In this document: positions 1-64,000 of the stretch, piece after piece
How the letters are laid out: the number at the start of each line of letters is the position of its first letter
How positions within the stretch are numbered: the stretch's first letter is position 1
Origin: an uncultured Candidatus Saccharibacteria bacterium
Lineage (GTDB): Bacteria > Patescibacteriota > Minisyncoccia > Phycocordibacterales > UBA9973
Assembly (NCBI GenBank): GCA_964646765.1
Contig: CAZYIA010000001.1
Location: 65,334-129,333 of the forward strand
Reading direction: 5' to 3'
DNA length: 64,000 bases
The notes under the pieces: model-generated
Database searches by the model: none
What the model was told of the DNA's origin: nothing
The model's input: only the letters and a program-made list of their open reading frames with translations
Made by a program: the position numbers and the translations under genes

Positions 1-297
1 TTTAAGCAATTTATAACCAAATCAGTATTACGTCTCCGAGGCGTGCCAAAAGAACAGGCAGAAGCTATGGCTAATGCTTTGGCTGATAATCCTGAACTCG
101 CTGAAGTTTTAAAGAAAATTGAAGCTGATCCTGAACTTAAGGCCTTGATGGAAAAGATCCAGAAAGAGATTGAAGAGAAAACCAAGAACGGCATGGACCA
201 AATGATGGCTTCGGCTGGTGTGATGATGAAGTACAAAAATGAGCTCGCAAAGCACCGCGAAATTCTTGAGCCTTTGATGATGCTCATGCAGCGCTAA
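1..297 (+). CDS. Hypothetical protein, 3' end of a gene that begins upstream of the window (Met-rich C-terminus)
   Basis: Frame 1 is open from nt 1 through the stop at 295-297; the ORF-track GTG at 43 is probably internal. No recognisable motif. Confidence 0.35.
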   Translation, partial: FKQFITKSVLRLRGVPKEQAEAMANALADNPELAEVLKKIEADPELKALMEKIQKEIEEKTKNGMDQMMASAGVMMKYKNELAKHREILEPLMMLMQR

Positions 298-314
298 AGT
301 TCGTTGGCTGTCGT

Positions 315-1313
315 ATGATCAAAAAAATTCTTGTTACTGGAGGAGCAGGTTTTATTGGCAGCCATTTTGTTCGCTACTACTTGTCCGTGCATCCTCGTGC
401 CCGGGTTGTTGTTGTTGATTCGCTCTCGTATGCTGGTAATCTAGAAAATTTAATCGATTGTGCACAAAACCCTAGGTACTCTTTTTATCGAGCGGACATT
501 GGTGATTTTCAAACCATGAGCCGTATTCTGAAAAAAGAGAAACCTGATGCTATCGTGAATTTTGCTGCTGAGAGCGATAATAATAAAGCGATTACCGCAC
601 CCATCGATTTTGCTCGCACTAATGTTTTAGGAACAGCAGTGCTCCTTGAAGCTGCTCGGCTACAAAAAGTGTCGCGTTTTCATCACGTTTCCACCTGTGA
701 AGTATTTGGCGAGCTTTCACTTATCAGCAAGAAAGCTTTCACCGAAAGTTCCCCATTTCATCCTCGTACTCCTTATAATGCTTCGAAAGCCGGTGCCAAT
801 CATGTAGTAGAAAGTTATTTCCATACCTTTGGTTTTCCGGTAACTATCAGTCACGCCTGTAACAATTATGGTTCGCATCAATTTCCTGAAAAGGTTATCC
901 CATTTTTTGTGAGTCGAGCTATAGCAGGGAAACCATTACCGATATTTGCCTCACGAAAAAATAAGCGTGAGTGGATTCATGTGCTTGATCACTGTAAGGC
1001 TATCAATGTGATTCTCGAGGAAGGAAAGATTGGTGAAAGCTATAATATTGGCAGTGGTGTTGAAAAAACTATCGATGAAGTTGCTAACACAGTGCTTTCT
1101 GTCCTCGGTAAGCCACACACGCTCAAAAAAATTATTCCCGACCGGCTAGGTCACGATACTCGATATCTTCTTGATTCGCGAAAGATGCGGAAGCTGGGCT
1201 GGAAACCAGAAATATCTTGGGAAGAAGGTGTGCCAGAAACAATCGCGTGGTATGTAGAGAATAAAAAATGGCTTGCTCCGCTTCTTAAAAAATCCCATGC
1301 CAAACAGTATTAA
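315..1313 (+). CDS. rfbB: dTDP-glucose 4,6-dehydratase
   Basis: N-terminal Rossmann motif TGGAGFIGS, catalytic YNASKAG (YxxxK), and overall similarity to the RmlB family along the full length. Confidence 0.9.
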   Translation: MIKKILVTGGAGFIGSHFVRYYLSVHPRARVVVVDSLSYAGNLENLIDCAQNPRYSFYRADIGDFQTMSRILKKEKPDAIVNFAAESDNNKAITAPIDFARTNVLGTAVLLEAARLQKVSRFHHVSTCEVFGELSLISKKAFTESSPFHPRTPYNASKAGANHVVESYFHTFGFPVTISHACNNYGSHQFPEKVIPFFVSRAIAGKPLPIFASRKNKREWIHVLDHCKAINVILEEGKIGESYNIGSGVEKTIDEVANTVLSVLGKPHTLKKIIPDRLGHDTRYLLDSRKMRKLGWKPEISWEEGVPETIAWYVENKKWLAPLLKKSHAKQY

Positions 1314-2154
1314 ATTTTACATAACTGGTGTAACTGGTTTTCTCGGGGCTTCTGCTTCGACCTATTTGCGCTTACAAGGGCATGAAGTAATTAGCGACCG
1401 CGTTGATGTCACCGATTTCTCTTCATTGAAACAGGCTTTTCAGAAACATTCGCCTGACGTTGTAATTAACTTTGCGGGTGTCAGAGCATATCCAACCATT
1501 GATTGGTGTGAAGATCATAAAGAAGAGACTGTTGCGGTAAATGTTACAGGAGCCATTAATGTAGCCCTCGCAGCTCTCGAAGCAGGAGCATATCCTATTC
1601 AGATTTCATCGGGTTGTATTTATTCAGGTGGACCCGAAACGCCATTTACGGAAGAAGACGCTCCAAACTTTTTTGGTAGTTTTTATTCTCGCATGCGCAT
1701 CGTACTACAAGATGCTTTAAAGGAATTACCAGTTCTGCAGCTTCGTATCCGGATGCCTATGTCGCGACATGCACATCCACGGAATCTCATCAACAAAATT
1801 GCCTCATACCCAAAAGTAATTTCTATTCCAAATTCGGTCACGCTCGTTGAAGATTTCTTCCCAGTTCTTCAAAAATTGGCGACACTTCGTCCAACAGGAG
1901 TTCTTAATATGACCAATAAAGGTTACCTAACCCATAAAGATATTTTGGAAGTGTATAAAGAAATTGTTGATCCAAATCACACGTATACGCTCATTAGCTT
2001 GGAAGAGCTTGAGGGAAAAGGTGGCATTACTAAAGCACAGCGTAGCAACTGCGTGCTTTCTACAGAAAAAGCGGAGACACTCGGAGTAGGTTTACCGCCA
2101 ATTGATACTGCTCGTCTTCGAGAAATTATGTTAGATTTTAAACAGTCATTATGA
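1297..2154 (+). CDS. dTDP-4-dehydrorhamnose reductase-like NAD-dependent epimerase/dehydratase (RfbD family, divergent)
   Basis: GVTGFLG Rossmann motif with RfbD-like layout, positioned between rfbB and rfbA. The canonical YxxxK is not obvious (FYSRMR). Start moved to the internal Met at MPNSIKFY, which overlaps the rfbB stop. Confidence 0.55.
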   Translation: MPNSIKFYITGVTGFLGASASTYLRLQGHEVISDRVDVTDFSSLKQAFQKHSPDVVINFAGVRAYPTIDWCEDHKEETVAVNVTGAINVALAALEAGAYPIQISSGCIYSGGPETPFTEEDAPNFFGSFYSRMRIVLQDALKELPVLQLRIRMPMSRHAHPRNLINKIASYPKVISIPNSVTLVEDFFPVLQKLATLRPTGVLNMTNKGYLTHKDILEVYKEIVDPNHTYTLISLEELEGKGGITKAQRSNCVLSTEKAETLGVGLPPIDTARLREIMLDFKQSL

Positions 2155-2867
2155 AAGGCATAATTCTTGCAGGGGGAAAGGGGACACGGCTCCATCCACT
2201 TACCGCAATAACCAGCAAACAGCTTTTGCCGGTATACGATAAGCCAATGATTTTATATCCGCTCGAAACACTTCTTCGAGCGGGAATTAAGGATATTTTA
2301 ATTATCATTAGTCCCGAGCACGCAGGTGATTTTTTGTGTTTACTTGGCTCAGGTAAACAATATGGTGCTCGATTCAGGTATGAAATCCAGGACAAGCCTG
2401 AAGGTCTTGCTCAAGCGTTTATTATCGGGAAAGATTTTATCGGCAAGGACAATGTTGCAATGATTTTGGGTGATAATATATTTGACGACGATTTTGGTCC
2501 AGTGATTAAAAAATTTAAAAAAGGTGCCCATGTATTTGCAAAAGCAGTTCCAGACCCCGAGCGTTTTGGGGTGGTAAAAACTGATACCAAAGGAAAAGCA
2601 GTTACCATTGTTGAAAAACCGAAAAAGTTTCTATCAAATTTAGCAATTACCGGATTGTATATATATGACAATCGAGTTGTTGATATTGCCGAAAAATTAA
2701 AGCCCTCCCAACGTGGAGAACTTGAAATCACCGATATTCATAACTGGTATTTGAAAAAAGGCGAACTTCAAGTTACTTCTATTTCAGGTGAGTGGATAGA
2801 TGCCGGAACGTTTGATTCATTGCTCGCTGCAAGTAATTTTGCCAAACAGAAGTATGGAAAACGCTAG
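2151..2867 (+). CDS. rfbA: Glucose-1-phosphate thymidylyltransferase
   Basis: GGKGTRLHPLT and YDKPMIxYPL signature motifs. The ATGA start overlaps the stop of the upstream gene. Confidence 0.9.
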   Translation: MKGIILAGGKGTRLHPLTAITSKQLLPVYDKPMILYPLETLLRAGIKDILIIISPEHAGDFLCLLGSGKQYGARFRYEIQDKPEGLAQAFIIGKDFIGKDNVAMILGDNIFDDDFGPVIKKFKKGAHVFAKAVPDPERFGVVKTDTKGKAVTIVEKPKKFLSNLAITGLYIYDNRVVDIAEKLKPSQRGELEITDIHNWYLKKGELQVTSISGEWIDAGTFDSLLAASNFAKQKYGKR

Positions 2868-3306
2868 CGGAAAAAATAAAAAGCTTGTCATGGTTAGTGG
2901 AGGTTTTGATCCGGTGCATGTTGGTCATGTCCGGATGTTTAACGAAGCTAAGAAGCTTGGCGATGAACTTTTAGTGGTTATAAACTGTGATGCCTGGCTC
3001 ATGCGAAAGAAGGGCCGAGCATTTATGTCGTCAAACGACCGAGCGGAGATCATTAGTAATTTTCGAAGTGTTGATCGTGTGTATGTGCTCGAGAGTGATC
3101 GCAATGATGTGTCAGAAGCTATCGAGTTATGGAAGCCAGCCATTTTTGCTAACGGTGGTGATCGACGGGCTGAAGCGGATATTCCTGAAGCAGAAGTTTG
3201 TAAGCGGCTCGGCGTAGAAATGGTGTTTAATGTTGGTGGTGGCAAGATTCAGAGTTCTTCAGAATTACTCAAAACCTACGGCGATGCAAAAAAGCCTCTT
3301 TCATAG
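2854..3306 (+). CDS. Cytidylyltransferase-like nucleotidyltransferase (RfaE domain II / TagD-like)
   Basis: GGFDPVHVGH (HxGH) motif; ~150 aa; aligns to glycerol-3-P cytidylyltransferase and heptose-1-P adenylyltransferase. Start set at MENASGKNKK. Confidence 0.65.
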   Translation: MENASGKNKKLVMVSGGFDPVHVGHVRMFNEAKKLGDELLVVINCDAWLMRKKGRAFMSSNDRAEIISNFRSVDRVYVLESDRNDVSEAIELWKPAIFANGGDRRAEADIPEAEVCKRLGVEMVFNVGGGKIQSSSELLKTYGDAKKPLS

Positions 3307-3320
3307 TAGAATCGTCCGGT

Positions 3321-4322
3321 ATGAAACTTTCCATTGGAATTGTGGGGCTGCCAAACGTTGGTAAATCAACGCTTTTTAACGCCCTCACGAAAAAAAGCGT
3401 GCCAGCAGAAAATTATCCTTTTTGTACCATTGATCCATCGGTGGGTATTGTTCCTGTGCCTGATGAACGTTTGTGGAAACTCTCTGAACTTTCAAAGTCA
3501 GCAAAAACGATTCCAGCGGTTATTGAATTCGTTGACATTGCAGGGCTTGTGAAAGGTGCTGCTGAAGGACAGGGTTTAGGTAATAAATTTTTATCAAATA
3601 TTCGAGAAGTTGATGCCATTTTGGAAGTGGTTCGCGTGTTTGAAGATAAAGACATCATTCACGTTTCCAATAAAGTTGATCCACTTGATGATATTGGTGT
3701 GATTAACTTAGAACTGATTTTAGCGGACTATGAAACCGTTACTAAACGATTGGCAAATCTTTCTCGTGATGTAAAGCGCGGCGACAAAGCTGCGATTGCT
3801 GAAGAAGCAGTACTTAAGAAAGTTGAGACAGTACTTTCTGAATCTCGATTAGCGAGCGAGGCGGTTCTTACTGACGAAGAAAAGATAATTCTTCAAAGCA
3901 TGCATTTACTTTCAGCCAAACCAATTCTCTATGCACTGAATGCTTCAGAAGTTGCCGAGAATGTTATTGATGCAGTAGCTTCGAAAATTCCTGGAAAATA
4001 CGTAGTAATTGATGCTATTTTTGAAAAAGGTTTCGATAAGCTTATTGCAGGAAGTTATGAGCTTCTCGGTCTTGAGACATTTTTCACCACAGGGGAAGAC
4101 GAAAGCCGCGCTTGGACAATTGCTAAAGGTTCTACAGCACCAATTGCTGGGACTGCAATACATACTGACTTCAAAGATAAATTTATTCGTGCTGAAGTAG
4201 TTTTCTGGAAAGATCTGCTTGATGCTGGCAATTATGCCGAAGCTCGCGCAAAGGGGAAAGTACGTACAGAAGGAAAAGAATACATTGTGAAGGACGGTGA
4301 CGTGATTGAATTTAAGATCTAG
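3321..4322 (+). CDS. ychF: Ribosome-binding ATPase YchF
   Basis: GLPNVGKSTLFNALT P-loop, the YchF-specific NYPFCTIDP motif, and a C-terminal TGS domain (KDGDVIEF). Confidence 0.9.
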   Translation: MKLSIGIVGLPNVGKSTLFNALTKKSVPAENYPFCTIDPSVGIVPVPDERLWKLSELSKSAKTIPAVIEFVDIAGLVKGAAEGQGLGNKFLSNIREVDAILEVVRVFEDKDIIHVSNKVDPLDDIGVINLELILADYETVTKRLANLSRDVKRGDKAAIAEEAVLKKVETVLSESRLASEAVLTDEEKIILQSMHLLSAKPILYALNASEVAENVIDAVASKIPGKYVVIDAIFEKGFDKLIAGSYELLGLETFFTTGEDESRAWTIAKGSTAPIAGTAIHTDFKDKFIRAEVVFWKDLLDAGNYAEARAKGKVRTEGKEYIVKDGDVIEFKI

Positions 4323-4326
4323 AGGT

Positions 4327-5142
4327 ATGTTGAAATTTATCTCTCTAAACATAGAAGCTGATAAACATTTTGAACACGCTCTTCCTTTTTTAGAGCGGGA
4401 AAAACCAGATGTTCTTGCTCTTCAGGAAATTTTTGAAGAACATCTCCCACTTATTGAAAAGACAACCGGGATGACCGTGGCCGGATTTTCGCCGATGGCA
4501 CTACAGCCATCATTTCTCGATAAGAGTGGGCCGAAAAATAAAGTATGGGGTGTCGCACTATTCTCGCGATTACCCATACTTGATACGGGAGAATATACCT
4601 ATGTTGGCGACCGTGCTCGTGTGCCTGAATTTGCAAAAGCGATCGATGAAATGAAAGATCCTAATTCATCTAACTATGTTCTTCGCTTTGCTCGAGTACT
4701 GCATGAAGAGGCGACCTATACATTTGCAACAACTCATTTTACTTGGACGCCATTAGGTCTTTCGACAGACTACCAACGCGAACATATACCATTACTTTTC
4801 TCGGCACTCGATACCCTTAAGGATGATTTTGTACTTTCAGGTGATTTTAATGCTCCGCGTGGGTATGGAACCTGGGAACTGATATCCAAGCGATACACTG
4901 ATAATATCCCTGCTGAATATAAGACAAGCATTGATATTACACTTCATCATAATGGTACAACCAGGCCTGACGACTTTTTTGATAAATTGGTTGATGGTTT
5001 ATTTACTACTGGTAAGTATCATGCATCTAACGTAAAACTCATTTCCGGGGTCTCTGATCACATGGCAATTTGTGCAACTATTCAAAAAGATAGGGAGTCA
5101 CAAAAAATATATGAAGCAACACTCGATACAACACACGCTTAA
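4327..5142 (+). CDS. Endonuclease/exonuclease/phosphatase (EEP) family protein
   Basis: LALQEI and SDH motifs typical of the EEP fold. Start ambiguous between TTG at 4306 and ATG at 4327. Confidence 0.6.
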   Translation: MLKFISLNIEADKHFEHALPFLEREKPDVLALQEIFEEHLPLIEKTTGMTVAGFSPMALQPSFLDKSGPKNKVWGVALFSRLPILDTGEYTYVGDRARVPEFAKAIDEMKDPNSSNYVLRFARVLHEEATYTFATTHFTWTPLGLSTDYQREHIPLLFSALDTLKDDFVLSGDFNAPRGYGTWELISKRYTDNIPAEYKTSIDITLHHNGTTRPDDFFDKLVDGLFTTGKYHASNVKLISGVSDHMAICATIQKDRESQKIYEATLDTTHA

Positions 5143-5692
5143 ACAAGGGGGAATTGGTGTGCTGCTTACCGACACTATTTACGGTCTTGTTGGTAAAGCG
5201 CTTAATGAAAAAGCCGTTGAGCGAATATACAAGGTAAAAGGCCGGAAGCCGACAAAGCCGCTGATTATTCTTATTGCGTCACTTACTGATCTCAAAAAGT
5301 TTAAAGTACGACCTGAAGTTTTACGTACCTATAAACATATACTTACAGAAGTTTGGCCTGGACCAGTCTCGATAATTTTACCTGTAGAAAAAAGTGCCCA
5401 AAAGAAATTGCGCTATTTACATCGAGGAACAAACACTCTTGCCTTTCGCATGCCTAAAAAAGTGATACTACGGACACTCCTTAAAAACACGGGTCCGCTT
5501 GTGGCACCCTCAGCTAACCCGGAAGGTCTTTCACCAGCCGAAACGGTAAAAGAAGCCCAGCACTATTTTGGAGAAAAAGTTGATTTTTATCTCTCAGGTG
5601 GCAGAAAGAAGGGAAGTCCGTCAACCCTCATTTCTCTTGCTACTCCTACACCACAAGTTTTACGAGAAGGAGCAGTAAAACTGCGACTTTAA
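5111..5692 (+). CDS. tsaC: L-threonylcarbamoyladenylate synthase (TsaC/YrdC)
   Basis: Aligns to E. coli TsaC (LTDTIYGL, KGRKPTKPLIILIAS, SANPEG). Start chosen at MKQHS, inside the longer ORF-track call. Confidence 0.8.
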   Translation: MKQHSIQHTLKQGGIGVLLTDTIYGLVGKALNEKAVERIYKVKGRKPTKPLIILIASLTDLKKFKVRPEVLRTYKHILTEVWPGPVSIILPVEKSAQKKLRYLHRGTNTLAFRMPKKVILRTLLKNTGPLVAPSANPEGLSPAETVKEAQHYFGEKVDFYLSGGRKKGSPSTLISLATPTPQVLREGAVKLRL

Positions 5693-5734
5693 TCTCAGGG
5701 TTTCATGTGCTAAGGTGGAGAAAACATCTCCACT

Positions 5735-5947
5735 ATGGAAGAGTCAAAAAACCAATCACCAAATTCATTGGTGGTTTGCATAGTTATTCTTAGTTGCTAC
5801 GCGATAACTTTTTTGGGTACTTACTATTTTTGCCGGAACATTCCAGTTGCCATGTATTTTAATTCTTGGCCAGCCATGATTTTGGCACTCATCTTTTTTA
5901 AGTTCACACAAAAAACAGACCACCAAAATAAAAAAGACAGCTTCTAG
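5735..5947 (+). CDS. Small hypothetical membrane protein (70 aa)
   Basis: One or two hydrophobic segments; no conserved motif; ends at a bidirectional hairpin. Confidence 0.3.
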   Translation: MEESKNQSPNSLVVCIVILSCYAITFLGTYYFCRNIPVAMYFNSWPAMILALIFFKFTQKTDHQNKKDSF

Positions 5948-5961
5948 AGAGCTGCTTTTTT
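5931..5961. terminator. Bidirectional hairpin terminator shared by convergent genes
   Basis: Sequence aaaaagacagc-ttctagaga-gctgctttttt: stem with flanking A and T runs, overlapping both stop codons. Confidence 0.35.
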
Positions 5962-6454
5962 ATTTCCCGCCGTTATTCTTTAACTTCTGAACTTCAGCAA
6001 TAAGCGTTGCAAGGGAGTGTTCAATATTGGCGTAGCGATCATGGACAGGTTCCTTATGTGGTTCCTCTTCGCTCATTTCGCCAACATCTTCACCAATATC
6101 TTCCACGTCTTCCTGAATTTCTTCCACGTCTTCCTGAATTTCTTCCACGTCTTCCTGAATATCTTCCACGTCCTCTTGAATTTCTTCAATATCACGCGAT
6201 ACAGCGTGCAGACGACGAGCCTGACGATTTACGGACATCTGAATAAAAATTGAAAGATAAATAGCCTCAAGGGAAACTATGGTGGTTAATACCAAAAGAA
6301 TCTTATCGAGAGGGATGCCCCACATAGCGAGCACAAAAGAAGCCACGAACAGTACCGTGTGAACAATGAGCGATTGAGTCGAACCAACCCATTTGGTTGC
6401 TTGAACTGAAAACCGCTCGATTAAACTGAGGTTTTTTAAGTCGTTCTGAGGCAT
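5960..6454 (-). CDS. DUF1003-family membrane protein with an acidic heptad-repeat insert
   Basis: Two TM helices followed by a QNRQ-containing segment typical of DUF1003, with ~5 tandem EEIQEDV heptads inserted immediately after. Confidence 0.65.
   Translation of the reverse strand: MPQNDLKNLSLIERFSVQATKWVGSTQSLIVHTVLFVASFVLAMWGIPLDKILLVLTTIVSLEAIYLSIFIQMSVNRQARRLHAVSRDIEEIQEDVEDIQEDVEEIQEDVEEIQEDVEDIGEDVGEMSEEEPHKEPVHDRYANIEHSLATLIAEVQKLKNNGGK
6087..6195. repeat. 21-bp in-frame tandem repeat (~4.5 copies) inside the DUF1003 gene
   Basis: Unit atcttccacgtcttcctgaat/ttcttccacgtcttcctgaat repeats with point variants; it encodes the EEIQEDV heptads on the minus strand. Confidence 0.85.
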
Positions 6455-6542
6455 AGAAACGCTCCTAGCTTATATTCGAAAAGTATAGCAGAACAGTCCT
6501 TGGTTAGTCTATACAGTTGTTGCGATTTTTTATCTGAGTACT

Positions 6543-7592
6543 ATGATGAGGGTATTATCCGCTTATACATTATCTATGGATCAAAATCAGACTTCGTCAC
6601 GACTTTCGCCAAAATTCTTCTTCCTCTCCCTTGGCGTTTTAATTACCCTTATTTGGAGCGCCTCATCGTTTCTCCTTTTGTTTTTTGAAACATTGACTCA
6701 AAAGTTTCCTGACGCTTTAAATGCCGTATACCAGTATGGATATTTTTCTGGAAACTTCGACAGTATCCGCAGTGGCATCGCTTCTCTTATTATTGTTTTT
6801 CCAGTATTTCTCGTACTCTCATATTTTTGGAATAAGGCTTCGGAAGGTGAGCTTTCTCGAGTTGATACCACTATTCGTAAATGGATGATTTACCTCGTGC
6901 TCTTCCTTGCGAGTCTTTTGATTGTTATTGACCTTGTGACATTAGTTCGTTACTTCGTTTCTGGTGAAATAACCATCCGCTTCATTCTGAAAGTGTTAGG
7001 AGTTCTTGTGACAGCGACGCTGATTGGTTTTAACTATATTAGTGAACTTCGCTTTGAAAAAATTACTCCAGAACATCGCAAACTCTACCGCGGTGCTCAT
7101 GGAGCTATTGCACTTGTTCTCGTCTTCGGTTTGATTGTTTGGAGTTTTATCGTTATTGGTTCACCAAAAACCCAGCGGGCGCTTCGTTTTGATGATCGTC
7201 GCGTTCAAGACCTTCAGTCTATTCAGTGGCAAGTAATTAGTTATTGGCAGCAAAAAGAAAAATTACCTGAAGCGCTTACGGAACTAAATAATCCAATTTC
7301 TGGCACAGTTATTCCTATAGATCCTGAAATGGATAAAGGTCTTACTTATGAGTATAAAAAAACAGGTACTCTTTCATTTGAGCTTTGTGCAACCTTTAAT
7401 CTTCCAATGCCAAAAGGTTGGATAGAAACAAGTGGTGGGGGAATTGCCTATCCAGCTCGTGATGTTGCTGTCTCGTATCCGTATCCAGGTGGAGCAAATG
7501 ATTCATGGGATCATCAAGCTGGCCGGACCTGTTTTTCTCGCACGATAGATAAGGATCTCTACCCACCATACCCAAAAGCCGTTAAAGAATAA
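6543..7592 (+). CDS. Hypothetical multi-pass membrane protein (DUF5671-like N-terminus)
   Basis: 4-5 predicted TM helices in the N-terminal 200 aa, then a soluble C-terminal domain; no catalytic motif. Confidence 0.45.
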   Translation: MMRVLSAYTLSMDQNQTSSRLSPKFFFLSLGVLITLIWSASSFLLLFFETLTQKFPDALNAVYQYGYFSGNFDSIRSGIASLIIVFPVFLVLSYFWNKASEGELSRVDTTIRKWMIYLVLFLASLLIVIDLVTLVRYFVSGEITIRFILKVLGVLVTATLIGFNYISELRFEKITPEHRKLYRGAHGAIALVLVFGLIVWSFIVIGSPKTQRALRFDDRRVQDLQSIQWQVISYWQQKEKLPEALTELNNPISGTVIPIDPEMDKGLTYEYKKTGTLSFELCATFNLPMPKGWIETSGGGIAYPARDVAVSYPYPGGANDSWDHQAGRTCFSRTIDKDLYPPYPKAVKE

Positions 7593-7593
7593 T

Positions 7594-8376
7594 ATGTTTG
7601 GGAATTTCGGAGAAAAGCCTTCCCAGGAAGTTTCGAAGTCTACAGAAGAGCAGTTAGTGGCTTTTGCTCGCACACCATTGTCTGATACAGAAGTTTTGGC
7701 TGGTCTGGAACAAGCAGGTGCTTCTTCTATAAGTCAGTTGCCGACATTGTTTCAAAAAATGATTGGCACAGAACATCTATATCGCGTGCAGGGTGTTACG
7801 TTTGGTGATGTTGTAGAACATACCATGGTCTTTACCCTCAATAACCAAAAGACAAATACATCACACGCAGAACTTGAGTTTGAGCAAGATGTTGAGAATG
7901 GTGTTTGGAATATGCGCCATCGGTATGTAGCAACAAAAGAGCAAGGTCTGAGCGGCTCTGATTTTCTGAAGAAAGCCGAAGAATATTTTGCTATTCTTAA
8001 AAAACATCAAAAAGTTGATCTCCGAAAGTTTGTCGCGCACGCTTCTCAGCCAAGTGTTATGCTGTGGCTCGAAAAAAATGGTTTCAAGGAGTCAGGAGTG
8101 AATTTCAACCACTTGTTTGATTACGAGAAAGGAACAGTAATTCCAGCCCCAGGATATTTTTTTATTGAGCTCAAGGATCCGAAGGTTCCCATCGAAAAAG
8201 ATCCCTACTTGGTTAATGGTGATTTTTTACTTGACCCAGAGTTTGCCAAACTTCGTGAAGGACTATCATTTGATCTTGCTGATAAACGTCCATATCTTGA
8301 AAGCATTGAAGTACTCAATAGTCTGATTACAAAAGGCTATGTTCCGCGACTCTCCTACGAGAAAAATGTGCTATAG
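7594..8376 (+). CDS. Hypothetical protein, possible GNAT-fold acetyltransferase-like
   Basis: Central segment RHRYVATKEQGLSG...WLEKNGFKE resembles GNAT motifs A/B (degenerate); sits immediately upstream of leuS. Confidence 0.35.
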   Translation: MFGNFGEKPSQEVSKSTEEQLVAFARTPLSDTEVLAGLEQAGASSISQLPTLFQKMIGTEHLYRVQGVTFGDVVEHTMVFTLNNQKTNTSHAELEFEQDVENGVWNMRHRYVATKEQGLSGSDFLKKAEEYFAILKKHQKVDLRKFVAHASQPSVMLWLEKNGFKESGVNFNHLFDYEKGTVIPAPGYFFIELKDPKVPIEKDPYLVNGDFLLDPEFAKLREGLSFDLADKRPYLESIEVLNSLITKGYVPRLSYEKNVL

Positions 8377-8387
8377 TTCGAAAATCT

Positions 8388-11300
8388 ATGGCACAAAAAC
8401 CGAGTGAGTATAACCACCTCGCCATTGAGAAAAAATGGCAGAAAGAGTGGGAGAAAAAGAAAGTCTATAAAACTCTAGATCCCGGGAAAAAGAAAAAGCA
8501 TTACGTGCTTGATATGTTCCCGTATCCTTCTGGAGCCGGGCTTCATGTGGGCCATCCTCGTGGCTATATTGGCAGCGATGTATACGCGCGTTTGAAGCGC
8601 ATGCAAGGTTTTAACGTCCTTCATCCAATGGGCTACGATGCTTTTGGCCTCCCAGCTGAACAATTTGCCATTGCTAACAAAATTCACCCTCGCCAAGCCG
8701 TAGAAAAAAATGTCGCGACTTTTGAACGCCAACTTGGCATTATGGGCCTCTCGTATGATTGGTCGCGAAAAGTAAACACGACCGACCCCGCCTACTACAA
8801 ATGGACGCAGTGGATTTTTCTGAAACTCTACGGTGCTTGGTACGATACTGAAAAAAACAAAGCCCGACCAATAGAAGAACTGGTAAAAATTTTTGAAAAA
8901 AAGGGGAGTGCTGGAGTGAAAGCTGTAACTAATTATAGCGGCAGTTTTTCCGCAAGTGATTGGAAATCATTCTCAAAACTTGAACAACATAAGATTCTAA
9001 TGGAGTTTCGCTTAGCCTACGAAGGCTATAGCGATGTCAATTGGTCGCCATCAATGGGTACCGTACTTGCAAACGATGAAGTCCTAGATACTCCCAATGG
9101 TCCTGTGGCGGAACGTGACGGTAAGCCAGTAGAAAAAAAGCGTATGCGCCAGTGGTTTATGCGCATAACTTCTTATGCTGAGCGATTACTTGAAGGTTTA
9201 GATGGGCTTGATTGGAGCGAACATATAAAAGAAATACAGCGAAACTGGATTGGAAAAAGCGAGGGAAGCTTGCTCACCTTTTCACTGAGTACAAAAAGTG
9301 GTACGCAGCCGAAAAAGATTTTGGTTGGTACTCGAAATGAAGCAAAGTTCAAAATGGTAAAGGCTTGTTTGCCTAAGCTCTCGGGTATTGAAATCGTTAG
9401 CCTTAATGATATTGCCGCAGTTGATGATAGCGCCCTTGTTGAAGGATCAGACTATGAAGAAAATGCTCGAATGAAAGCCGAGTTTTACTTTAAGAAAACC
9501 GGCATTCCTACTATTTCAACCGATAATATTTTTTGGTTGGAAAAGTGGAAAAAGAACGATGGTGTGATGGTGCACATGCGCAAGGAAGCTAATCCGAAGA
9601 GTGATCGAGCAACAGATGAAGAAGTTGTTGCTTTCCTTAAAAAATGGGTAAAGAGTGTTGGTGGTAGCTCACGCGCGCATTTTCGTTATGCGGTTGCTTT
9701 TGCCGACACGCATGGCGTTCGAAGCTTTACTTCAAACCAGCGTGAGTATGTACTTCAAGGAAAACAGTCAAAGAAATTTTGGCCAGGATATCCAACTGAA
9801 TCATTACTTATTGATGTTGTGACTAAAGAGTATAAGGGTAGTCAAAAAGATTCTCTTCGCTATCAAAAACTAATTAAAGATTTTGCCCGTGAACTTCCAA
9901 TGTGGTTGGGGGAACTTTCACCAGTTTCAGTATTTACCACACGTGCGGATACTCTTGCCAGTGCTTTCGCAGTAATTCTCTCTCCTGAGCATCCTCTCGT
10001 AGCGAAACTACTCCCGCTTACTGAGAATGCTTTAGAGGTGAATGCGTATATACAAGAAGCAGGGAAGAAAACCGAAGAAGATCGCACAAATACTGAAAAA
10101 GAAAAAACGGGAGTGCCGCTCAAGGGGATTACAGCAACAAATCCATTAACCAAAGAAGTACTTCCAGTATGGGTTGCTGACTTCGTGCTCGCTCAGTATG
10201 GTACTGGAGCAATTTTTGCCGACATGCACGATGAACGCGACTTTATGTTTGCCCAGAAATATGGATTGCCAATGCGACAGTCAGTTGCTCCTCATTTTAT
10301 TGACCCGAGAAATCCACCACGACCGGGACTTCCCACAGTTGCTCGCCGCACAGTTCATGTCATTCTTCGCCGACCAAGTGATGATGCGTACTTAGTACTT
10401 AATTGGAAAGGTGATGTTTGGAAGGGTCAGAACCCACATACATTTATTGTTGGAGGAATTGAAGAAGGAGAAGATACTGTTCAATCAGCACAAAGAGAAG
10501 TTGTCGAAGAAACAGGCTACCAACATATTAGATATATCTCAACGATCGGTCCAGAAATACATGCTGAATTTTGTGCCGCGCACAAAAATGAAAACCGGTA
10601 TGCTACAACCCAAGTTCTTCTATTTGAATTAGTTGATGAAACTCAAGCCTCGGTAGCACAAGAAGAATTAGATAAACACGAGTATCTATGGCTTCCAAAA
10701 GCTGAAGTTGGAAATTATTTAAATATTTCTGAAGATACATTTATTTGGAAATGGTTTATCAGCGGACAGCAATCATTCACTGATGAAGGTATCCTGATTA
10801 ATTCAGGAGAATTTAATGGACTCAGTTCAGAAATTGCTCGCCACAAAATTACAGAAGCAGTTGGGGGATCGTGGGTAACTAAATACAAAATGCGTGACGC
10901 TGTGTTTGCTCGCCAGCGGTACTGGGGTGAACCAATTCCGCTCGTTCATAACGCCGACGGTACAATTACGCCAGTTCCAGAAAAGAAATTACCACTGACG
11001 CTGCCGAACGTTAAAAGTTATGAACCAACCGGTACTGGCGAGAGCCCTCTAGCAGCAGTTTCATCTTGGGTTAAAGGGGGATACGAAACAAACACTATGC
11101 CGGGTTGGGCGGGTAGTTCATGGTACTTCCTGCGCTACATGGATCCCAAAAACAGCAAAGCTTTTGCAAGTGATAAGGCGCTGAAATACTGGCGCGATGT
11201 TGATATGTATGTTGGCGGTGCTGAGCATGCTACGGGACACCTTCTCTATGCTCGGTTCTGGCATAAAGCGCTCTATGATTTAGGATACGTACCAACAACT

Positions 11301-12035
11301 GAACCATTTAAAGCACTTCGTAACCAGGGAATGATTGGCGGCGCTGATGGAAGAAAAATGAGTAAGCGATGGGGAAACGTGGTAAATCCGGATGATGTTG
11401 TGGCAACCTACGGTGCTGATTCACTGCGTGTTTTTGAGATGTTTTTGGGACCATTCGATTCACATTTGCCATGGTCAACAGAAGGGATTATTGGTTCCCG
11501 ACGATTTATTGAAAAAGTATGGCGATTATCTCAAAAAATAATTATTGCACGCGCAACGAGTACTGATGAAAGTGCGGAAAAAGTAATCCATAAAACAGTA
11601 AAGAAAGTAACCGAAGATATTGAGAGCTTTAGTTTTAATACCGCGGTCTCATCGATGATGATTTGTGTGAATGAACTTGAACGAGCGACACAGGTTTCAT
11701 TGAAAGATTTCTCTCTTCTCCTTCGAGTGCTTGCTCCGTTTGCTCCGCATATTACTGAAGAAATCTGGCAATTAGTAGTGAAAGAAAAGGGAAGCGTACA
11801 TCATGCGTCATGGCCAACCTACGATCCTAAGAAACTGGTTGAAGCCACGGTTACCATTGTTGTTTCGATAAACGGTAAACCACGAGCAGAAATTAGTGTA
11901 GAAACTGGGGCATCTCAAGAAATAGTGGAAAGTATCGCCCAAAATGATCCACGGATACAGACTCATCTGGCAGGTAAAAAAATAACTCGGGTTATTTACG
12001 TCCCAAATAAACTGGTCAATCTAGTCATAGTCTAG
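8388..12035 (+). CDS. leuS: Leucyl-tRNA synthetase with inserted Ham1/ITPase-like and NUDIX domains
   Basis: HVGHPRGY (HIGH), editing-domain TTRADT, KMSKR, and C-terminal VIYVPNKLVNLV all align to E. coli LeuRS. Two extra in-frame blocks (aa ~301-512 and ~636-800) bring the length to 1215 aa versus ~860. Confidence 0.95.
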   Translation: MAQKPSEYNHLAIEKKWQKEWEKKKVYKTLDPGKKKKHYVLDMFPYPSGAGLHVGHPRGYIGSDVYARLKRMQGFNVLHPMGYDAFGLPAEQFAIANKIHPRQAVEKNVATFERQLGIMGLSYDWSRKVNTTDPAYYKWTQWIFLKLYGAWYDTEKNKARPIEELVKIFEKKGSAGVKAVTNYSGSFSASDWKSFSKLEQHKILMEFRLAYEGYSDVNWSPSMGTVLANDEVLDTPNGPVAERDGKPVEKKRMRQWFMRITSYAERLLEGLDGLDWSEHIKEIQRNWIGKSEGSLLTFSLSTKSGTQPKKILVGTRNEAKFKMVKACLPKLSGIEIVSLNDIAAVDDSALVEGSDYEENARMKAEFYFKKTGIPTISTDNIFWLEKWKKNDGVMVHMRKEANPKSDRATDEEVVAFLKKWVKSVGGSSRAHFRYAVAFADTHGVRSFTSNQREYVLQGKQSKKFWPGYPTESLLIDVVTKEYKGSQKDSLRYQKLIKDFARELPMWLGELSPVSVFTTRADTLASAFAVILSPEHPLVAKLLPLTENALEVNAYIQEAGKKTEEDRTNTEKEKTGVPLKGITATNPLTKEVLPVWVADFVLAQYGTGAIFADMHDERDFMFAQKYGLPMRQSVAPHFIDPRNPPRPGLPTVARRTVHVILRRPSDDAYLVLNWKGDVWKGQNPHTFIVGGIEEGEDTVQSAQREVVEETGYQHIRYISTIGPEIHAEFCAAHKNENRYATTQVLLFELVDETQASVAQEELDKHEYLWLPKAEVGNYLNISEDTFIWKWFISGQQSFTDEGILINSGEFNGLSSEIARHKITEAVGGSWVTKYKMRDAVFARQRYWGEPIPLVHNADGTITPVPEKKLPLTLPNVKSYEPTGTGESPLAAVSSWVKGGYETNTMPGWAGSSWYFLRYMDPKNSKAFASDKALKYWRDVDMYVGGAEHATGHLLYARFWHKALYDLGYVPTTEPFKALRNQGMIGGADGRKMSKRWGNVVNPDDVVATYGADSLRVFEMFLGPFDSHLPWSTEGIIGSRRFIEKVWRLSQKIIIARATSTDESAEKVIHKTVKKVTEDIESFSFNTAVSSMMICVNELERATQVSLKDFSLLLRVLAPFAPHITEEIWQLVVKEKGSVHHASWPTYDPKKLVEATVTIVVSINGKPRAEISVETGASQEIVESIAQNDPRIQTHLAGKKITRVIYVPNKLVNLVIV

Positions 12036-12061
12036 GAGCTAGTGGTATACTTTGGCTATCT

Positions 12062-14422
12062 ATGAATAGTCAAAGTATGTCCGGAGACAATAGTCTGGGT
12101 CGAGCTGTTTTCTTTGATAAAGTTGCTGCAACCCTTTTCATTATCGTTGCAGCATTATCACCCTTATTCTTTATTCCATCACTTGGTCTACCCGTTGACC
12201 TCTCAAAAATTTACTTTTTGATTTTTGGAGTTTTACTAGTTTTTCTTAGTTGGATTATTGCTCGCCTTGTTGATGGGGCAATTACAGTTCCAAAGACACC
12301 AATTCTTCTTTCCGCCGTCATTGTTCCGGTAGCGTTTCTAGTATCTGCGCTATTTTCTCCAGCACCAGCAGTCTCTTTTGCGGGAACATCTTTTGGTATT
12401 GGTAGTGTGGCAGTGATCTTATTACTCACACTCTCGTTTCTAGGTAGTGTTCTCTACCTTAACTCGCCACATCGGGTATCTTTCTTCTTAAAAATTATTT
12501 TAGGAAGTACTTTGGTTATTGCGCTCTTTCAGATTACCTATTTGTTTTTTGGTTTAACCCACCTGCATTTTGGTACATTCTATTCAAACATTTCTAATCT
12601 TGTTGGTCGGTGGAATGATCTGGGTATCTTCTTTGGAGCTGTTGCTCTTGGATCCATTACACTTCTTGAGATCGCGGAGCTTTCGCGCATGAAACGAGTA
12701 GGTCTCTGGTTACTCTTCGTGCTCTCACTTTTTTTCCTCGCGTTGGTTAATTTCCCACTTCTTTGGGGTATTCTTGCGGCATTCTCAATCTTACTATTAG
12801 TGTACGCACTTACGGTTCTTCGGCCACGCAGAGAAGGATCCGCAATGCATTTTCCTGTCGCGGCTTTTGTTGCAGTTTTAGTTGCTCTGTTGTTTCTTAT
12901 TGCTAATCCAATTGTTGGAACTATCCTGCCACGATTTTTTGGTGTTTCGTCTGCTGAAGTACGACCTTCTATTGTTGCTACCGCTTCCGTGACATGGCAA
13001 TCACTCAAACAAAGTCCGATTGTTGGCGTTGGCCCTAATCGTTTTGAGAATGCTTGGCTTATGTATCGGCCAAACCAGGTTATCGCAACCGATTTTTGGG
13101 ATACTGGATTTACTTCTGGCTTTGGCTTAATCCCTTCATTTATTGCTACCACTGGAGTATTAGGAACTCTCGCTATTCTTGCATTCCTCCTTCTTTTCTT
13201 TATTGCAGGCATTTTGCACGTATTCCGTTCTCATGAAAATAAAGGAACTCAAACCCTGATGCTCCTTTCATTTATTCTGGCTACGTACGCTTGGATTGTA
13301 GCGCTTGCGTATAATCCCGGAATTGTGGGTGTCATGACCGCTTTCGTATTTTCGGGAATGTTCATTGGTTTATTGGGATATACGAAAGCTATTCCAGTAG
13401 TACGTCGTTCGTTCCTAGAAGATCCTCGAAAGAGCTTTTTCTCAATTTTGGCTCTTGTTGCCATTCTTATTCTGGCACTCGCAGCGCTCTTTATTGGTAC
13501 TGAGAAGTTTATTGCACTTTCTTCATATGCTCGTGGTGTTCAAGCACTTTCCAAAAACGATATGACATCTGCTGAAACACTATTAACACGCGCAGCAACA
13601 CTTAATCCGAGCGATCTCTATTACCGTGGTCTCGCGTCACTTCGTTTAGCGCAAATAAAAAAACTGGTCACTACTCCGAATGTCTCTCAAGATGTTCTCA
13701 AGCAAAATTTTCAAACGCTCTTTAGTGCTGCTGAGGGTGCCGCTCAAAACGCTGTTCACTACGATAAAACAAATCCGGCAAACTGGGTGGCTCTCGGGTC
13801 TCTCTATGAAAGCGTAGTACCGTTTGGTGTTTCTGGTGCATATACCAATGCAAAGCAGGCATACGAAGAGGCTCGAAAGCTTTCTCCTCAAAATCCTGGT
13901 TTTGATCTCTTGCGTGCGCAACTGGAAGTTGATAACAAGAATCTCGCTGATGCAAAAACATTTGCTGAACAGGCAATTGCCGCGAAAGCAAACTTTGTTT
14001 CTGGTTATATTCTCCTGGCACAAATTAATTCAGCCCTTGGTGATTCAGCTTCTGCAGAAGCAAATCTTGAGAAAGCAGTCATGGTTGCTCCAACTGACAC
14101 AAACGCTAATTTGGAGCTTGGCTTGTTTAAATTTAAAGCAAATGATTTCCAAGGAGCGATTCCGTCACTTGAGCGTGCTCTGTACCTCGATCGCTCATCG
14201 GCAACCGCTGCATACTTCCTCGGTCTTTCCTACGATAAAGTAGGCAGAACGACAGATGCGCTTGCTGTTTTCACCGCTCTCGAAAAGGCATTTCCAAATG
14301 ACACCGTTCTCCCTAAAATTGTTGCAAACTTACAGGCAGGGAAGAGCGCTCTCGATAGTTTAGTAGCAGCACCTGAACCGGTAAAAGCCGAAGAGGATAA
14401 AAAGACTACTACAAAAAAATAG
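12062..14422 (+). CDS. O-antigen ligase (Wzy_C)-like polytopic membrane protein with C-terminal TPR repeats
   Basis: ~12 TM helices in the N-terminal 480 aa, then TPR-like repeats (LGSLYE, ALYLD); an architecture common in CPR. Confidence 0.55.
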   Translation: MNSQSMSGDNSLGRAVFFDKVAATLFIIVAALSPLFFIPSLGLPVDLSKIYFLIFGVLLVFLSWIIARLVDGAITVPKTPILLSAVIVPVAFLVSALFSPAPAVSFAGTSFGIGSVAVILLLTLSFLGSVLYLNSPHRVSFFLKIILGSTLVIALFQITYLFFGLTHLHFGTFYSNISNLVGRWNDLGIFFGAVALGSITLLEIAELSRMKRVGLWLLFVLSLFFLALVNFPLLWGILAAFSILLLVYALTVLRPRREGSAMHFPVAAFVAVLVALLFLIANPIVGTILPRFFGVSSAEVRPSIVATASVTWQSLKQSPIVGVGPNRFENAWLMYRPNQVIATDFWDTGFTSGFGLIPSFIATTGVLGTLAILAFLLLFFIAGILHVFRSHENKGTQTLMLLSFILATYAWIVALAYNPGIVGVMTAFVFSGMFIGLLGYTKAIPVVRRSFLEDPRKSFFSILALVAILILALAALFIGTEKFIALSSYARGVQALSKNDMTSAETLLTRAATLNPSDLYYRGLASLRLAQIKKLVTTPNVSQDVLKQNFQTLFSAAEGAAQNAVHYDKTNPANWVALGSLYESVVPFGVSGAYTNAKQAYEEARKLSPQNPGFDLLRAQLEVDNKNLADAKTFAEQAIAAKANFVSGYILLAQINSALGDSASAEANLEKAVMVAPTDTNANLELGLFKFKANDFQGAIPSLERALYLDRSSATAAYFLGLSYDKVGRTTDALAVFTALEKAFPNDTVLPKIVANLQAGKSALDSLVAAPEPVKAEEDKKTTTKK

Positions 14423-14434
14423 TTCTGATTCATC

Positions 14435-16117
14435 ATGGTTAAGCGCCTCTTTTCGGTCATCACAAAACGGTACGGTGGTATTCATGAGGCAGCCATTTTG
14501 CTTGCCGTTTTCTCTATTCTTTCTCAAGTGCTTGGCCTTGTTCGTGATCGTCTATTAGTTCACTATATTGGCCCAGGACCAGTACTCGACGTCTATTACG
14601 CTGCCTTTAAAGTACCCGATCTCATTTTTGCCTTTGTTGGCTCTCTGGTTACGGTAACAGCAATTGTGCCTTTTGTTGTTGAGCGAATGAAAAAAGGCGG
14701 CATGGATAGTACTCGTGAGTTTATTGCTGAACTTACAACGGCTTTTATCGTTGTTATGGGGTTTGTGTTATTTACGGCATATGCGTTCATGCCACTTCTT
14801 GCAAACGTTGTAGCTCCTGGATTTACTGATGCCCAGCATCATCAACTAATCATGATTTCCCGAATCATGCTTATTTCACCGATGCTCTTTGGCCTCCAAA
14901 ACTTATTTGGCAGTATTAACCAAGTATTCAAAAAATTCTTCGTTTTTGCAGCTTCACCAGTACTTTATAACGTTGGAATTATTATTGGTATTCTTTTTCT
15001 TTTGCCACGGTATGGGTTGCTTGGTTTAGCATTCGGGGTTGTTATCGGTGCAGTACTCTATATTGTGGTGCAGCTTTTGAGTGCTCGAAGTCTAGGTTTT
15101 CCATTTAAACTCACTCTTTCACTTTCATATCGAGATTTGTATCGAGTAACTCGAACAGCACTTCCACGAGCACTCACATTTGGCATGAGTACTTTTGTTG
15201 TCTTTATCATGACTGGACTTGCATCCAAAATTGAATCCGGAAGTATTTCAATTATGACCTTTGCAATTAATATTCAAACTTTCCCAATTGGCTTTATCGG
15301 AAGTTCATATGCTATTGCTGCATTTCCGACAATGACCGAAGTGTGGGCAAAAGGGGAGAAGGAAAAATTTTTTGAGGTGATTCGTTCCAGTTGTCAACAA
15401 ATTCTTTTTTGGACGCTGCCGCTTACAGCATTGTTTATTGTTCTTCGAGCCCAAATTGTCCGTGTGATTTATGGCTCAAGTCAGCTTTCGTGGAATGACA
15501 CTAAACTTACCGCAGCTCTCTTTGCAATTCTGTGTATTGGTATCGCAGCTCAAAGCATGGTTCTTGTTTTTGTTCGTGCCTATTACGCTACAGGCAGTAC
15601 CCGAAAGCCGTTTTATCTAGCAATTCTCACTACAAGTTTTACGGTTATTTTTGCTCTTGTTTTTCTCTCACTTTTTCATGCGTTTCCAAAGTTTGAACTT
15701 GTTCTAGAGTATCTCTTACGTGTTTCTGGAGGGCATGGCACCGATATCTTGGCTCTTGGTTTTGGCTATCTTGCTGGTAATTTACTTTCTCTTACTCTTT
15801 TTCTTATTCTCTTTGCACGAGATTTTGGTCTCTCATTTCTTTCACCACTTTTGTCTACGTTTGCAAAAACTGGTGCAGCTTCAGTTGTTGCCGGTGTTGT
15901 AACCTACGGATCACTTCAATTACTCGGTGGACCACTTGAACTTTCAACCTTTTGGGGAATCCTTCTTGATGGTACGACCGCTGGCGCGGTAGGGACTCTT
16001 GCGGCGATCGCTTTTCTTGCCCTCGTGCGTTCGGAAGAGCTCTTTATTTTTGCTCGGGCTCTTCGCTCCAAGTTCTGGAAATCTGAGGTGGTTACTCCTG
16101 CGCCGGGGACCGAATAG
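14435..16117 (+). CDS. murJ: Lipid II flippase MurJ (MviN family)
   Basis: N-terminal LSQVLGLVRDRLL...YYAAFKVPDLIF pattern typical of MurJ/MviN; 14 TM helices. Confidence 0.85.
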   Translation: MVKRLFSVITKRYGGIHEAAILLAVFSILSQVLGLVRDRLLVHYIGPGPVLDVYYAAFKVPDLIFAFVGSLVTVTAIVPFVVERMKKGGMDSTREFIAELTTAFIVVMGFVLFTAYAFMPLLANVVAPGFTDAQHHQLIMISRIMLISPMLFGLQNLFGSINQVFKKFFVFAASPVLYNVGIIIGILFLLPRYGLLGLAFGVVIGAVLYIVVQLLSARSLGFPFKLTLSLSYRDLYRVTRTALPRALTFGMSTFVVFIMTGLASKIESGSISIMTFAINIQTFPIGFIGSSYAIAAFPTMTEVWAKGEKEKFFEVIRSSCQQILFWTLPLTALFIVLRAQIVRVIYGSSQLSWNDTKLTAALFAILCIGIAAQSMVLVFVRAYYATGSTRKPFYLAILTTSFTVIFALVFLSLFHAFPKFELVLEYLLRVSGGHGTDILALGFGYLAGNLLSLTLFLILFARDFGLSFLSPLLSTFAKTGAASVVAGVVTYGSLQLLGGPLELSTFWGILLDGTTAGAVGTLAAIAFLALVRSEELFIFARALRSKFWKSEVVTPAPGTE

Positions 16118-16186
16118 TCAATAAGCTTTCTCTTTAGGCGTTTTCTGCTAGTATACGAGGGAGCGGCGGAAACGCCCTCTTTTACT

Positions 16187-17992
16187 ATGGATTCTAAGCA
16201 TATTCGTAATTTTTCCATCATTGCCCATATTGACCACGGTAAATCGACTCTTGCCGATCGAATGCTTGAACTTACAGGCACTATAGAAGCCCGTAAAATG
16301 CGCGACCAGGTGCTTGATACCATGGAGCTTGAAAAAGAGCGGGGGATCACCATTAAAATGACTCCTGTGCGCATGGAACACAAGGTAGGGAACAATACCT
16401 ACATTTTAAACCTCATTGATACCCCAGGGCATATCGACTTCGCTTACGAAGTATCTCGAGCGCTCCGGGCGGTGGAAGGTTCGGTGCTTTTGGTGGATTC
16501 TACCCAGGGTGTACAAGCTCAAACGCTTACTACGCTTGCTATGGCTCGTGAAGCTGGGCTCGTGATTATTCCTGCAATCTCAAAAGTTGATTCACCGCTT
16601 GCTCGTATTGATGAAACAAAGTTAGAAATTGCAGCAGTTTTAAATATTGATCCTGAAACCGTTTTGGAAGTATCTGGCCGCACTGGCCAAGGCGTTGCCG
16701 AACTTCTTCAGGCAATTATTGATCGTATACCACCACCAAAAGAAAATACCGGAAAAGGCCTTCAGGCGCTGGTGTTCGATTTTAAATATGATGATCATCG
16801 TGGTGTGATCGTCTACTCACGTTTGTTTTCTGGTACTGCGATGCGTCATGACAGTATTCGGTTCGCTGCTTCAAATGAGCAGTTTCAAGCGCTGGAGGTT
16901 GGAACATTCTCTCCACAAGAAGTGCCCAAATCAAAACTTTCTGCTGGTGAAATTGGTTACATTGTGACAGGTATTAAACGACCTGGTGTTGCTTCTGTTG
17001 GTGATACTTTGGTTTCTCCTCGTGAACCATTGCCGCCACTTCCGGGTTATATGCAGCCGCGGCCTGTGGTCTGGGCGTCAGTCTATCCAGAAAGCCAGGA
17101 CGATTTCCCAGCTCTTAAGTTGGCTCTTGGCCGATTGCGTCTTTCCGATTCTTCACTTTCGTACGAAGAAGAAAATTCTGGTGCCCTTGGTCGCGGTTAT
17201 CGCTGTGGTTTTCTTGGCATGTTACATCTTGAAATTATTTCTGAACGTTTGCGCCGAGAATTTTCACTTGAGCTCATTATGACGACACCCTCGATTACGT
17301 ATGAAGTTGAGCTTACCAATGGTAAACGAGAAATTGTCTACTCTCCACACCTCTTTCCGAATGATGGAACTATAAAGAAGGTTTTTGAACCCTGGGCAAA
17401 GATTCAAGTTATTACACCTCAAAGCTACCTTGCCGCGCTTATGCCATTGTTTTTTGAGCACGAAGCAGAAGTGGGAGAAACAGAAAATTTCGGTGAAGGC
17501 CGAACCGCAGTGCATGTACTCATGCCGCTCCGTGAAATGATGCGTAACTTTTTCGACGAGTTAAAGAGTGTGACGTCAGGTTATGCTTCGATTTCGTACG
17601 ATATTGGAGCATTACGCGAAGCAGATGTTACTCGTCTTGATATTGTAGTAGCGAATGAGGTAGTACCGGCATTTTCCCGTGTGGTTTCCAAAAAGCGTTT
17701 ACAGGAAGAGGCAGAAACAAGCGTAGAAAAATTACACTCCATTTTGCCGCGCCAAATGTTTGAAACGAAAGTCCAAGGAGTGGCAAACGGCCGCATTTTG
17801 TCATCGCGCACTATCAAAGCATTCCGAAAAGATGTTACCGGGTACCTGTATGGCGGCGACTATACCCGCAAAATGAAGCTTTTGGAAAAGCAAAAGAAGG
17901 GAAAGAAGAAAATGAAGGAACGCGGATCGGTAAATATCCCGCACGATGTCTTTCTAAAAATGATGCAGAGCGGAAAAGGGGATAAAAACTAA
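16187..17992 (+). CDS. lepA: Elongation factor 4 (LepA)
   Basis: IRNFSIIAHIDHGKSTLADR G1 motif, DTPGH, and the LepA-specific C-terminal domain. Confidence 0.95.
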   Translation: MDSKHIRNFSIIAHIDHGKSTLADRMLELTGTIEARKMRDQVLDTMELEKERGITIKMTPVRMEHKVGNNTYILNLIDTPGHIDFAYEVSRALRAVEGSVLLVDSTQGVQAQTLTTLAMAREAGLVIIPAISKVDSPLARIDETKLEIAAVLNIDPETVLEVSGRTGQGVAELLQAIIDRIPPPKENTGKGLQALVFDFKYDDHRGVIVYSRLFSGTAMRHDSIRFAASNEQFQALEVGTFSPQEVPKSKLSAGEIGYIVTGIKRPGVASVGDTLVSPREPLPPLPGYMQPRPVVWASVYPESQDDFPALKLALGRLRLSDSSLSYEEENSGALGRGYRCGFLGMLHLEIISERLRREFSLELIMTTPSITYEVELTNGKREIVYSPHLFPNDGTIKKVFEPWAKIQVITPQSYLAALMPLFFEHEAEVGETENFGEGRTAVHVLMPLREMMRNFFDELKSVTSGYASISYDIGALREADVTRLDIVVANEVVPAFSRVVSKKRLQEEAETSVEKLHSILPRQMFETKVQGVANGRILSSRTIKAFRKDVTGYLYGGDYTRKMKLLEKQKKGKKKMKERGSVNIPHDVFLKMMQSGKGDKN

Positions 17993-18017
17993 AAAACACC
18001 TCGAGAGGTGTTTTTTA
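17991..18017 (+). terminator. Rho-independent terminator after lepA
   Basis: Hairpin cacctcgagaggtg followed by tttttt. Confidence 0.7.
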
Positions 18018-18237
18018 GTGCTGTTATCGGAACAAGCTTGGCATGTAGAGGGCGATCATTGAGAGAATCACTAAGACTGAGATCATTCCCCAGATCATAC
18101 GCACCTTTTTTTGATTTTTTGGGTTAAAAAGCATATTGCAAAACGCGACGTAGTTCCGTATGCTACCCGAGTACAAGCTTTTATTGTACAAGTAACTTAC
18201 AGTTGGTCGATTAAGGATATGGAGCACTATACACCTC

Positions 18238-18633
18238 ATGGCACGGTTTGAAAAGGAGCGAAAAATTACTGATGTTCTCTATTCACGCATTGGTATTGTG
18301 GTACTTCTGGTTATTGCGGTACTGTTAGTGCTTTCGGTTATTTCGGTGTTTAGTAAGCGCAGAGAGGCTCGTAAAGAGGCAAAAGCAGCTGAAGCTCGAC
18401 TCGCTGACGTTACTAATCGAAAAGCAGAACTTTCTGCTGATATTGACCGCTTGACTACTCCAGCAGGGAAAGAAGAAGCACTTCGTGATCGTTATCGAGA
18501 GGCAAAACCAGGGGAAGGGCTTGTGGTCATCGTCGATAAGAATGAACAAGATTCCTCAGCTGAAGTTTCGAGTTCAGAAAGGGTGTCTTTTTTCCAAAAT
18601 CTGAGTCAGTTTTTTAAGAATCTTTTTCAGTAA
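18238..18633 (+). CDS. Septum formation initiator (FtsB/DivIC-like) protein
   Basis: Short cytoplasmic N-terminus, a single TM helix, then a coiled-coil region (EARLADVTNRKAELSADIDRL). Confidence 0.5.
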   Translation: MARFEKERKITDVLYSRIGIVVLLVIAVLLVLSVISVFSKRREARKEAKAAEARLADVTNRKAELSADIDRLTTPAGKEEALRDRYREAKPGEGLVVIVDKNEQDSSAEVSSSERVSFFQNLSQFFKNLFQ

Positions 18634-18637
18634 TTTT

Positions 18638-18708
18638 GCGGAATTAGTTTAGTGGTAGAACTAGTGCTTCCCAAGCATTGGGCGCGGGTTCGATTCCCGC
18701 ATTCCGCA
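18638..18708 (+). tRNA. tRNA-Gly (CCC)
   Basis: Cloverleaf folded by hand: acceptor GCGGAAT/ATTCCGC, anticodon loop TTCCCAA, T-arm GCGGG-TTCGATT-CCCGC; no encoded CCA. Confidence 0.85.
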
Positions 18709-18767
18709 CAGCTTGCGAAGCGAGTAGATTTAGTAACTTGTGACCAATTCTCTCTTTTTATTTTCAA

Positions 18768-19805
18768 ATGGAAACTAAACGCAAACGAAATTTTTTTATT
18801 CCTTACATTAAAGGATGGGCAATTATTTCAATCATGCTTATTCACTTGGTTGATTGGTCTAATATTCCTGTGAGTGGGATAGGAAGTGTATTAAAGGAAA
18901 TTCTGTATCCAGCAGTACTTTTTTTTATTGCCAACGCAGGAAGTGTTATTTACATTGCGTATAGTCATTATGAACTTCCAAAAGCAACAAAGAAGCTTTT
19001 TCGAAGAGGATTTGAACTCATCGGCATATATTTTTTATACAATGTAGTAAAACTTTTTATCTTTAATTTTAATCAAGAGCCATTCTACGGGAAATTTAAT
19101 CTTGCTATCCATGGGATAGAAAAAGTTTTAACTCTTCAAGCTTTTACAGTGCCTATAACTATCTTGTTTACCATAGGCTTACTTCTGCTTATTGCTCCGC
19201 TACTTCTCTATATTTCCAAAAGAAGTAGGTATCCAAAATTAACCATTATAGTTCTCCTAGTATCACTGTCTGTCGCTAATTGGCTTTTCCCGCATCCTTC
19301 AGATGTAATTAGTCACTTTATCTATTCGGAAAGCAACGTAACATTTCCGCTAGCACTATGGCTTGTGCCGTTTGTTCTTGGATTTTTGGTAGCTCAATTT
19401 GAATTTGAAAAATATGCCTGGCGTTTTCTGGGAGTCTTTGCTCTCGCCACACTCATTTCCATATTCTTTTTACCGCATGGTGTAAATTTTCTCCGACCTT
19501 CATGGAATATGTATCCACTAACCCTCTATTACGTCTTTCTCTCGTTTACTTTAATGTATGTGCTTATTCTTAAGTTTAAATGGTTAGAAAAAACAGAAGA
19601 GTTTACAAAAATCTTGGCGGTGATTCGTTTTTGGGGTGATAACACGCTCCCCATATATCTTTACCATTGGATTATCATTGATTGTACGTTGTGGATATTT
19701 GCTCCGTCTGCTTGGAGTATTCTGATTACAGTGCCAATATTCTTGGTCATATTTACATACTATAAACGAGCGACACTCACTCAGTACTTTAAGGGGGAGT
19801 TGTAG
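18768..19805 (+). CDS. Polytopic membrane protein, acyltransferase-3-like
   Basis: ~10 TM helices with a weak resemblance to the Acyl_transf_3 family; no definitive motif. Confidence 0.35.
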   Translation: METKRKRNFFIPYIKGWAIISIMLIHLVDWSNIPVSGIGSVLKEILYPAVLFFIANAGSVIYIAYSHYELPKATKKLFRRGFELIGIYFLYNVVKLFIFNFNQEPFYGKFNLAIHGIEKVLTLQAFTVPITILFTIGLLLLIAPLLLYISKRSRYPKLTIIVLLVSLSVANWLFPHPSDVISHFIYSESNVTFPLALWLVPFVLGFLVAQFEFEKYAWRFLGVFALATLISIFFLPHGVNFLRPSWNMYPLTLYYVFLSFTLMYVLILKFKWLEKTEEFTKILAVIRFWGDNTLPIYLYHWIIIDCTLWIFAPSAWSILITVPIFLVIFTYYKRATLTQYFKGEL

Positions 19806-19902
19806 TTTTGTATTAGACCATAGAGCGTCAATATAAACAGCTGTTGACGAGGGTGCTATACTTCAACTGTAGAAACCTATTATTAAGTAACGAGAGAAAG
19901 CT

Positions 19903-20142
19903 ATGAAAAAAGTCACAATTTACAGCACCCCATCCTGTCATTTCTGCCATATGGCGAAAGAGTTCTTTAAGGAAAAGGGAGTTCAGTACGAGGATGTTGA
20001 CGTTGCAGCCGACCAGGAAAAACGAGCCGAAATGGTAGATCTTACTGGCCAGCTTGGTGTTCCCGTTATCCGTATCGAAAATGACGTTATCATCGGCTTT
20101 AACAAGCCAAAGATTGCTGAACTATTAGGCATTGCTGCATAA
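19903..20142 (+). CDS. Glutaredoxin-like protein (NrdH/YruB type)
   Basis: 79 aa with a CHFC active site in a thioredoxin-fold context (YSTPSCHFCHMAKEFF...GVPVI). Confidence 0.75.
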   Translation: MKKVTIYSTPSCHFCHMAKEFFKEKGVQYEDVDVAADQEKRAEMVDLTGQLGVPVIRIENDVIIGFNKPKIAELLGIAA

Positions 20143-20256
20143 GGTGCCATCGGCGGGAAGCTCGACTACCGTCGCGGGTACTTTTCTCGTTTTGCTGCAA
20201 AACATAGAAAAGTCTTTCGATTCCCGCACGCGAAACAAACACTTGTTTCGCTCATG

Positions 20257-20328
20257 TGCCATCGGCGGGAATCGAACCTGCATCAGCCCGTTAGGAGTGG
20301 GCCGTTCTATCCATTGAACTACGACGGC
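20257..20328 (-). tRNA. tRNA-Arg (CCT), with A.C mismatches in the anticodon stem and T stem
   Basis: Reverse complement folds as GCCGTCG-TA-GTTC..GAAC-GCCCA-CTCCTAA-CGGGC-GCAGG-TTCGATT-CCCGC-CGATGGC-A and is homologous to E. coli argW; positions 31.39 and 50.62 are A.C. Confidence 0.55.
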
Positions 20329-20362
20329 AGTTGCGGGATTAGTGTATAACACCACCATAACA

Positions 20363-20390
20363 AAAACCACCTTTGAGGTGGTTTTTGTTT
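20363..20390. terminator. Hairpin terminator (bidirectional)
   Basis: aaaaaccacc-tttga-ggtggttttt with A and T runs on both sides. Confidence 0.5.
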
Positions 20391-20440
20391 GGGCCAGAAT
20401 CTCGGCTATACGTTGCTAATTCTGCTCACTGTCTCGGCAA

Positions 20441-20470
20441 TAAGAAAACCGGCTAAAGCCGGTTTTCTTT
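20441..20470. terminator. Hairpin terminator downstream of tRNA-Phe (bidirectional)
   Basis: aaaaccggc-taaa-gccggtttt followed by a T run. Confidence 0.5.
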
Positions 20471-20473
20471 ATG

Positions 20474-20546
20474 TGCCGAGACCCAGGGTCGAACTGGGGA
20501 CCTATCCCTCTTCAGGGGAGCGCTCTACCAACTGAGCTATCTCGGC
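20474..20546 (-). tRNA. tRNA-Phe (GAA)
   Basis: Reverse complement: perfect acceptor stem GCCGAGA/TCTCGGC, anticodon loop CTGAAGA, T-arm CCCAG-TTCGACC-CTGGG; 73 nt. Confidence 0.85.
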
Positions 20547-20618
20547 AAGAACAATAACGCTAGGCTATTGTACTTAAAATAGCGTTTTTTGCAATCGAAT
20601 ACTAACCGATGACAAAAG

Positions 20619-20891
20619 CTATTGTTTTGGCGTTGAGGAAGAAAAATTATTGAGCAGGGTAGTGAAGTTACCAAGCGCCCCACGGCTGTTATTGTAGAGA
20701 TCAGTAACTTGCTTAAGATATGGCTGAAGGAAGTAAAATGCCCCAACAGAAACACCAATAAGAATAATCCAGTATATAACTCGCATTACCGCTGCCCAAC
20801 GCTGAGCTCGGCGCATACTGCGGAGTATCTTATTATTCTCTCGAGTTAATTCCAGGAGCTCGTCCAGTTTTGGATTAGGACTTTGATCCAT
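20619..20891 (-). CDS. Small hypothetical membrane protein (90 aa, single TM)
   Basis: Charged N-terminus and one hydrophobic helix; sits upstream of tRNA-Phe on the same strand. Confidence 0.35.
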   Translation of the reverse strand: MDQSPNPKLDELLELTRENNKILRSMRRAQRWAAVMRVIYWIILIGVSVGAFYFLQPYLKQVTDLYNNSRGALGNFTTLLNNFSSSTPKQ

Positions 20892-20893
20892 AG

Positions 20894-21367
20894 TTAGATT
20901 GATTTTACTCTAAGTGATGTTTGCTTGCTCTTATCAATCTTTGGTAGACGAATCATAAGGAGCCCATGCTTTTCGATAGCCTCAGCATCTTCTGGTTCAA
21001 TTTCTGCTGGAAGGGAAATCGTGCGGGAGAACGTACCCCAAAAGAGTTCACGAGTGAAGTAGTCTTCATCATTTACAATTCGAGAAGGTTCGCGTTTTCC
21101 ACGAAGCGTGACCATATCACGCATAATATTAATTTGCAGGTCTTCTGGTTTTACGCCAGCAACCATGGTTTCGATGATGATATCATTCGGAGTCTGGTAT
21201 ACATCAACAGAAAGTTGTCCTTCTTCTGGCTCTTCAGAGGCCCAATGGGCACTCTCCTTATCTTTGCCTTTACCTTTTTTGTCATCGAGGTTGTCCTCAA
21301 AATCATCCTCTTGATCGAGGCGGACACTACCAGTAAGACGTTCAAAAAATGATCCTTTTTTTGCCAT
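20894..21367 (-). CDS. Hsp20/alpha-crystallin family small heat-shock protein
   Basis: Alpha-crystallin domain pattern (VDVYQT...IMRDMVTLRG...FSRTISLP) with an acidic, Lys-rich N-terminal extension. Confidence 0.8.
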   Translation of the reverse strand: MAKKGSFFERLTGSVRLDQEDDFEDNLDDKKGKGKDKESAHWASEEPEEGQLSVDVYQTPNDIIIETMVAGVKPEDLQINIMRDMVTLRGKREPSRIVNDEDYFTRELFWGTFSRTISLPAEIEPEDAEAIEKHGLLMIRLPKIDKSKQTSLRVKSI

Positions 21368-21380
21368 AGTGTGTTATTTT

Positions 21381-22127
21381 TTATTCCACCGTCTGAGTCT
21401 CGGGATATTTTTTTCTAAGCTCCTTAGTATAGGTAGCTTGACTCATACGACGGACTTTTTCAAATACAAGAATACTAATAATCGATACTACCCAGAGAAA
21501 GGCGAATACCTGTAAAAAGTTCTCGCCATCATGTTGCATTATAAAAAAGTTAAAAATGCTATGCAACCCAATCGCAAGCCCAAATCCGATTACCAGAGAG
21601 CCAAATCGCACCGATCTGCTTTGATAAAAAGATAGTCCCATCATAAGACCAATAAATCCAGTACAAACGCTATGGAGAAGAGTTGAACCTAGGAAGCGTA
21701 AGTTGGTGGTTAAAAGCGCCACAGTTGTTGCTTGACCAGCAAATGGTTTAATGAGGAAGAACGTATTTTCAAGAGCGGCAAAACCAAGTGCTGCCGTCAT
21801 GAGATAGATAGGAAAGTCGATTGGTTCACTAATCTGGGACGTTCTAAAAGCAATCAATGCGCAGGCTAAGTACTTCATCACTTCTTCTGATGCTGCCCAT
21901 ACAACAATAAGTGTTGTGTTATCAGAAAATTGATGGAGGAAAAATTGTTGGATAGGTAATACGGCAACAACCGCAAGCATGCCGGCTACGAAAGTAAGAG
22001 CAACTAAACCAAGCGGTTCGGGCTTGATATCATCCTCACTCATCCAGTAGTGTAGCCAAATAAACGAAGGGATGGTTCCCGCGATGAGAGCAAAGATAAC
22101 AGCGACAGGATTGTCGAAACTACTCAT
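21381..22127 (-). CDS. PrsW-family intramembrane glutamic protease
   Basis: Conserved motifs EEVMKY (EExxK), FAALEN, HSVCTG and HSIFNF spread across 7-8 TM helices. Confidence 0.7.
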   Translation of the reverse strand: MSSFDNPVAVIFALIAGTIPSFIWLHYWMSEDDIKPEPLGLVALTFVAGMLAVVAVLPIQQFFLHQFSDNTTLIVVWAASEEVMKYLACALIAFRTSQISEPIDFPIYLMTAALGFAALENTFFLIKPFAGQATTVALLTTNLRFLGSTLLHSVCTGFIGLMMGLSFYQSRSVRFGSLVIGFGLAIGLHSIFNFFIMQHDGENFLQVFAFLWVVSIISILVFEKVRRMSQATYTKELRKKYPETQTVE

Positions 22128-24828
22128 GAATTGGCCACGGAGAAACCATTAGTAAACGACCGTTTGATTCCGGTAACGTTTCCCAGATTGCTTCAGTTAC
22201 GAACGGCATCAGAGGGTGAAGCATTGTTGTAAGTTCTTTTAAAACAGTACGGAGCAGTTTCTTGCGAGACATTTTTTCAGCATCTGTTCCTTCAGCCAAA
22301 ATTTTCTTACTCTCTTCCAAAACTTCGTCGGCAAAACGATGCCAAGCAAATTGGTAGAGTTTTTCTGATACTAAGTGGAACTTATACGTTTCGTATTCAT
22401 TGGTAATTTCCTGTTTGAGAGTATTCCACTCGGTTGCAATAGCAGCATCCGCATCGGAGTATGCGACCGCCATATCTACACCGTCAGTATAGGTAAGAAC
22501 GAAGCGGGTGATATTCCAGAGTTTGTTGCAGAAATTTTTATAGCCTTTAATTTTATCGCGTGAAATCTTGATGTCAGTTCCTGGGGCAACACCAAATATA
22601 AGCGCCATTCGTCCAGCATCCGCACCGAATTCATTCGCAATATCGAGCGGATCCATCGCAGCATTGCCGAGCGATTTAGACATTTTCTCCCCCTTTTCTG
22701 TGCGGACAATGCCCGAGAGGTAGACGGTGTGGAAGGGAATAGTTTCAAGAGCATAGCCAGTCATGAGAATCATGCGGGCGACCCAGAAGAAGAGAATGTC
22801 CGGACCACACTGAAGCATGTCTGTTGGATGATAGATTTCGAGATCTTTGGTTTTGTCTGGCCAGCCAAGCGTGGAGAAGGTCCATGAACCAGATGAGAAC
22901 CAGGTGTCGAGAGTGTCAGGATCTTGCGTAAAGTTGTCTTCTGGAGGATTGATGGTCACAGTAAATTCATAGGTGGTGGCATTGCCCATACGCCATTTAT
23001 TTCTGAAAGCGATTAAGTCCGTCTCTCCATCCAATACTGCTTTCATCACAGAGGAAAAAGATTGGTGTCCAATAACAACAATGTCTCCGTCAGATTGATC
23101 ACTATAAATCAATTCCCATGCTTGTTTAGCCCGAGCTAAGAGTTCTTCTTTCGTTTCTCCAGTACCTGTTGTGAGAGTCGCAACTAGAAGGGGAATTTCA
23201 TTTCTAGCTTTACCTTCGAGATTTCCCGCACCTACCTCCCGGAATAGAGGAGAAATTTCAAACGGGGTTCCGATAGTTTTCTCTATAATTTCAGCCGTTT
23301 CTACCGCTCTTGGCAAATCAGAAGAGAAAATTTTTCCTATTTTTCTACCTACAAGTAGTTCAGCGGCTTTACGCGCTTGCTCCTTACCTTTTTCGGTAAG
23401 AGGATAATCACCCAATCCCGCATAAATATCAGACTGGTTTGCCGTTGATTCTCCGTGTCGTACGAAAATTATGTTTCGAGATTTCTGAAGATGAGGTTTA
23501 TTTTCCGTGTCATACCAAACAGGCACACGATGGCCGTACCAGATTTGTCGTGAAATGCACCAGTCGCGAAGGTTATCAATCCAATGGAAGTATGTCTTTT
23601 CAAAATATTCGGGAATAATTCGAATTGCGCTGCTTGCTACCGATTCGCGCATAAGATCTTTCAGCGTCTTGCCGCGGCCAGGGATTTCTTTGTTTACAGC
23701 TACGAACCACTGAAGTTTTGGCAACGGCTCAACAATGCCGCCAGTTCGTTCAGCAGTAGAAACATTTTGGTTGACCTCTTCTTCTTTTTCGAGCAGTCCT
23801 TCCTCACGAAGCCAGGAAACAATAGCTTCCCGAGCCTCGGTAGTTTTCTTGCCCAGTATCCGTTCGTCACCCACAATCATTTTGGCGTACTCATTAATAA
23901 CCTGAGGGCGAGGCAAGTTGTGCCGATCCGCAATTTCCCAGTCGGTCATTGAGTGGGCCGGAGTAACGCCGAGGGCGCCGGTACCGAAGTCTTTTTCTAC
24001 CGATTCGTCGGCAATAATTTTGATATGAATAGGTACGCCGCAGAAAACCGCGTCATATTCCTTACCGACAAATTCTTGATAGCGTGAGTCTTCTGGGTGG
24101 ACAGCTACTGCAGTGTCGCCAACTTTGGTTTCTGGTCGGGTCGTGGAAATAGAAATAGGGAAGTCCTTAGAATACTTAAAAGTGTAGAGCTTCGCTTTGC
24201 GCTCTTCGTATACGATTTCGTCATCGGCAATCGTGGTTTGGCCTTTTGGATCCCAGTTTACAATGCGATTGCCACGGTAAATGAGGCCGTCATCGTACAT
24301 CCGCTTAAACATGGTGTTTACCGCGCGGTTTCGCGTTGCATCAAGGGTAAACGCTTCACGGCTCCAGTCACACGAAGCACCCATTACTCTCGTTTGGCTA
24401 GCGATAGTGCGGCGACTTTCGGAAACAAAAGCATCAATGCGACGTAGTAATTCTTCGCGGCCAAGATCATGGCGGCTTTTGCCTTCTTTTTTATAAATTT
24501 CTTTTTCAACTTTGCTTTGTGTTGCGATAGCAGCATGATCAGTTCCGGGAAGCCAAAGTGTGCGGTGGCCGCGCATTCGCTTGAAACGAATCGCGATATC
24601 TTGAATAGTAAGACCGAGAGCATGACCCATATGGAGCACTCCCGTGGCATTCGGCGGCGGCATCATGATAGTATACGGTTTAGCATCCGGCTTCGTATAG
24701 CCTGCCTCGATACATTTTTCCGGATTAAAAAAACCGCTCTTTTCCCAGATGTCGTAAATTTCTTTTTCGTGCTCGTTGGAGTTGTAGGCTTTTAGCAGCT
24801 TTTCAGGCACGTGAGCAGGATTTTCCAT
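22120..24828 (-). CDS. valS: Valyl-tRNA synthetase with an inserted histidine-phosphatase (PGAM-like) domain; C-terminal coiled-coil absent
   Basis: PPPNATGVLHMGHAL (ValRS HIGH region), editing TTRPETKVGDTA, DWCISRQIWYGH, DTWFSS, and KMSKSLGN. About 200 extra residues (aa ~445-632) hold RHGE...SSDLPRAVETA...VIGHQ. Confidence 0.95.
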   Translation of the reverse strand: MENPAHVPEKLLKAYNSNEHEKEIYDIWEKSGFFNPEKCIEAGYTKPDAKPYTIMMPPPNATGVLHMGHALGLTIQDIAIRFKRMRGHRTLWLPGTDHAAIATQSKVEKEIYKKEGKSRHDLGREELLRRIDAFVSESRRTIASQTRVMGASCDWSREAFTLDATRNRAVNTMFKRMYDDGLIYRGNRIVNWDPKGQTTIADDEIVYEERKAKLYTFKYSKDFPISISTTRPETKVGDTAVAVHPEDSRYQEFVGKEYDAVFCGVPIHIKIIADESVEKDFGTGALGVTPAHSMTDWEIADRHNLPRPQVINEYAKMIVGDERILGKKTTEAREAIVSWLREEGLLEKEEEVNQNVSTAERTGGIVEPLPKLQWFVAVNKEIPGRGKTLKDLMRESVASSAIRIIPEYFEKTYFHWIDNLRDWCISRQIWYGHRVPVWYDTENKPHLQKSRNIIFVRHGESTANQSDIYAGLGDYPLTEKGKEQARKAAELLVGRKIGKIFSSDLPRAVETAEIIEKTIGTPFEISPLFREVGAGNLEGKARNEIPLLVATLTTGTGETKEELLARAKQAWELIYSDQSDGDIVVIGHQSFSSVMKAVLDGETDLIAFRNKWRMGNATTYEFTVTINPPEDNFTQDPDTLDTWFSSGSWTFSTLGWPDKTKDLEIYHPTDMLQCGPDILFFWVARMILMTGYALETIPFHTVYLSGIVRTEKGEKMSKSLGNAAMDPLDIANEFGADAGRMALIFGVAPGTDIKISRDKIKGYKNFCNKLWNITRFVLTYTDGVDMAVAYSDADAAIATEWNTLKQEITNEYETYKFHLVSEKLYQFAWHRFADEVLEESKKILAEGTDAEKMSRKKLLRTVLKELTTMLHPLMPFVTEAIWETLPESNGRLLMVSPWPIHE

Positions 24829-24936
24829 GAAAATAATATAGCATTTATAAGGCTTTTTTCAATGATGGGACTAACAGCATTGAAGTGATTAAAGTTTGAT
24901 TTTAAGAGGAGGAGGCGCGAAAGGCGCCTCCGTAAA

Positions 24937-25374
24937 TTATAAATTCTTTTCGTGCCACACAGTATGATTTTCTGTATCAAGTTTCGTAATGATTACCTTT
25001 CGAGCATTGAAGTGGGTAGTGAGGCCAAATCGGTCGTTTCGGTCTTTATGTTGGATTTCAATGGCACCATGTTCACTAATGAAGGTAATGTGATTGGTGC
25101 TAAGTAAAATCTTTACTTTGGAGTAATGTACAACCGGGAAAATATTATCCTCGCTTGTAACTGACATCCGATGAGCGTGCGGACCAACATGGAATTGATG
25201 TTCGTCAGGTAGTGGACCGAAGTAGCGGTCTTCAACTTCCATAATGGTCTGGTTAAGTAGTCGGTACGCTTCAAGGAAAGAAGTGCACGCTGGCTTTGTT
25301 TTAAGTAAGATAATTACTTCTTGTATACGGATGCCTTTTGGCGGAATGTTCGATTGGTAGGATGTTGTGTGCAT
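24937..25374 (-). CDS. Hypothetical protein (145 aa)
   Basis: His-rich (HVGPHAHR) and possibly cupin-like; no firm motif. Confidence 0.35.
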   Translation of the reverse strand: MHTTSYQSNIPPKGIRIQEVIILLKTKPACTSFLEAYRLLNQTIMEVEDRYFGPLPDEHQFHVGPHAHRMSVTSEDNIFPVVHYSKVKILLSTNHITFISEHGAIEIQHKDRNDRFGLTTHFNARKVIITKLDTENHTVWHEKNL

Positions 25375-25648
25375 ACTATTGTTTGGGGTATTTAGTTTTG
25401 AAATAAGATTATTTGAAACGAAAACACCAGCCTTTGTTTAAAGGCTGGTGTTTGTTTTGAGAGAGAATATCAACGCAAAGATCAGCCTTCAAACGAAAGG
25501 TTGACCACGACGACCGAGCTGTTGCTATTCATATGCATATGTCCTTTGTAGCAAAAGAGGGAAATGCCGTCAAGTAAGCCGAAATTGACCAATGAGCTTA
25601 GAATATGGTTAGCTAGAGACAAAATAAAAAAAACATAAAATTTAAGCC

Positions 25649-26065
25649 ATGAAAGAAACAATAAACTTCTTGACTTCGCTAGTGCAAGTAGCCCAAGCAG
25701 CTAAGGATAGCGACTTAGACACTTCAGCCAAAGTAATTGAGAACCTTAATATGCTTCTTGTGAAGCATGGGTTTAAACAGTTGCCGTCACTAACAGATAC
25801 GGTGAGTTGGAAATTCGCAAAGTTTCCATCAACGTATAACACTAAATCGATACAAGTTGCGCGGCACCATACTCAACATGAGGGTATCAATTTCTTTGTC
25901 GGCATCGAAGATATGGAAGGCGCTTTCGCTGTGATATCGCCAGACTTATCACTTACTGTTTCAAAACCCGGTAAAAATGGCACAGTTTTTGGTGAGTCAC
26001 TAACGTGGCTTTATGAAAATGTGACCGAATTCATTGAACAACAGCAACAAGAAATTACTACCTGA
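25649..26065 (+). CDS. Hypothetical protein (138 aa)
   Basis: No recognisable motif. Its stop overlaps the next gene's start in a TGATGA arrangement, indicating translational coupling. Confidence 0.4.
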   Translation: MKETINFLTSLVQVAQAAKDSDLDTSAKVIENLNMLLVKHGFKQLPSLTDTVSWKFAKFPSTYNTKSIQVARHHTQHEGINFFVGIEDMEGAFAVISPDLSLTVSKPGKNGTVFGESLTWLYENVTEFIEQQQQEITT

Positions 26066-26565
26066 TGAAGTACTTTTCACCACTATTGGGGCAACCAGTT
26101 TTAATGGATGCGCGAGTTCAAATGTTCTTTAAGCTTATTATTTTTGATGAGCTACTTATTCATACCGCTGATGAAGCAGTAGCATTACTTGAAGACCGGT
26201 TTAAACTGGTTGAAAGTGATGTGAATCACTACAATAAAAAGTTTTTAAAGGATTATCCGAAAGCCCATCCCATGACGTTTCATTGGGGATTACACCACTG
26301 GAGGGAAATTAAACATTACTCTCATGAGGTGCGCTTCATCTGTGGTGATACTCCGTATGTATTTTTTGTTGGAGAAGCTGGAGGTATCGAAGTTCACAGG
26401 ATAGAACAGGGGAAACATCCTTTAATCTATCCTCTCTACTACAAACGAAAAAAAGATACCAATGGTATAGTTTTTTCTCGCCCAGGTGCAACGTTGTACG
26501 ATGCGTGGGGACGTCCTTTACCAGAAACCAAAGAATATTTTTCTACTTACAAAAAAATTACTTAA
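26065..26565 (+). CDS. Hypothetical protein (166 aa)
   Basis: No recognisable motif; coupled to the upstream ORF and followed by a terminator. Confidence 0.4.
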   Translation: MKYFSPLLGQPVLMDARVQMFFKLIIFDELLIHTADEAVALLEDRFKLVESDVNHYNKKFLKDYPKAHPMTFHWGLHHWREIKHYSHEVRFICGDTPYVFFVGEAGGIEVHRIEQGKHPLIYPLYYKRKKDTNGIVFSRPGATLYDAWGRPLPETKEYFSTYKKIT

Positions 26566-26569
26566 AATG

Positions 26570-26610
26570 CCTCAGGTTTGCGCAATCAAATCTGAGGTAT
26601 TTTCATTTTT
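26570..26610 (+). terminator. Rho-independent terminator
   Basis: 11-bp stem cctcaggtttg/caaatctgagg with loop cgcaat, followed by tattttcattttt. Confidence 0.6.
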
Positions 26611-26721
26611 AGTTTAGAAAAAGTTTTACACTCTTTTTACCCCACATGAGTTGACATCGTGTCAATTTACCCTTTAATTATGGCCAGAAGATATTTTTTT
26701 TGAAAAATAAATCAGGAAATC

Positions 26722-35954: not shown

Positions 35955-36566
35955 TTATTTGGCGTTTCGCCACGGACCCCAAAGGTGAATATTGAAATAG
36001 ATTGCTGTTAGGCGTAATAAAAACGCCGCCAAAAGTATGGCGTAGGTTACTACTCGCATATCTATCCACGGCAAAAAAATTACGTACAAGACGCCAAGAA
36101 AAATAGCTGGAGAAGCATAAAAATCTTGATAGAAAATTTGCGGCGTTTCAGCAATGGCAATATCACGCAGAAGTCCACCACCGATAGCTGTAATAGTGGC
36201 TAAAATAATGATACCGAAAGCCCCAAGGCCGGCATCATGTGCAACGGTTGCTCCTAAGAAAGCAAAAGTTACCAAACCAACGGCATCAACGATGAGAGCG
36301 TATTTATTTATTTTCGAAAACAAAGGGTAGGTGATAACGGAGAGTAGGATGCCAAGGAAAATAGCAATAATATAGTGCATGTCAGTAAAGTAGCTCGGCA
36401 ATTTATTGAGCAAAATTGCTCGCACCGTTCCTCCACCAACCGCGGTAAGAAAACCGGTAATGGCGATACCAAAAATATCGAACTTGCGGCGAATACCAAC
36501 GTAGCTGCCGTAAAAAGCGAATGTCGCTGTTCCAAGGAGATCAAGAATGTAGATCTCAAATCCCAT
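35955..36566 (-). CDS. UPF0126 (TRIC-like / YadS) glycine-rich membrane protein
   Basis: Two copies of the GGGxxRD motif (AVGGGTVRAIL and AIGGGLLRDIA) across 7 TM helices. Start moved to the internal MGFEIYIL. Confidence 0.65.
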   Translation of the reverse strand: MGFEIYILDLLGTATFAFYGSYVGIRRKFDIFGIAITGFLTAVGGGTVRAILLNKLPSYFTDMHYIIAIFLGILLSVITYPLFSKINKYALIVDAVGLVTFAFLGATVAHDAGLGAFGIIILATITAIGGGLLRDIAIAETPQIFYQDFYASPAIFLGVLYVIFLPWIDMRVVTYAILLAAFLLRLTAIYFNIHLWGPWRNAK

Positions 36567-36754
36567 AGGCGGATTGTAGCATGATATTACTGAGTTTTTT
36601 GTAGGAGCTTCCGTGATTCTCTGTCGGTACCCCAAAATGCGTGTATAAAAAAATTGACCTAAACAGCTTATTTCTGTAGGGTGTAGAGAATGCTTAGCTG
36701 TCCCAAGTATAGGAGAGGGAAGAAGTATATATTGCAAATTCACTATGATATACA

Positions 36755-38134
36755 ATGATTCAAAAGAAGAATGTGAAAACGATTCGATTTGGAATCGAAT
36801 TTGAACTTTTCACCCTTGATGAAAAAGGTTACATGATAGACGGTGCCGACCGTTTGATTAAGCGTGTTCGTCGCGAGTTCCCTTTAATTGCAATTAAAGA
36901 GGAGTGTGCAAAAAATATGATTGAGATTGTTACGCCTCCTCATACTGAAGTGCCTGACGCACTTTTACAAGCACTACGTGACTTTCAAAATGTGATTTCA
37001 TGTGCCGCTAAAGAAAAAATAGTTTTGTATGCCTACGGAACTTATCCAGGAGCATTTACTCCTCATTTTCGTACAAAGAAACGATATAAAATCCAAGAAA
37101 AGATTTTTGGTAAACAACGCTTTTCAATTGCTGGAAGATGTGTTGGACTTCATATTCATTATTCTCTCCCATGGGGAGTTTTCGATAGCAGTACAAAAAC
37201 ACTGAAACCACTGGTAAATTCAAAAAACAAGGAAAGTCTCATTAACATGTACAACCTGGCCGTTGCCATGGATCCGGCACTTATTGCGCTTACTCAATCC
37301 TCTCCCTTTTATCAAGGAGAACGAAAAGGGAAGGATGCGAGAGTCCTTATGTACCGAGGGGGAACACTTCTAAGTAGTGAAGATGGGCTGTATGCTAATC
37401 ACCAAGAGTTTGGCGGTTTACCAGGGTATGCTGCAACAAATGCAGATTTACTGCATTTGATCGAAGAACGATCAGAAACTTGGAAAGGGATTTTAAAAGA
37501 TATTGGTGAAGATATAAAAAGCTTTAAGATTCCGGGAACGACACTCTCAACTAATTGGAGTCCCGTGAGAGTGAACCAGCACGGTACGATTGAGCTTCGT
37601 GGTATGGATATGAATCATCCAGATGTTATTGTTGCCGCAGCTGCGCTTATTAAATTCATTTTTAAGGCAATTCAAGAACGGTATTTAGAAGTTGAAGTTA
37701 GTGACACAGCAATTGCTGACCCGTTTCGATTTGATGGAACCATGATTAAAATTCCACCAGCGTCGCATGTTCGAAGCATATTACAGAAAGCAGCCGCATA
37801 TGAAGGATTAGAGAACGAAACTGTTCAAAAATATGCAAATAACCTTATTCGCTTGGCGAAGAATTTTATGCCGGCAGAAAAACTTGTTCTCTTAAAGCCA
37901 TTTGAAGAAATGCTTCGGGAAAAAAAGACTCCTGCCGATCGGATCCTGGGTAAAATTAAAGAATATGGTTGGAAGCCTGATGCTTTGTCTGATCAACAGG
38001 CTGCAGAACTCGCCTCAGATCTTTCAAGTGACTTGTATGAAGAAATAGATATCCTTGAAGAACGACTCGAAGATTTTATTGAAACGAATCAAAATATAGA
38101 ACGGATTCCCGAAAAAATAGTTGAGGCAAAATAG
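36755..38134 (+). CDS. Glutamate-cysteine ligase family 2 (GCS2 / YbdK-type carboxylate-amine ligase)
   Basis: FGIEFELFTLD, IEIVTPPH and GLHIHYSL align to E. coli YbdK motifs (GIELEM, LELATD, GQHVHVG); ~90-aa C-terminal extension. Confidence 0.7.
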   Translation: MIQKKNVKTIRFGIEFELFTLDEKGYMIDGADRLIKRVRREFPLIAIKEECAKNMIEIVTPPHTEVPDALLQALRDFQNVISCAAKEKIVLYAYGTYPGAFTPHFRTKKRYKIQEKIFGKQRFSIAGRCVGLHIHYSLPWGVFDSSTKTLKPLVNSKNKESLINMYNLAVAMDPALIALTQSSPFYQGERKGKDARVLMYRGGTLLSSEDGLYANHQEFGGLPGYAATNADLLHLIEERSETWKGILKDIGEDIKSFKIPGTTLSTNWSPVRVNQHGTIELRGMDMNHPDVIVAAAALIKFIFKAIQERYLEVEVSDTAIADPFRFDGTMIKIPPASHVRSILQKAAAYEGLENETVQKYANNLIRLAKNFMPAEKLVLLKPFEEMLREKKTPADRILGKIKEYGWKPDALSDQQAAELASDLSSDLYEEIDILEERLEDFIETNQNIERIPEKIVEAK

Positions 38135-38207
38135 TGCGCGGTAAGGGATTCGAACCCCTGGCCTACCCCACGTCAAGGGGTCGCTCTACCAACTGAGCTA
38201 ACCGCGC
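38135..38207 (-). tRNA. tRNA-Val (GAC)
   Basis: Reverse complement: acceptor GCGCGGT/ACCGCGC, anticodon loop TTGACGT, T-arm AGGGG-TTCGAAT-CCCTT. Its 3' end abuts the GCS2 stop codon. Confidence 0.8.
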
Positions 38208-38284
38208 AAATGCCGTAAGACTGTAGCAAAAAAGAGCCAGTTTCTCAAGACTTTTTCTTTTTCTAAAACCCTCGTATACTAGCC

Positions 38285-39619
38285 TTGTTTATGGAAACGT
38301 ATGACGTAGCAATTATCGGAGGCGGAGCCAGCGGCACTGCGCTTCTTTATACGCTTTCAAAGTACACCAACATTTCTAAAATGGTGCTTTTAGAAAAATA
38401 TACTGAGGCGGGTCAGGTAAATTCTAATTCAAAAAATAATAGTCAGACGCTTCATGTTGGTGACATTGATACTCACTACTCAATACAAAAAGTAGCCGAA
38501 GTGAAACCGGCGGCCATGATGGTTCCTCACTACGTCAAAAAATTACCTCTTGAAGAACAAAGTCATATTCTCACGAATATGCAGCGTATGGTGCTTGGAG
38601 TTGGAAGTGAAGAAGTAGTAACGCTTGAAAAACGATACACGGATTTATTACCGTATTTCCCTGAGCTGAAAAAATTATCAGGAAAAGAAATTGCCGAAGT
38701 TGAGCCGGAAGTAATGCGTGGCAGAAATCCAGATGAGCCAGTTATTGCTCTTTATAATAAGGAAGGGTATGCCGTTGATTTTGGCGCATTGTCGCGATCA
38801 TTTATTGGTCAACTACAAACAGAGGTAGAAACAAATCGTGTTTCGCTTCGATTTGGCGAGGAGGTACAAGAAATTACTCCAAATCCAGAAAACTATACCC
38901 TTATAACTTCCAAGGATTCAGTGCGCGCAAAAGTAGTTATTGTAGACACTGATGCATACAGTCTGGGTTTTGCAAAGTCGCTTGGTTATGGAAAGGAATT
39001 TTCACTTATTCCTGTTGCTGGATCGTTTTATTTTTCGCGTCAGTTTTTGCGCGGCAAAGTATACTGTGTTCAAGAACCGCGATTACCGTTTTCAGCTGTG
39101 CATGGTGATCCAGACTTAAGTAAAGCTGATAAAACTCGATGGGGTCCCACAGCTCGATTTTTCCCGGTGCTTGAAAGTGGCAAACTTTCAACCACGGCAG
39201 CTTATTTTTCTGCGGCTGGTCTTGGAAAACTTAAAACCTGGGAAAGTTTTTTCTCCATTTTGCTTGAACCAATTCGTGCCGTGTACCTGTTTAAAAATCT
39301 TTGTTACGAAATTCCATGGCTTGGTAAACGGATGTTTGTAAAATATGTTCAGAAAATTGTGCCATCTATTCGTCCGGAGGACTTAGAAAAAGCGTATGGA
39401 TATGGTGGTATGCGACTTCAGCGCGTAAACACTAATACGAAAGAACTTCTTTTAGGAGAAGGGAAGATTGTAGGGAAAAATATTATCTTTAATATGACGC
39501 CATCACCGGGAGCAAGCGTCTGTCTCTATAATGCGATGCGTGATGCTGAGCAAGTAGTACAATTTCTATCGCAATTCTCCTTCAATAAAGAGCAGATGAA
39601 AAAGGATCTGTATTCCTAG
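38285..39619 (+). CDS. FAD-dependent oxidoreductase, malate:quinone oxidoreductase (Mqo/LhgO) family
   Basis: YDVAIIGGGASGTALL dinucleotide fold and the NSNSKNNSQTLHVGD segment match the Mqo pattern (ESSNAWNNAGTGH); 444 aa. Confidence 0.55.
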   Translation: MFMETYDVAIIGGGASGTALLYTLSKYTNISKMVLLEKYTEAGQVNSNSKNNSQTLHVGDIDTHYSIQKVAEVKPAAMMVPHYVKKLPLEEQSHILTNMQRMVLGVGSEEVVTLEKRYTDLLPYFPELKKLSGKEIAEVEPEVMRGRNPDEPVIALYNKEGYAVDFGALSRSFIGQLQTEVETNRVSLRFGEEVQEITPNPENYTLITSKDSVRAKVVIVDTDAYSLGFAKSLGYGKEFSLIPVAGSFYFSRQFLRGKVYCVQEPRLPFSAVHGDPDLSKADKTRWGPTARFFPVLESGKLSTTAAYFSAAGLGKLKTWESFFSILLEPIRAVYLFKNLCYEIPWLGKRMFVKYVQKIVPSIRPEDLEKAYGYGGMRLQRVNTNTKELLLGEGKIVGKNIIFNMTPSPGASVCLYNAMRDAEQVVQFLSQFSFNKEQMKKDLYS

Positions 39620-39638
39620 AACGTTACCAAACGAAACA

Positions 39639-40337
39639 CTATACTTTCTTTGGTTGGTGGGAAATAAATTTTCCTGAACACGTAAAAGCGGATAAGATAC
39701 CAATAAAGGCACCAGCAACAAACCAAAAAATAAGTTCTTCAATTGGAATACCAGTTAGCAACTTTCCGGACAAAAATTTGAAATCATAAGTAGCCATAAC
39801 CCAGCCAGGTACGGTGATTATCGTTATCCAGTATACGGGAAGAATACATAGAGCAGTCAGTATTCCTGACCATATACTTGGCATAATCAAATCTCTACGC
39901 TTTATCCACATATAACTTAGTGTAAGTATCATAACAAGAGTAAATGCGGTAAATGATGTGAGCCCAACGAAACGAATCATTATATGGATACTTACTAATA
40001 TAACTACAGAGAAAAGAATTCTAGTCTGGATAGAGTTCTTTGGTTGGTCAAAAGTCAGTTCTTTATTGAAGAATACTTGGTATATGGCCATCATTACACC
40101 TCCAGCGCCAAAGCCAGTAAAAAAATCTTCAATGCCAATTTGTGTTCCGGTAATTGTGAGTGGGTGCCACCAATCTACCGTCCACCAGAGATGAGCTGTT
40201 GTTAACGATAAAAGGCCGTAGAGGATTCCAATTTGGCACATTGATTTTCTAAGGTCTTTTCTAAAAAGGAAAATGGCTGTCCAAAAAATCATTCCAACAA
40301 GAACGAGAATGGCATAACCAAATTTTAGAGCAAACAT
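39639..40337 (-). CDS. Hypothetical polytopic membrane protein
   Basis: 6-7 TM helices, no known motif. The ORF-track start at 40526 would overlap tRNA-Ser, so the start was moved to the internal MFALKFGY. Confidence 0.4.
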   Translation of the reverse strand: MFALKFGYAILVLVGMIFWTAIFLFRKDLRKSMCQIGILYGLLSLTTAHLWWTVDWWHPLTITGTQIGIEDFFTGFGAGGVMMAIYQVFFNKELTFDQPKNSIQTRILFSVVILVSIHIMIRFVGLTSFTAFTLVMILTLSYMWIKRRDLIMPSIWSGILTALCILPVYWITIITVPGWVMATYDFKFLSGKLLTGIPIEELIFWFVAGAFIGILSAFTCSGKFISHQPKKV

Positions 40338-40380
40338 ATATACTTTATATTCTACCGGAATTAAAGTATTGGTAAACCTG

Positions 40381-40466
40381 CGGAGGAGGGGAGATTCGAA
40401 CTCCCGATACCTTTTGGATATGACGGTTTTCGAAACCGTTCGTTTCAACCACTCACGCACTCCTCC
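40381..40466 (-). tRNA. tRNA-Ser (CGA)
   Basis: Reverse complement: acceptor GGAGGAG/CTCCTCC, anticodon loop TTCGAAA, a long variable arm and T-arm GGGAG-TTCGAAT-CTCCC; 86 nt. Confidence 0.85.
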
Positions 40467-40596
40467 GTATATTTCAAACGGGGGTTGTAGCGAACTCCTC
40501 CGTTTCGAACCACGAGATACTACCACGCAAACCCTTAAATTTAAAGGCTAAAAGTTTTCAACGTTGGAATTTTCCCAAACTTGCTATACTACTTCC

Positions 40597-41625
40597 ATGA
40601 AAAAAACAGCGATGTTGCTACTTGCCTTTTGCAGTCCGCTTTTGGCCAGTGCCCATGTTGGTTATGTTATTCCGCATGATGAAATCGTAACTCACGAAGG
40701 GTTGGATTTTGGTTTCCTTTTGTCAGTATTCAAGAATCCCAGCTACATCGCTCTTATGGTTGGTACTCTTGTTATTCTCGTCCTCCTAGTTATCTTTATT
40801 CCTAAAATACCTGCGGTGAAAAAATGGTTTAAAGAGATAGAAGAGCGCATGCATTCCTACGGTGACTTTTTGCCATGGATGGCCCGACTCTCCCTTGGTA
40901 TCGCTTTAATTGGCGCAGGTGGCGCACATGTTCTTGTTTCGCCTCTTACCCCGGCAACAGAAGGTTTAGCTTTCTTTGAGCTCATTTTAGGCTTTTTATG
41001 GCTTGCAGGATTTTTACTTATCCCGACAGCCCTTGCCACAATTGTCATGTATTTTGTTGCTCTGACTAGAGAAACATATATTTTAGGTAATCTCGATTTT
41101 CTTGCTCTCGCCGTTTCATTTCTTGCACTTCATGGTGAGCGACCAGGTATTGATGATATTTTTGGTCTGAAAATACTCTATGGATTTCGTTTACCAAGAA
41201 ATCTTGCACCTCTCATTCTTCGTATGGGGATTGGAATTGGAATGGCCTATCTTGCACTGCATGAGAAAATTCTTAACCCACACCTCTCTGAATTGGTGGT
41301 GAGCCAGTTTCATCTAACGAGTGCAGTGCCAGTATCACCAGCGATGTGGGTTTTCTCTGCAGGAATGATTGAACTTGCTGTCGCTCTCTGTATCTTAGTC
41401 GGCTTCTATACTCGACTTACTTCTATTATTGCTTTTGCAGTTTTGGTAACCACCTTTTTCTTCTTTCAAGAAGCAGTGTATTCGCACGTTACTCTCTTTG
41501 GGTTACTCTCAATCCTTTTTGTAACGGGAGGAGGCGAAATATGGTCACTTGATGCGTTTCGATCCATTCATCGGAAACGAAAGGAGGATCAAAAAACCTA
41601 CCCAGCGATGATGGCGGGAAAATAA
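40597..41625 (+). CDS. Hypothetical membrane protein (DoxX-like?) with an N-terminal signal peptide
   Basis: Signal-like MKKTAMLLLAF followed by ~8 TM helices. Start ambiguous between TTG 40564 and ATG 40597. Confidence 0.35.
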   Translation: MKKTAMLLLAFCSPLLASAHVGYVIPHDEIVTHEGLDFGFLLSVFKNPSYIALMVGTLVILVLLVIFIPKIPAVKKWFKEIEERMHSYGDFLPWMARLSLGIALIGAGGAHVLVSPLTPATEGLAFFELILGFLWLAGFLLIPTALATIVMYFVALTRETYILGNLDFLALAVSFLALHGERPGIDDIFGLKILYGFRLPRNLAPLILRMGIGIGMAYLALHEKILNPHLSELVVSQFHLTSAVPVSPAMWVFSAGMIELAVALCILVGFYTRLTSIIAFAVLVTTFFFFQEAVYSHVTLFGLLSILFVTGGGEIWSLDAFRSIHRKRKEDQKTYPAMMAGK

Positions 41626-41627
41626 TC

Positions 41628-43238
41628 ATGCAAGAATTTGGCACGAAACCAGAAAATGCAGATATTTCACTTTTAGGGTTTCGCGCGGCACAAGCGGTGT
41701 ATTGGAATCTGTCTCCAAAGGAGCTTATTGAAAAAACTATTTCGGGAGGCTTGGGAAGTCTTGCCGATACCGGAGCCCTGGCTGTTTCAACTGGGGCATT
41801 TACAGGACGTTCACCGAAAGATCGTTTTATTGTATGCGATGAAGAAACAGAAAGCTCAGTATACTGGGGCGAAATCAATCAAAAATTTTTTCCGGAAAAG
41901 TTTGATGCGCTGTATTCCAAAGTCGTTGCGTACCTCTCCCAAAAAGATCTTTATGTACGTGACGCAGCTGCCTGTGCGGATCCAGCGTACCGCACTACAC
42001 TTCGCGTCATTACTGAACTCGCTTGGCATAATTTATTTGCTTATGATTTATTTCTCCGTCCTGAAGAGAAAGAAATTGCTGCACTTGGTGCGCCAGATTG
42101 GACTATTGTATCAGCGCCAGGTTTTATGGCAGATCCGGCACAAGATGGCACGCGACAGGGAAATTTTACTATCCTGAATTTTTCTAAGCGCATTATTTTA
42201 ATTGGCGGCTCCGCCTATGCTGGCGAAATGAAGAAAGCGGTTTTTTCAGCACTCAACTATTTGTTGCCCAAAAATCGCAAAACACTTTCAATGCACTGCT
42301 CAGCCAATGTGGGCGAGGCAGGGGATACGGCAATTTTCTTTGGCCTTTCAGGTACCGGAAAAACAACTCTTTCGGCTGATCCTGATCGTAAACTGATTGG
42401 TGATGATGAGCACGGTTGGTCAGAAAATTCCGTTTTTAACTTTGAAGGTGGCTGCTACGCAAAGTGTGTAAATCTCTCGCAAGAAAAGGAGCCACAAATC
42501 TGGAACGCCATTTCCAACGGTGCTGTGCTTGAGAACGTAGAATTTTTCCCGGGAACGAATACTGTTAATTACAAAAATATTTCAAAAACTGAAAATACTC
42601 GCGCAGCATATACGATTGATGTTGTTCCGAATTCACTCAAGCCTTCCTTAGGCAGTGTTCCCAAAAATATTTTCTTTCTTACTTGTGATGCGTATGGGGT
42701 GTTACCGCCAGTAGCTAAATTAAACAAAAACCAAGCATTGTATTATTTTCTTTCTGGATATACTGCAAAAGTTGCTGGTACTGAAGTAGGAGTAACTGAA
42801 CCGCAAGCAACGTTTTCGGCGTGTTTTGGTAAGGCCTTTTTACCACTAGATCCAACGGTGTACGCTAAGCTCTTAGGTAAAAAACTTGATGCTAATCCGG
42901 ATATTTCGGTTTGGCTTATTAATACTGGCTGGACTGGGGGATCGTATGGTGAAGGTGCTCGTATGCCACTTCCTAACACTCGCAGTATTTTATCAGCTGC
43001 TCTTTCTGGTTCGCTTAAAGATAGTGAATATGAAACAATGCCATTCTTTAATTTACAAATTCCTAAGACAGCCCCATTAGTTGATAGTAAGTTATTGAAT
43101 CCTCGAAATACTTGGAAAGATCAAGTAGCCTACGACAAAAAAGCTAAAATGCTCGCGTCACTCTTCGTGCGAAATTTTGAACAATACACAACCGCTCCGG
43201 AAGAAATTCGTAAGGCCGGACCGTCTGTAGTAGAGTAG
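41628..43238 (+). CDS. pckA: Phosphoenolpyruvate carboxykinase (ATP)
   Basis: GLSGTGKTTLS kinase-1a motif, FNFEGGCYAKC and overall PEPCK-ATP layout. Confidence 0.9.
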   Translation: MQEFGTKPENADISLLGFRAAQAVYWNLSPKELIEKTISGGLGSLADTGALAVSTGAFTGRSPKDRFIVCDEETESSVYWGEINQKFFPEKFDALYSKVVAYLSQKDLYVRDAAACADPAYRTTLRVITELAWHNLFAYDLFLRPEEKEIAALGAPDWTIVSAPGFMADPAQDGTRQGNFTILNFSKRIILIGGSAYAGEMKKAVFSALNYLLPKNRKTLSMHCSANVGEAGDTAIFFGLSGTGKTTLSADPDRKLIGDDEHGWSENSVFNFEGGCYAKCVNLSQEKEPQIWNAISNGAVLENVEFFPGTNTVNYKNISKTENTRAAYTIDVVPNSLKPSLGSVPKNIFFLTCDAYGVLPPVAKLNKNQALYYFLSGYTAKVAGTEVGVTEPQATFSACFGKAFLPLDPTVYAKLLGKKLDANPDISVWLINTGWTGGSYGEGARMPLPNTRSILSAALSGSLKDSEYETMPFFNLQIPKTAPLVDSKLLNPRNTWKDQVAYDKKAKMLASLFVRNFEQYTTAPEEIRKAGPSVVE

Positions 43239-43244
43239 GTTTAT

Positions 43245-44405
43245 ATGAAAGATTTTTACGTTCTCGAAGTTCCACCGTCAGAAACACTCGCCATTAACGC
43301 GCTCGCTCAAGCAAAAAAGAAAGCAGGCGAGACGGTATATAATCTTTCAGCTGGTGAACCGATGATTCCAGCACCAAAAGAGGTTTTGAAAGCTGCTGAA
43401 AAAGCCCTAAAAGAAAACAAAACTCACTATCCACCAGCGGCTGGTCTCCCTGAACTTCGTGCCAGCGCAGCAAAATGGATGAATGATCGCTATGGCTCTA
43501 CCTATACTTCTGAAGAGACTGCTGTCGTAAGTGGCGGAAAGCTTGGTTTATACCTGCTTTTTCAGGCGCTTTTAAAGCCAGGAGATGAGCTCTTAGTTAT
43601 TGCACCGTATTGGGTGTCATACCCAAACATCGCTAAATTTTTTGGTGGTGTCTCAAAGTTCATCAAAACCGATCCAAAGAAAAACTGGAAAGTAACGCCA
43701 GCTGATATTGAAAAAGCCGCGGGATCGAAAACAAAATTACTTATTTTAAATAACGGCGGCAATCCAACTGGGACACTCTATTCAAAAAAAGAAATCAAAG
43801 CCATTCTTGAAGTAGCAGCAAAAAAGAATGTATTAGTTATTTCTGATGAAGTGTACAGTACACTCATCTATGATAAGGGCCACTTTGTTTCGTGTACTGA
43901 GTTTCCCGAATATAAAGATACACTTATCGTAGTAGAAAGCTGTTCAAAAAGTTTTACCGTCACCGGTTTCCGCGTTGGTTTTGTTTTTGCACCAAAGAAG
44001 GTGATTACCGCGCTCTCAGGACTTTTGAGTCAGAGCACCAGCGGTGTGACAACTATTTCGCAGTATGCAGCTCTTGGTGGTTTGGCGAAAGTAAAAACTA
44101 TTGCACCGAAAATTGCTAAAATCATGCAAAAGCGCCGCGATGCTTTAGTAAATGAATTCAATAAAGTATTTAACATTAAACTGCCGATGCCTGAGTCCGG
44201 CCTGTATGCATTTGTGCCGCTCAAGGAATTAGGCTGGAAGGGAAGTTCGGGAGAATTTTGCGAACGAGCCATTAAAGAGGCTAATGTGGCTTCAGTGCCG
44301 GGAGCTGCTTTTGGCGAAGAGGGCTACGCACGTTTCTCTTTTGGCGAAGAAGAAAAAATGCTCAAAGCTGGAGTACGAGCACTGAAGCAATGGCTTGAAA
44401 AATAG
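43245..44405 (+). CDS. Class I/II pyridoxal-phosphate-dependent aminotransferase (aspartate aminotransferase-like)
   Basis: SCSKSFTVTGFRVGF (PLP-lysine region), NNGGNPTG, and the typical fold length. Confidence 0.8.
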   Translation: MKDFYVLEVPPSETLAINALAQAKKKAGETVYNLSAGEPMIPAPKEVLKAAEKALKENKTHYPPAAGLPELRASAAKWMNDRYGSTYTSEETAVVSGGKLGLYLLFQALLKPGDELLVIAPYWVSYPNIAKFFGGVSKFIKTDPKKNWKVTPADIEKAAGSKTKLLILNNGGNPTGTLYSKKEIKAILEVAAKKNVLVISDEVYSTLIYDKGHFVSCTEFPEYKDTLIVVESCSKSFTVTGFRVGFVFAPKKVITALSGLLSQSTSGVTTISQYAALGGLAKVKTIAPKIAKIMQKRRDALVNEFNKVFNIKLPMPESGLYAFVPLKELGWKGSSGEFCERAIKEANVASVPGAAFGEEGYARFSFGEEEKMLKAGVRALKQWLEK

Positions 44406-44438
44406 CCTTATTTCTGCTATCTTTCTTTGGTACTAACT

Positions 44439-44510
44439 GGCCCTATCGTCTAACGGTTAGGACACGGGCTTTTCAAGCCTGTAATCCGGGTTCGATTCCC
44501 GGTAGGGTCA
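44439..44510 (+). tRNA. tRNA-Glu (TTC)
   Basis: Acceptor GGCCCTA/TAGGGTC (one G.U), 3-bp D stem, anticodon loop TTTTCAA, T-arm CCGGG-TTCGATT-CCCGG. Confidence 0.8.
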
Positions 44511-44660
44511 CAAAACGCGGAAAGCAGGCAAACTGCTTTGCCTGCAGGCGTTTTGTGAAGCCGCAGCCATAGTCGCAAAGCGACAGGCGAGGCGGGGTCG
44601 CGAGTACTTAGTAGAATTTGAGCGAAGCGAAAAATTATACTTAGTAACTTATGACCACAC

Positions 44661-45137
44661 GTGACTCACTCACTTATGGAATATCAACTTCCCGGAGAAT
44701 CTCCGCTCACCATTAACACCATCATTCTTGATTTAAATGGTTCACTTTCGGTTGCCGGGGCAATTCCAGAAGGCGTTCTTTCGCGATTAGAACAACTTCA
44801 AGATAAGGGTTTTAAATTAGTATTATTTACAGGAAATACACGAGGTGATGCCGACATGATTGCTGGTAATCTTGGTATTCCGTGGAAATTAGCCAAAGAC
44901 GGCGAAGATAAAAAGCGACTTGCAGAAGAACTGGATCCAAAAACTTGCGCTGCTATCGGCAATGGCCGCATTGATTTAGAGCTCATGAAAACGGTACAAT
45001 TAGGGGTAGTAACGTTACAAGCAGAAGGAGTATATACCGATACGTTACTTGCAGCGAAAATAGTTGTTCCAGCAATTGTTGATGCTCTTGATTTGTTTTT
45101 AGAACCCGAACGTCTTATAGCTACTCTAAGAAAATAA
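44661..45137 (+). CDS. HAD-like hydrolase family protein (degenerate motif I)
   Basis: IILDLNGSL (DxDxT-like, with the second Asp replaced by Asn) and AAIGNGRIDLELM (motif IV-like); 158 aa. Confidence 0.45.
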   Translation: MTHSLMEYQLPGESPLTINTIILDLNGSLSVAGAIPEGVLSRLEQLQDKGFKLVLFTGNTRGDADMIAGNLGIPWKLAKDGEDKKRLAEELDPKTCAAIGNGRIDLELMKTVQLGVVTLQAEGVYTDTLLAAKIVVPAIVDALDLFLEPERLIATLRK

Positions 45138-45144
45138 AAACCTT

Positions 45145-45906
45145 ATGGATAATGTCCAAGTGATTGTTCTTGCAGCCGGAAAAGGAAAACGGATGGAAAG
45201 TGATCGCCCAAAAGCGCTAACTCCGCTTCACGGTAAAACATTTTTACATCATCAACTCGATCGAATTCAGAAAGCTAACTTTGCGCATAAACCAATCGTT
45301 GTTGTTGGTCATAAAAAAGAAGATGTTCTTGAGGCGCTCGGTCACGAAGCGTATCCGTATGCTTTTCAAGAAGAACAGCTTGGTACCGGTCACGCAACGC
45401 GTATGGCGCAACACCTTGTGCCAAATGAGGTAGAAACGGTAATCGTGCTCTTTGCTGATAATCCGTTGGTACGTCCGGAAACTATTCGTGAGCTTGCTAA
45501 AAAGCGTGCAGAAACCAAAGCACCGGTTGTGATGGCTACCACGGACATTGGGGACTATAACGAATGGCGCGGTGAAGCCTTTGGTAATTTCGGCCGCATT
45601 TTACGTGATGAGAAAGGAAAAGTGCGAAAGATTGTTGAATTTAAAAACTGCACACCTGAAGAACTCAAAGTAACCGAAGTAAATCCTGGCTATTTAGCCT
45701 TTGAACCAGAATGGCTTTGGAAAAAGCTCATGGAACTTAAGAACGATAATGCTCAAGGAGAGTACTTTCTTGTTGATCTTCCAGGTATGGCATTTAACGA
45801 AGGCCACGAGATCCCTACAGTAGAAATTAGTCCAATCGAAGCACTTGGTGCAAACACAAAAGACCAACTCGCGCTTTTGGAGGAGCTGACCAAAGATCAG
45901 TTTTAG
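45145..45906 (+). CDS. UDP-GlcNAc pyrophosphorylase-like nucleotidyltransferase (GlmU N-terminal domain only)
   Basis: VIVLAAGKGKRM, LGTGHA and NDNAQGEYFLVD align to the GlmU uridyltransferase half; the left-handed beta-helix acetyltransferase domain is absent. Confidence 0.7.
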   Translation: MDNVQVIVLAAGKGKRMESDRPKALTPLHGKTFLHHQLDRIQKANFAHKPIVVVGHKKEDVLEALGHEAYPYAFQEEQLGTGHATRMAQHLVPNEVETVIVLFADNPLVRPETIRELAKKRAETKAPVVMATTDIGDYNEWRGEAFGNFGRILRDEKGKVRKIVEFKNCTPEELKVTEVNPGYLAFEPEWLWKKLMELKNDNAQGEYFLVDLPGMAFNEGHEIPTVEISPIEALGANTKDQLALLEELTKDQF

Positions 45907-46033
45907 ACACTTGACCATAGTTTTGTATTTAGTACTCTGTAATAGAGTCTCGTTTTAAAAGTAGGGTATTTAGTATAGAGTTTGCGGCCTCATGGCGTCG
46001 GTTCTATATTCAATAACCTAAAATAGAATAATT

Positions 46034-46282
46034 ATGGAAGGAACGGATTTTAAACTGTCCATCACTTTTCGTGGTGCTTTGTATGAGTGCTATCTTTCTG
46101 CAACAGAAAAAGTAGAAGATTGGCATATCATTGCTATTGTTGCAGATAAATTTTCGGTTTCTGGAGTAGCGATAACTGATATACGCTACGAGGCGAAACC
46201 GTGTGGGTGTCATGATTGGGAGAAACTCGACCATGATGTTTGGTATGCCCAGCAATCAGTCTCGATTGGTTTCGAGGTGTAG
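46034..46282 (+). CDS. Small hypothetical protein (82 aa)
   Basis: Only ORF in a 480-bp intergenic stretch, followed by a terminator; no motif. Confidence 0.25.
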   Translation: MEGTDFKLSITFRGALYECYLSATEKVEDWHIIAIVADKFSVSGVAITDIRYEAKPCGCHDWEKLDHDVWYAQQSVSIGFEV

Positions 46283-46348
46283 CCAGAATAACGATGCACA
46301 CTGCTCGCTTCTTACGAGTGTTTGTCAAAAGACATAAGAAAAAGACTC

Positions 46349-46380
46349 AATTCCCGTTAATGGCGGGAATTGTTTTATTT
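46349..46380. terminator. Bidirectional hairpin terminator (serves trxB on the minus strand)
   Basis: aattcccg-ttaatgg-cgggaatt followed by gttttatttt. Confidence 0.6.
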
Positions 46381-46388
46381 TAGGAATA

Positions 46389-47306
46389 CTACGCTCGCAA
46401 GAAGAGATAAATATCTTCGAGAGCTTTCACCGCATCGCCCATAGCGATGTTGTTTTGATGATAGAGGCCGTTAGTAGCGTCGCCAGCTGCCCATACGCCT
46501 TCAATTTCTGTACGTTGCGTCATTGGATCAACCGTGATCTTTTTCTGACCATCAAGAGTAAGAAAACCTTCAACGAAAGCAGTGTTTGGAATTTGGCCAA
46601 TTTCTACGAATATTCCAGAAGCAGAAAGAGTGCGCTCTGGAGCATCTTTTTCTTTAATGCGCATGCCTTTAACAAATTTTTCGCCAAGCACTTCGAGCAT
46701 CTCAACATTTTTAATAATGGTGAGTTTTGGATCTTTTGAAAGTTTTTCTACGGTTACTTCATCTGCTCGGAATGAGTCGCTGCGGTTTAAAATAGTTACA
46801 CTCTTACAGTACGCTAAAAGCTGAGCGGCGCTTTCAAAAGCTGCATTACCACCACCGATAACAATTACGTCTTGATCAGCAAAGAGCGGACCATCACATG
46901 AAGCGCAGTAGGTGAGACCTTTGTTTTCAAATTGGTCAGCACCAGGAACTGGAAGTTTGCGTCGGCCGCTTCCTGTACCAATAAGCACTGTCTTAGCTTC
47001 GGCTGTTTTTCCAGTTTCGGTAGTTACTTTAAAACCACCCTCAACTTTTTCGATCTTAGTAGCTTTTTCACCTTCAATAATTTCAAGCACCTCGCCTTTG
47101 TATTCATACACATGTGCTTTCAAGTTTTCGGAGAGTTTGGCACCAGGAAGGTGTGGAGTACCAATCCAGTTTTGGATATCTTCAGAAACGTTTGATTGGC
47201 CACCCCATTCAGCGGCAATAAGCGTTGTTTGTAAGCGTTTTCGAGCAGCATATACAGCCGCGGCGCAGCCGGCAGGGCCGCCACCGATAATGATCAAATC
47301 TTTCAT
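46389..47306 (-). CDS. trxB: Thioredoxin reductase
   Basis: IIGGGPAGCAAAVYAAR, redox-active CASCDG and GGGNAAFE NADPH site. Start moved to MKDLIIIGG. Confidence 0.9.
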   Translation of the reverse strand: MKDLIIIGGGPAGCAAAVYAARKRLQTTLIAAEWGGQSNVSEDIQNWIGTPHLPGAKLSENLKAHVYEYKGEVLEIIEGEKATKIEKVEGGFKVTTETGKTAEAKTVLIGTGSGRRKLPVPGADQFENKGLTYCASCDGPLFADQDVIVIGGGNAAFESAAQLLAYCKSVTILNRSDSFRADEVTVEKLSKDPKLTIIKNVEMLEVLGEKFVKGMRIKEKDAPERTLSASGIFVEIGQIPNTAFVEGFLTLDGQKKITVDPMTQRTEIEGVWAAGDATNGLYHQNNIAMGDAVKALEDIYLFLRA

Positions 47307-47321
47307 AGAAAGAGTATAGCA

Positions 47322-47352
47322 TACGTGAAAAGAGCCCTCTTGTGAGGGCTCT
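47322..47352 (-). terminator. Rho-independent terminator after ftsZ
   Basis: aagagccctc-ttgt-gagggctctt; on the minus strand it is followed by ttttcac. Confidence 0.65.
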
Positions 47353-47362
47353 TTTCTAGAGA

Positions 47363-48544
47363 TTATTTCTTTGGACGACGGAGGAAGGCAGGAACAGCAC
47401 TCCAATCATCAGATCCTTCATCAAAGTCTTCGTCGATGATGACCTTCTCAGGCTGTTTTTTAATGTAGTCAGCAGGAGCTGGGGTCGTTTCGCGCTTTTC
47501 TTCTGGTTCTTTTTGAACCTGTATTGGCGCTTCACGGACAACTTCCTTTTCCTTTGTTTCAACGCGAACGGCGCGAGGTTTTGGCATTTCACCAGCAAAG
47601 CCGGTAGCGATAACCGTAACTTTAAGGTCGCCCTTCTTCATACGGTCGTCATGGGTTGTACCGAAGATAACCTTAGCGTCTTTGTCGATTGATTCGGTGA
47701 TAACTTTAGCGGCTTCGTTTACTTCGTGCATGGTGAGGTCGTCGTTGCCAGAGATAGCAAAGAGAACGCCACGAGCACCGTTGATTGAAACTTCAAGAAG
47801 TGGGGAATTGATAGCTTGTGTTGCGGCCTGCACTGCGCGATTGTCGCCAGAAGCAGTACCGATACCCATAAGAGCTGTACCAGCGTCGCTCATAATTGCG
47901 CGTATGTCAGCGAAGTCTACGTTGATGAGACCTGGGGTGGTAATCAAATCAGAAATACCTTCAACAGCTTGGCGGAGGACATCATCACAAAGTGCGAATG
48001 CATCTTTGAGAGAAGTTTCTTTTCCAGCAATAGCGAGAAGACGATCGTTAGGGATGGTGATGATCGCATCAACTTCTTTTGAAAGTTCAGCGAGACCAGC
48101 TTCAGCGATGCGCATGCGCTGATTTCCTTCGAAGAAGAATGGCTTGGTAACCACGCCAACCGTGAGAATGCCTTGTTCTTTTGAAGCGCGAGCAATAACT
48201 GGGGCAGCTCCGGTTCCGGTTCCGCCACCCATACCACAGGCGATGAATACCATGTCTGCACCTTTGATAGCGTCCTGGACTTCAGCTTTGGTTTCTTCAG
48301 CAGCTTGTTTGCCAACTTCTGGATTCATTCCAGCACCAAGACCTTTGGTAAGGTTTTTACCGAGGTGAATTTTTTTGTCAGTCTGGGAATTGTGAAGGTC
48401 CTGAGTATCGGTGTTCATAGCAATGAACTCGACACCGCGTACTTTCGAAGCGACCATGTGGTTCAAGGCATTTTTACCTGATCCACCGACGCCGATGACC
48501 TTAATACGAGCGAATGTTTCGATTTCTGGAGAGATTTTTGGCAT
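47363..48544 (-). CDS. ftsZ: Cell division protein FtsZ
   Basis: [13 protein letters not shown] tubulin signature and NTD; acidic C-terminal tail. Confidence 0.95.
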
Positions 48545-48635
48545 AGGTTGCGTGGCTACTTAGTAACGTTTTCGTACTATAGCACAAGGCAAAAAAAGTG
48601 GTAAGCCTAAGGGGAAATCGAGTGGATTAGTAAAA

Positions 48636-48709
48636 GTAGTAAGAAGTAAGACGTAAGATGTAAGAAATTTGAGCACCCCTTTTTTATCTTACTACTTACT
48701 ACTTACGTC
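48636..48709. repeat. Heptad GTAAGNN direct repeats (x5) facing CTTACTA repeats (x3), forming an interrupted inverted repeat
   Basis: gtagtaagaagtaagacgtaagatgtaag ... cttactacttactacttacgtc in the ftsA-ftsZ intergenic region. Confidence 0.7.
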
Positions 48710-48718
48710 TCGCTACTT

Positions 48719-49888
48719 TTATGGCATGAATTGCTTGAAGAATGCTCGAAGTGCATCACTCGCTTTTTTTGTTCCGGCAGAAAACGAGCTTCCAGGAAGT
48801 GTGTCGTCATTTTTTGCACCAAAAAGTGTGAGACCGTATGCGACAAACCATGTTGAGTCGCGTAATTTTCCTTTCGCAGTTGGGATATCACCTTGGCCAA
48901 TTTTTGTTGGCAGCTTGAGCATACTTTTTGCAACTGTTTCAATTACCGGAATATTTGCACCACCACCAGTGATAACAATACCTGCTGGTAAAAGTTCACT
49001 TCGCTTAATTTTTTTCAGATAACGTTCGATGAGTTCAAAAATATCTGAGAGGCGAGCCTCGATAATTTCATCAAGTTTCTTTTTTGGATACACTGCAGCA
49101 TTCGTGCCGAGTTTAATGGTTTCAGCTTCTTCAAGTGGAACACGAAGACCAAGTGCAATATCGTTGGTGATATCAGTTGAACCAATACCAAAGATGTGGA
49201 GGCCAATTAATTTTTCACTTTCGTAGACGGCAAGAGATACCGTTTCGGCGCCAATGTTTACGAGGGCTGCGCCAACCATTCGCTGGCGTTCGGTTAAGGC
49301 AACAAATGAAGCTGCAACCGGGGAAGGGATAAAGTCGATTGGTTCAATACCTGCTTCAACGACTACTGATTCAAGATCATCAATATGTTGTGCAAGGGCA
49401 GTGATAAAGAGTACTTTTGTCTCGAGCTTTACACCTTTTTGGCCTTCAGGGCGACCAAGTACCTCATTACCATCCAGCTTATACGAAGTAGTATTTCGAT
49501 AGATAACCCGGCGGTTTTGAAGTGGCATTCCTTGTTCACTTTCTTTTTGAGCCTTATCAATATCAAAGGCGGTTACTTCACCGTCTGCTTTTGTGATGAT
49601 AGCCGTGCCGGTACCAACAAACGCAGAAAGTGATACACCGCCTAAAGAAATATACGCACGCTTAATGGCAACACCACTTGTTTTTTCGGCATCACGAATT
49701 GCCCGACGAAGTGATTTAACTGCTTCTTCAGGATTAATAATGTAACCATGGCGGAGTCCACGTGATTCACTGGTACCAACACCGATAACAACTGGCACTG
49801 GCGAATCTTTTAAGATTTCCGAAACCACAACACGAGTAGTATACGTGCCGATATCAATGCCTACGATAATGTGTCGAATCATTCCCAC
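48719..49888 (-). CDS. ftsA: Cell division protein FtsA
   Basis: Actin-fold N-terminus VGIDIGTYTTRVVV, then SLGGVS and ITGGGANIP. Confidence 0.9.
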   Translation of the reverse strand: MGMIRHIIVGIDIGTYTTRVVVSEILKDSPVPVVIGVGTSESRGLRHGYIINPEEAVKSLRRAIRDAEKTSGVAIKRAYISLGGVSLSAFVGTGTAIITKADGEVTAFDIDKAQKESEQGMPLQNRRVIYRNTTSYKLDGNEVLGRPEGQKGVKLETKVLFITALAQHIDDLESVVVEAGIEPIDFIPSPVAASFVALTERQRMVGAALVNIGAETVSLAVYESEKLIGLHIFGIGSTDITNDIALGLRVPLEEAETIKLGTNAAVYPKKKLDEIIEARLSDIFELIERYLKKIKRSELLPAGIVITGGGANIPVIETVAKSMLKLPTKIGQGDIPTAKGKLRDSTWFVAYGLTLFGAKNDDTLPGSSFSAGTKKASDALRAFFKQFMP

Positions 49889-49911
49889 GGGTAAGTAAGA
49901 GAAGAAGCAAA

Positions 49912-50325
49912 TTACTGAAGCGAATTTGGAAGCGGAAATCTAAACCGCTTGAGTAACTGCCGCTCTCGCGACTCCATTGTACTCCCATGATCCATTCCTT
50001 TCAAATGGAGAAGTCCGTGGATTGTGAGATACGCGGTCATCGCGCGCACTGAAAGATTAAATTTTGGCGCCTCGCGAAGAATTACGTTTGGTGCGAGGAC
50101 TAGTTCACCAGAATTTTTTGAAAGTGGAAACGAAAGTACATTTGTTGGTTTATCTTTACCTCGATACGTTCGATTTAAACGACGAGATTCAGCATTCGAA
50201 ACAAAAGCAATTGAAAGTTCGTAGGATTTTCCAAGTGCAGCTTCTTTTAAGCGCGCAAAAGGCAAGCGCTCTGGCTTGCCTTTTGTCTTGATTACGAGAG
50301 AGGTTGTTTCCGCTTTCGCTTTCAT
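49912..50325 (-). CDS. ybeY: Endoribonuclease YbeY (rRNA maturation)
   Basis: TNVLSFP and the zinc motif HGLLHLKGMDH. Confidence 0.85.
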   Translation of the reverse strand: MKAKAETTSLVIKTKGKPERLPFARLKEAALGKSYELSIAFVSNAESRRLNRTYRGKDKPTNVLSFPLSKNSGELVLAPNVILREAPKFNLSVRAMTAYLTIHGLLHLKGMDHGSTMESRERQLLKRFRFPLPNSLQ

Positions 50326-50328
50326 GTG

Positions 50329-50577
50329 TTAGCGACCGCGGTGTTCGCGCTTCTTTAGTTTACCGAGCTTTTCGAGCTTTGCATTTTCTGCGCGGCGAGC
50401 GATACGGCGGAGAGTAACTTCCTTCACTGAACGCTTTGATGCTGGACGTTCGTTGTAGCGGTTTGATTTAACTTTCTGGATGGTACCGGTATCCATCATG
50501 CGGCGGGAGAAACGGCGCAAGAGCGTTGCGTTGCTTTCGTTTGCACCTTTCTTTACTTCAACAATAACCTTTGACAT
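50329..50577 (-). CDS. rpsU: 30S ribosomal protein S21
   Basis: MSKVIVEVKKGANESNATLLRRFSRR aligns to the S21 N-terminus (VIKVRENEPFDVALRRFKR). Start moved to the internal Met. Confidence 0.7.
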   Translation of the reverse strand: MSKVIVEVKKGANESNATLLRRFSRRMMDTGTIQKVKSNRYNERPASKRSVKEVTLRRIARRAENAKLEKLGKLKKREHRGR

Positions 50578-50631
50578 ATGTCTCGCGATACTAGCACAAA
50601 AAAGTGTCCTCGGCAAGCGTTATCCTTATAG

Positions 50632-52548
50632 CTAGAGGAGGTTTTCTGGATCAACGGTAATTTCTGCCCGACCAGTGAGGTTTTCGAGTGCTTTTGTAAG
50701 TGTTTCTTCAAATGAACCACCTCGGATTTTGAGCGACCAGGTACTTTCAGGCACCCGAATAATCATGGTTATCTTTGAAGCTCGTTTGGAGCTGCTATCA
50801 AAGCCAGGAAAAATATCTGGATTCCAGGTAGTAAATTCCTCGCGCAGTTTTTTTACTTCAGTTTCCAGTATTTTTCGATCGCCGAGAACAACGGCTTTTA
50901 TAATCGTGGTATATGGGGGATAGTTAAATTGTTTGCGTTCAGCAAGTTCGCCTCGCTGCCAGTCCATGAGTGATGTTCTATTTTTTATAAAGAGAAGTGG
51001 ATGTTCTGGTTCGCTGGTTTGAATCAATAGAGTTTTTCCGGTGCGAATGCGTAAATCTTCAATGAGACGAATGATGCGCTCGTTTACTCGGTAGGATGGT
51101 ACATGAAATAAAGAATCAAATGAGACAACCATTGTTGTAGGAACACTGTTTTGAGGAAGGTAGGGAAGTGCAAGTTCTGTTCCTACTAAGACACTTCCGG
51201 GAGTTTTAAAAAATTTTTCGACAATTATTCGACCGGCTTTCACATTTTTTACTGTTGTTCGGTCAAGCCTGAATAACTTTTCTTTTGAAACGAGTTTGGC
51301 TGCTTCGGTGACGACGCTATCGATACCGATACCCAGCGGGATGAGATTCCAACTCTTACAGTTGCGGCACGTAGTGAGGCTGCCGCTTTCTTGTTTGCAG
51401 GCATTACAAATATAGGTGCGGCCAGCTTTAGTTTCGTAGAGCACCAGCGGGACACTACAATGTTCACAGCTATGGGTAGTTCCACAATCGCGGCACACCG
51501 TAAATGTTGCTACGCCATTTCGGAGAGAAAAAAGGAAAGTTTGTTCGCCCCGGTTTATTGCATCTTTAAGCGTTTCCTCCAGGGTTGGAAGAAGCATTTT
51601 AAATCCGCTTTTTGGTTTTGTTGCTTCAGTGCGCGGCACAATAGTTTCAGTGATATCGTGCGGTTTTAGAGTTGGCATGCCAACAGCGCTTATGGTTCCT
51701 TCTAAAAGCCGAGAAGTAGTAAGTACAGAAAGAATCGTGTCTGAGAGAATAACCGGCAAACCTTGTTCGCGAGCAAAGAGTTCCAAAAACTTTCGAGCAT
51801 CAAGGTGAGGGTGAGCAACACCACGATATGCTGTGGAACCTTCTTGTTCAATAATTAGCGTACCGAGATCTTTTCGCGGTAAAGCGGCAAACTGCGGTGT
51901 CCCGATAATAAGAAGCGGGTGTTCTTCTCGCAATGCACGCTCAGTTTTTTTTGAAAGTTCTTTTGAGGAAAGTTCTCCAGTAAGCGTAATGACGTACTCA
52001 GCAATACCACGAGAAAGCTCAAGAGATAATGTTTCAGCCATGTGCACCGTCGGTACGGCAATAAAGAGTGATTTTTTCCGAGCAAACCACTCACGCATGC
52101 TCGTTCGATAAAAACTTATTCGTTCTTCAAATGGTGCTTGAAGCGCTAACGTTTCTGGAACAGTATCGTGATTGCTTTCAACATGGTTCGTAAATCCTTT
52201 CCAAAATTTTTGCTCGTAGGTTAGAAATTCATGGGGAATAAAAGAAGCGAGTACCGTTGAAAGTGGAGTGACATGATACTTGGCGAGCGCTTCAGCACTT
52301 TTTAAAAACGCGGGAGTTAAAAATGATGGCCCGATAACTTTTGTTACTTTGCGCGTAGTGAATGATGCATTTTTTAGATCACTTTTGGCTTCAAGAACAT
52401 CTTTGGTCTCGGTTACCAATCCTCGAAGCTCACCAGATCGAAAGGGAACCGAAACAATAGTGCCAGGAGAAATGACCTCTTTCGTAAAATAGGTGAGAGA
52501 GCTTGCGCGGGCCTTTCGTTCAAGTGGTAGTACGGTAACGAGGTACAT
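50632..52548 (-). CDS. priA: Primosomal protein N' (PriA)-like with degenerate helicase motifs I and II
   Basis: Four CxxC pairs (CRDCG..CEHC...CNAC...CRNC) and PriA layout. The expected GSGKT site is SFYRTSM and DEEH is IEQEGS. Confidence 0.75.
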   Translation of the reverse strand: MYLVTVLPLERKARASSLTYFTKEVISPGTIVSVPFRSGELRGLVTETKDVLEAKSDLKNASFTTRKVTKVIGPSFLTPAFLKSAEALAKYHVTPLSTVLASFIPHEFLTYEQKFWKGFTNHVESNHDTVPETLALQAPFEERISFYRTSMREWFARKKSLFIAVPTVHMAETLSLELSRGIAEYVITLTGELSSKELSKKTERALREEHPLLIIGTPQFAALPRKDLGTLIIEQEGSTAYRGVAHPHLDARKFLELFAREQGLPVILSDTILSVLTTSRLLEGTISAVGMPTLKPHDITETIVPRTEATKPKSGFKMLLPTLEETLKDAINRGEQTFLFSLRNGVATFTVCRDCGTTHSCEHCSVPLVLYETKAGRTYICNACKQESGSLTTCRNCKSWNLIPLGIGIDSVVTEAAKLVSKEKLFRLDRTTVKNVKAGRIIVEKFFKTPGSVLVGTELALPYLPQNSVPTTMVVSFDSLFHVPSYRVNERIIRLIEDLRIRTGKTLLIQTSEPEHPLLFIKNRTSLMDWQRGELAERKQFNYPPYTTIIKAVVLGDRKILETEVKKLREEFTTWNPDIFPGFDSSSKRASKITMIIRVPESTWSLKIRGGSFEETLTKALENLTGRAEITVDPENLL

Positions 52549-52604
52549 ACCTTTTAGTATACAGGAGGCGCGTGACTGCTAATAACTGCACCATAGTTTT
52601 GCGC

Positions 52605-52633
52605 TTTACTGAAATACTCTTTACTCGTATACT
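52605..52633 (+). promoter_or_regulatory. Putative sigma70-type promoter for mreB (possible leaderless transcript)
   Basis: TTTACT-N17-TATACT, with the -10 ending 8 nt before the mreB ATG; no Shine-Dalgarno. Confidence 0.3.
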
Positions 52634-52641
52634 CCCCACAC

Positions 52642-53655
52642 ATGGCTTTCTTTAGCTCAAAACTTGGTATTGACCTCGGTACGGCAAACACTCTCGTGTA
52701 TGTGCCGGGTAAAGGCATTGTGCTCAATGAGCCCTCAGTAGTTGCAGTTTCTGAAATCGACAACAAAATTCTCGCCATTGGTAGTGAAGCAAAAGATATG
52801 ATCGGTAAAACGCCAGAGAGTATCATTGCGTATCGTCCAATGAAAGATGGAGTGATTGCCGACTATCGCGTTACTGAAGCAATGCTTCGTTACTATATTC
52901 AGAAAGCTCTTGGCTCGTGGAATTTTTTCAAACCAGATGTGATGGTTTCAGTTCCTGCGGGTATTAACTCAACAGAGCGTCGTGCCGTTGTTGAAGCAGC
53001 GATTCGCGCGGGAGCAAAAAATGCGTATGTGGTGAAGGAACCAATTCTTGCCGCAATCGGCGCAGGCATTCCAATTCATGAATCTCGCGGCCACATGATT
53101 GTTGATATCGGTGGTGGAACAACTGACGTCGCGGTAATTTCACTCGGTGGTATTGTGGCGTCAACCTCGGTAAAGTGCGCTGGTAATAAAATAGATACGG
53201 CGATTGCAGACTACATAAAGAAAACATTCAATCTCGCCATTGGTGATCGCACGGCAGAGAAAGTAAAAATTGAAATTGGCGCTGCGGTGCCGCTCGAGGA
53301 AGAAGTGACCATTGCTATTAAAGGCCGTGACTATATAACGGGTCTTCCGCGTACCGCTCAGGTTTCAACCAACGAAATTGTTCGCGCCATTGATAAAGAA
53401 TTAAAGCAGATGGTAAAGGCGGTAAAAGACGTTCTTGCTGAAACACCGCCAGAACTTGCTGCCGATATTATTGATGCAGGCATTATTATGACCGGTGGTA
53501 CCAGTCAGCTTCGCGCATTTCCTGAATTGGTGTTTCGAAAAACTGGCGTAAAGGCTCGGCTTGCTGATGATGCTCTCTATTGTGTTGCAAAAGGTACCGG
53601 AGAAGCCCTTCTACATCTCGATGTCTACAAAAAAGCAATCCTCTCAAAACGCTAG
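52642..53655 (+). CDS. mreB: Rod shape-determining protein MreB
   Basis: IDLGTANTLVYV and DIGGGTTD actin-fold motifs. Confidence 0.95.
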   Translation: MAFFSSKLGIDLGTANTLVYVPGKGIVLNEPSVVAVSEIDNKILAIGSEAKDMIGKTPESIIAYRPMKDGVIADYRVTEAMLRYYIQKALGSWNFFKPDVMVSVPAGINSTERRAVVEAAIRAGAKNAYVVKEPILAAIGAGIPIHESRGHMIVDIGGGTTDVAVISLGGIVASTSVKCAGNKIDTAIADYIKKTFNLAIGDRTAEKVKIEIGAAVPLEEEVTIAIKGRDYITGLPRTAQVSTNEIVRAIDKELKQMVKAVKDVLAETPPELAADIIDAGIIMTGGTSQLRAFPELVFRKTGVKARLADDALYCVAKGTGEALLHLDVYKKAILSKR

Positions 53656-54334
53656 CGAATCCAAGGCACTTTTTCCGGTTGGAACGCTACCACTTCACCA
53701 TGCCTATGTAGTGGTAGGTGATCGAGCTCAGGCGCTAAAAAGTGTTGAAGTGGCGCTCAAAGAGCGAAGCACGGGTGAAGAATCTGTTTTTACATACGAA
53801 ACATTTCAAAAAGAAGATGCGTTAGTACTTCGTGAGCGAGCGCTTCTTCGCTCACATCAAGGAATACCACGTTACTTTATTGTCGCTGCACTTGCTTGGA
53901 CTCGCGAAGCACAAAATGCACTTCTAAAAGTTCTTGAAGAACCAGTATCAGACACCCATTTCTTTTTGATTGGTCCGAGTGAGCATGAATTTTTGCCAAC
54001 CATTCGTTCACGTGTGCAAGTGGTGCATATTGAGCAGGCACTGCGCGAGAGTGCGCTACCGTTAGTTTCCGCAAAAAAATTTTTGACGAGTACTCGAGGT
54101 GAACGCTTGGCATACATTGCTCAGTTTCTAAAAGAGTTTGAAGAAAGCGAAACATCGGGTCCGCGCAGAAAAGCAGCTGTTGATTTTTTGTCAGCACTTG
54201 AAGTGCTTGTTCGTGAACAGGGGATACAAAAAAATACTCACGCGCTGGTTGCTCTTCTTACCGCAAAATCACATCTCCAAAATCAGGGCGCACTTGTAAA
54301 AATGGTTCTAGAACATATTGCGCTTATTGTGTAG
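53621..54334 (+). CDS. holB: DNA polymerase III delta-prime (HolB)-like clamp-loader subunit
   Basis: LLKVLEEP and TIRSRVQ motifs. No Walker A, as expected for delta-prime. Overlaps the mreB 3' end. Confidence 0.6.
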   Translation: MSTKKQSSQNASESKALFPVGTLPLHHAYVVVGDRAQALKSVEVALKERSTGEESVFTYETFQKEDALVLRERALLRSHQGIPRYFIVAALAWTREAQNALLKVLEEPVSDTHFFLIGPSEHEFLPTIRSRVQVVHIEQALRESALPLVSAKKFLTSTRGERLAYIAQFLKEFEESETSGPRRKAAVDFLSALEVLVREQGIQKNTHALVALLTAKSHLQNQGALVKMVLEHIALIV

Positions 54335-54372
54335 CTTGAAGCTTTAAGCTAAAAGCTGTAAGCTAGGCGTAT

Positions 54373-54912
54373 ATGGCTTACAATTTCTCATCCGCAAAAG
54401 AAGAATTTAAGAAAGTAGAGGAATGGCTTCGAAATGAATTCGGTCAGCTTCATACTGGTCGAGCAACCCCACTGGTGCTTGATGGTGTGTATGTTGATGC
54501 CTATGGTACACCTCAACCGGTAAAGAACGTTGCTTCGATTTCTGTTGAAGATCCAAAAACTCTCCGCGTTGCTCCATGGGACAAGTCTCACATCAAAGAA
54601 ATTGAAAAATCAGTACAGGCGGCGAATCTCGGACTCTCGGTTGCAACTGACGATCAAGGTCTTCGGGTTATTTTTCCAATGCTTACCACTGAAACTCGTC
54701 AGAAATTGGTGAAAGTTTTGAAAGAAAAATTGGAAGATGCGCGTATTTCAGTCCGTAAAGTTCGTGAAAGCATTATGGATGATATGAAAGCTGCCGAACT
54801 CCCCGAAGATGATGCTCGACGCGCAAAAGATGAACTTCAGAAAATTGTCGATGAGGCGAACAAAAGTTTAGAAGCGGTGTTCGAAAAGAAAGAAAAAGAG
54901 GTAATGAGCTAG
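54373..54912 (+). CDS. frr: Ribosome recycling factor
   Basis: Full-length RRF pattern (LHTGRATP, VSVEDPKTL, TTETRQKLVK). Confidence 0.9.
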   Translation: MAYNFSSAKEEFKKVEEWLRNEFGQLHTGRATPLVLDGVYVDAYGTPQPVKNVASISVEDPKTLRVAPWDKSHIKEIEKSVQAANLGLSVATDDQGLRVIFPMLTTETRQKLVKVLKEKLEDARISVRKVRESIMDDMKAAELPEDDARRAKDELQKIVDEANKSLEAVFEKKEKEVMS

Positions 54913-54913
54913 T

Positions 54914-56008
54914 ATGTCCGTTATTCTTTTCATTATCATTCTTTTTGTTTTAGTTCTCGTACATGAGCTTGGTCACTTTACCGTCGCCAAGCTTTTTGAT
55001 ATTCGGGTAGACGAATTTGGTTTTGGCTATCCACCACGAGCGGCAAAATTATTTCGATGGAAGGAAACCGATATTACACTCAACTGGCTGCCATTTGGCG
55101 GTTTCGTAAAAATTTTTGGCGAGGATCCCACCGAAGAAAATACCAATGGCCCGGACAAAGAGCGCAGTTTTGTACATAAGCCTTGGTATGCCCAAGCGCT
55201 CGTGCTTCTTGCTGGAGTGTTCATGAACTTTATCCTCGGATGGTTTTTACTTAGCATTGGATTTTTGAGCGGCATACCAACTTCGGTTGGTTCGGAACCA
55301 GCGGGTGGGCGCGTGGAAAATGCAGCACTGATGATTACTGCAGTTTCGCCTAACTCACCAGCACAAAAAGGCGGGCTTGCTCCAGGAGATACTATTGTCT
55401 CACTTCATTCTGGTAAAGATACTGTCGATCATCCTACGCTCGAACAAGTATCTCCGTTTGTTCAATCACACAGCAAACAGGAAGTATCTCTAACAGTTTC
55501 TCAAAAAAATTCGACGAAAACTGTTTCGGTTATGCCGGAAACAATTGAAGGAAAAGTTGCTATTGGTATTGCTATGGATATGGTTGGTACCCTTAAGTTG
55601 CCATTCTTTCGTGCAATCTGGGAAGGTGTAAAGACCGCTTGGCATATGACCGGAAGTATTATGCAGACATTTGCACATCTTATTGGAGATGCATTTAAAG
55701 GAAAATCTGATCTCTCACAAGTAACTGGGCCCGTTGGTATCGTTGGTATTGTTGGCGACGCAGCACGTATTGGTGTTGCGTATCTCATTTCACTTACCGC
55801 GCTTATTTCACTTAATCTTACAGTTATTAACCTTATTCCATTTCCTGCGCTCGATGGGGGACGACTGCTCTTTGTACTTATAGAAGCGGCCACCCATCGA
55901 AAAGTTCCGGCAAAAGTGGCGAATGTGCTCAACATTGTTGGTTTTTCACTCCTGATTCTTTTTATGCTCGTGGTAACGTATCACGATGTATTAAAACTCA
56001 TCCACTAA
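54914..56008 (+). CDS. rseP: Site-2 protease RseP (M50 zinc metalloprotease) with PDZ domain
   Basis: HELGHF zinc motif, a PDZ segment (SPAQKGGLAPGDTI) and LDGG near the C-terminus. Confidence 0.85.
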   Translation: MSVILFIIILFVLVLVHELGHFTVAKLFDIRVDEFGFGYPPRAAKLFRWKETDITLNWLPFGGFVKIFGEDPTEENTNGPDKERSFVHKPWYAQALVLLAGVFMNFILGWFLLSIGFLSGIPTSVGSEPAGGRVENAALMITAVSPNSPAQKGGLAPGDTIVSLHSGKDTVDHPTLEQVSPFVQSHSKQEVSLTVSQKNSTKTVSVMPETIEGKVAIGIAMDMVGTLKLPFFRAIWEGVKTAWHMTGSIMQTFAHLIGDAFKGKSDLSQVTGPVGIVGIVGDAARIGVAYLISLTALISLNLTVINLIPFPALDGGRLLFVLIEAATHRKVPAKVANVLNIVGFSLLILFMLVVTYHDVLKLIH

Positions 56009-56010
56009 GA

Positions 56011-56052
56011 GAAAAAGGTTCCGTACCAGGAGGTAGAGGAACCTTTTTCATT
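56011..56052. terminator. Bidirectional hairpin terminator between rseP and a convergent gene
   Basis: aaaggttcc...ggaaccttt stem flanked by a(5) and tttttcattttt. Confidence 0.5.
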
Positions 56053-56058
56053 TTTACT

Positions 56059-56538
56059 TTAACGAAACATATTTTTCTGCAGCTTTGCTTGCTCTTTTTG
56101 TTTTTGAATAAGTGCTTCTTCAAAGAAAATTGCACGAACAAAAATAGGGATATATAAAGCACATTCGATAGTGAAGAAAATCATTGCTTCTTTTGAAACG
56201 TAGGCAATTGTTGTAGCGATGTCTTCTGTGCTATCAGGAGAAAGAGCAACATACTCAACAAAATCAGCTAAGAGAACAATGGCTATCAAACCAATGATGA
56301 TTGAGAGTAGTAGGGAACATATCCAGTAGGTTCCGTTGCTCGTAATGGCTTGCATCGAACAAACCTCAAGGAAAACTAGTATTGCGAAAATGAATGTAAC
56401 CGCAAAACAAGCGCAGGTGATAATAACTTGAGTCGGTAAACTAAACTGCTGTTTAGTTGAAAAAAGAGCAATAAAGCAGAGAATGATAATAATCGAGCCT
56501 AAATGGACGCTCGAATATAATTTAGTCAGCGTATTCAT
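56059..56538 (-). CDS. Hypothetical membrane protein (159 aa)
   Basis: 4-5 TM helices, no motif. Confidence 0.4.
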   Translation of the reverse strand: MNTLTKLYSSVHLGSIIIILCFIALFSTKQQFSLPTQVIITCACFAVTFIFAILVFLEVCSMQAITSNGTYWICSLLLSIIIGLIAIVLLADFVEYVALSPDSTEDIATTIAYVSKEAMIFFTIECALYIPIFVRAIFFEEALIQKQKEQAKLQKNMFR

Positions 56539-56623
56539 AAGGTTTAGTTTTTAAGGTGAATACCCGAATTTTGCATCGAGGAACGTTTTTGTCAATAAAT
56601 GATCGATCGAGCTTTTCCGGTTC

Positions 56624-56652
56624 TTGATTGAATGTAAATAATGTGTTAGATT
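56624..56652 (+). promoter_or_regulatory. Putative promoter upstream of typA
   Basis: TTGATT-N17-TAGATT. AAGGAG follows at 56655-56660, 8 nt before the TTG at 56669. Confidence 0.3.
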
Positions 56653-56668
56653 AAAAGGAGTTAAGCAA

Positions 56669-58489
56669 TTGCCGCGAGGCAATTTTTATTTATACCTATC
56701 ACTTATGGAAATTCGAAATATCGCCATTATTGCGCACGTTGACCACGGCAAGACAACACTCACTGACAAGCTCATGCAGCAGTGTGGTATGACTGACGGA
56801 AACGTTTCTATGGACTCAAACGCTCTTGAACAAGAGCGCGGTATTACCATTTACTCGAAAAATACTTCAGTAAACTACAAAGGTACGAAAATTAACATCG
56901 TAGATACTCCTGGACACGCGGACTTCGGTTCTGAAGTTGAACGCGTACTTCGAGCTATCGACTCAGTACTTCTTTTGGTTGATGCTCAGGAAGGTCCTAT
57001 GCCACAGACTCGCTTCGTGCTTAAGAAATCGCTTGAGCTCGGACTTAAGCCAATTTTAGTCATTAATAAAATTGACAAGCCAGCGGCAAATCCAGCTCGC
57101 GTGCACGACGAAGTACTCGAACTCTTTATCGAGCTTGGGGCAACAAATGACCAAATTGATTTCACTACGGTGTACGCTATCGGTCGCGAAGGTGTAGCGA
57201 TGAAAAAACTTACTGACGAGAAAAAAGATCTCACACCACTTCTTGATGTTGTTCTTGAACAGGTTCCAGTAGCTTCTGGTAAAGAAGATGCTCCAGCTCA
57301 GGCTCAGGTGTTTAACCTTGGTTACGACAACTTTATGGGTCGCTTGGCAATCGCACGTATCTACCAGGGAGTCATAAAAACAGGGGAAACAGTAACGGTA
57401 AAAAAGGCTGACGGCAGTGCTCGTACGGCTCGTATCACAAAGTTATTTTCATTTGAAGGAACAAATCGAAAAGAAGTTTCAGAAGTAACTGCTGGGGATA
57501 TTGCTATTATTGCTGGAATTCCAGACGTCTACATCGGCGAAACAGTTTGTACTAATGCTGATACACAGGCACTTCCAGCTATTGCCATTGATGAGCCAAC
57601 CATCTCGCTTAACTTTCTAGTTAACGATTCACCATTCGCTGGTAAAGAAGGAAAATTTGTCACCAGCCGCCAAATTCGTGATCGACTTGAACGTGAACTT
57701 GAAATTAACGTTGGACTGCGCGTAGATTTTTCAAATGATGCGTACTTTATCGTGTACGGTCGCGGCGAACTTCATATTGCCGTGCTTTTGGAAAATATGC
57801 GTCGCGAAGGATACGAACTCCAGGTTTCTCAGCCACAAGTTATTGTGAAAGAAGAAAATGGCGTAAAGCTTGAACCTTATGAAGAAGTTATCATTGATGT
57901 GCCAACAGAATCTTCTGGTGCAGTTATTGAAAAACTTACCAAGCGTCGTGCACTCATGCAGAATATGGTTGAGAAAGATGGCATCACTCGCGTAACATTT
58001 TCTATTCCAACTCGCGGACTCCTTGGCTATCGCAGTCAGTTCGTTGTTGATACGAAAGGTGAAGGAATTCTTTCATCACGCTTTACGAACTTCGGCGAAT
58101 ACGCAGGGGAGATTAAAAAACGTGATGTCGGTTCAATGACTTCGATGATTGCTGGAAAAGCAGTTACCTTTGCGCTCGGTAATCTCCAGGAACGTGGCAC
58201 ACTGTATGTTGAACACGGAACTGATGTCTATGAAGGCATGGTTATTGGTAACGTTACGAAAGGTGAGGAAATGGCAGTGAACCCAATTAAGGGAAAACAG
58301 CTCACCAACATGCGTGCTTCAGGAACAGATGAAACAATTTATCTCAAGCCAGCCTATACACTCTCAATTGAGCGCGGACTCGAAATTATGCAGGATGATG
58401 AGTACCTTGAAATCACTCCTCAATCAGTCCGTTTACGCAAAAAATTACTGACCGAAACTGACCGAAACAAAGCTGGACGTTCAAAATAG
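56669..58489 (+). CDS. typA: Translational GTPase TypA/BipA
   Basis: [27 protein letters not shown] and the BipA C-terminal domain. Start ambiguous: TTG 56669 (with SD) or ATG 56705 (MEIRN, no SD). Confidence 0.9.
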
Positions 58490-58604
58490 CTATATTTTAC
58501 AAGGATTTTTGGAAAATTTGCCAAAAAAATTGTTCTATGGTATTGTGTCTAAGTAGAAAATAAAGATTTAGAAAGATTTTAGAAGTCTTAACGACCAGAA
58601 TGCC

Positions 58605-59636
58605 ATGGTTAAACTCTCATTTAAGCCAAAACAAGTAACGAAACGCATCCTTTCTCCGCTTCAGGACCGCGCATTTGACGTGGTTGTTTCGCGGTTCGGT
58701 CTCGGTGCTGATGCAGAACGTAAAACACTTGAAGCAATCGGCCAAGCATACGATATTACTCGTGAGCGTGTTCGTCAGATTGAAGCTTCAGCATTAAACA
58801 CGATTCGTAAGTCAGCTGAATTTCAAGAAGAAATAAAGACCTTTGATGAACTTCGCCAGGTTGTACGTGAACTTGGTGCCCTGATTGCTGAAGAAGAGCT
58901 GCTTCCACTTATCACCAAAGACGAAACGCTTCAGAACCATCTTCACTTCTACTTCGTACTTTCAGATGCATTTACCAAACATAAAGAAGATGATCATTTC
59001 CGCGCTCGCTGGAGTATCGACGACAACCTTGCACAAACAGTGCATGGATCACTCAAGAAGCTTTACGAAACTATTTCTGATGATGAATTAGTTCCAGAAA
59101 GTGAACTCATCAATCGTTTTCTTGATGAACTCAAAGATGTAAACGAAGCGTACAAGAATCAGGAGGTTATTACTCGCTGGCTCTGTATGTCAAAGAAGCT
59201 TTGTCGTAATCCACTCGGTGAGTGGGGTAAGGCAGAGAGCGCAAATGTTAAGGTTCGTGGTGTTAAAGACTATGCCTACCTTGTAATGCGCAAACATGGT
59301 TCTCCTATGCACTTCCGTGAAGTTGCGAAAGCAATTGAAGGAACATTCGGTAAGAAAACACATACCGCAACATGCCATAACGAATTGATCAAAGATAATC
59401 GTTTCGTGCTCGTTGGTCGCGGTATTTACGCTCTCAAGGAATGGGGATACAAGCCTGGTGTTGTTCGCGAAGTTATCAAAGAAATCATTCGTAAGGATGG
59501 TCCGCTCACAAAAGACGACATCGTTGATCGCGTAATGAAGGAACGCTACTTGAAGAAGAATACTATTTTAGTAAACCTTCAGAATCCAAAGTACTTCAAG
59601 AAAAATAAGCAGGGTCTGTATAGTGTTGCTGCATAA
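58605..59636 (+). CDS. Sigma-70 region-4 (HTH) domain-containing protein of unknown function
   Basis: aa ~20-75 (TLEAIGQAYDITRERVRQIEASALNTIRK) match sigma-70 region 4.2. No region 2 is present, and the following 270 aa are unrecognised. Confidence 0.55.
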   Translation: MVKLSFKPKQVTKRILSPLQDRAFDVVVSRFGLGADAERKTLEAIGQAYDITRERVRQIEASALNTIRKSAEFQEEIKTFDELRQVVRELGALIAEEELLPLITKDETLQNHLHFYFVLSDAFTKHKEDDHFRARWSIDDNLAQTVHGSLKKLYETISDDELVPESELINRFLDELKDVNEAYKNQEVITRWLCMSKKLCRNPLGEWGKAESANVKVRGVKDYAYLVMRKHGSPMHFREVAKAIEGTFGKKTHTATCHNELIKDNRFVLVGRGIYALKEWGYKPGVVREVIKEIIRKDGPLTKDDIVDRVMKERYLKKNTILVNLQNPKYFKKNKQGLYSVAA

Positions 59637-59647
59637 CTAGATACTTA

Positions 59648-59682
59648 AGAGCCGCTCCCGTAAGGGAGCGGCTCTTTCCTTT
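59648..59682 (+). terminator. Rho-independent terminator
   Basis: agagccgctccc-gtaa-gggagcggctct followed by ttcctttat. Confidence 0.7.
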
Positions 59683-59710
59683 ATATACTGCCTCGCGTTA
59701 TACTTTTCAC

Positions 59711-60163
59711 ATGAACCACAATCGCGGTTTTGTCGTTGGTATTATTCTTGCTGTCATTGCGCTGGTAATGATTCTTGCTCTCATGGGTTTTTTCCGGGCG
59801 GACGGTACCGTGTACGGTCTCTCATTTAAAGAAACATTGCATTTACCTTGCGGTTTAAAGGTCTATCAACCAAAACCAAAAAAGGTTGTAGTTTTTCCTC
59901 TGACTGTCAGAGGTTATGCAAATGGCTGTGGCTGGATTCCTGCACCAGATAATCGACTAGGTATTTTGGACATCGTAAGCGACGACGGTGTCTACTACGG
60001 TTCGTATATTCTCCGAGCAAAAGGGGATGTATCTAAACCCCCGTACTATTTTGAAGGCACTGTTGATCCGGAGATTCCATATTCAGCAAAGAATGGAACA
60101 TTTATCTTCACGCCTAATTTTCCGCAGGGAAAGACCGTAAAGATCCCGGTGCTTTTTCAATAG
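59711..60163 (+). CDS. Hypothetical membrane-anchored protein (Ig-like / Gmad2-like?)
   Basis: N-terminal TM anchor, then a ~120-aa beta-rich domain; weak resemblance only. Confidence 0.35.
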   Translation: MNHNRGFVVGIILAVIALVMILALMGFFRADGTVYGLSFKETLHLPCGLKVYQPKPKKVVVFPLTVRGYANGCGWIPAPDNRLGILDIVSDDGVYYGSYILRAKGDVSKPPYYFEGTVDPEIPYSAKNGTFIFTPNFPQGKTVKIPVLFQ

Positions 60164-60199
60164 ACTTTCACTGTCGCATTAAAATGGTAGAATACACAC

Positions 60200-61495
60200 A
60201 TGATCGGTGACATTATCGTCGCAGTAATTTCTGTCATTCTTTCCATTATCTGGAAGCTTGCGATTATTTGGGCACCACTTCTCTTGGGATGGCTAGCCTT
60301 TTTCTTATGGCATCATTTTGTTGTTGAGCGATTTATTTCAGGTATTGAATTTTCACTCCTTGAAATCCATATTCCACGTGAGATGAAACGCCCGCTTCAA
60401 GCAATGGAGCTTTTTTATACCAACGGTCTCTATCACATGAGTCAAAAAGGAGGTTGGGAATCATACTGGCAGGGTGCTGTGCACTTTTGGTATTCACTCG
60501 AAATGGTTGGTATCGGCGGTCGCGTGCGATTTTTTATTCGTGTACCATCACGTCTTAAAAAATTAGTAACGACTCAGATTTATGCTCAGTATCCGCAAGT
60601 ACGTGTAGAAGAAGTTGAAGACTACACGTTAAAAATGCCTCGGTATCGAGCCGATGGTAACTGGTATTTATGGGGATGTGAGTTCAAGCTTATCCAGCAT
60701 GATGCCTACCCGATAAAAACCTATAAGCAGTGGGGGCTCGAAGAAGCAGGTCTTAAAGAAGAAGAAAAAGTTGATCCAATGACACCGATCATTGAATACC
60801 TTGGCTCTCTCGACCCAGGTGTTCAAGTGTGGATTCAAATTATTATCCGTCAAAGTGCAAAACGTTGGCATGAGCATGGTACTGTTGCGCATCACTTAGA
60901 TTTTATTCAGGAAGCAGAGCGAGTGCTCAACCAAGCTCTTGATCCGTATACTAAAAAAGGTTTAAACGTTGACGGCTCTACCTATAAAGAAATTCGTATG
61001 CCAGATACGATTAAGCAACGTATCAAATTTATTAAGGAGAAAATGTCGAAATTACATTTCGATGTTGGTATTCGACAAATTGTGCTTGCCGACAAACGAC
61101 TCGTTTCTCAGAATGAGTTCAACGGGTGGCGCCGTTCCTCACGTTTGTTGTGGCGTCAGTATACTGACCCTGATGCAAACGGATTTTCACGCTTTAACTC
61201 AACTCAATATGATCAGCCGTTCGCTGATCCAACAGGTAAACTTCTGGAGAAACGAAAAAATCGTTTTTTGACGTATTTCAAATTACGTACGATGTACTAC
61301 CCACCAATTTTGATGTCGTTTAAATATCCGCTTGTTCTCTCAATTTTCTTTCCGTCAAACGTACCGGAATATTTTGTGCTTTCTACTGAAGAACTAGCGA
61401 CTATTTTTCACTTCCCAGGTCTTGTTTCTGAAGCTCCAGCCTTCAAGCGTATTGAAACCAAAGTTGCTAAGCCACCTTCTAATCTTCCATTTTAA
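60200..61495 (+). CDS. Hypothetical membrane protein (431 aa)
   Basis: Two N-terminal TM helices, then a large soluble domain with no recognisable motif. Confidence 0.4.
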   Translation: MIGDIIVAVISVILSIIWKLAIIWAPLLLGWLAFFLWHHFVVERFISGIEFSLLEIHIPREMKRPLQAMELFYTNGLYHMSQKGGWESYWQGAVHFWYSLEMVGIGGRVRFFIRVPSRLKKLVTTQIYAQYPQVRVEEVEDYTLKMPRYRADGNWYLWGCEFKLIQHDAYPIKTYKQWGLEEAGLKEEEKVDPMTPIIEYLGSLDPGVQVWIQIIIRQSAKRWHEHGTVAHHLDFIQEAERVLNQALDPYTKKGLNVDGSTYKEIRMPDTIKQRIKFIKEKMSKLHFDVGIRQIVLADKRLVSQNEFNGWRRSSRLLWRQYTDPDANGFSRFNSTQYDQPFADPTGKLLEKRKNRFLTYFKLRTMYYPPILMSFKYPLVLSIFFPSNVPEYFVLSTEELATIFHFPGLVSEAPAFKRIETKVAKPPSNLPF

Positions 61496-61498
61496 TGT

Positions 61499-62509
61499 AT
61501 GGACGAAACACCATACATCCCAGATGAAAATGTAATTTCTACTTCCCCGGAAACAGATGAGAAGCGAGGGTGGTTTGTGTTTGCTTTGTTTCTCATAGTT
61601 ATATTGGGAGCCCTAGTGATTCTTTTTTCGATGGTTCGACCGCCGAAAACATTTCCTACTCCTTATTTTTTACGAGTAAAAGAAGGGGAGACATTATTTT
61701 CAATTACTCTTGAAGCAGAGCGGGTTGGTTTAGTGCGCTCGGCACGAGTGCTTCAGCTTATTACCATTCTAGAAGGCGGTGAGCGAACTATTCGTGCCGG
61801 TGATTATTATTTTGATACACCAATATCAGCATTCGAACTTGCGCGTAGGCTTTCGGGAGGCGATTTTCATATTACTCCGGTACGGGTCACCATTCCAGAA
61901 GGATACACAGTAAAAGATATGGCAAAGACGATCGCTCGTGCACTGCCGAAAGTAAATACAGCAGAATTTGAGGCTTTAGCAAAAAACGACGAAGGGAAAT
62001 TATTCCCCGATACGTATTTTCTTTCACCAGCTGTAACAGCCGAAGAGGTGTATCAGCAATTTCGACAAAATTTTGAAACGAAAATTGCAACGCTCCAAGA
62101 AAAAATTAAAGATTCTGGCCGTAGCGAAAAGCAAATTCTGATCATGGCTTCTATTATTGAACGTGAGGCTTCGGGTAAAGGTGATCGAGCAATTATTTCT
62201 GGTATTCTCTGGAAGCGATACGATAAGGGAATGTTGCTGCAAGTTGATGCACCGTTTTACTATATTCTTGGTAAAACAAGTGCTGAAATTTCCAAAGCCG
62301 ATTTGAAACTTGATTCACCATATAATACGTATCTGCACACTGGTCTTACGCCTACTCCTATTGGGAGCCCTGGCATGGCGTCTCTTCTCTCAGCGATTGA
62401 GCCAGAAGAAACCCCGTATCTTTTTTACCTTCACGACAAGGATGGAGTGGCTCACTACGCCAAAACATTTGCTGAACACGCAAAAAATATCCGCACCTAC
62501 CTTCATTAA
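61499..62509 (+). CDS. mltG: Endolytic murein transglycosylase MltG (YceG family)
   Basis: N-terminal TM helix, YceG-like core with catalytic-region motif IIEREA and a DAPFYY-containing segment. Confidence 0.8.
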   Translation: MDETPYIPDENVISTSPETDEKRGWFVFALFLIVILGALVILFSMVRPPKTFPTPYFLRVKEGETLFSITLEAERVGLVRSARVLQLITILEGGERTIRAGDYYFDTPISAFELARRLSGGDFHITPVRVTIPEGYTVKDMAKTIARALPKVNTAEFEALAKNDEGKLFPDTYFLSPAVTAEEVYQQFRQNFETKIATLQEKIKDSGRSEKQILIMASIIEREASGKGDRAIISGILWKRYDKGMLLQVDAPFYYILGKTSAEISKADLKLDSPYNTYLHTGLTPTPIGSPGMASLLSAIEPEETPYLFYLHDKDGVAHYAKTFAEHAKNIRTYLH

Positions 62510-62512
62510 TAT

Positions 62513-63058
62513 ATGAGAGAGACTACGCTTGCTTTTATAGATGCAGAATTTTCCGGTCGGAATTTTGATACTCATGAATTGCTTTCGCTTGGCCTTATTC
62601 TGGTTCGCGAAACTCGAGAAAATAAAAAGAGTACATTCACGGAACTTGGTGAGTGGGAATGGAAAATAACTCCGGAGCATATTCATACCGCAGAACCAGA
62701 AGCTCTTAAGATAAATCACTATGATCCATCGCAGTGGGTTGATGCCCAGTCGCTTCGCGTTGTGATGGAAGAATTTCTTCAAAAAGTTTCTGGTGCTACG
62801 TTAGTGGGGCAGAATATTCAGTTTGACATGGGTTTTATTGACCATGCGCTCCATACACTTGGCTTATCGCGCAACTACCATTACCACTCGCTTGATACTG
62901 TTTCGATCGCTCATGCACTATTACGTGATGAACCAACCCTTGAAACATTCTCGCTTCATGAACTTACGAAATACTTTGGCATCACAAATGAGCATTCGCA
63001 CACTGCTCTTTCGGATGCTCGGGCAACGTACGAACTCTACAAAAAGCTATTTTCTTAA
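62513..63058 (+). CDS. DEDDh 3'-5' exonuclease (DnaQ/epsilon-like)
   Basis: Exo I FIDAEFSG (D-x-E), Exo II QNIQFDMGFI and Exo III HTALSDARATYELY. Confidence 0.75.
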   Translation: MRETTLAFIDAEFSGRNFDTHELLSLGLILVRETRENKKSTFTELGEWEWKITPEHIHTAEPEALKINHYDPSQWVDAQSLRVVMEEFLQKVSGATLVGQNIQFDMGFIDHALHTLGLSRNYHYHSLDTVSIAHALLRDEPTLETFSLHELTKYFGITNEHSHTALSDARATYELYKKLFS

Positions 63059-63076
63059 CATCTAGAGTGCGCTAGA

Positions 63077-64000
63077 ATAGAAACATATGAAGGTCACCAA
63101 GGCGGAGCTTATGCGCCTCGCTCTCTCAATAGGGTTTGCTCTCGTTTTTTTACTCGTTGCATACAAGGGGATCGGTCTTTCGATTTCTGGTACTACGCTC
63201 GAAGCTACTGTGTTAAAAGCATTTCAAGTAAATCCCTACGCAATACACTCTTCAAAAGATATTCCCGGAACATTTAGCTTTCAGTATCAATTTACCAAAA
63301 TAAAACCCAAAAAAGGCCAAGCAAATTTTGATGTACCGATTGCGCCATTTGATGAAAAAAAAGCGCAAGCTGCATTACTCCCAGCACAAACGTTTGGTCC
63401 TATTCGTGATGCTTGGGGCTACCCAGTACGTGAAAATGCCTACATGCGTCTCGCTCTAGGAAAACCAGCAAGGGAGCGAACAGCATTGGGTACAAAAATT
63501 GCGTATGCGGCAGACCCTGGAAGTATTCCAGGAGAAGTAAATTGCCGCGCGAACACAGGAGTTACCGGCTATTTCGAAGCCTACTTTGAAGATGTAGCCC
63601 TCCATAACCATGTTGGCTATGACGACGACACGCACGGCCAAGCTCGTCGTGATAGAGCATGTCAGGTGCTTCAAGATATTGCAACCCTTATTAAACTTGA
63701 TCAAACAAATGTCACGCCAGATATTTTGTTTGCCGTAAATCCAGGAAATATGCCGGCAGGTGCCCTCGCCGCAGCTTCAGCCTATAGCGGGTACTATTCT
63801 ACAGGCCCAGATAATGGTTCCTTAAGTAAACACATTATCTCTCATATTGATCCAACTCCCCAAAACGGAAGTTTCGATGCCTTTGTGTTTACAAATTTTA
63901 GTCCAAGTATTGGCTGGGACGTGGATTCATCCTTGAACGCTAATACGTATGATTTGTATACCGTTCTCTATCATGAAGTATTGCACGCACTCGGTTTTCG
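63077..64000 (+). CDS. Putative secreted HExxH zinc metalloprotease (5' part; continues beyond the window)
   Basis: ATG at 63077 followed by a signal/TM-like segment. The frame stays open to the window end, and the last residues read YHEVLHALGF (HExxH). Confidence 0.4.

Follow-up and report, generated by a model that had tools for sequence, protein, structure and literature searches.

Introduction

How, and to what end, does a whole enzyme of a different superfamily come to lie inside the editing domain of a leucyl-tRNA synthetase (LeuRS)? This question is raised by the leuS gene of an uncultured Candidatus Saccharibacteria bacterium, which we examined in a window of 64,000 nucleotides, the whole stretch of DNA analysed here. 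An initial annotation had noted an in-frame segment resembling the RdgB/Ham1 non-canonical NTP pyrophosphatases close to the CP1 editing domain. Few enzymes have been mapped as thoroughly as the aminoacyl-tRNA synthetases, whose accessory domains have time and again given new biology, including editing, signalling and antibiotic immunity. Full-text literature searches returned no description of a LeuRS with either a NUDIX or a Ham1 insert, in agreement with the annotator's statement that no ITPase fold was known within an aminoacyl-tRNA synthetase; the architecture is therefore apparently undescribed in the literature, while public databases already contain examples in which the two Pfam domains have been precomputed. 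Here we establish that the in-frame placement of an ITPase-like domain inside LeuRS is genuine and recurrent, trace a putative route by which it was acquired, and weigh what it may do.

Results

Position of the insert within LeuRS

The product of the leuS ORF (Table 1) scores as a whole well above the cutoff of the bacterial LeuRS equivalog TIGR00396 (leuS_bact; 878 bits against 548), and its full-length AF2 model (pLDDT 87.1, pTM 0.72) superimposes on LeuRS crystal structures with TM scores of 0.71-0.82, normalised to the target. Insert boundaries were defined by a phmmer alignment to Thermus thermophilus LeuRS (1h3n), in which query residues 206-303 pair with T. thermophilus residues 145-239 and query residues 513-633 with residues 243-362, so that about 209 residues replace a three-residue hairpin turn just before VFTTRADT. 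The resulting interval agrees almost exactly with the initial placement of some 210 in-frame residues at 9288-9923. That annotation had set the segment just upstream of CP1; the segment does adjoin the editing motif, lying 4-8 residues from its Thr-rich stretch, but it is inside CP1, where the Ham1-like domain loops out at the turn of the first beta-hairpin. Model confidence dips to a pLDDT of 69 at residues 301-310 and 76 at residues 501-510, marking the two linkers, and there is no composition break at either junction (GC 0.40-0.45 throughout).

Table 1. Features of leuS, its inserted modules and its upstream neighbours in the window
Feature	Residues	Nucleotides	Strand	Remarks
ychF		3321-4322	+	Upstream synteny of leuS
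Exo_endo_phos gene		4306-5142	+	Upstream synteny of leuS
Sua5/YciO		5072-5692	+	Upstream synteny of leuS
DUF5671 membrane protein gene		6543-7592	+	Upstream synteny of leuS
260-aa ORF		7594-8376	+	Directly 5' of leuS; function unassigned
leuS ORF		8388..12035	+	1215-aa bacterial-type LeuRS with three insertions
HIGH motif (HVGH)	53-56	8544-8555	+	LeuRS catalytic motif, intact
57-aa insertion	149-205	8832..9002	+	N-terminal catalytic domain; from alignment to T. thermophilus LeuRS
NWIGKSEG and first CP1 hairpin beta-strand	286-293; strand predicted at 290-302	9243..9296	+	N-terminal flank of insertion site 1
Inserted segment	304-512	9297..9923	+	Linker STKSGTQP, Ham1-like domain, linker LSP; extra relative to T. 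thermophilus LeuRS
Ham1/ITPase-fold domain	305-509	9300..9914	+	Spans the equivalent of an entire free-standing family ORF, start codon through stop codon
Predicted site residues of the Ham1-like domain	T315, N317, K320 (=RdgB K13), E352, K363 (=K53), T378 (in place of D68), D379 (=D69), R398/K399 (=R87), F432, G467-Y468-P469...E471
CP1 editing-domain core	513-636	9924..10295	+	PF13603, 148.8 bits
Thr-rich editing motif TTRADT	517-522	9936-9953	+	Intact
HDERD (HDxRD, conserved Asp)	614-618	10227-10241	+	Intact
Second insertion, NUDIX	634-794 (Pfam match 653-774)	10287..10769	+	PF00293, 39.4 bits against a cutoff of 21.1
Nudix box GGIEEGEDTVQSAQREVVEETGY	689-711	10452-10520	+	Intact; agrees with consensus GX5EX7REUXEEXGU
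KMSKS motif (KMSK)	990-993	11355-11366	+	Intact

Fold and family of the insert

Analysed alone, the insert scores 40.4 bits (E=3.8e-10) with PF01725 (Ham1p_like), whose cutoff is 22.5; the match spans profile positions 1-130 of 186 and is outcompeted, and hence absent, in the Pfam output for the whole protein. Profile-profile comparison (hhalign) aligns domain residues 4-183 with canonical Ham1 proteins at a probability of 99.75% (E=3e-27). The AF2 model of the insert (pLDDT 92.7, pTM 0.86) retrieves Ham1/ITPase structures as all of its top 32 Foldseek matches in the PDB, with about 205 aligned columns and TM scores of up to 0.75/0.79. The Ham1/ITPase-like identity first proposed is thus borne out, and its extent is enlarged: the region originally aligned, residues 309-458 or so, is indeed Ham1-like, but hhalign and the fold search extend the similarity to a whole fold of about 205 residues, recovering a C-terminal half that is too divergent for Pfam. 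Sequence and profile searches of the PDB matched solved Ham1 proteins over only the first 75-80 or so residues of the insert; the same searches also yield spurious matches to designed repeat proteins, and fold-level comparison is needed. Membership of the Maf or YjjX families was considered and ruled out, Maf structures reaching a TM of only about 0.4. Judged from these models and profiles, the insert is a complete Ham1/ITPase-fold domain of about 205 residues that is predicted to fold independently.

Within this fold the insert stands apart from RdgB itself, scoring only 27-37 bits against the RdgB equivalogs TIGR00042, NF011397 and NF011398 (cutoffs 145-272). The SHR base-recognition motif was not found in the insert, its alignment to Ham1 stopping before the motif. 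Scores below the equivalog cutoffs and a missing SHR place the domain in a divergent subfamily and not among RdgB orthologues.

Conservation of the predicted site

The motif correspondences quoted initially are real (GTRNEAK, ENARMKA, STDN for DDSG, and AHFRY), and so is the survival of key Lys residues and of one of the two DDSG aspartates: K320, K363 and D379 are all invariant. The acidic RdgB residues E41, D68 and D69 reportedly serve as metal-binding or catalytic residues, roles said to have been examined by Savchenko and colleagues in 2007. D379 is the counterpart of D69, the D68 position is occupied by Thr, Met or Leu across the family, and E352 is invariant but aligns one position away from E41. 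The triphosphate site of RdgB is formed by the triad K13/K53/R87 (PMC3899018), to which K320, K363 and K399 align. K320, K363 and R398, the invariant neighbour of K399, are found in 36 of 36 family members, and K399 itself is conserved in at least 90% of 18 aligned sequences. In addition, W383, E385 and H396 are invariant residues specific to this family.

We compared 24 embedded with 12 free-standing copies. The two forms are only 45-50% identical overall, yet about 43 positions are invariant in both, among them T315, N317, K320, E352, K363, D379 and R398, and only about seven positions are specific to the embedded form.

Embedded, free-standing and fused forms

The fusion recurs in relatives. 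Contigs with the embedded architecture number more than 50; they are independent, come from different studies and show 50-80% identity. The architecture is seen in about 25 protein clusters, in four species-representative genomes (three labelled Saccharibacteria, one Patescibacteria) and in 29 metagenome loci. In these loci the Ham1-like domain occupies one of two LeuRS positions about 28 residues apart, site 1 in 19 cases and site 2 in 10, and the reading frame is uninterrupted in every embedded example examined. The protein encoded in the window is itself on record in identical form from both NCBI and Logan contigs. One related record (P0131) looks chimeric.

Free-standing family members of about 205 residues lie 5' of leuS in all five loci examined, and the gene often overlaps the leuS start. 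It is directly adjacent to leuS in four of these (L002, L007, L012 and, with an 8-nt overlap, L008), while one ORF intervenes in the fifth (L001). At a further locus, represented by two contigs (L013/L014), a gene encoding a fusion of a PF06821 serine hydrolase (SerHyd) to Ham1 lies directly 5' of leuS. The order ychF-(DUF5671)-Ham1-leuS is seen in L007, L008 and the P0276 contig, and the ychF/DUF5671-leuS synteny is shared with the window. In the window the position directly 5' of leuS is held by the 260-aa ORF, which we considered as a displaced module and rejected, as it has no Pfam match and resembles none of the retrieved proteins or loci. No second Ham1/RdgB gene was found elsewhere within the 64 kb. 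The wider SHR-less Ham1 subfamily includes fusions to NUDIX, GNAT or HD domains; at neither of its two loci that were checked, L009 and L010, was the gene next to leuS.

The serine hydrolase also enters leuS itself, as Ham1-SerHyd in L020/L021 and as a tandem SerHyd-Ham1 in L011. The protein record of the latter (P0128) was initially taken for a split LeuRS consisting of SerHyd-Ham1-CP1-C-terminus and no N-terminal half, a reading that was discarded once the gene call was found to start too late; the real ORF (L011 4251-8015) encodes an intact LeuRS of 1254 residues with SerHyd and Ham1 both in slot A.

Other modules carried by LeuRS

The window LeuRS carries two further insertions (Table 1), neither of which, like the putative origin of the Ham1-like domain as a leuS-upstream neighbour gene, had formed part of the initial annotation. 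Among the relatives compared, the 57-aa insertion (aa 149-205) is restricted to 'type A' LeuRS backbones. Most of the 120 top-ranking LeuRS relatives carry the NUDIX insert (aa 634-794), which is widespread in Patescibacteria. At least five slots are used among these relatives, by NUDIX, HAD, ASCH, GNAT and Ser_hydrolase modules; for example, a GNAT occupies slot A of P0123, and the PF06821 serine hydrolase is found both in the same slot and in the same upstream position as the Ham1-like module. These patterns point to a possible habit of Patescibacteria whereby LeuRS surface loops would be loaded with small hydrolase or transferase modules, almost always NUDIX and sometimes HAD, ASCH, GNAT or serine hydrolase. 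Similarity between the LeuRS NUDIX insert and the NUDIX halves of Ham1-NUDIX fusions is weak, with a best E of 3.5e-4 across 82 residues compared with 1e-25 to 1e-29 for other LeuRS NUDIX inserts, and a common lineage is not supported.

Sequence history of the insert

Among relatives, identity to the window copy is 54-82% for the Ham1 insert, much as for the LeuRS core, while the NUDIX insert is far less conserved at 24-44%. Across 171 non-independent pairs, identities of the N-terminal and C-terminal parts of the LeuRS core correlate with each other (rho 0.78), whereas those of the Ham1 insert and the core do not (rho 0.00 and -0.07). By this measure the sequence history of the insert is decoupled from that of the LeuRS body, with rho about 0. 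In neighbour-joining trees, built without bootstrap, free and SerHyd-fused forms are basal and inserts from different LeuRS backbones are intermixed. We infer a scenario in which the Ham1-like domain was captured into leuS from an operon partner and would later have been exchanged or re-inserted among leuS genes.

Discussion

Function of the embedded domain

The reading that we favour, and to which we would give an even chance, is that the insert is a module with predicted NTP-pyrophosphatase activity, acquired from a partner gene in the leuS operon, for which LeuRS serves as carrier. The embedded domain would then still work as its free ancestor did, most probably as a Mg-dependent nucleoside-triphosphate pyrophosphatase converting NTP to NMP and PPi, with LeuRS fixing 1:1 expression and co-localisation. 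The predicted activity follows from the fold together with the retained Lys/Lys/Arg-Lys triad, a Glu and the second Asp, while loss of the first DDSG Asp and of SHR means that base specificity is probably altered; these same changes could also signify that the predicted catalysis is weakened, or that the substrate is not an NTP. The company that the domain keeps suits such a house-cleaning role, with NUDIX, GNAT or HD as fusion partners in the wider SHR-less subfamily and NUDIX, HAD, ASCH, GNAT and Ser_hydrolase in the other LeuRS slots. The tight and long-lived link with leuS suggests that the activity may benefit LeuRS, for example through nucleotide sanitising around an ATP-consuming enzyme, which is the least certain step of this proposal.

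An ordinary house-cleaning enzyme has no evident need of a strict link to leuS, and the more distant subfamily members checked are unlinked, which hints at a more specific coupling. It is a tentative possibility that the Ham1-like module, along with those of the serine-hydrolase, NUDIX and GNAT types, is an accessory dedicated to LeuRS that acts on LeuRS-specific nucleotide species, be they non-cognate aminoacyl-adenylates, ApnA by-products or natural Leu-AMP-mimic toxins, as a cis proofreading or immunity domain. The ITPase chemistry, in which water attacks the alpha-phosphate of NMP-X, would in principle accommodate aminoacyl-AMP or Ap4A as NMP-X. The strict and ancient association with leuS (five free-standing loci, the SerHyd-fusion locus and more than 50 embedded contigs) fits such a role, as do the insertion so close to the editing motif and the loss of SHR with the gain of W383, E385 and H396 as invariants, which suggests a changed substrate. 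Valacyclovir consists of a nucleoside analogue esterified with an amino acid, and MccE/RimL-type GNATs detoxify aminoacyl-nucleotide antibiotics, which lends weight to the GNAT in slot A of P0123. The PF06821 hydrolase in the same slot and upstream position points the same way, its family member RBBP9 being reported as a valacyclovir-activating enzyme (Shenoy et al. 2020, as cited in PMC7730578). However, the triphosphate triad is fully retained, which would be unexpected if the substrate had no beta or gamma phosphate; decay of CP1 does not consistently accompany the domain, both TTRxDT and HDxRD being kept in most carriers; and NUDIX, HAD, ASCH and HD partners also fit generic nucleotide house-cleaning. 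The fuller version of this idea, a LeuRS-dedicated cis quality-control or immunity device that, with the serine-hydrolase, NUDIX and GNAT modules, would destroy LeuRS-specific nucleotides and pass between leuS genes as an exchangeable cassette, we consider doubtful.

Further alternatives dispense with catalysis or with function altogether. The CP1 domain swings between aminoacylation and editing states, and an insertion within it could in principle act as a non-catalytic sensor that binds a non-canonical or signalling nucleotide and tunes CP1 movement, and hence aminoacylation or editing. One metal-binding Asp is lost, and the Ham1-type protein KomB offers a parallel, belonging to an effector complex, KomBC, that is activated by dITP (PMC13454610); KomBC chains are among the structural matches (9v0g_A, TM 0.67/0.75). 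Such a sensor is nevertheless improbable, as cis allostery is impossible for the free-standing members that have the same invariant residues, the remaining catalytic-type residues (E352, D379 and the Lys triad) are invariant, and the lower-confidence linkers fit a flexible tether better than a rigid allosteric joint. That the domain is a neutral passenger or decaying pseudo-enzyme, accidentally captured by an insertion-tolerant hairpin, we hold to be very improbable: the many unrelated domains in at least five LeuRS slots do imply high structural tolerance, and the NUDIX insert does evolve fast, but the Ham1 insert is conserved like the LeuRS core, its invariant positions persist between embedded and free copies that are otherwise 45-50% identical, its frame is intact in each example examined, and the domain was captured or kept at two sites. 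Finally, the initial annotation had named an assembly chimera as one finding that would undo its claim. A mis-joined contig or a frameshift fusing a Ham1 gene into leuS might be feared from a metagenome-type assembly, the more so given the chimeric look of P0131; it is effectively refuted, and its likelihood is practically nil, because the same in-frame architecture recurs in independent contigs, the identical protein was recovered from NCBI and Logan data, composition does not break at the junctions, and the two flanking parts of LeuRS are collinear and give a complete LeuRS fold in the model.

Implications and comparison with known systems

Regardless of which function applies, the loci offer a readable series from an upstream operon partner to a domain inserted in frame at either of two sites, alone or accompanied by a serine hydrolase, and present the Patescibacteria LeuRS as a multi-slot carrier of NUDIX, HAD, ASCH, GNAT and hydrolase modules, a pattern that is apparently unreported. 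If the modules only ride along, they provide a clear natural case of how reduced genomes tolerate inserted domains and pass from operon to fusion. If their targets are substrates of LeuRS, they would represent a new proofreading or self-protection mechanism, and a LeuRS-dedicated device would constitute a new, ITPase-fold-based class of synthetase proofreading or self-protection domain. In either case, clonable constructs and a defined free-standing control protein are at hand for tests.

Relative to the LeuRS of T. thermophilus (1h3n/2bte) and E. coli (4aq7), the window protein has the same collinear core, CP1 motifs, anticodon-binding and C-terminal domains, but differs in its three insertions (57 residues, the 209-residue Ham1-like segment and the 160-residue NUDIX segment) and in lacking both the leucine-specific domain and the ZN1 cysteines. 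The insert shares with the RdgB/Ham1/ITPA family (PF01725; E. coli RdgB 1k7k/2q16, S. aureus Ham1 4bnq, human ITPA 2j4e) a fold of about 205 residues at TM 0.6-0.79, the GTxNxxK motif, counterparts of the triad and of D69, the base-stacking Phe and, for FGYDP, the variant GYP..E/D; its invariant Glu lies close to E41. Unlike these proteins it has Thr, Met or Leu for D68, no SHR(G) and its own invariants W383/E385/H396, and it is embedded in or operon-linked to LeuRS where they stand alone and unlinked.

A Ham1-family protein physically joined to a nucleotide-consuming enzyme is also found in the potyvirid NIb-HAM1, in which HAM1 is covalently attached to the viral RdRp and the joined form improves fitness (PMC8893687), so that there is precedent for covalent retention of a Ham1 enzyme on a partner that uses nucleotides. 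There, an active canonical ITPase meets a polymerase at an end-to-end polyprotein junction, whereas here a domain of predicted activity is inserted internally into a synthetase. KomB of the Kongming anti-phage system (PDB 9v0g, 8zsg), which partners a SIR2 NADase (PMC13454610), similarly places a Ham1 fold within a larger complex and not as a free house-cleaner; in contrast, leuS has no defence context here, and KomB is no closer to the insert than ordinary ITPases are. Lastly, NF040702 ('isoleucine--tRNA ligase, N-acetyltransferase domain-containing'), to which the window LeuRS is a weak match through its synthetase part only, likewise joins a class Ia synthetase to an unrelated catalytic domain. 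It differs in both domain family and host, while the LeuRS proteins described here carry internal modules in alternative slots, one of which is traceable to a neighbouring gene.

Host enzyme and insertion point

The leuS product of the window is a leucyl-tRNA synthetase (LeuRS) in which Pfam recognizes class I catalytic, editing and anticodon-binding domains together with an unexpected NUDIX domain. Its alignment to T. thermophilus LeuRS (1h3n) falls into five collinear blocks and thus defines three insertions (see table). The middle one bears out the initial annotation, which had placed an in-frame insertion by the motif of the CP1 editing domain (nt 9288-9923); relative to T. thermophilus it takes the place of a 3-residue hairpin turn, four residues ahead of VFTTRADT. 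No GC break occurs at either junction, so that composition gives no sign of the assembly chimera considered there. The HIGH, KMSKS, TTRADT and HDERD motifs are all intact, and an AlphaFold2 model of aa 1-1200 (62-sequence alignment; pLDDT 87.1, pTM 0.72) superposes on bacterial LeuRS crystal structures with TM-scores of 0.71-0.82 normalised to the target, its confidence dipping only at aa 301-310 and 501-510, the two linkers of the Ham1-like domain. The enzyme should be functional as a synthetase, and the Ham1-like domain should form a tethered excursion out of the CP1 hairpin.

Elsewhere in the protein, the first insertion is predicted to be partly helical and is restricted to 'type A' LeuRS backbones. 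The ZN1 cysteines are replaced (NWSPSMGT... vs NWCPKCQT...), while 'type B' relatives retain these ligands, and no counterpart of the leucine-specific domain (T. thermophilus 578-637) is present.

Features of the leuS region and blocks aligned to T. thermophilus LeuRS
Feature	Window (nt)	Strand	LeuRS aa	T. thermophilus aa	Remark
260-aa ORF	7594-8376	+			between DUF5671 and leuS
leuS ORF	8388-12035	+	1215 aa		TIGR00396, 878 bits vs cutoff 548
Block 1			7-148	3-144
First insertion	8832-9002		149-205		57 aa, N-terminal catalytic domain
Block 2			206-303	145-239
ZN1 region			218-245		cysteines replaced
Ham1-like insert	9297-9923		304-512		domain proper 305-509
Block 3			513-633	243-362
NUDIX insert	10287-10769		634-794		C-terminal part of CP1; Nudix box 689-711 intact
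Block 4			795-983	375-577
Leucine-specific domain	11330-11360 region		~984-990	578-637	missing
Block 5			991-1214	638-876

Fold and conserved residues of the insert

The assignment to Ham1, originally proposed from sequence resemblance, held when the insert alone was compared with Pfam Ham1p_like (40.4 bits vs cutoff 22.5, E=3.8e-10). This match covers only aa 311-448 because sequence-only searches extend just over the first ~75-80 residues. An AlphaFold model of the insert from an 18-sequence family alignment (pLDDT 92.7, pTM 0.86) retrieved exclusively Ham1/ITPase structures as its top 32 Foldseek matches in the PDB, with alignments of ~205 columns; these include the M. abscessus dITP/XTP pyrophosphatase, E. 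coli RdgB, MJ0226, human ITPA and KomBC. S. aureus Ham1 gave TM-scores of 0.75/0.79, and Maf proteins ranked behind at ~0.4. Profile alignment by hhalign to canonical Ham1 sequences, among them an E. coli RdgB sequence whose first 82 residues match the PDB alignment, reached a probability of 99.75% (E=3e-27) over domain residues 4-183.

The GTxNxxK motif is kept (T315/N317/K320, with K320 equivalent to RdgB K13), as are K363 (K53) and R398/K399 (R87); K13, K53 and R87 make up the triphosphate site of RdgB (PMC3899018). E352 (near E41), D379 (D69) and F432 are also kept, and FGYDP is altered to a GYPxE version. RdgB D68 is replaced by Thr/Met/Leu across the insert family, and the base-recognition motif SHR is lost; SHR is missing in 104/113 size-filtered relatives from representative-library and profile searches, and both losses typify a larger set of proteins of ~200 aa. 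Scores of the insert against all RdgB equivalog models lie far below the cutoffs. The insert is a genuine Ham1 superfamily member, in a divergent subfamily. Outside LeuRS, SHR-less proteins of this wider subfamily have NUDIX (in either order), GNAT and HD domains as fusion partners (P0247, P0267, P0269, P0156, P0189, P0211, P0243), and in one case an IS200-like Y1 transposase domain.

Genomic contexts and evolutionary history

A search of 1.84 billion representative proteins places only 10 clusters in the tight Ham1-like family (E<1e-30), and a score gap from 167 to 96 bits divides them from ordinary Ham1 proteins. Members of the family occur in four contexts. Free-standing proteins of ~205 aa are encoded upstream of leuS in all five loci read, directly at L002, L007, L008 and L012, overlapping it at L008 (by 8 nt) and L012; at locus L001 one small ORF intervenes, and a PF06821 serine-hydrolase gene lies just upstream. 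P0130 represents the second context, a fusion to serine hydrolase encoded directly upstream of leuS. Insertion at the site seen in the window (site 1) was found in ~20 LeuRS protein clusters, three Saccharibacteria species-representative genomes and 19/31 tight-family metagenome loci, and insertion at site 2, ~28 residues upstream between ...YADRLDRDLD and ...YLEKIKxQQKNWIG, in L006, P0127, P0132, P0133 and 10 metagenome loci, the metagenome counts being skewed by the search patterns of the scan. At three loci with the site 1 insertion (L011, L020/L021), insert and serine hydrolase stand in tandem, in either order. More distant members of the Ham1 subfamily do not adjoin leuS (two loci, L009 and L010).

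The order ychF-(DUF5671)-Ham1-leuS recurs among relatives, and the window reads ychF, DUF5671, 260-aa ORF, leuS. This ORF fills the gap in which relatives carry the free-standing gene; it has no Pfam match and no similarity among the fetched proteins and loci. Automatic annotation of multi-insert LeuRS genes is unreliable: the database call for P0128 (L011 5001-8015) starts 250 codons late and made an intact LeuRS (true ORF, L011 4251-8015) resemble a split enzyme. Family records from short contigs should also be checked: the 206-aa P0131, on a 1069-bp ENA contig, runs from part of a LeuRS through half of a Ham1-like domain into a class II tail resembling LysRS, apparently as a result of chimeric assembly.

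What is embedded matches nearly the whole free-standing ORF, beginning no more than a few residues from the start codon and running to the last residues. Some 43 positions, including all putative site residues, are invariant both in 24 embedded copies and in 12 free or fused members, and only ~7 are confined to the embedded set. Constraint on the domain is thus the same whether it is embedded or free. Identity to the window copy is 54-82% for the Ham1 insert, similar to the values for the LeuRS core (45-92%) and for CP1 (51-81%). It is far lower (24-44%) for the NUDIX insert, which evolves much faster. Among 171 non-independent pairs from 19 full-length carriers, identities of the N- and C-terminal cores are correlated (Spearman rho 0.78) and those of CP1 less so with either core (0.26-0.37), while the Ham1 insert follows neither (0.00 and -0.07, respectively). 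In neighbor-joining trees, all lacking bootstrap support, free and hydrolase-fused forms are basal, inserts of the two main backbone types are mixed together in the insert tree, and carriers are dispersed among non-carriers in the backbone trees. These sequence comparisons, with their non-independent pairs and unsupported trees, suggest that the module was captured repeatedly or exchanged by recombination rather than simply inherited vertically.

Other insertion slots in LeuRS

When 127 relatives were mapped onto a bare 868-aa LeuRS, five or more insertion slots emerged. Site 1 holds Ham1-like, Ser_hydrolase, GNAT, HAD, ASCH or unknown domains, another slot holds NUDIX in nearly all relatives mapped, and further slots hold a second NUDIX, ASCH, HAD or unknown domains. 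The NUDIX insert, the second of catalytic type in the window enzyme, is present in ~107/120 best relatives; NUDIX-bearing LeuRS is therefore widespread in Patescibacteria. Examples of the various slot contents, among them two unknown domains of ~111-139 aa, are P0018, P0019, P0021, P0031, P0048, P0089, P0093, P0104, P0123 and locus L007 6639-10154; the slot taken by a given domain type (e.g. HAD, ASCH) can vary from protein to protein. In one lineage the Thr-rich editing motif is degenerate, e.g. MYNSVPQTYCAETF vs VFTTRPDT (L008 6611-9046; L028, L032, L034, L037), and the Ham1-like module is either free-standing with an overlap into the start of leuS (L008) or inserted at site 2. By its motif, this lineage may pair an editing-defective CP1 with the module.

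Proposed role and precedents

Our analysis shows a complete, conserved ITPase-fold module within an intact LeuRS, with two insertion sites known. We infer that it derives from a leuS operon partner by capture. With roughly even probability, the embedded module would keep the activity of its free ancestor, predicted from its fold and residues to be most probably NTP -> NMP + PPi with altered base specificity, and LeuRS would act as a carrier securing its expression and proximity. The strict linkage to leuS leaves room for a role dedicated to LeuRS-specific nucleotides, which we consider appreciably less probable, and also for a sensor role, which appears less probable again. A neutral passenger is unlikely, and an artefact very unlikely.

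Such proteins are already in databases, where those named are called 'leucyl-tRNA synthetase' or 'class I tRNA ligase family protein', and in the full-text literature searched we found no description of LeuRS, or any aminoacyl-tRNA synthetase, with a Ham1 or NUDIX insert. The case varies on themes already known, an enzyme of the Ham1 superfamily and a synthetase with an accessory domain, and its evolutionary trail is unusually informative. Two precedents exist: potyvirid HAM1, which stays covalently attached to the RdRp (PMC8893687), and KomB, a Ham1-type protein of the KomBC effector complex that is activated by dITP (PMC13454610).

Follow-up and report, generated by a model that had tools for sequence, protein, structure and literature searches.

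A Nudix domain within the CP1 editing domain of a patescibacterial leucyl-tRNA synthetase: a candidate tethered nucleotide hydrolase

The stretch of DNA analysed here (64 kb, hereafter the window) carries one leuS gene and no second leuS paralog. Its product, a leucyl-tRNA synthetase (LeuRS) of bacterial type, scores 878 bits against the bacterial LeuRS equivalog model TIGR00396 (cut-off 548.4) and is host to three lineage-specific inserts (Table 1). The first of these is found in most of the 120 closest LeuRS homologs and matched no family in a Pfam scan; the second and third, a Ham1/ITPase-like domain and a Nudix domain, are the subject of what follows. The leucine-specific domain, which normally precedes the KMSKS loop, is absent: residues 983–991 span positions 577–638 of Thermus thermophilus LeuRS, and the corresponding site is nine residues long in 120 of 120 homologs.

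Table 1. Features of the leuS gene and its product, with positions in the window.
Feature	Residues	Position	Strand	Basis or remark
leuS open reading frame, bacterial-type leucyl-tRNA synthetase	1215 aa	8388..12035	+	Unbroken frame; TIGR00396; aligns with LeuRS structures from T. thermophilus and E. coli
HVGH (HIGH) synthetic-site signature	53–56	8544..8555	+	No variation among 113 homologs with the Nudix insert and 7 lacking it
Insert 1, 57 aa, lineage-specific	149–205	8832..9002	+	Gap between T. thermophilus LeuRS residues 144 and 145
Ham1/ITPase-like domain, hot-spot A	304–512	9297..9923	+	PF01725; just ahead of the first conserved CP1 segment
CP1 editing domain, N-terminal three-quarters	513–633	9924..10286	+	Contains TTRADT and GTG...HDERD
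Nudix domain insert, CP1 surface loop (hot-spot B)	634–794	10287..10769	+	Profile, alignment and fold evidence
Nudix box GGIEEGEDTVQSAQREVVEETGY, catalytic metal-binding helix	G689...Y711	10452..10520	+	Strict-pattern match
X-loop region and clade-specific motif	F728/C729, K733-x-x-N736-R737	10569..10598	+	Conservation; candidate polyphosphate or base contacts, putative role
CP1 C-terminal quarter, GILINSGEFNGL ... up to RDAVFARQRYWG	795–840	10770..10907	+	Joins the N-terminal part of CP1 once the Nudix domain is removed
KMSKR (KMSKS) loop	990–994	11355..11369	+	Motif conserved in the family

The N-terminal part of the CP1 editing domain matches PF13603 at 148.8 bits, covering positions 22–143 of the 185 in the model, and aligns with T. 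thermophilus LeuRS 243–362. The features diagnostic of CP1, a threonine-rich TTRADT and a YGTG...HDERD segment with the catalytic aspartate, are present and conserved. Across the homologs, HVGH, KMSK, TTRxDT and GTG..HDxRD are invariant whether the Nudix insert is carried (113 proteins) or not (seven). A Nudix domain that makes up for a degenerate editing site is therefore discounted, the editing motifs being intact.

The preliminary description of this locus placed the Nudix domain between the editing domain and the catalytic core, where it was thought to replace some 45 residues of E. coli LeuRS. Both points require correction. With the Nudix domain deleted, LeuRS aligns as a single stretch to T. 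thermophilus LeuRS 243–439, and to isolated CP1 crystal structures well beyond the junction (3pz5, residues 21–190 of 201; 4k47, 17–173 of 192; 2ajg, 26–186 of 196). Because these constructs, within which the C-terminal quarter of CP1 falls, align past the junction, the insertion site is within the CP1 editing domain and not between CP1 and the core. The loop that has been replaced comprises approximately 12 residues in T. thermophilus and 18–20 in E. coli.

Identification of the insert as a Nudix domain is supported at the level of profile, motif and fold. PF00293 matches residues 653–774 at 39.4 bits within the whole protein and, when the segment first delimited is scanned alone, reaches 44.1 bits (E = 2.6e-11), both against a gathering score of 21.1. 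The strict pattern G-x5-E-x7-R-E-U-x-E-E-x-G-U occurs once in the six frames of the window, at the Nudix box, and in none of 200 shuffled windows, which bears out the initial recognition of a Nudix box inside LeuRS. The segment possesses the alpha/beta/alpha sandwich of the Nudix fold.

Among 113 homologs, the box residues G689, E704, E708 and G710 are retained in all, E707 in 112, R703 in 110 and E695 in 108. Median identity over the domain is 32%, against 66% for the LeuRS core, so that the domain changes at roughly double the rate of the core. Retention of the glycines, glutamates and arginine of the box while the rest of the domain diverges points to selective pressure on Nudix catalysis, and the domain is, by this measure, apparently complete and catalytically competent. 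Non-catalytic Nudix domains, by comparison, typically lose Nudix-box residues. Downstream of the box, at X-loop positions +17 and +18 (assigned by alignment only), the protein of the window has Phe728 and Cys729 rather than tyrosine; phenylalanine or tyrosine occupies the two positions in 109 and 100 of the 113 homologs, respectively. The clade motif which follows is similarly well kept (K733 in 112, N736 in 108, R737 in 104), and the basic residues R653, K733 and R737 are conserved.

Such an architecture raises the suspicion of an assembly artefact or chimera. This was rejected: the frame is continuous, two sources give an identical LeuRS protein (the longer of the contigs measures 426 kb), and more than 100 independent homologs exist. 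An intein or mobile element was likewise dismissed, because the insert is a normal enzyme domain whose junctions are conserved, and repeats are not required to explain it.

Far from the single-gene curiosity first implied, the arrangement extends across a lineage. At the same site, 112 of the 120 nearest LeuRS, all from independent assemblies of Paceibacteria-type Patescibacteria, bear an insert of 145–173 residues, which answers the question of whether sister genomes carry it. Of 80 species-representative loci, approximately 48 possess the Nudix insert and approximately 32 do not. In the LeuRS tree, insert-less proteins are nested among insert-bearing ones at no fewer than four places (both trees in this study are quick neighbour-joining trees without support values), and this nesting suggests recurrent loss of the insert by LeuRS that are normal in other respects. 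We considered a complementary distribution, with a stand-alone copy beside each insert-less leuS, and rejected it, as no such copy was found within 3 kb in the approximately 32 loci concerned. The clade occupies two sites in LeuRS, with one to three copies per protein, including multiple tandem copies. The LeuRS–Nudix combination thus looks like a lineage-wide architecture, repeatedly lost and duplicated, in which the Nudix domain is an accessory of long standing in the Paceibacteria-type Patescibacteria.

The second site, hot-spot A, is occupied in the window's protein by the Ham1-like domain. Scanned alone, this segment matches PF01725 at 40.5 bits (cut-off 22.5); its AF2 model has a pLDDT of 91.3, and the top 32 Foldseek matches are all ITPase, RdgB or Ham1 structures (TM up to 0.72). 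The earlier proposal that one LeuRS polypeptide carries a second pyrophosphatase fold is accordingly upheld. The domain falls short of the RdgB equivalog models (32.6 bits against 234) and is patchily distributed over the LeuRS tree. In other LeuRS, hot-spot A holds GNAT, ASCH or alpha/beta-hydrolase domains or extra Nudix copies, and one LeuRS carries a HAD domain at a further site. Nor are such guests confined to LeuRS: a histidine phosphatase (His_Phos_1) domain is inserted in the ValRS of the window, and also in an IleRS. In our best reading, Patescibacteria habitually embed phosphohydrolase domains in aminoacyl-tRNA synthetases (aaRS), the LeuRS Nudix domain being one instance.

The same Nudix clade also occurs outside LeuRS. 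It is a narrow one, with 324 representatives found by exhaustive search among 1.84 billion proteins. Some of these lie in a ProRS of archaeal type, a class II enzyme without CP1, between the anticodon-binding and C-terminal domains; the carriers are apparently DPANN archaea. Others are stand-alone genes, which adjoin an aaRS gene in four of seven informative contexts (one next to leuS, two next to proS and one lying between argS and ileS). For this small and partly non-independent sample, P can be put roughly at 1e-3 to 1e-2. One locus (L093) was left out owing to a frame and orientation mismatch. Adjacency to leuS and proS could reflect a history of gene fission or duplication rather than function, and some stand-alone copies have no aaRS nearby.

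Comparison with characterised Nudix enzymes gives a general direction, with identities to the LeuRS domain of only 14–23% in every match. Among solved structures, the best profile match is the lupin Ap4A hydrolase 1f3y (E = 3e-10). The best single structural neighbour is 2azw from Enterococcus faecalis, an uncharacterised protein. In a Foldseek ranking, the Aquifex Ap4A hydrolase (3i7u) comes second, ahead of RppH (one structure being its Ap4A complex) and the human Ap4A hydrolase. Scores close to those of the ApnA hydrolases are, however, also reached by 2azw and NudI, and by ADPRases and decapping enzymes. None of the NCBI equivalog models (RppH, NudB, NudI, MutT1, NudC and others) came near its cut-off. 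A conserved X-loop tyrosine some 17 residues downstream of the Nudix box marks the ApnA subfamily (Dunn et al. 1999, as relayed by PMC5389931). ApnA hydrolases of the Nudix superfamily (lupin 1f3y, Aquifex aq_158 3i7u, human NUDT2 and T. thermophilus Ndx1) share with the LeuRS domain a canonical box, the fold and, apparently, an aromatic X-loop residue about 17 positions past the box; they differ in that identity is about 20% and in that the tyrosine is often phenylalanine in this clade, and Phe/Cys in the window's protein.

Inferring what the domain does, on which class of substrate, and why it is tethered draws on all of these observations. We favour, with moderate confidence, an autonomous hydrolase tethered to an aaRS, acting on ApnA-type substrates and/or, next in line, on aberrant (d)NTPs such as 8-oxo-GTP, rather than a step in leucine editing. 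A self-contained Nudix pyrophosphohydrolase would have been spliced into a surface loop of CP1 in the cell's sole and fully functional LeuRS, where it would fold independently and keep its Mg2+-binding Nudix helix. It would then hydrolyse a nucleoside polyphosphate while LeuRS charges and proofreads tRNA-Leu, and could be described as a nucleotide house-cleaning enzyme tethered to an aaRS. The leading candidate substrates would be Ap4A-type dinucleoside polyphosphates, which aaRS make from the aminoacyl-adenylate.

Several lines of evidence bear on the components of this account. The location in a CP1 loop, the motifs that are invariant either way, the nested insert-less LeuRS and the share of loci without the insert together suggest a domain INDEPENDENCE from editing. 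The narrowness of the clade, its two sites in LeuRS, its presence in ProRS and its stand-alone genes beside aaRS suggest a link to aaRS in general. The profile match to 1f3y, the Foldseek matches to Ap4A hydrolases and RppH, the X-loop aromatics and the three basic residues would fit an ApnA-type substrate class. Finally, a house-cleaning theme is suggested by the co-resident Ham1 domain, by the neighbours of certain stand-alone copies (fpg, dUTPase and thymidylate kinase; see below) and by the His_Phos_1, HAD and alpha/beta-hydrolase inserts. Production of Ap4A by aaRS from the aminoacyl-adenylate and its degradation by a Nudix enzyme are well known from the LysRS–Ap4A–NUDT2 axis; there the hydrolase is a separate protein, whereas the LeuRS domain is built covalently into the synthetase itself. 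A purely Ap4A-based account is weakened by ArgRS, encoded next to one stand-alone copy, which forms no adenylate without tRNA. Both Ap4A hydrolysis and general nucleotide sanitation, roles put forward in the preliminary description, may be regarded as live candidates on the present sequence comparisons.

Sanitation of a more generic kind is the most serious competitor, and a possible one, although we would not bet on it. Here, a MutT-like activity would remove oxidised or aberrant (d)NTPs with no link to aminoacylation, aaRS serving as abundant, constitutive carriers in streamlined genomes. MutT-type and NudI-type NTP pyrophosphohydrolases, among them Mycobacterium tuberculosis MutT1/Rv2985, are further near likenesses of the LeuRS domain, and the house-cleaning logic of MutT-type enzymes is that of the Ham1/ITPase in the same polypeptide, itself a classical house-cleaning enzyme. 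One stand-alone relative (P0136) begins 4 nt after fpg/mutM, apparently as part of an operon, in a RuvA/PolA neighbourhood, and the surroundings of a second (P0184) include dUTPase, thymidylate kinase and a further Nudix gene; that unrelated phosphatases are likewise embedded in aaRS is also in keeping with this proposal. However, it leaves unexplained the recurrent fusion and adjacency of a narrow clade to aaRS of both classes, an association which MutT-type enzymes lack. MutT-type equivalogs, moreover, score far under their cut-offs (13.5 bits against 475 for the MutT1 model NF052459), and the fpg context represents a single locus.

An RNA-end enzyme is improbable. In this scenario, an RppH- or NudC-like activity would remove 5'-triphosphates or Np4/NAD caps from synthetase-bound tRNA or other RNA. 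CP1 receives the tRNA 3' end, which adjoins the 5' end, and the presence of the clade in aaRS of both classes would be consistent with such a role. RppH and NudC share the Nudix fold and act on polyphosphate-linked nucleotides; many RppH structures, some of them complexes with RNA or Ap4A, appear high in the Foldseek results, one of the neighbours is the decapping effector AvrM14, and RppH models head the weak NCBIfam matches. Yet RppH equivalogs reach just 20–24 bits against cut-offs of 116–118 (NF001938, 24.3 bits, and NF001936, 23.2 bits; cut-offs 116 and 118). Stand-alone copies far from any aaRS and a ProRS site not evidently close to the acceptor end also argue against it, and tRNAs in these organisms would have to be presumed to keep their 5'-triphosphates.

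Coupling to LeuRS editing or aminoacyl-adenylate hydrolysis, as originally suggested, finds little favour and we judge it very unlikely. The domain, situated physically in the editing domain, would supplement CP1 by destroying non-cognate Nva-, Ile- or Met-AMP, or else toxic Leu-AMP analogues such as adenylate-mimic antibiotics. A precedent by analogy exists in another superfamily, the HIT-family Hint enzymes, which hydrolyse adenylates made by aaRS. An aminoacyl-adenylate, however, has one phosphate in a mixed anhydride and is not a nucleoside diphosphate linked to X, which puts it beyond normal Nudix chemistry (PMC5389931). Further, the clade is also found in a ProRS that has no CP1 and as stand-alone genes, its repeated loss leaves the editing motifs unchanged, and multiple tandem copies exist. 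Equally unlikely is a purely structural or ligand-sensing role without catalysis, like that of NrtR-type regulators or of the Nudix-like domains of ribosomal proteins. Some Nudix folds do serve non-enzymatic purposes (PMC5389931), but here the box residues are kept in 108–113 of 113 homologs, even though the rest of the domain has diverged by about 68%.

Returning to the tethered hydrolase, its architecture has parallels among class I aaRS add-ons (CP1 itself; also YbaK/INS in ProRS and eukaryotic add-ons), which similarly enter surface loops and spare the core. A curated counterpart is the NCBIfam model NF040702, 'IleRS, N-acetyltransferase domain-containing', an IleRS with a GNAT domain which was among the weak matches here. 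Known aaRS insertions serve editing, tRNA binding or protein interaction and, to our knowledge, none hydrolyses free nucleotides. The guests described here, by contrast, are phosphohydrolases (Nudix, Ham1, His_Phos_1 and HAD), and they differ further in occupying defined hot-spots in one to three copies with rapid evolutionary turnover. Our literature searches found no account of a LeuRS–Nudix or other aaRS–Nudix fusion.

More speculatively, ultra-small symbionts from two domains of life, the CPR bacteria via LeuRS and apparently DPANN archaea via ProRS, may have independently wired one Nudix clade into their aaRS so as to clear, on the enzyme itself, a by-product of adenylate formation, whether ApnA alarmones or Np4-capped or 5'-triphosphate ends of tRNA or other RNA. 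Synthetase and by-product hydrolase would then form a physically coupled system that has so far gone unrecognised. The CP1 hinge and loop of LeuRS would then constitute evolvable docking sites for nucleotide-repair domains. We offer this as a tentative conjecture which is rather more likely to be wrong than right.

If our favoured interpretation is correct, an aaRS bearing one or more active nucleotide pyrophosphatases would represent a new class of aaRS architecture. Should the substrate prove to be of the Ap4A type, this would be the first case in which the producer (aaRS) and destroyer (Nudix) of an alarmone reside in one polypeptide, and would provide a direct handle on the debate as to whether ApnA made by aaRS serves signalling or results from damage. 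The two or three permissive insertion sites of LeuRS are also useful in protein engineering. For the Paceibacteria-type Patescibacteria, the Nudix insert is a conspicuous synapomorphy with losses, and the parallel fusion in ProRS, whose carriers are apparently DPANN archaea, may reflect common selection or gene flow between the two ultra-small lineages.

The Nudix domain lies in a bacterial-type leucyl-tRNA synthetase (LeuRS; TIGR00396, 878 bits against a cut-off of 548.4), in which Pfam recognises class I catalytic, LeuRS editing (PF13603) and anticodon-binding domains together with PF00293 NUDIX. The last matches aa 653-774 of the whole protein with 39.4 bits and, when the segment first proposed is scanned by itself, scores 44.1 bits (E = 2.6e-11), the gathering score being 21.1. 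Both models score well above their cut-offs, which confirms the central claim of the preliminary description, and the Nudix match is far beyond chance. An assembly artefact was ruled out, since the identical LeuRS-Nudix protein is on record from two sources, with contigs as long as 426 kb. No second leuS was found in the window and no genome gave two loci among the 80 leuS-relative loci kept; the Nudix-bearing LeuRS is therefore the housekeeping enzyme.

Several features of the locus may be noted separately. Third-position GC (GC3) of the Nudix segment is 0.230, against 0.348 +/- 0.032 for the 44 window ORFs of ≥200 aa, and falls in the lowest 0.3% of 160-codon windows; a lineage-specific insert nearer the N-terminus (insert 1) is likewise low (0.263). 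Recombination may account for the low value in the Nudix segment, as may relaxed codon selection on a passenger domain that evolves fast. The ORF immediately upstream of leuS matched no Pfam family, while the DUF5671 family encoded before it also directly precedes a pair of stand-alone Nudix gene and leuS at the locus of the homolog P0137. Elsewhere in the window, an EPSP-synthase-family protein carries an unusual fused domain (see table).

Coordinates and settings of features in the window and, where a P-number (homologous protein) or L-number (locus) is given, in other genomes
Feature	Location	Strand	Remarks
DUF5671 membrane protein gene	6543-7592		two genes upstream of leuS
260-aa ORF	7594-8376		between DUF5671 gene and leuS
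leuS	8388..12035	+	one uninterrupted ORF, 1215 aa
LeuRS insert 1	8832-9002 (aa 149-205)		57 aa; between T. thermophilus LeuRS residues 144 and 145; in most homologs
Ham1-like insert	9297-9923 (aa 304-512)		209 aa; immediately before first conserved CP1 strand
Nudix insert	10287..10769 (aa 634-794)	+	
ValRS gene	22120..24828	-	NF004349, 860.6 bits
His_Phos_1 (PF00300) insert in ValRS	~22963-23472 (aa 453-622)	-	114.5 bits
EPSP-synthase-family (MurA-like) protein	28576-30093	-	fused N-terminal HTH_3 DNA-binding domain
ProRS-Nudix	L085 2906-4837		
ProRS-Nudix	L086 2762-4693		
IleRS with inserted His_Phos_1	L089 5094-8498	+	also L090, L091
Stand-alone Nudix P0137			2 nt upstream of Nudix-bearing leuS
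Stand-alone Nudix P0145			two genes upstream of Nudix-bearing proS
Stand-alone Nudix P0171			16 nt downstream of proS
Stand-alone Nudix P0184			13 nt downstream of argS, upstream of ileS with His_Phos_1 insert
Stand-alone Nudix P0136			4 nt downstream of fpg/mutM
Stand-alone Nudix P0167			adjoins another Nudix
Stand-alone Nudix P0164			adjoins PRK-family kinase

The domain had been placed between the editing domain (CP1) and the catalytic core, at a loop of some 45 residues in E. coli, and neither point was upheld. Residues 513-633 align to T. thermophilus LeuRS 243-362 and residues 795-983 to 375-577; once aa 637-794 are removed in silico, the remainder aligns contiguously to T. thermophilus LeuRS 243-439, as well as to the E. 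coli enzyme. The loop replaced comprises ~12 residues in T. thermophilus and ~18-20 in E. coli. Because the Nudix-deleted sequence matches crystallised isolated CP1 domains far past the junction (3pz5 residues 21-190 of 201; 4k47 17-173 of 192; 2ajg 26-186 of 196), and because the insert splits the PF13603 model, of which positions 22-143 of 185 precede the Nudix domain, the insertion point lies within CP1, when some three-quarters of that domain have passed. The same LeuRS departs from the familiar plan in other respects: insert 1 has no Pfam match, the leucine-specific domain is absent (aa 983-991; nine residues at the site in all 120 homologs), and the ZN1 cysteines are missing at aa 206-250, a region holding a Cys-rich zinc site in T. 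thermophilus.

Orthologous synthetases do carry the domain. Among the 120 best LeuRS matches in a 5.8-billion-protein collection, 112 have an insert of 145-173 aa at exactly this site, while 7-8 have only 8-33 residues there; insert-bearing proteins are mostly ~1000 aa long with Nudix alone, and their named sources are Patescibacteria, Paceibacterota or Parcubacteria. At one genome per GTDB species, 354 relatives were found and 80 loci kept, the insert being present in ~48 (Paceibacterota, Nomura-, Zambryski-, Taylor-, Vogel-, Kaiser- and Giovannonibacteria, Minisyncoccia) and absent in ~32. In a quick core-only neighbour-joining (NJ) tree (750 columns with every insert masked; without support values), insert-less LeuRS are nested at no fewer than four separate places among insert-bearing lineages, which suggests ancestral gain followed by repeated loss. 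Since this nesting is accompanied by HVGH, KMSK(R), Thr-rich TTRxDT and editing-site GTG...HDxRD motifs that are invariant with or without the insert, and since this is the sole housekeeping leuS, the Nudix domain appears dispensable for LeuRS and would neither replace nor rescue editing.

Over 113 insert-bearing homologs, the Nudix catalytic positions are nearly fixed (G689 113, G690 111, E695 108, R703 110, E704 113, E707 112, E708 113, G710 113), as are clade-specific residues (R653 105, K733 112, N736 108, R737 104, E760 102, W768 109) and an aromatic pair at 728/729 (109 and 100). Median pairwise identity is nevertheless 0.32 in the Nudix domain against 0.66 in the LeuRS core, and 0.42 against 0.82 for the closest pair (P0001/P0002), so that the domain evolves at roughly twice the rate of its host enzyme. 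A fast-evolving surface around a frozen active site is the pattern expected of an autonomous passenger domain that is still catalytic.

An exhaustive phmmer search with the 165-aa segment matched just 324 of 1.84 billion cluster representatives (E <= 1e-3); the clade is therefore narrow. The best 149 were classified, selected ones being scanned with Pfam, and the majority are LeuRS or LeuRS fragments, some with tandem copies at the CP1 site (P0043, P0088, P0134). Five clusters only (P0189, P0271-P0274) are ProRS: P0189 is an archaeal-type class II enzyme in which a clade Nudix separates the anticodon-binding domain from the C-terminal one, and a gene for PRPP synthetase is conserved in the neighbourhood of such proS genes. 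Their hosts are probably DPANN archaea, to judge by the names Nanoarchaeota or Woesearchaeota borne by the closest relatives without the insert. Genuine stand-alone genes (~160-185 aa) also exist. An aaRS gene adjoins four of seven informative stand-alone contexts (crude binomial P 1e-3 to 1e-2, resting on these seven loci, among which the two beside proS may have a common ancestor); P0184 further neighbours a dUTPase, a thymidylate kinase and another Nudix. In a rough NJ domain tree without support values, ProRS inserts group with the proS-adjacent stand-alone genes in a single clade inside the LeuRS-type diversity, and the midpoint root falls close to several stand-alone genes.

The preliminary description also saw two different nucleotide-pyrophosphatase folds in one polypeptide, and rightly so: aa 304-512, scanned alone, match PF01725 Ham1 (40.5 bits, cut-off 22.5), and their structure model (pLDDT 91.3) returns ITPase/RdgB/Ham1 structures as all of its top 32 Foldseek matches. 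This pre-CP1 hot-spot receives different guests by lineage: Ham1 (window, P0013), Abhydrolase_1 (P0016), ASCH (P0088), GNAT (P0118), or one or two extra Nudix copies, which give P0122 and P0123 three Nudix domains each and which scatter beside CP1-site copies in the domain tree. Guest presence is very patchy even among close relatives (e.g. P0009 vs P0046). In P0014 a third site, nearer the C-terminus, bears a HAD domain. Separately, the 1169-aa P0168 begins with Ser_hydrolase and Abhydrolase_1 domains, after which come CP1, a Nudix domain and the C-terminal LeuRS half; a HIGH-containing N-terminal half was not detected in it. Either an Aquifex-like split LeuRS or a faulty gene call may account for this protein. 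The window's other class Ia synthetase, a ValRS that seems to have no C-terminal coiled-coil, has His_Phos_1 in place of ~28 T. thermophilus residues (418-445), and thus a second aaRS of the same genome hosts a phosphohydrolase. The His_Phos_1-bearing IleRS of other genomes lies just downstream of a stand-alone clade Nudix and argS, with dUTPase, thymidylate kinase, zeta-toxin-like kinase and another Nudix gene upstream. Given the varied pre-CP1 guests, the HAD domain and the ValRS insert, Nudix-in-LeuRS is one case of a broader lineage habit of using aaRS as hydrolase carriers.

As to function, no curated equivalog model (RppH, NudB, NudI, NudC, NudE, MutT1 and others) came near its cut-off, and the domain thus belongs to no characterised subfamily. 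Of the solved structures, 1f3y (the Ap4A hydrolase of lupin) gave the clade profile its best match, with E = 3e-10, and 2azw, an uncharacterised protein of E. faecalis, its second; Foldseek put 2azw first, ahead of the Ap4A hydrolase of Aquifex, RppH (including its complex with Ap4A), NudI and the human Ap4A hydrolase. These neighbours are predominantly enzymes of nucleoside tri- to hexaphosphates, not of NDP-sugars. A review of the Nudix clan places specificity in an X-loop ~17 residues past the box, where a conserved Tyr is associated with hydrolases of Ap4A-type dinucleoside polyphosphates, ApnA (PMC5389931). The clade has F/Y at positions +17/+18, but the window protein has Phe and Cys, and the resemblance is no more than suggestive of such activity.

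LeuRS would, on balance, carry an autonomous, active nucleoside-polyphosphate hydrolase that rides on the synthetase apart from editing. Ap4A-type dinucleotides are formed by synthetases out of the aminoacyl-adenylate and are broken down by Nudix enzymes. This is the only biochemical connection known to be established between synthetases as a group and Nudix enzymes, and for that reason an aaRS-tethered ApnA hydrolase is, within this reading, tentatively ranked first as the single most likely mechanism. General NTP sanitation is a possible reading close behind, favoured by the Ham1 co-insert in the same LeuRS and by stand-alone genes that lie near fpg or a dUTPase gene. Processing of RNA or tRNA 5' ends is improbable, and hydrolysis of aminoacyl-adenylates or antibiotics and a non-catalytic role are more improbable still.

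PF00293 is already picked up in these proteins by automatic annotation, one homolog bearing the JGI product name 'leucyl-tRNA synthetase/ASC-1-like (ASCH) protein/ADP-ribose pyrophosphatase YjhB (NUDIX family)', and a full-text literature search returned no description of a LeuRS-Nudix or aaRS-Nudix fusion. NCBI has curated an IleRS+GNAT architecture (NF040702), likewise an enzymatic domain inserted in an aaRS, so the insertion of enzymatic domains into aaRS of Patescibacteria is not wholly without precedent. LeuRS-Nudix is thus an aaRS with an accessory domain, a previously known kind of architecture; what is unusual is that the guest is a predicted free-nucleotide hydrolase, that it is kept lineage-wide, and that the same Nudix clade recurs in a class II synthetase, apparently of another domain of life.

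Follow-up and report, generated by a model that had tools for sequence, protein, structure and literature searches.

Nested Ham1-like, Nudix and histidine phosphatase domains in leucyl- and valyl-tRNA synthetases of Patescibacteria

The genes for a leucyl-tRNA synthetase (LeuRS) and a valyl-tRNA synthetase (ValRS), leuS and valS, were each found as one uninterrupted ORF in the window, i.e. the whole stretch of 64,000 nucleotides of DNA that was analysed, which comes from a genome of the Patescibacteria (CPR, Paceibacteria-like), and no other synthetase gene was found within it. The neighbourhood consists of ordinary housekeeping genes (dTDP-sugar genes, YchF, Sua5, MurJ, LepA, Hsp20, PrsW, TsaD, MurA, FtsZ/A, MreB and others), and offers no clue to the function of the inserts; two of these genes, an HTH-MurA and a long TsaD, likewise have a fused or expanded appearance. 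The features of the locus are given below by coordinates in the window, strand, description and basis.

8388..12035, + strand: leuS, bacterial-type LeuRS, 1215 aa (TIGR00396, motifs, alignment to T. thermophilus LeuRS)
8832..9002, + strand: 57-aa extra segment relative to T. thermophilus LeuRS, aa 149-205 (gap at query residues 148/206 versus T. thermophilus residues 144/145)
9297..9923, + strand: insert at LeuRS site A, aa 304-512, complete Ham1/ITPase-fold domain (Pfam, AlphaFold model, Foldseek)
9924..10286, + strand: core of the CP1 editing domain, aa 513-633, flanked by both inserts (PF13603, E 2e-43)
10287..10769, + strand: insert at LeuRS site B, aa 634-794, Nudix domain (Pfam, alignments)
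10452..10520, + strand: Nudix box GGIEEGEDTVQSAQREVVEETGY, aa 689-711 (exact fit to GX5EX7REUXEEXGU)
10911..10928, + strand: RQRYWG motif of LeuRS, aa 842-847 (sequence motif)
22120..24828, - strand: valS, ValRS, 902 aa (NF004349, TIGR00422, motifs)
22933..23508, - strand: branch 1 histidine phosphatase insert of ValRS, aa 441-632 (Pfam, PhoE alignment, homolog alignment)
23452..23460, - strand: RHG motif including the nucleophile histidine, aa 457-459 (motif, alignments)
23545..23562, - strand: WCISRQ motif of ValRS, aa 423-428 (sequence motif)
26722..27255, + strand: 177-aa ORF that may encode a degenerate Nudix-fold protein (weak; membership of the feature not supported)

LeuRS was identified as the bacterial type by the TIGR00396 (leuS_bact) model with 878 bits against a cutoff of 548, and the signature motifs HVGH (aa 53) and KMSK (aa 990) as well as the editing motifs TTRADT (aa 517), GTGA and HDERD were retained. 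ValRS was identified by NF004349 (860 bits, cutoff 704) and TIGR00422 (808 bits, cutoff 612), with HMGH (aa 66), KMSKS (aa 715) and TTRPET (aa 229) present. The exact LeuRS sequence was recovered in two independent read-set assemblies and the exact ValRS sequence on three contigs, so neither gene is an assembly chimera. The extra segment at aa 149-205 of LeuRS is lineage-specific and matched no identified domain.

Insertion points were placed on the solved T. thermophilus LeuRS (1H3N) and the solved T. thermophilus ValRS (1GAX). Site A of LeuRS lies in the first beta-hairpin of CP1, directly ahead of TTRADT, between T. thermophilus residues 239 and 243. The insert at this site carries the motifs GTRNEAK (aa 314-320), VEG, ENAxxK and TDN, with GYPxE replacing GYDP; the conserved D of TDN is provisionally numbered D389 from the alignment. 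In the search with the whole protein, the Ham1-like segment drew weak, sub-cutoff matches from the RdgB models of NCBIfam (E 5e-8 to 1e-6); the insert alone passed Pfam Ham1p_like (PF01725) with 40.2 bits against a cutoff of 22.5, and 13 of the 14 homologous inserts passed the same cutoff. The AlphaFold model of the insert (pLDDT 89) was superposed by Foldseek on solved ITPases over about 205 columns (E 2e-10, TM up to 0.75). According to the Pfam score and the modelled ITPase fold, aa 304-512 are assigned to the Ham1/ITPase family. The phosphate- and Mg-binding residues are invariant across the 14 inserts, and the insert, 53-81% identical among homologs, evolves as slowly as the synthetase core. 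Scores with the RdgB/ITPA (XTP/dITP diphosphatase) models stayed far under the equivalog cutoffs (TIGR00042, 27.8 versus 145; NF011397, 32.6 versus 234); ITP or XTP may therefore not be the substrate, since GYDP is also missing.

Site B is a loop further along CP1; its insert falls between residues 362 and 375 of T. thermophilus LeuRS, about 48 aa upstream of RQRYWG. Pfam NUDIX (PF00293) matched there with E 7e-10 when the whole LeuRS was searched, and with 44.2 bits (gathering cutoff 21.1, E 2e-11) when the insert alone was searched. This score and the exact Nudix box, whose EE pair is E705 and E706, place aa 634-794, at the level of sequence, in the Nudix hydrolase superfamily. The metal ligands of the box are retained in 103-108 of 108 LeuRS inserts, although the whole domain is just 23-43% identical, and a family-specific aromatic pair and a KxxNR motif stand at positions +17 to +26 after the box. 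The single insert sequence found no match among solved structures; the profile of 14 insert sequences matched Ap4A hydrolases best (E 1.4e-9 and 1e-7), in alignments that mainly cover the Nudix box.

The ValRS insert replaces T. thermophilus ValRS residues 417-446, a zinc-knuckle hairpin of roughly 30 aa, and stands between WCISRQ...PVWY and DTWFSS, with the 12 residues IWYGHRVPVWYD separating WCISRQ from the insert. Two ValRS homologs retain CxxC...CxxC on either side of the insert, which shows that it sits at the tip of the zinc hairpin. Pfam His_Phos_1 (PF00300) matched with E 6e-33 on the whole ValRS and with 119 bits (cutoff 21.7) on the insert alone. The predicted catalytic residues are R457-H458, an N, the R of PRAVETA, the E of REV and H588 of GHQ; together with the Pfam match, they assign aa 441-632 to branch 1 of the histidine phosphatase superfamily. 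The R-H...R...E...H set is conserved in 26 of 26 aligned ValRS inserts, that of the window included, at 27-56% identity, and at least two divergent histidine phosphatase subtypes occupy the same ValRS site. Among the specific equivalogs examined (CobC, dPGM, GpmB and PspA), the best score was that of CobC (TIGR03162), 78 bits against a cutoff of 163.

The nested hydrolases of LeuRS and ValRS are real, conserved and common in Patescibacteria, and the alignments place the catalytic residues of all three inserts under purifying selection. The earlier note on this DNA had read LeuRS as bearing Ham1-like and NUDIX domains and ValRS as bearing a histidine phosphatase, and this reading is borne out by the profile matches of the isolated inserts, the catalytic residues, the Ham1 model and the independent assemblies. 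Its view of where the inserts lie did not hold. They had been put near the CP1 boundaries and at equivalent places of the two paralogs; the LeuRS pair is found inside CP1 loops and the ValRS insert outside CP1, in the zinc hairpin after WCISRQ, which are different structural positions. The true LeuRS counterpart of the ValRS site is the loop after RQRYWG, which is empty in the window LeuRS and filled in other Patescibacteria LeuRS (P0013, P0088, P0099 and P0115).

For the distribution of the inserts, relatives were sampled from a species-representative collection as loci around the neighbouring lepA gene (best LepA identity 74-76%). Among 33 lepA-anchored LeuRS, 20 had no insert, nine had Nudix only, three had a site-A insert only and one had both, and all four states were seen among LeuRS whose cores are about 70% identical to that of the window LeuRS. 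A relative that lacks the inserts (P0061/L081) has loops of 15 aa and 80 aa instead. ValRS was plain in 52 of 53 lepA-anchored cases and in all 14 loci that hold both leuS and valS. The modules are independent of one another and the inserts do not travel together, and the one coordinated accessory system that the earlier note had envisaged is not supported; insert forms recur in Patescibacteria, patchily among these relatives. Since close relatives lack the inserts, the synthetase does not need them. Nor is the theme purely one of phosphohydrolases, as had been supposed: site A in relatives hosts GNAT, ASCH, HAD, Ser_hydrolase (alpha/beta-hydrolase), DUF559 and other domains to which no family could be given, and in LeuRS as a whole, Nudix, HAD and ASCH are each present at two or more loops. 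The inserts form part of a repertoire of modular accessory domains found across the phylum, which are often gained, lost and swapped and which use a few permissive loops of class Ia synthetases. They are complete enzymes bounded by host beta-strands, and GC3 of the NUDIX and His_Phos inserts is lower than that of the host genes. An intein or self-splicing origin was rejected, with no intein or Hint family among the Pfam matches of LeuRS or ValRS. The DUF559 inserts of relatives are nuclease-like; nothing indicates mobility.

The Ham1 module is tied to LeuRS beyond the window. A Ham1 profile matched only 10 representatives out of 1.84 billion at E<=1e-30. Five are LeuRS or LeuRS fragments bearing an inserted Ham1; the others are an N-terminal piece of LeuRS fused to unrelated sequence, a Ham1 fragment on its own and three stand-alone Ham1 genes. 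Each of the three stand-alone genes precedes, by 11-40 bp and in the same orientation, a leuS that has no insert, and the domain enters LeuRS at two different loops, i.e. site A and a second loop about 25 residues earlier. Because of this gene order and the two insertion loops, there is good evidence that Ham1 has a specific, selected partnership with LeuRS; linkage by both gene order and fusion is a classic signature of functional partnership. One more distant Ham1 relative does not adjoin leuS. A candidate split LeuRS starting inside the insert (P0248) was rejected as a miscalled gene start, the ORF extending upstream (L164, 4251-8015, 1254 aa). In 168 loci (2.4 Mb), neither leuS nor valS was found with a stand-alone gene of the insert-type Nudix or histidine phosphatase beside it; a histidine phosphatase gene that does stand alone (L023) lies about 14 kb from valS. 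The claim that the insertions were selected rather than random stands for Ham1, and for Nudix and histidine phosphatase it found no neighbourhood support in those 2.4 Mb.

The 177-aa ORF had been proposed as a further member, a small variant-Nudix protein. It has no match of its own in Pfam or NCBIfam, and its sole relative in a collection of 5.8 billion sequences (P0242, 48% identity) barely passes Pfam NUDIX (25.4 versus 21.1 bits). The putative Nudix box is degenerate and differs between the ORF and P0242, and the structure model, built from two sequences, reached pLDDT 44, was unusable and was kept out of the fold search. A Nudix identity of this ORF is weakly supported by its sequence, nothing links it to the synthetases, and it is peripheral to the feature.

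By their motifs and profile scores, LeuRS and ValRS are complete and functional as synthetases, with entire small-molecule hydrolases taken up into solvent-exposed loops. The reading that we favour, with a probability somewhat above even, is that these hydrolases are modular accessory domains acting as autonomous, tethered enzymes, likely for local nucleotide clean-up. In each case the host chain runs into the insert and out of it again at one loop, so that the insert folds as a lobe of its own, with its catalytic residues retained; the inserts would most likely be autonomous phosphohydrolases present at 1:1 with the synthetase to which they are tethered, and their likely role would be the local removal of unwanted nucleotide species near the ATP-consuming, adenylate-forming active site. 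As candidate substrates, Ham1 might act on non-canonical NTPs, Nudix on a dinucleoside polyphosphate or NDP-X and the histidine phosphatase on a phosphomonoester. Adenylates, Ap4A and damaged NTPs had been proposed earlier, and the Ap4A-hydrolase matches of the Nudix profile give the only hint in that direction. LeuRS and ValRS are weak producers of Ap4A, which counts against Ap4A clean-up. That one loop accepts domains as unlike as GNAT, ASCH and DUF559, and that the distribution is patchy, agrees with hitch-hiking no less than with a synthetase-related function.

Several other explanations were weighed against tethered clean-up enzymes. That the segments are non-functional expansions or an artefact of assembly or annotation is effectively refuted. 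Proteins of Patescibacteria often bear lineage-specific expansions, and the low GC3 of the NUDIX and His_Phos segments agrees with such an origin; against this stand the significant profile matches, the confident Ham1 fold, the conservation of catalytic residues in dozens of homologs and the uninterrupted ORFs reproduced in independent assemblies, so that the disordered expansions devoid of catalytic residues, named earlier as the refuting case, are not what was found. Pure hitch-hiking is unlikely but deserves the most serious consideration among the alternatives. Under this explanation, the loops of large, essential, highly expressed synthetases tolerate insertions, and small enzymes are nested there for co-expression and stable inheritance in streamlined genomes, unrelated to aminoacylation. 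It agrees with the variety of domains at site A (Ham1, ASCH, HAD, GNAT, Ser_hydrolase, DUF559 and unassigned ones), with inserts that come and go among close relatives whose synthetases function without them, with the lack of co-occurrence of LeuRS and ValRS inserts in the lepA-anchored loci, with the fused or expanded look of HTH-MurA and TsaD in the window, and with the domain fusion and swapping noted earlier in CPR synthetases (PMC5370408). However, the operon-like placing next to leuS of the three stand-alone Ham1-subfamily genes examined, the entry of Ham1 at two LeuRS loops and the recurrence of Nudix, HAD and ASCH at more than one loop are repeated and specific, and tolerance alone therefore explains the pattern poorly.

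We know of no inhibitor for these organisms, which counts against on-target immunity, an explanation to which we give little credence and which rests on analogy. According to it, the nested or adjacent enzymes (Ser hydrolase, GNAT, Nudix, Ham1, HAD and histidine phosphatase) might destroy or modify adenylate-mimicking antibiotics or toxic nucleotide analogues at the target synthetase. The enzyme classes parallel the immunity enzymes against aminoacyl-nucleotide inhibitors, in which MccE2 is a GNAT, MccF a serine peptidase and MccH a phosphoramidase, and the leucyl-adenylate mimic TM84 targets LeuRS (PMC8323819). The parallel is a functional analogy only; no sequence relationship to MccE2, MccF or MccH lies behind it, and the idea is entirely inferential. 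The patchy presence, the fast divergence of the Nudix and histidine phosphatase domains with kept catalytic residues, the swapping of subtypes at one site and the low insert GC3 form a defence-like pattern; Ham1 is as conserved as the core, unlike an arms-race gene. Still less credible, and very improbable, is the idea that the inserts are regulatory sensors of nucleotides or phospho-metabolites, whose binding would adjust aminoacylation or editing allosterically, with catalysis secondary. CP1 of bacterial LeuRS rotates between aminoacylation and editing states, the LeuRS inserts sit on CP1, and the ValRS insert adjoins the second half of the Rossmann fold; yet the near-complete conservation of metal ligands and nucleophile points to turnover rather than binding alone, and those close relatives that lack the inserts have no compensating features. 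An extended version of the tethered-enzyme reading, which we regard as improbable, would have interchangeable small-molecule-modifying enzymes (ITPase-like, Nudix, Ser-hydrolase, GNAT, HAD and histidine phosphatase) dock on the class Ia synthetases of Patescibacteria, LeuRS above all, as on hubs. Encoded directly upstream or nested in loops, these enzymes might together provide a so far unrecognised layer of on-enzyme metabolite proofreading or antibiotic immunity by destroying adenylate-type by-products or aminoacyl-nucleotide toxins where these act.

Extra domains are a familiar feature of eukaryotic aminoacyl-tRNA synthetases, where they are mostly non-catalytic and confer new roles. By contrast, the bacterial LeuRS and ValRS described here bear complete hydrolases within the editing domain and the catalytic core, and such forms are common across a phylum of ultra-small bacteria. 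If the hydrolases act on by-products of the synthetases, on non-canonical nucleotides or on adenylate-mimicking toxins, the translation machinery would contain a new kind of quality control or defence; if they are mere passengers, they would provide a natural catalogue of the loops at which class Ia synthetases tolerate insertions and would illustrate how accessory enzymes are packaged in streamlined genomes. As the earlier note had suspected, no description of LeuRS-Nudix, LeuRS-Ham1 or ValRS-histidine phosphatase was found in the searchable literature; AARS Online and a paper on CPR synthetases are silent on them, and no curated NCBIfam model was found for the nested Ham1, Nudix or histidine phosphatase forms. 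Synthetases with accessory domains are already known, and what is new is these particular nested hydrolase architectures.

In comparison with the canonical T. thermophilus enzymes, all core domains and motifs of the window LeuRS align with 1H3N (E 9e-170) and those of the window ValRS with 1GAX (E 9e-158), and the editing and synthetic sites are intact in both. The window LeuRS differs by about 209 aa and about 150 aa added in CP1 and by the missing leucine-specific domain, and the window ValRS by 192 aa standing in for 30 aa and by the absence of the C-terminal coiled coil; the zinc ligands are lost in the window enzymes. With the house-cleaning NTP pyrophosphatases RdgB/ITPA (Ham1), the site A insert shares the whole modelled fold (TM 0.65-0.75) and the TxNxxK, E, ENAxxK and D motifs. 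It is just 12-21% identical to solved ITPases, has GYPxE for GYDP and a subfamily-specific HMRKE motif, and belongs to a type of Ham1 domain that is nested in LeuRS or encoded beside it. The Nudix Ap4A hydrolases of lupin (1F3Y) and Aquifex (3I7U) are the best solved matches of the Nudix insert profile, and the insert has a perfect box and conserved aromatics 17-18 positions after it; the alignment is short and owes most to the Nudix box, and KxxNR is not among the known Ap4A signatures. PhoE/CobC/TIGAR-type branch 1 histidine phosphatases share the full R-H-N-R-E-H set with the ValRS insert, PhoE (1EBB, 1H2E) being the best solved match (E 1e-9), but the insert falls under every NCBIfam equivalog cutoff and is nested in ValRS.

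Among known composite enzymes, the closest in kind is IleRS with GNAT (NCBIfam NF040702, ileS_w_GNAT), in which an essential class Ia synthetase is likewise combined with an unrelated catalytic domain and for which a curated model means that such forms are catalogued. The domains of the window are instead Ham1, Nudix and histidine phosphatase, nested in CP1 loops and in the zinc hairpin, with two in one LeuRS. RNA polymerase is another essential enzyme in which a functional loop, the trigger loop, houses a lineage-restricted domain, SI3 (bioRxiv 10.1101/2021.01.27.428476). SI3-type insertions are non-catalytic beta-sandwich modules, whereas the inserts of the window are complete enzymes with conserved active sites.

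The two synthetase genes were identified by profile search as follows; both frames are unbroken, and the HIGH, KMSKS and editing-site motifs are present in each.

8388-12035, + strand, LeuRS (leuS product), 1215 aa: bacterial-type leucyl-tRNA synthetase, TIGR00396 (878 bits against a cutoff of 548)
22120-24828, - strand, ValRS (valS product), 902 aa: valyl-tRNA synthetase, NF004349 (860 bits against 704)

Identical LeuRS was found in two independent read-set assemblies and identical ValRS on three contigs, so that assembly chimerism was ruled out for both. No further synthetase was found in the remainder of the 64-kb window, the other genes of which are ordinary housekeeping ones.

Pfam NUDIX was matched on LeuRS aa 653-774 (44 bits for the insert by itself), with a perfect Nudix box, GGIEEGEDTVQSAQREVVEETGY, at aa 689-711, and His_Phos_1 on ValRS aa 453-622 (E 6e-33; 119 bits for the insert by itself), with PhoE, TIGAR and CobC as the nearest solved relatives. 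The Ham1-like segment was weakly seen in full-length LeuRS, under the NCBIfam cutoffs; by itself, the insert reached 40.2 bits against 22.5 for Pfam Ham1p_like, and 13 of 14 homologous inserts also passed. Its AlphaFold model, built from 14 sequences, was confident (pLDDT 89) and was matched over the full length to solved ITPases (6WWD, RdgB 2Q16 and PH1917; E down to 2e-10, TM up to 0.75). The Nudix catalytic residues are kept in 103-108 of 108 inserts at an overall identity to the window of 23-43%, together with a family-specific aromatic pair and KxxNR at +17 to +26, and the R-H...R...E...H residues of the histidine phosphatase in all 26 aligned ValRS inserts (27-56% identity). In Ham1, TxNxxK, E, ENAxxK and D are invariant (n=14) in an insert that evolves as slowly as the synthetase core (53-81% identity), with GYPxE in place of the canonical GYDP of Ham1 proteins. 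As judged from these alignments, all three inserts are predicted enzymes under purifying selection. The hydrolase domains claimed in the earlier note, Ham1-like and NUDIX in LeuRS and histidine phosphatase in ValRS, were thus borne out by Pfam matches to all three and by the modelled Ham1 fold; the profiles did not fail, and disordered expansions were ruled out by the conserved catalytic residues. Each insert is a folded enzyme domain in its own right, its active site conserved, and the host synthetases are intact. The GC content at the third codon position is 23% in the Nudix insert (10287-10769), 31% in the histidine phosphatase insert (22933-23508) and 33% in the Ham1 insert, with 35-47% in the flanking synthetase cores, well above the Nudix and histidine phosphatase inserts; the low values could reflect foreign origin or different constraints.

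The insertion sites were mapped by alignment to Thermus thermophilus (Tt) LeuRS 1H3N and ValRS 1GAX. In LeuRS, the Ham1 insert (aa 304-512) is flanked by Tt residues 239 and 243; this point, site A, is where the first beta-hairpin of CP1, the editing domain, turns, right before TTRxDT. The Nudix insert (aa 634-794) is flanked by Tt residues 362 and 375, in a CP1 loop further along the chain, and RQRYWG (aa 842) follows it after about 48 residues. The histidine phosphatase (ValRS aa 441-632) stands in place of Tt residues 417-446, a short zinc-knuckle hairpin from WxISRQ...PAWY to DTWFSS, and sits at the tip of the zinc hairpin, since the CxxC on either side is still present in two homologs. 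The LeuRS counterpart of this site, the loop after RQRYWG-EPIPL, is empty in the window and occupied in other Patescibacteria LeuRS, including by a second Nudix domain (homologous protein P0088). The sites in the window, CP1 loops versus a zinc hairpin after WxISRQ, are structurally different and not the equivalent places formerly supposed. In the same LeuRS, a 57-aa segment (aa 149-205, 8832-9002) is without counterpart in Tt LeuRS, the ZN-1 cysteines are lost and there is no leucine-specific domain (Tt 577 to 638 correspond to aa 983 to 991). ValRS stops directly after the anticodon-binding domain, without the coiled-coil domain (the 1GAX match ends at residue 706 of 862), the same being true of Patescibacteria ValRS that lack the insert (720-745 aa).

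Nudix inserts are common in LeuRS, in proteins of about 1000 aa; the Pfam domain was found in 113 of the best 120 LeuRS matches. Because lepA lies between leuS and valS, it was used as the anchor for a sample of 160 related loci not biased toward insert-bearing genes; the lepA relatives were all from Patescibacteria MAGs (Paceibacterota, Paceibacteria, Parcubacteria, Nomurabacteria and similar names), with a top identity of 74-76%. Among 33 LeuRS in these loci, 20 were without insert, 9 carried Nudix only, 3 a site-A insert only and 1 both; 52 of 53 ValRS were plain and one carried the histidine phosphatase. All four LeuRS states occur at about 70% core identity to the window (insert-less P0061 and locus L081, 70.2%; Ham1-only L001, 69.5%; Nudix-only, 68.6%; double-insert, 70-71%), and the inserts are dispensable and modular. 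ValRS was plain in all 14 loci with both genes, including those with LeuRS inserts; the inserts of the two synthetases are independent, and one coordinated system is not upheld. Both insert-bearing genes were seen together on just one further contig, a 65.9-kb one from JGI (P0002 and P0134). At the one ValRS site, at least two histidine phosphatase subtypes were found, the similarity of which does not follow the host core, and this suggests that the inserts were swapped or were inserted independently more than once. P0121-P0124 differ in this respect from P0129, P0130 and P0135, insert identity to the window being out of step with core identity (32-36% insert with 80-82% core in one group, 56% with 69-73% in the other).

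Site A of LeuRS in relatives was also occupied by ASCH (L005), HAD (P0026), GNAT (P0118), an alpha/beta serine hydrolase (P0016), DUF559 (L093), Ser_hydrolase plus DUF559 (L114) or domains without family name (P0084); tandem Nudix was found in P0043 and P0091, and HAD at a fourth LeuRS site in P0014. With so many kinds of domain, GNAT, ASCH and DUF559 among them, the theme is wider than phosphohydrolases. DUF559 (Vsr/restriction-endonuclease-like) stands alone in the site-A hairpin of L093 and behind Ser_hydrolase in that of L114 (Pfam E 1e-34), both in related MAGs; given a nuclease-like domain at such a hot spot for insertion, one may ask whether some site-A cassettes are, or once were, mobile.

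A search of 1.84 billion representative proteins with the Ham1-insert profile gave just 10 matches at E<=1e-30. Ham1 was found at site A in LeuRS or LeuRS fragments (P0011 and P0243), about 25 residues earlier, before NWIGKS, in LeuRS P0244 and likewise in fragment P0251, and as a Ser_hydrolase-Ham1 tandem at site A in LeuRS P0248 (true ORF 1254 aa); P0250 is an N-terminal LeuRS fragment fused to unrelated sequence, and P0245 an isolated Ham1 fragment. The three stand-alone proteins, P0247 (205 aa), P0249 (204 aa) and the two-domain Ser_hydrolase-Ham1 P0246 (405 aa), are all encoded on the same strand directly upstream of an insert-less leuS, with gaps of 25, 11 and 40 bp; leuS is not adjacent to the gene of a more distant relative, P0252 (E 2e-23). 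Adjacency in three different 50%-identity clusters together with fusion at two loops, a classic signature, points to a functional Ham1-LeuRS link.

The inserts would be hydrolases that work autonomously while tethered to the synthetase and co-expressed with it, and their most plausible role would be to remove unwanted nucleotide species close to a site that uses ATP and forms adenylates. The best solved matches of the Nudix profile were Ap4A hydrolases (1F3Y, E 1.4e-9; 3I7U, 1e-7), in alignments covering mostly the Nudix box, which makes an Ap4A-hydrolase-like activity only a lead. Pure hitch-hiking in permissive loops is a rival explanation. The genomic association of Ham1 with LeuRS is hard to explain by loop tolerance alone, and a selected function rather than random fusion, as proposed in the earlier note, is well supported for Ham1. 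In 2.4 Mb of related loci, a neighbourhood signal like that of Ham1 was found neither for Nudix nor for the histidine phosphatase. The inserts might also confer on-target immunity against antibiotics mimicking aminoacyl-adenylates, by analogy with the known enzymes of such kind, a GNAT, a serine peptidase and a phosphoramidase, LeuRS being the target of TM84 (PMC8323819), or might act in allosteric sensing.

The window has a 260-aa ORF without Pfam match (7594-8376, + strand) just upstream of leuS in the same orientation, with a gap of 11 bp. In other genomes, this slot is taken by the stand-alone Ham1 gene; in related loci it more often holds a DUF5671 membrane protein, and in L093 the product encoded there is NADAR/YbiA-like in appearance, as judged by eye. 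The gene order on the JGI contig of P0247 is YchF ... 177-aa protein, Ham1, leuS, sigma70/HARE-HTH, DUF8128 and YceG, and the counterparts are dispersed in the window (YchF, 3321-4322; sigma/HARE-HTH, a 431-aa ORF and YceG, 58605-62509), which suggests rearranged synteny. The 177-aa protein on that contig is equal in length to the small ORF of the window. This ORF and two other unusual proteins are encoded as follows.

26722-27255, + strand, small ORF, 177 aa: without family match of its own (Pfam, NCBIfam)
27375-28607, - strand, TsaD, 410 aa: Pfam model matched in two stretches, the best beginning at residue 128 against profile position 49
28576-30093, - strand, MurA-like protein, 505 aa: EPSP_synthase family (aa 79-491) with an N-terminal XRE-type HTH_3 (aa 15-65)

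Only one relative of the small ORF, P0242, was found in a 5.8-billion-sequence collection, and it barely passes Pfam NUDIX (25.4 bits). The putative Nudix box of the small ORF is degenerate (A for the first E, K for R) and differs from that of P0242, and its structure model was unusable; it may be a decayed Nudix fold. A link to the synthetases was not found, and as the variant-Nudix protein of the earlier note it is weakly supported. The two TsaD stretches suggest an insertion of about 70-80 aa in the N-terminal part, and TsaD may be another expanded housekeeping protein of this genome. In the MurA-like protein, a DNA-binding domain is joined to a cell-wall enzyme, which is unusual.

Taken as a whole, the observation in the earlier note stood, and its interpretation did so in part, without a single coordinated, phosphohydrolase-specific system at equivalent sites. 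The architecture of the insert-bearing synthetases is real, widespread and unexplored, and genomics offers one strong clue as to its function. Such proteins are already in public databases, where their domains have been called automatically; one product name from JGI reads "leucyl-tRNA synthetase/ASCH/NUDIX". The claim that they are undescribed agrees with a literature search for LeuRS-Nudix, LeuRS-Ham1 and ValRS-histidine phosphatase, in which no describing paper was found; the AARS Online paper mentions none of the three. The paper on CPR synthetases reports OB-fold fusions only, and proposes that CPR bacteria may diversify proteins through domain fusion (PMC5370408). Synthetases with accessory domains are an already known kind, to which the LeuRS and ValRS of the window belong.
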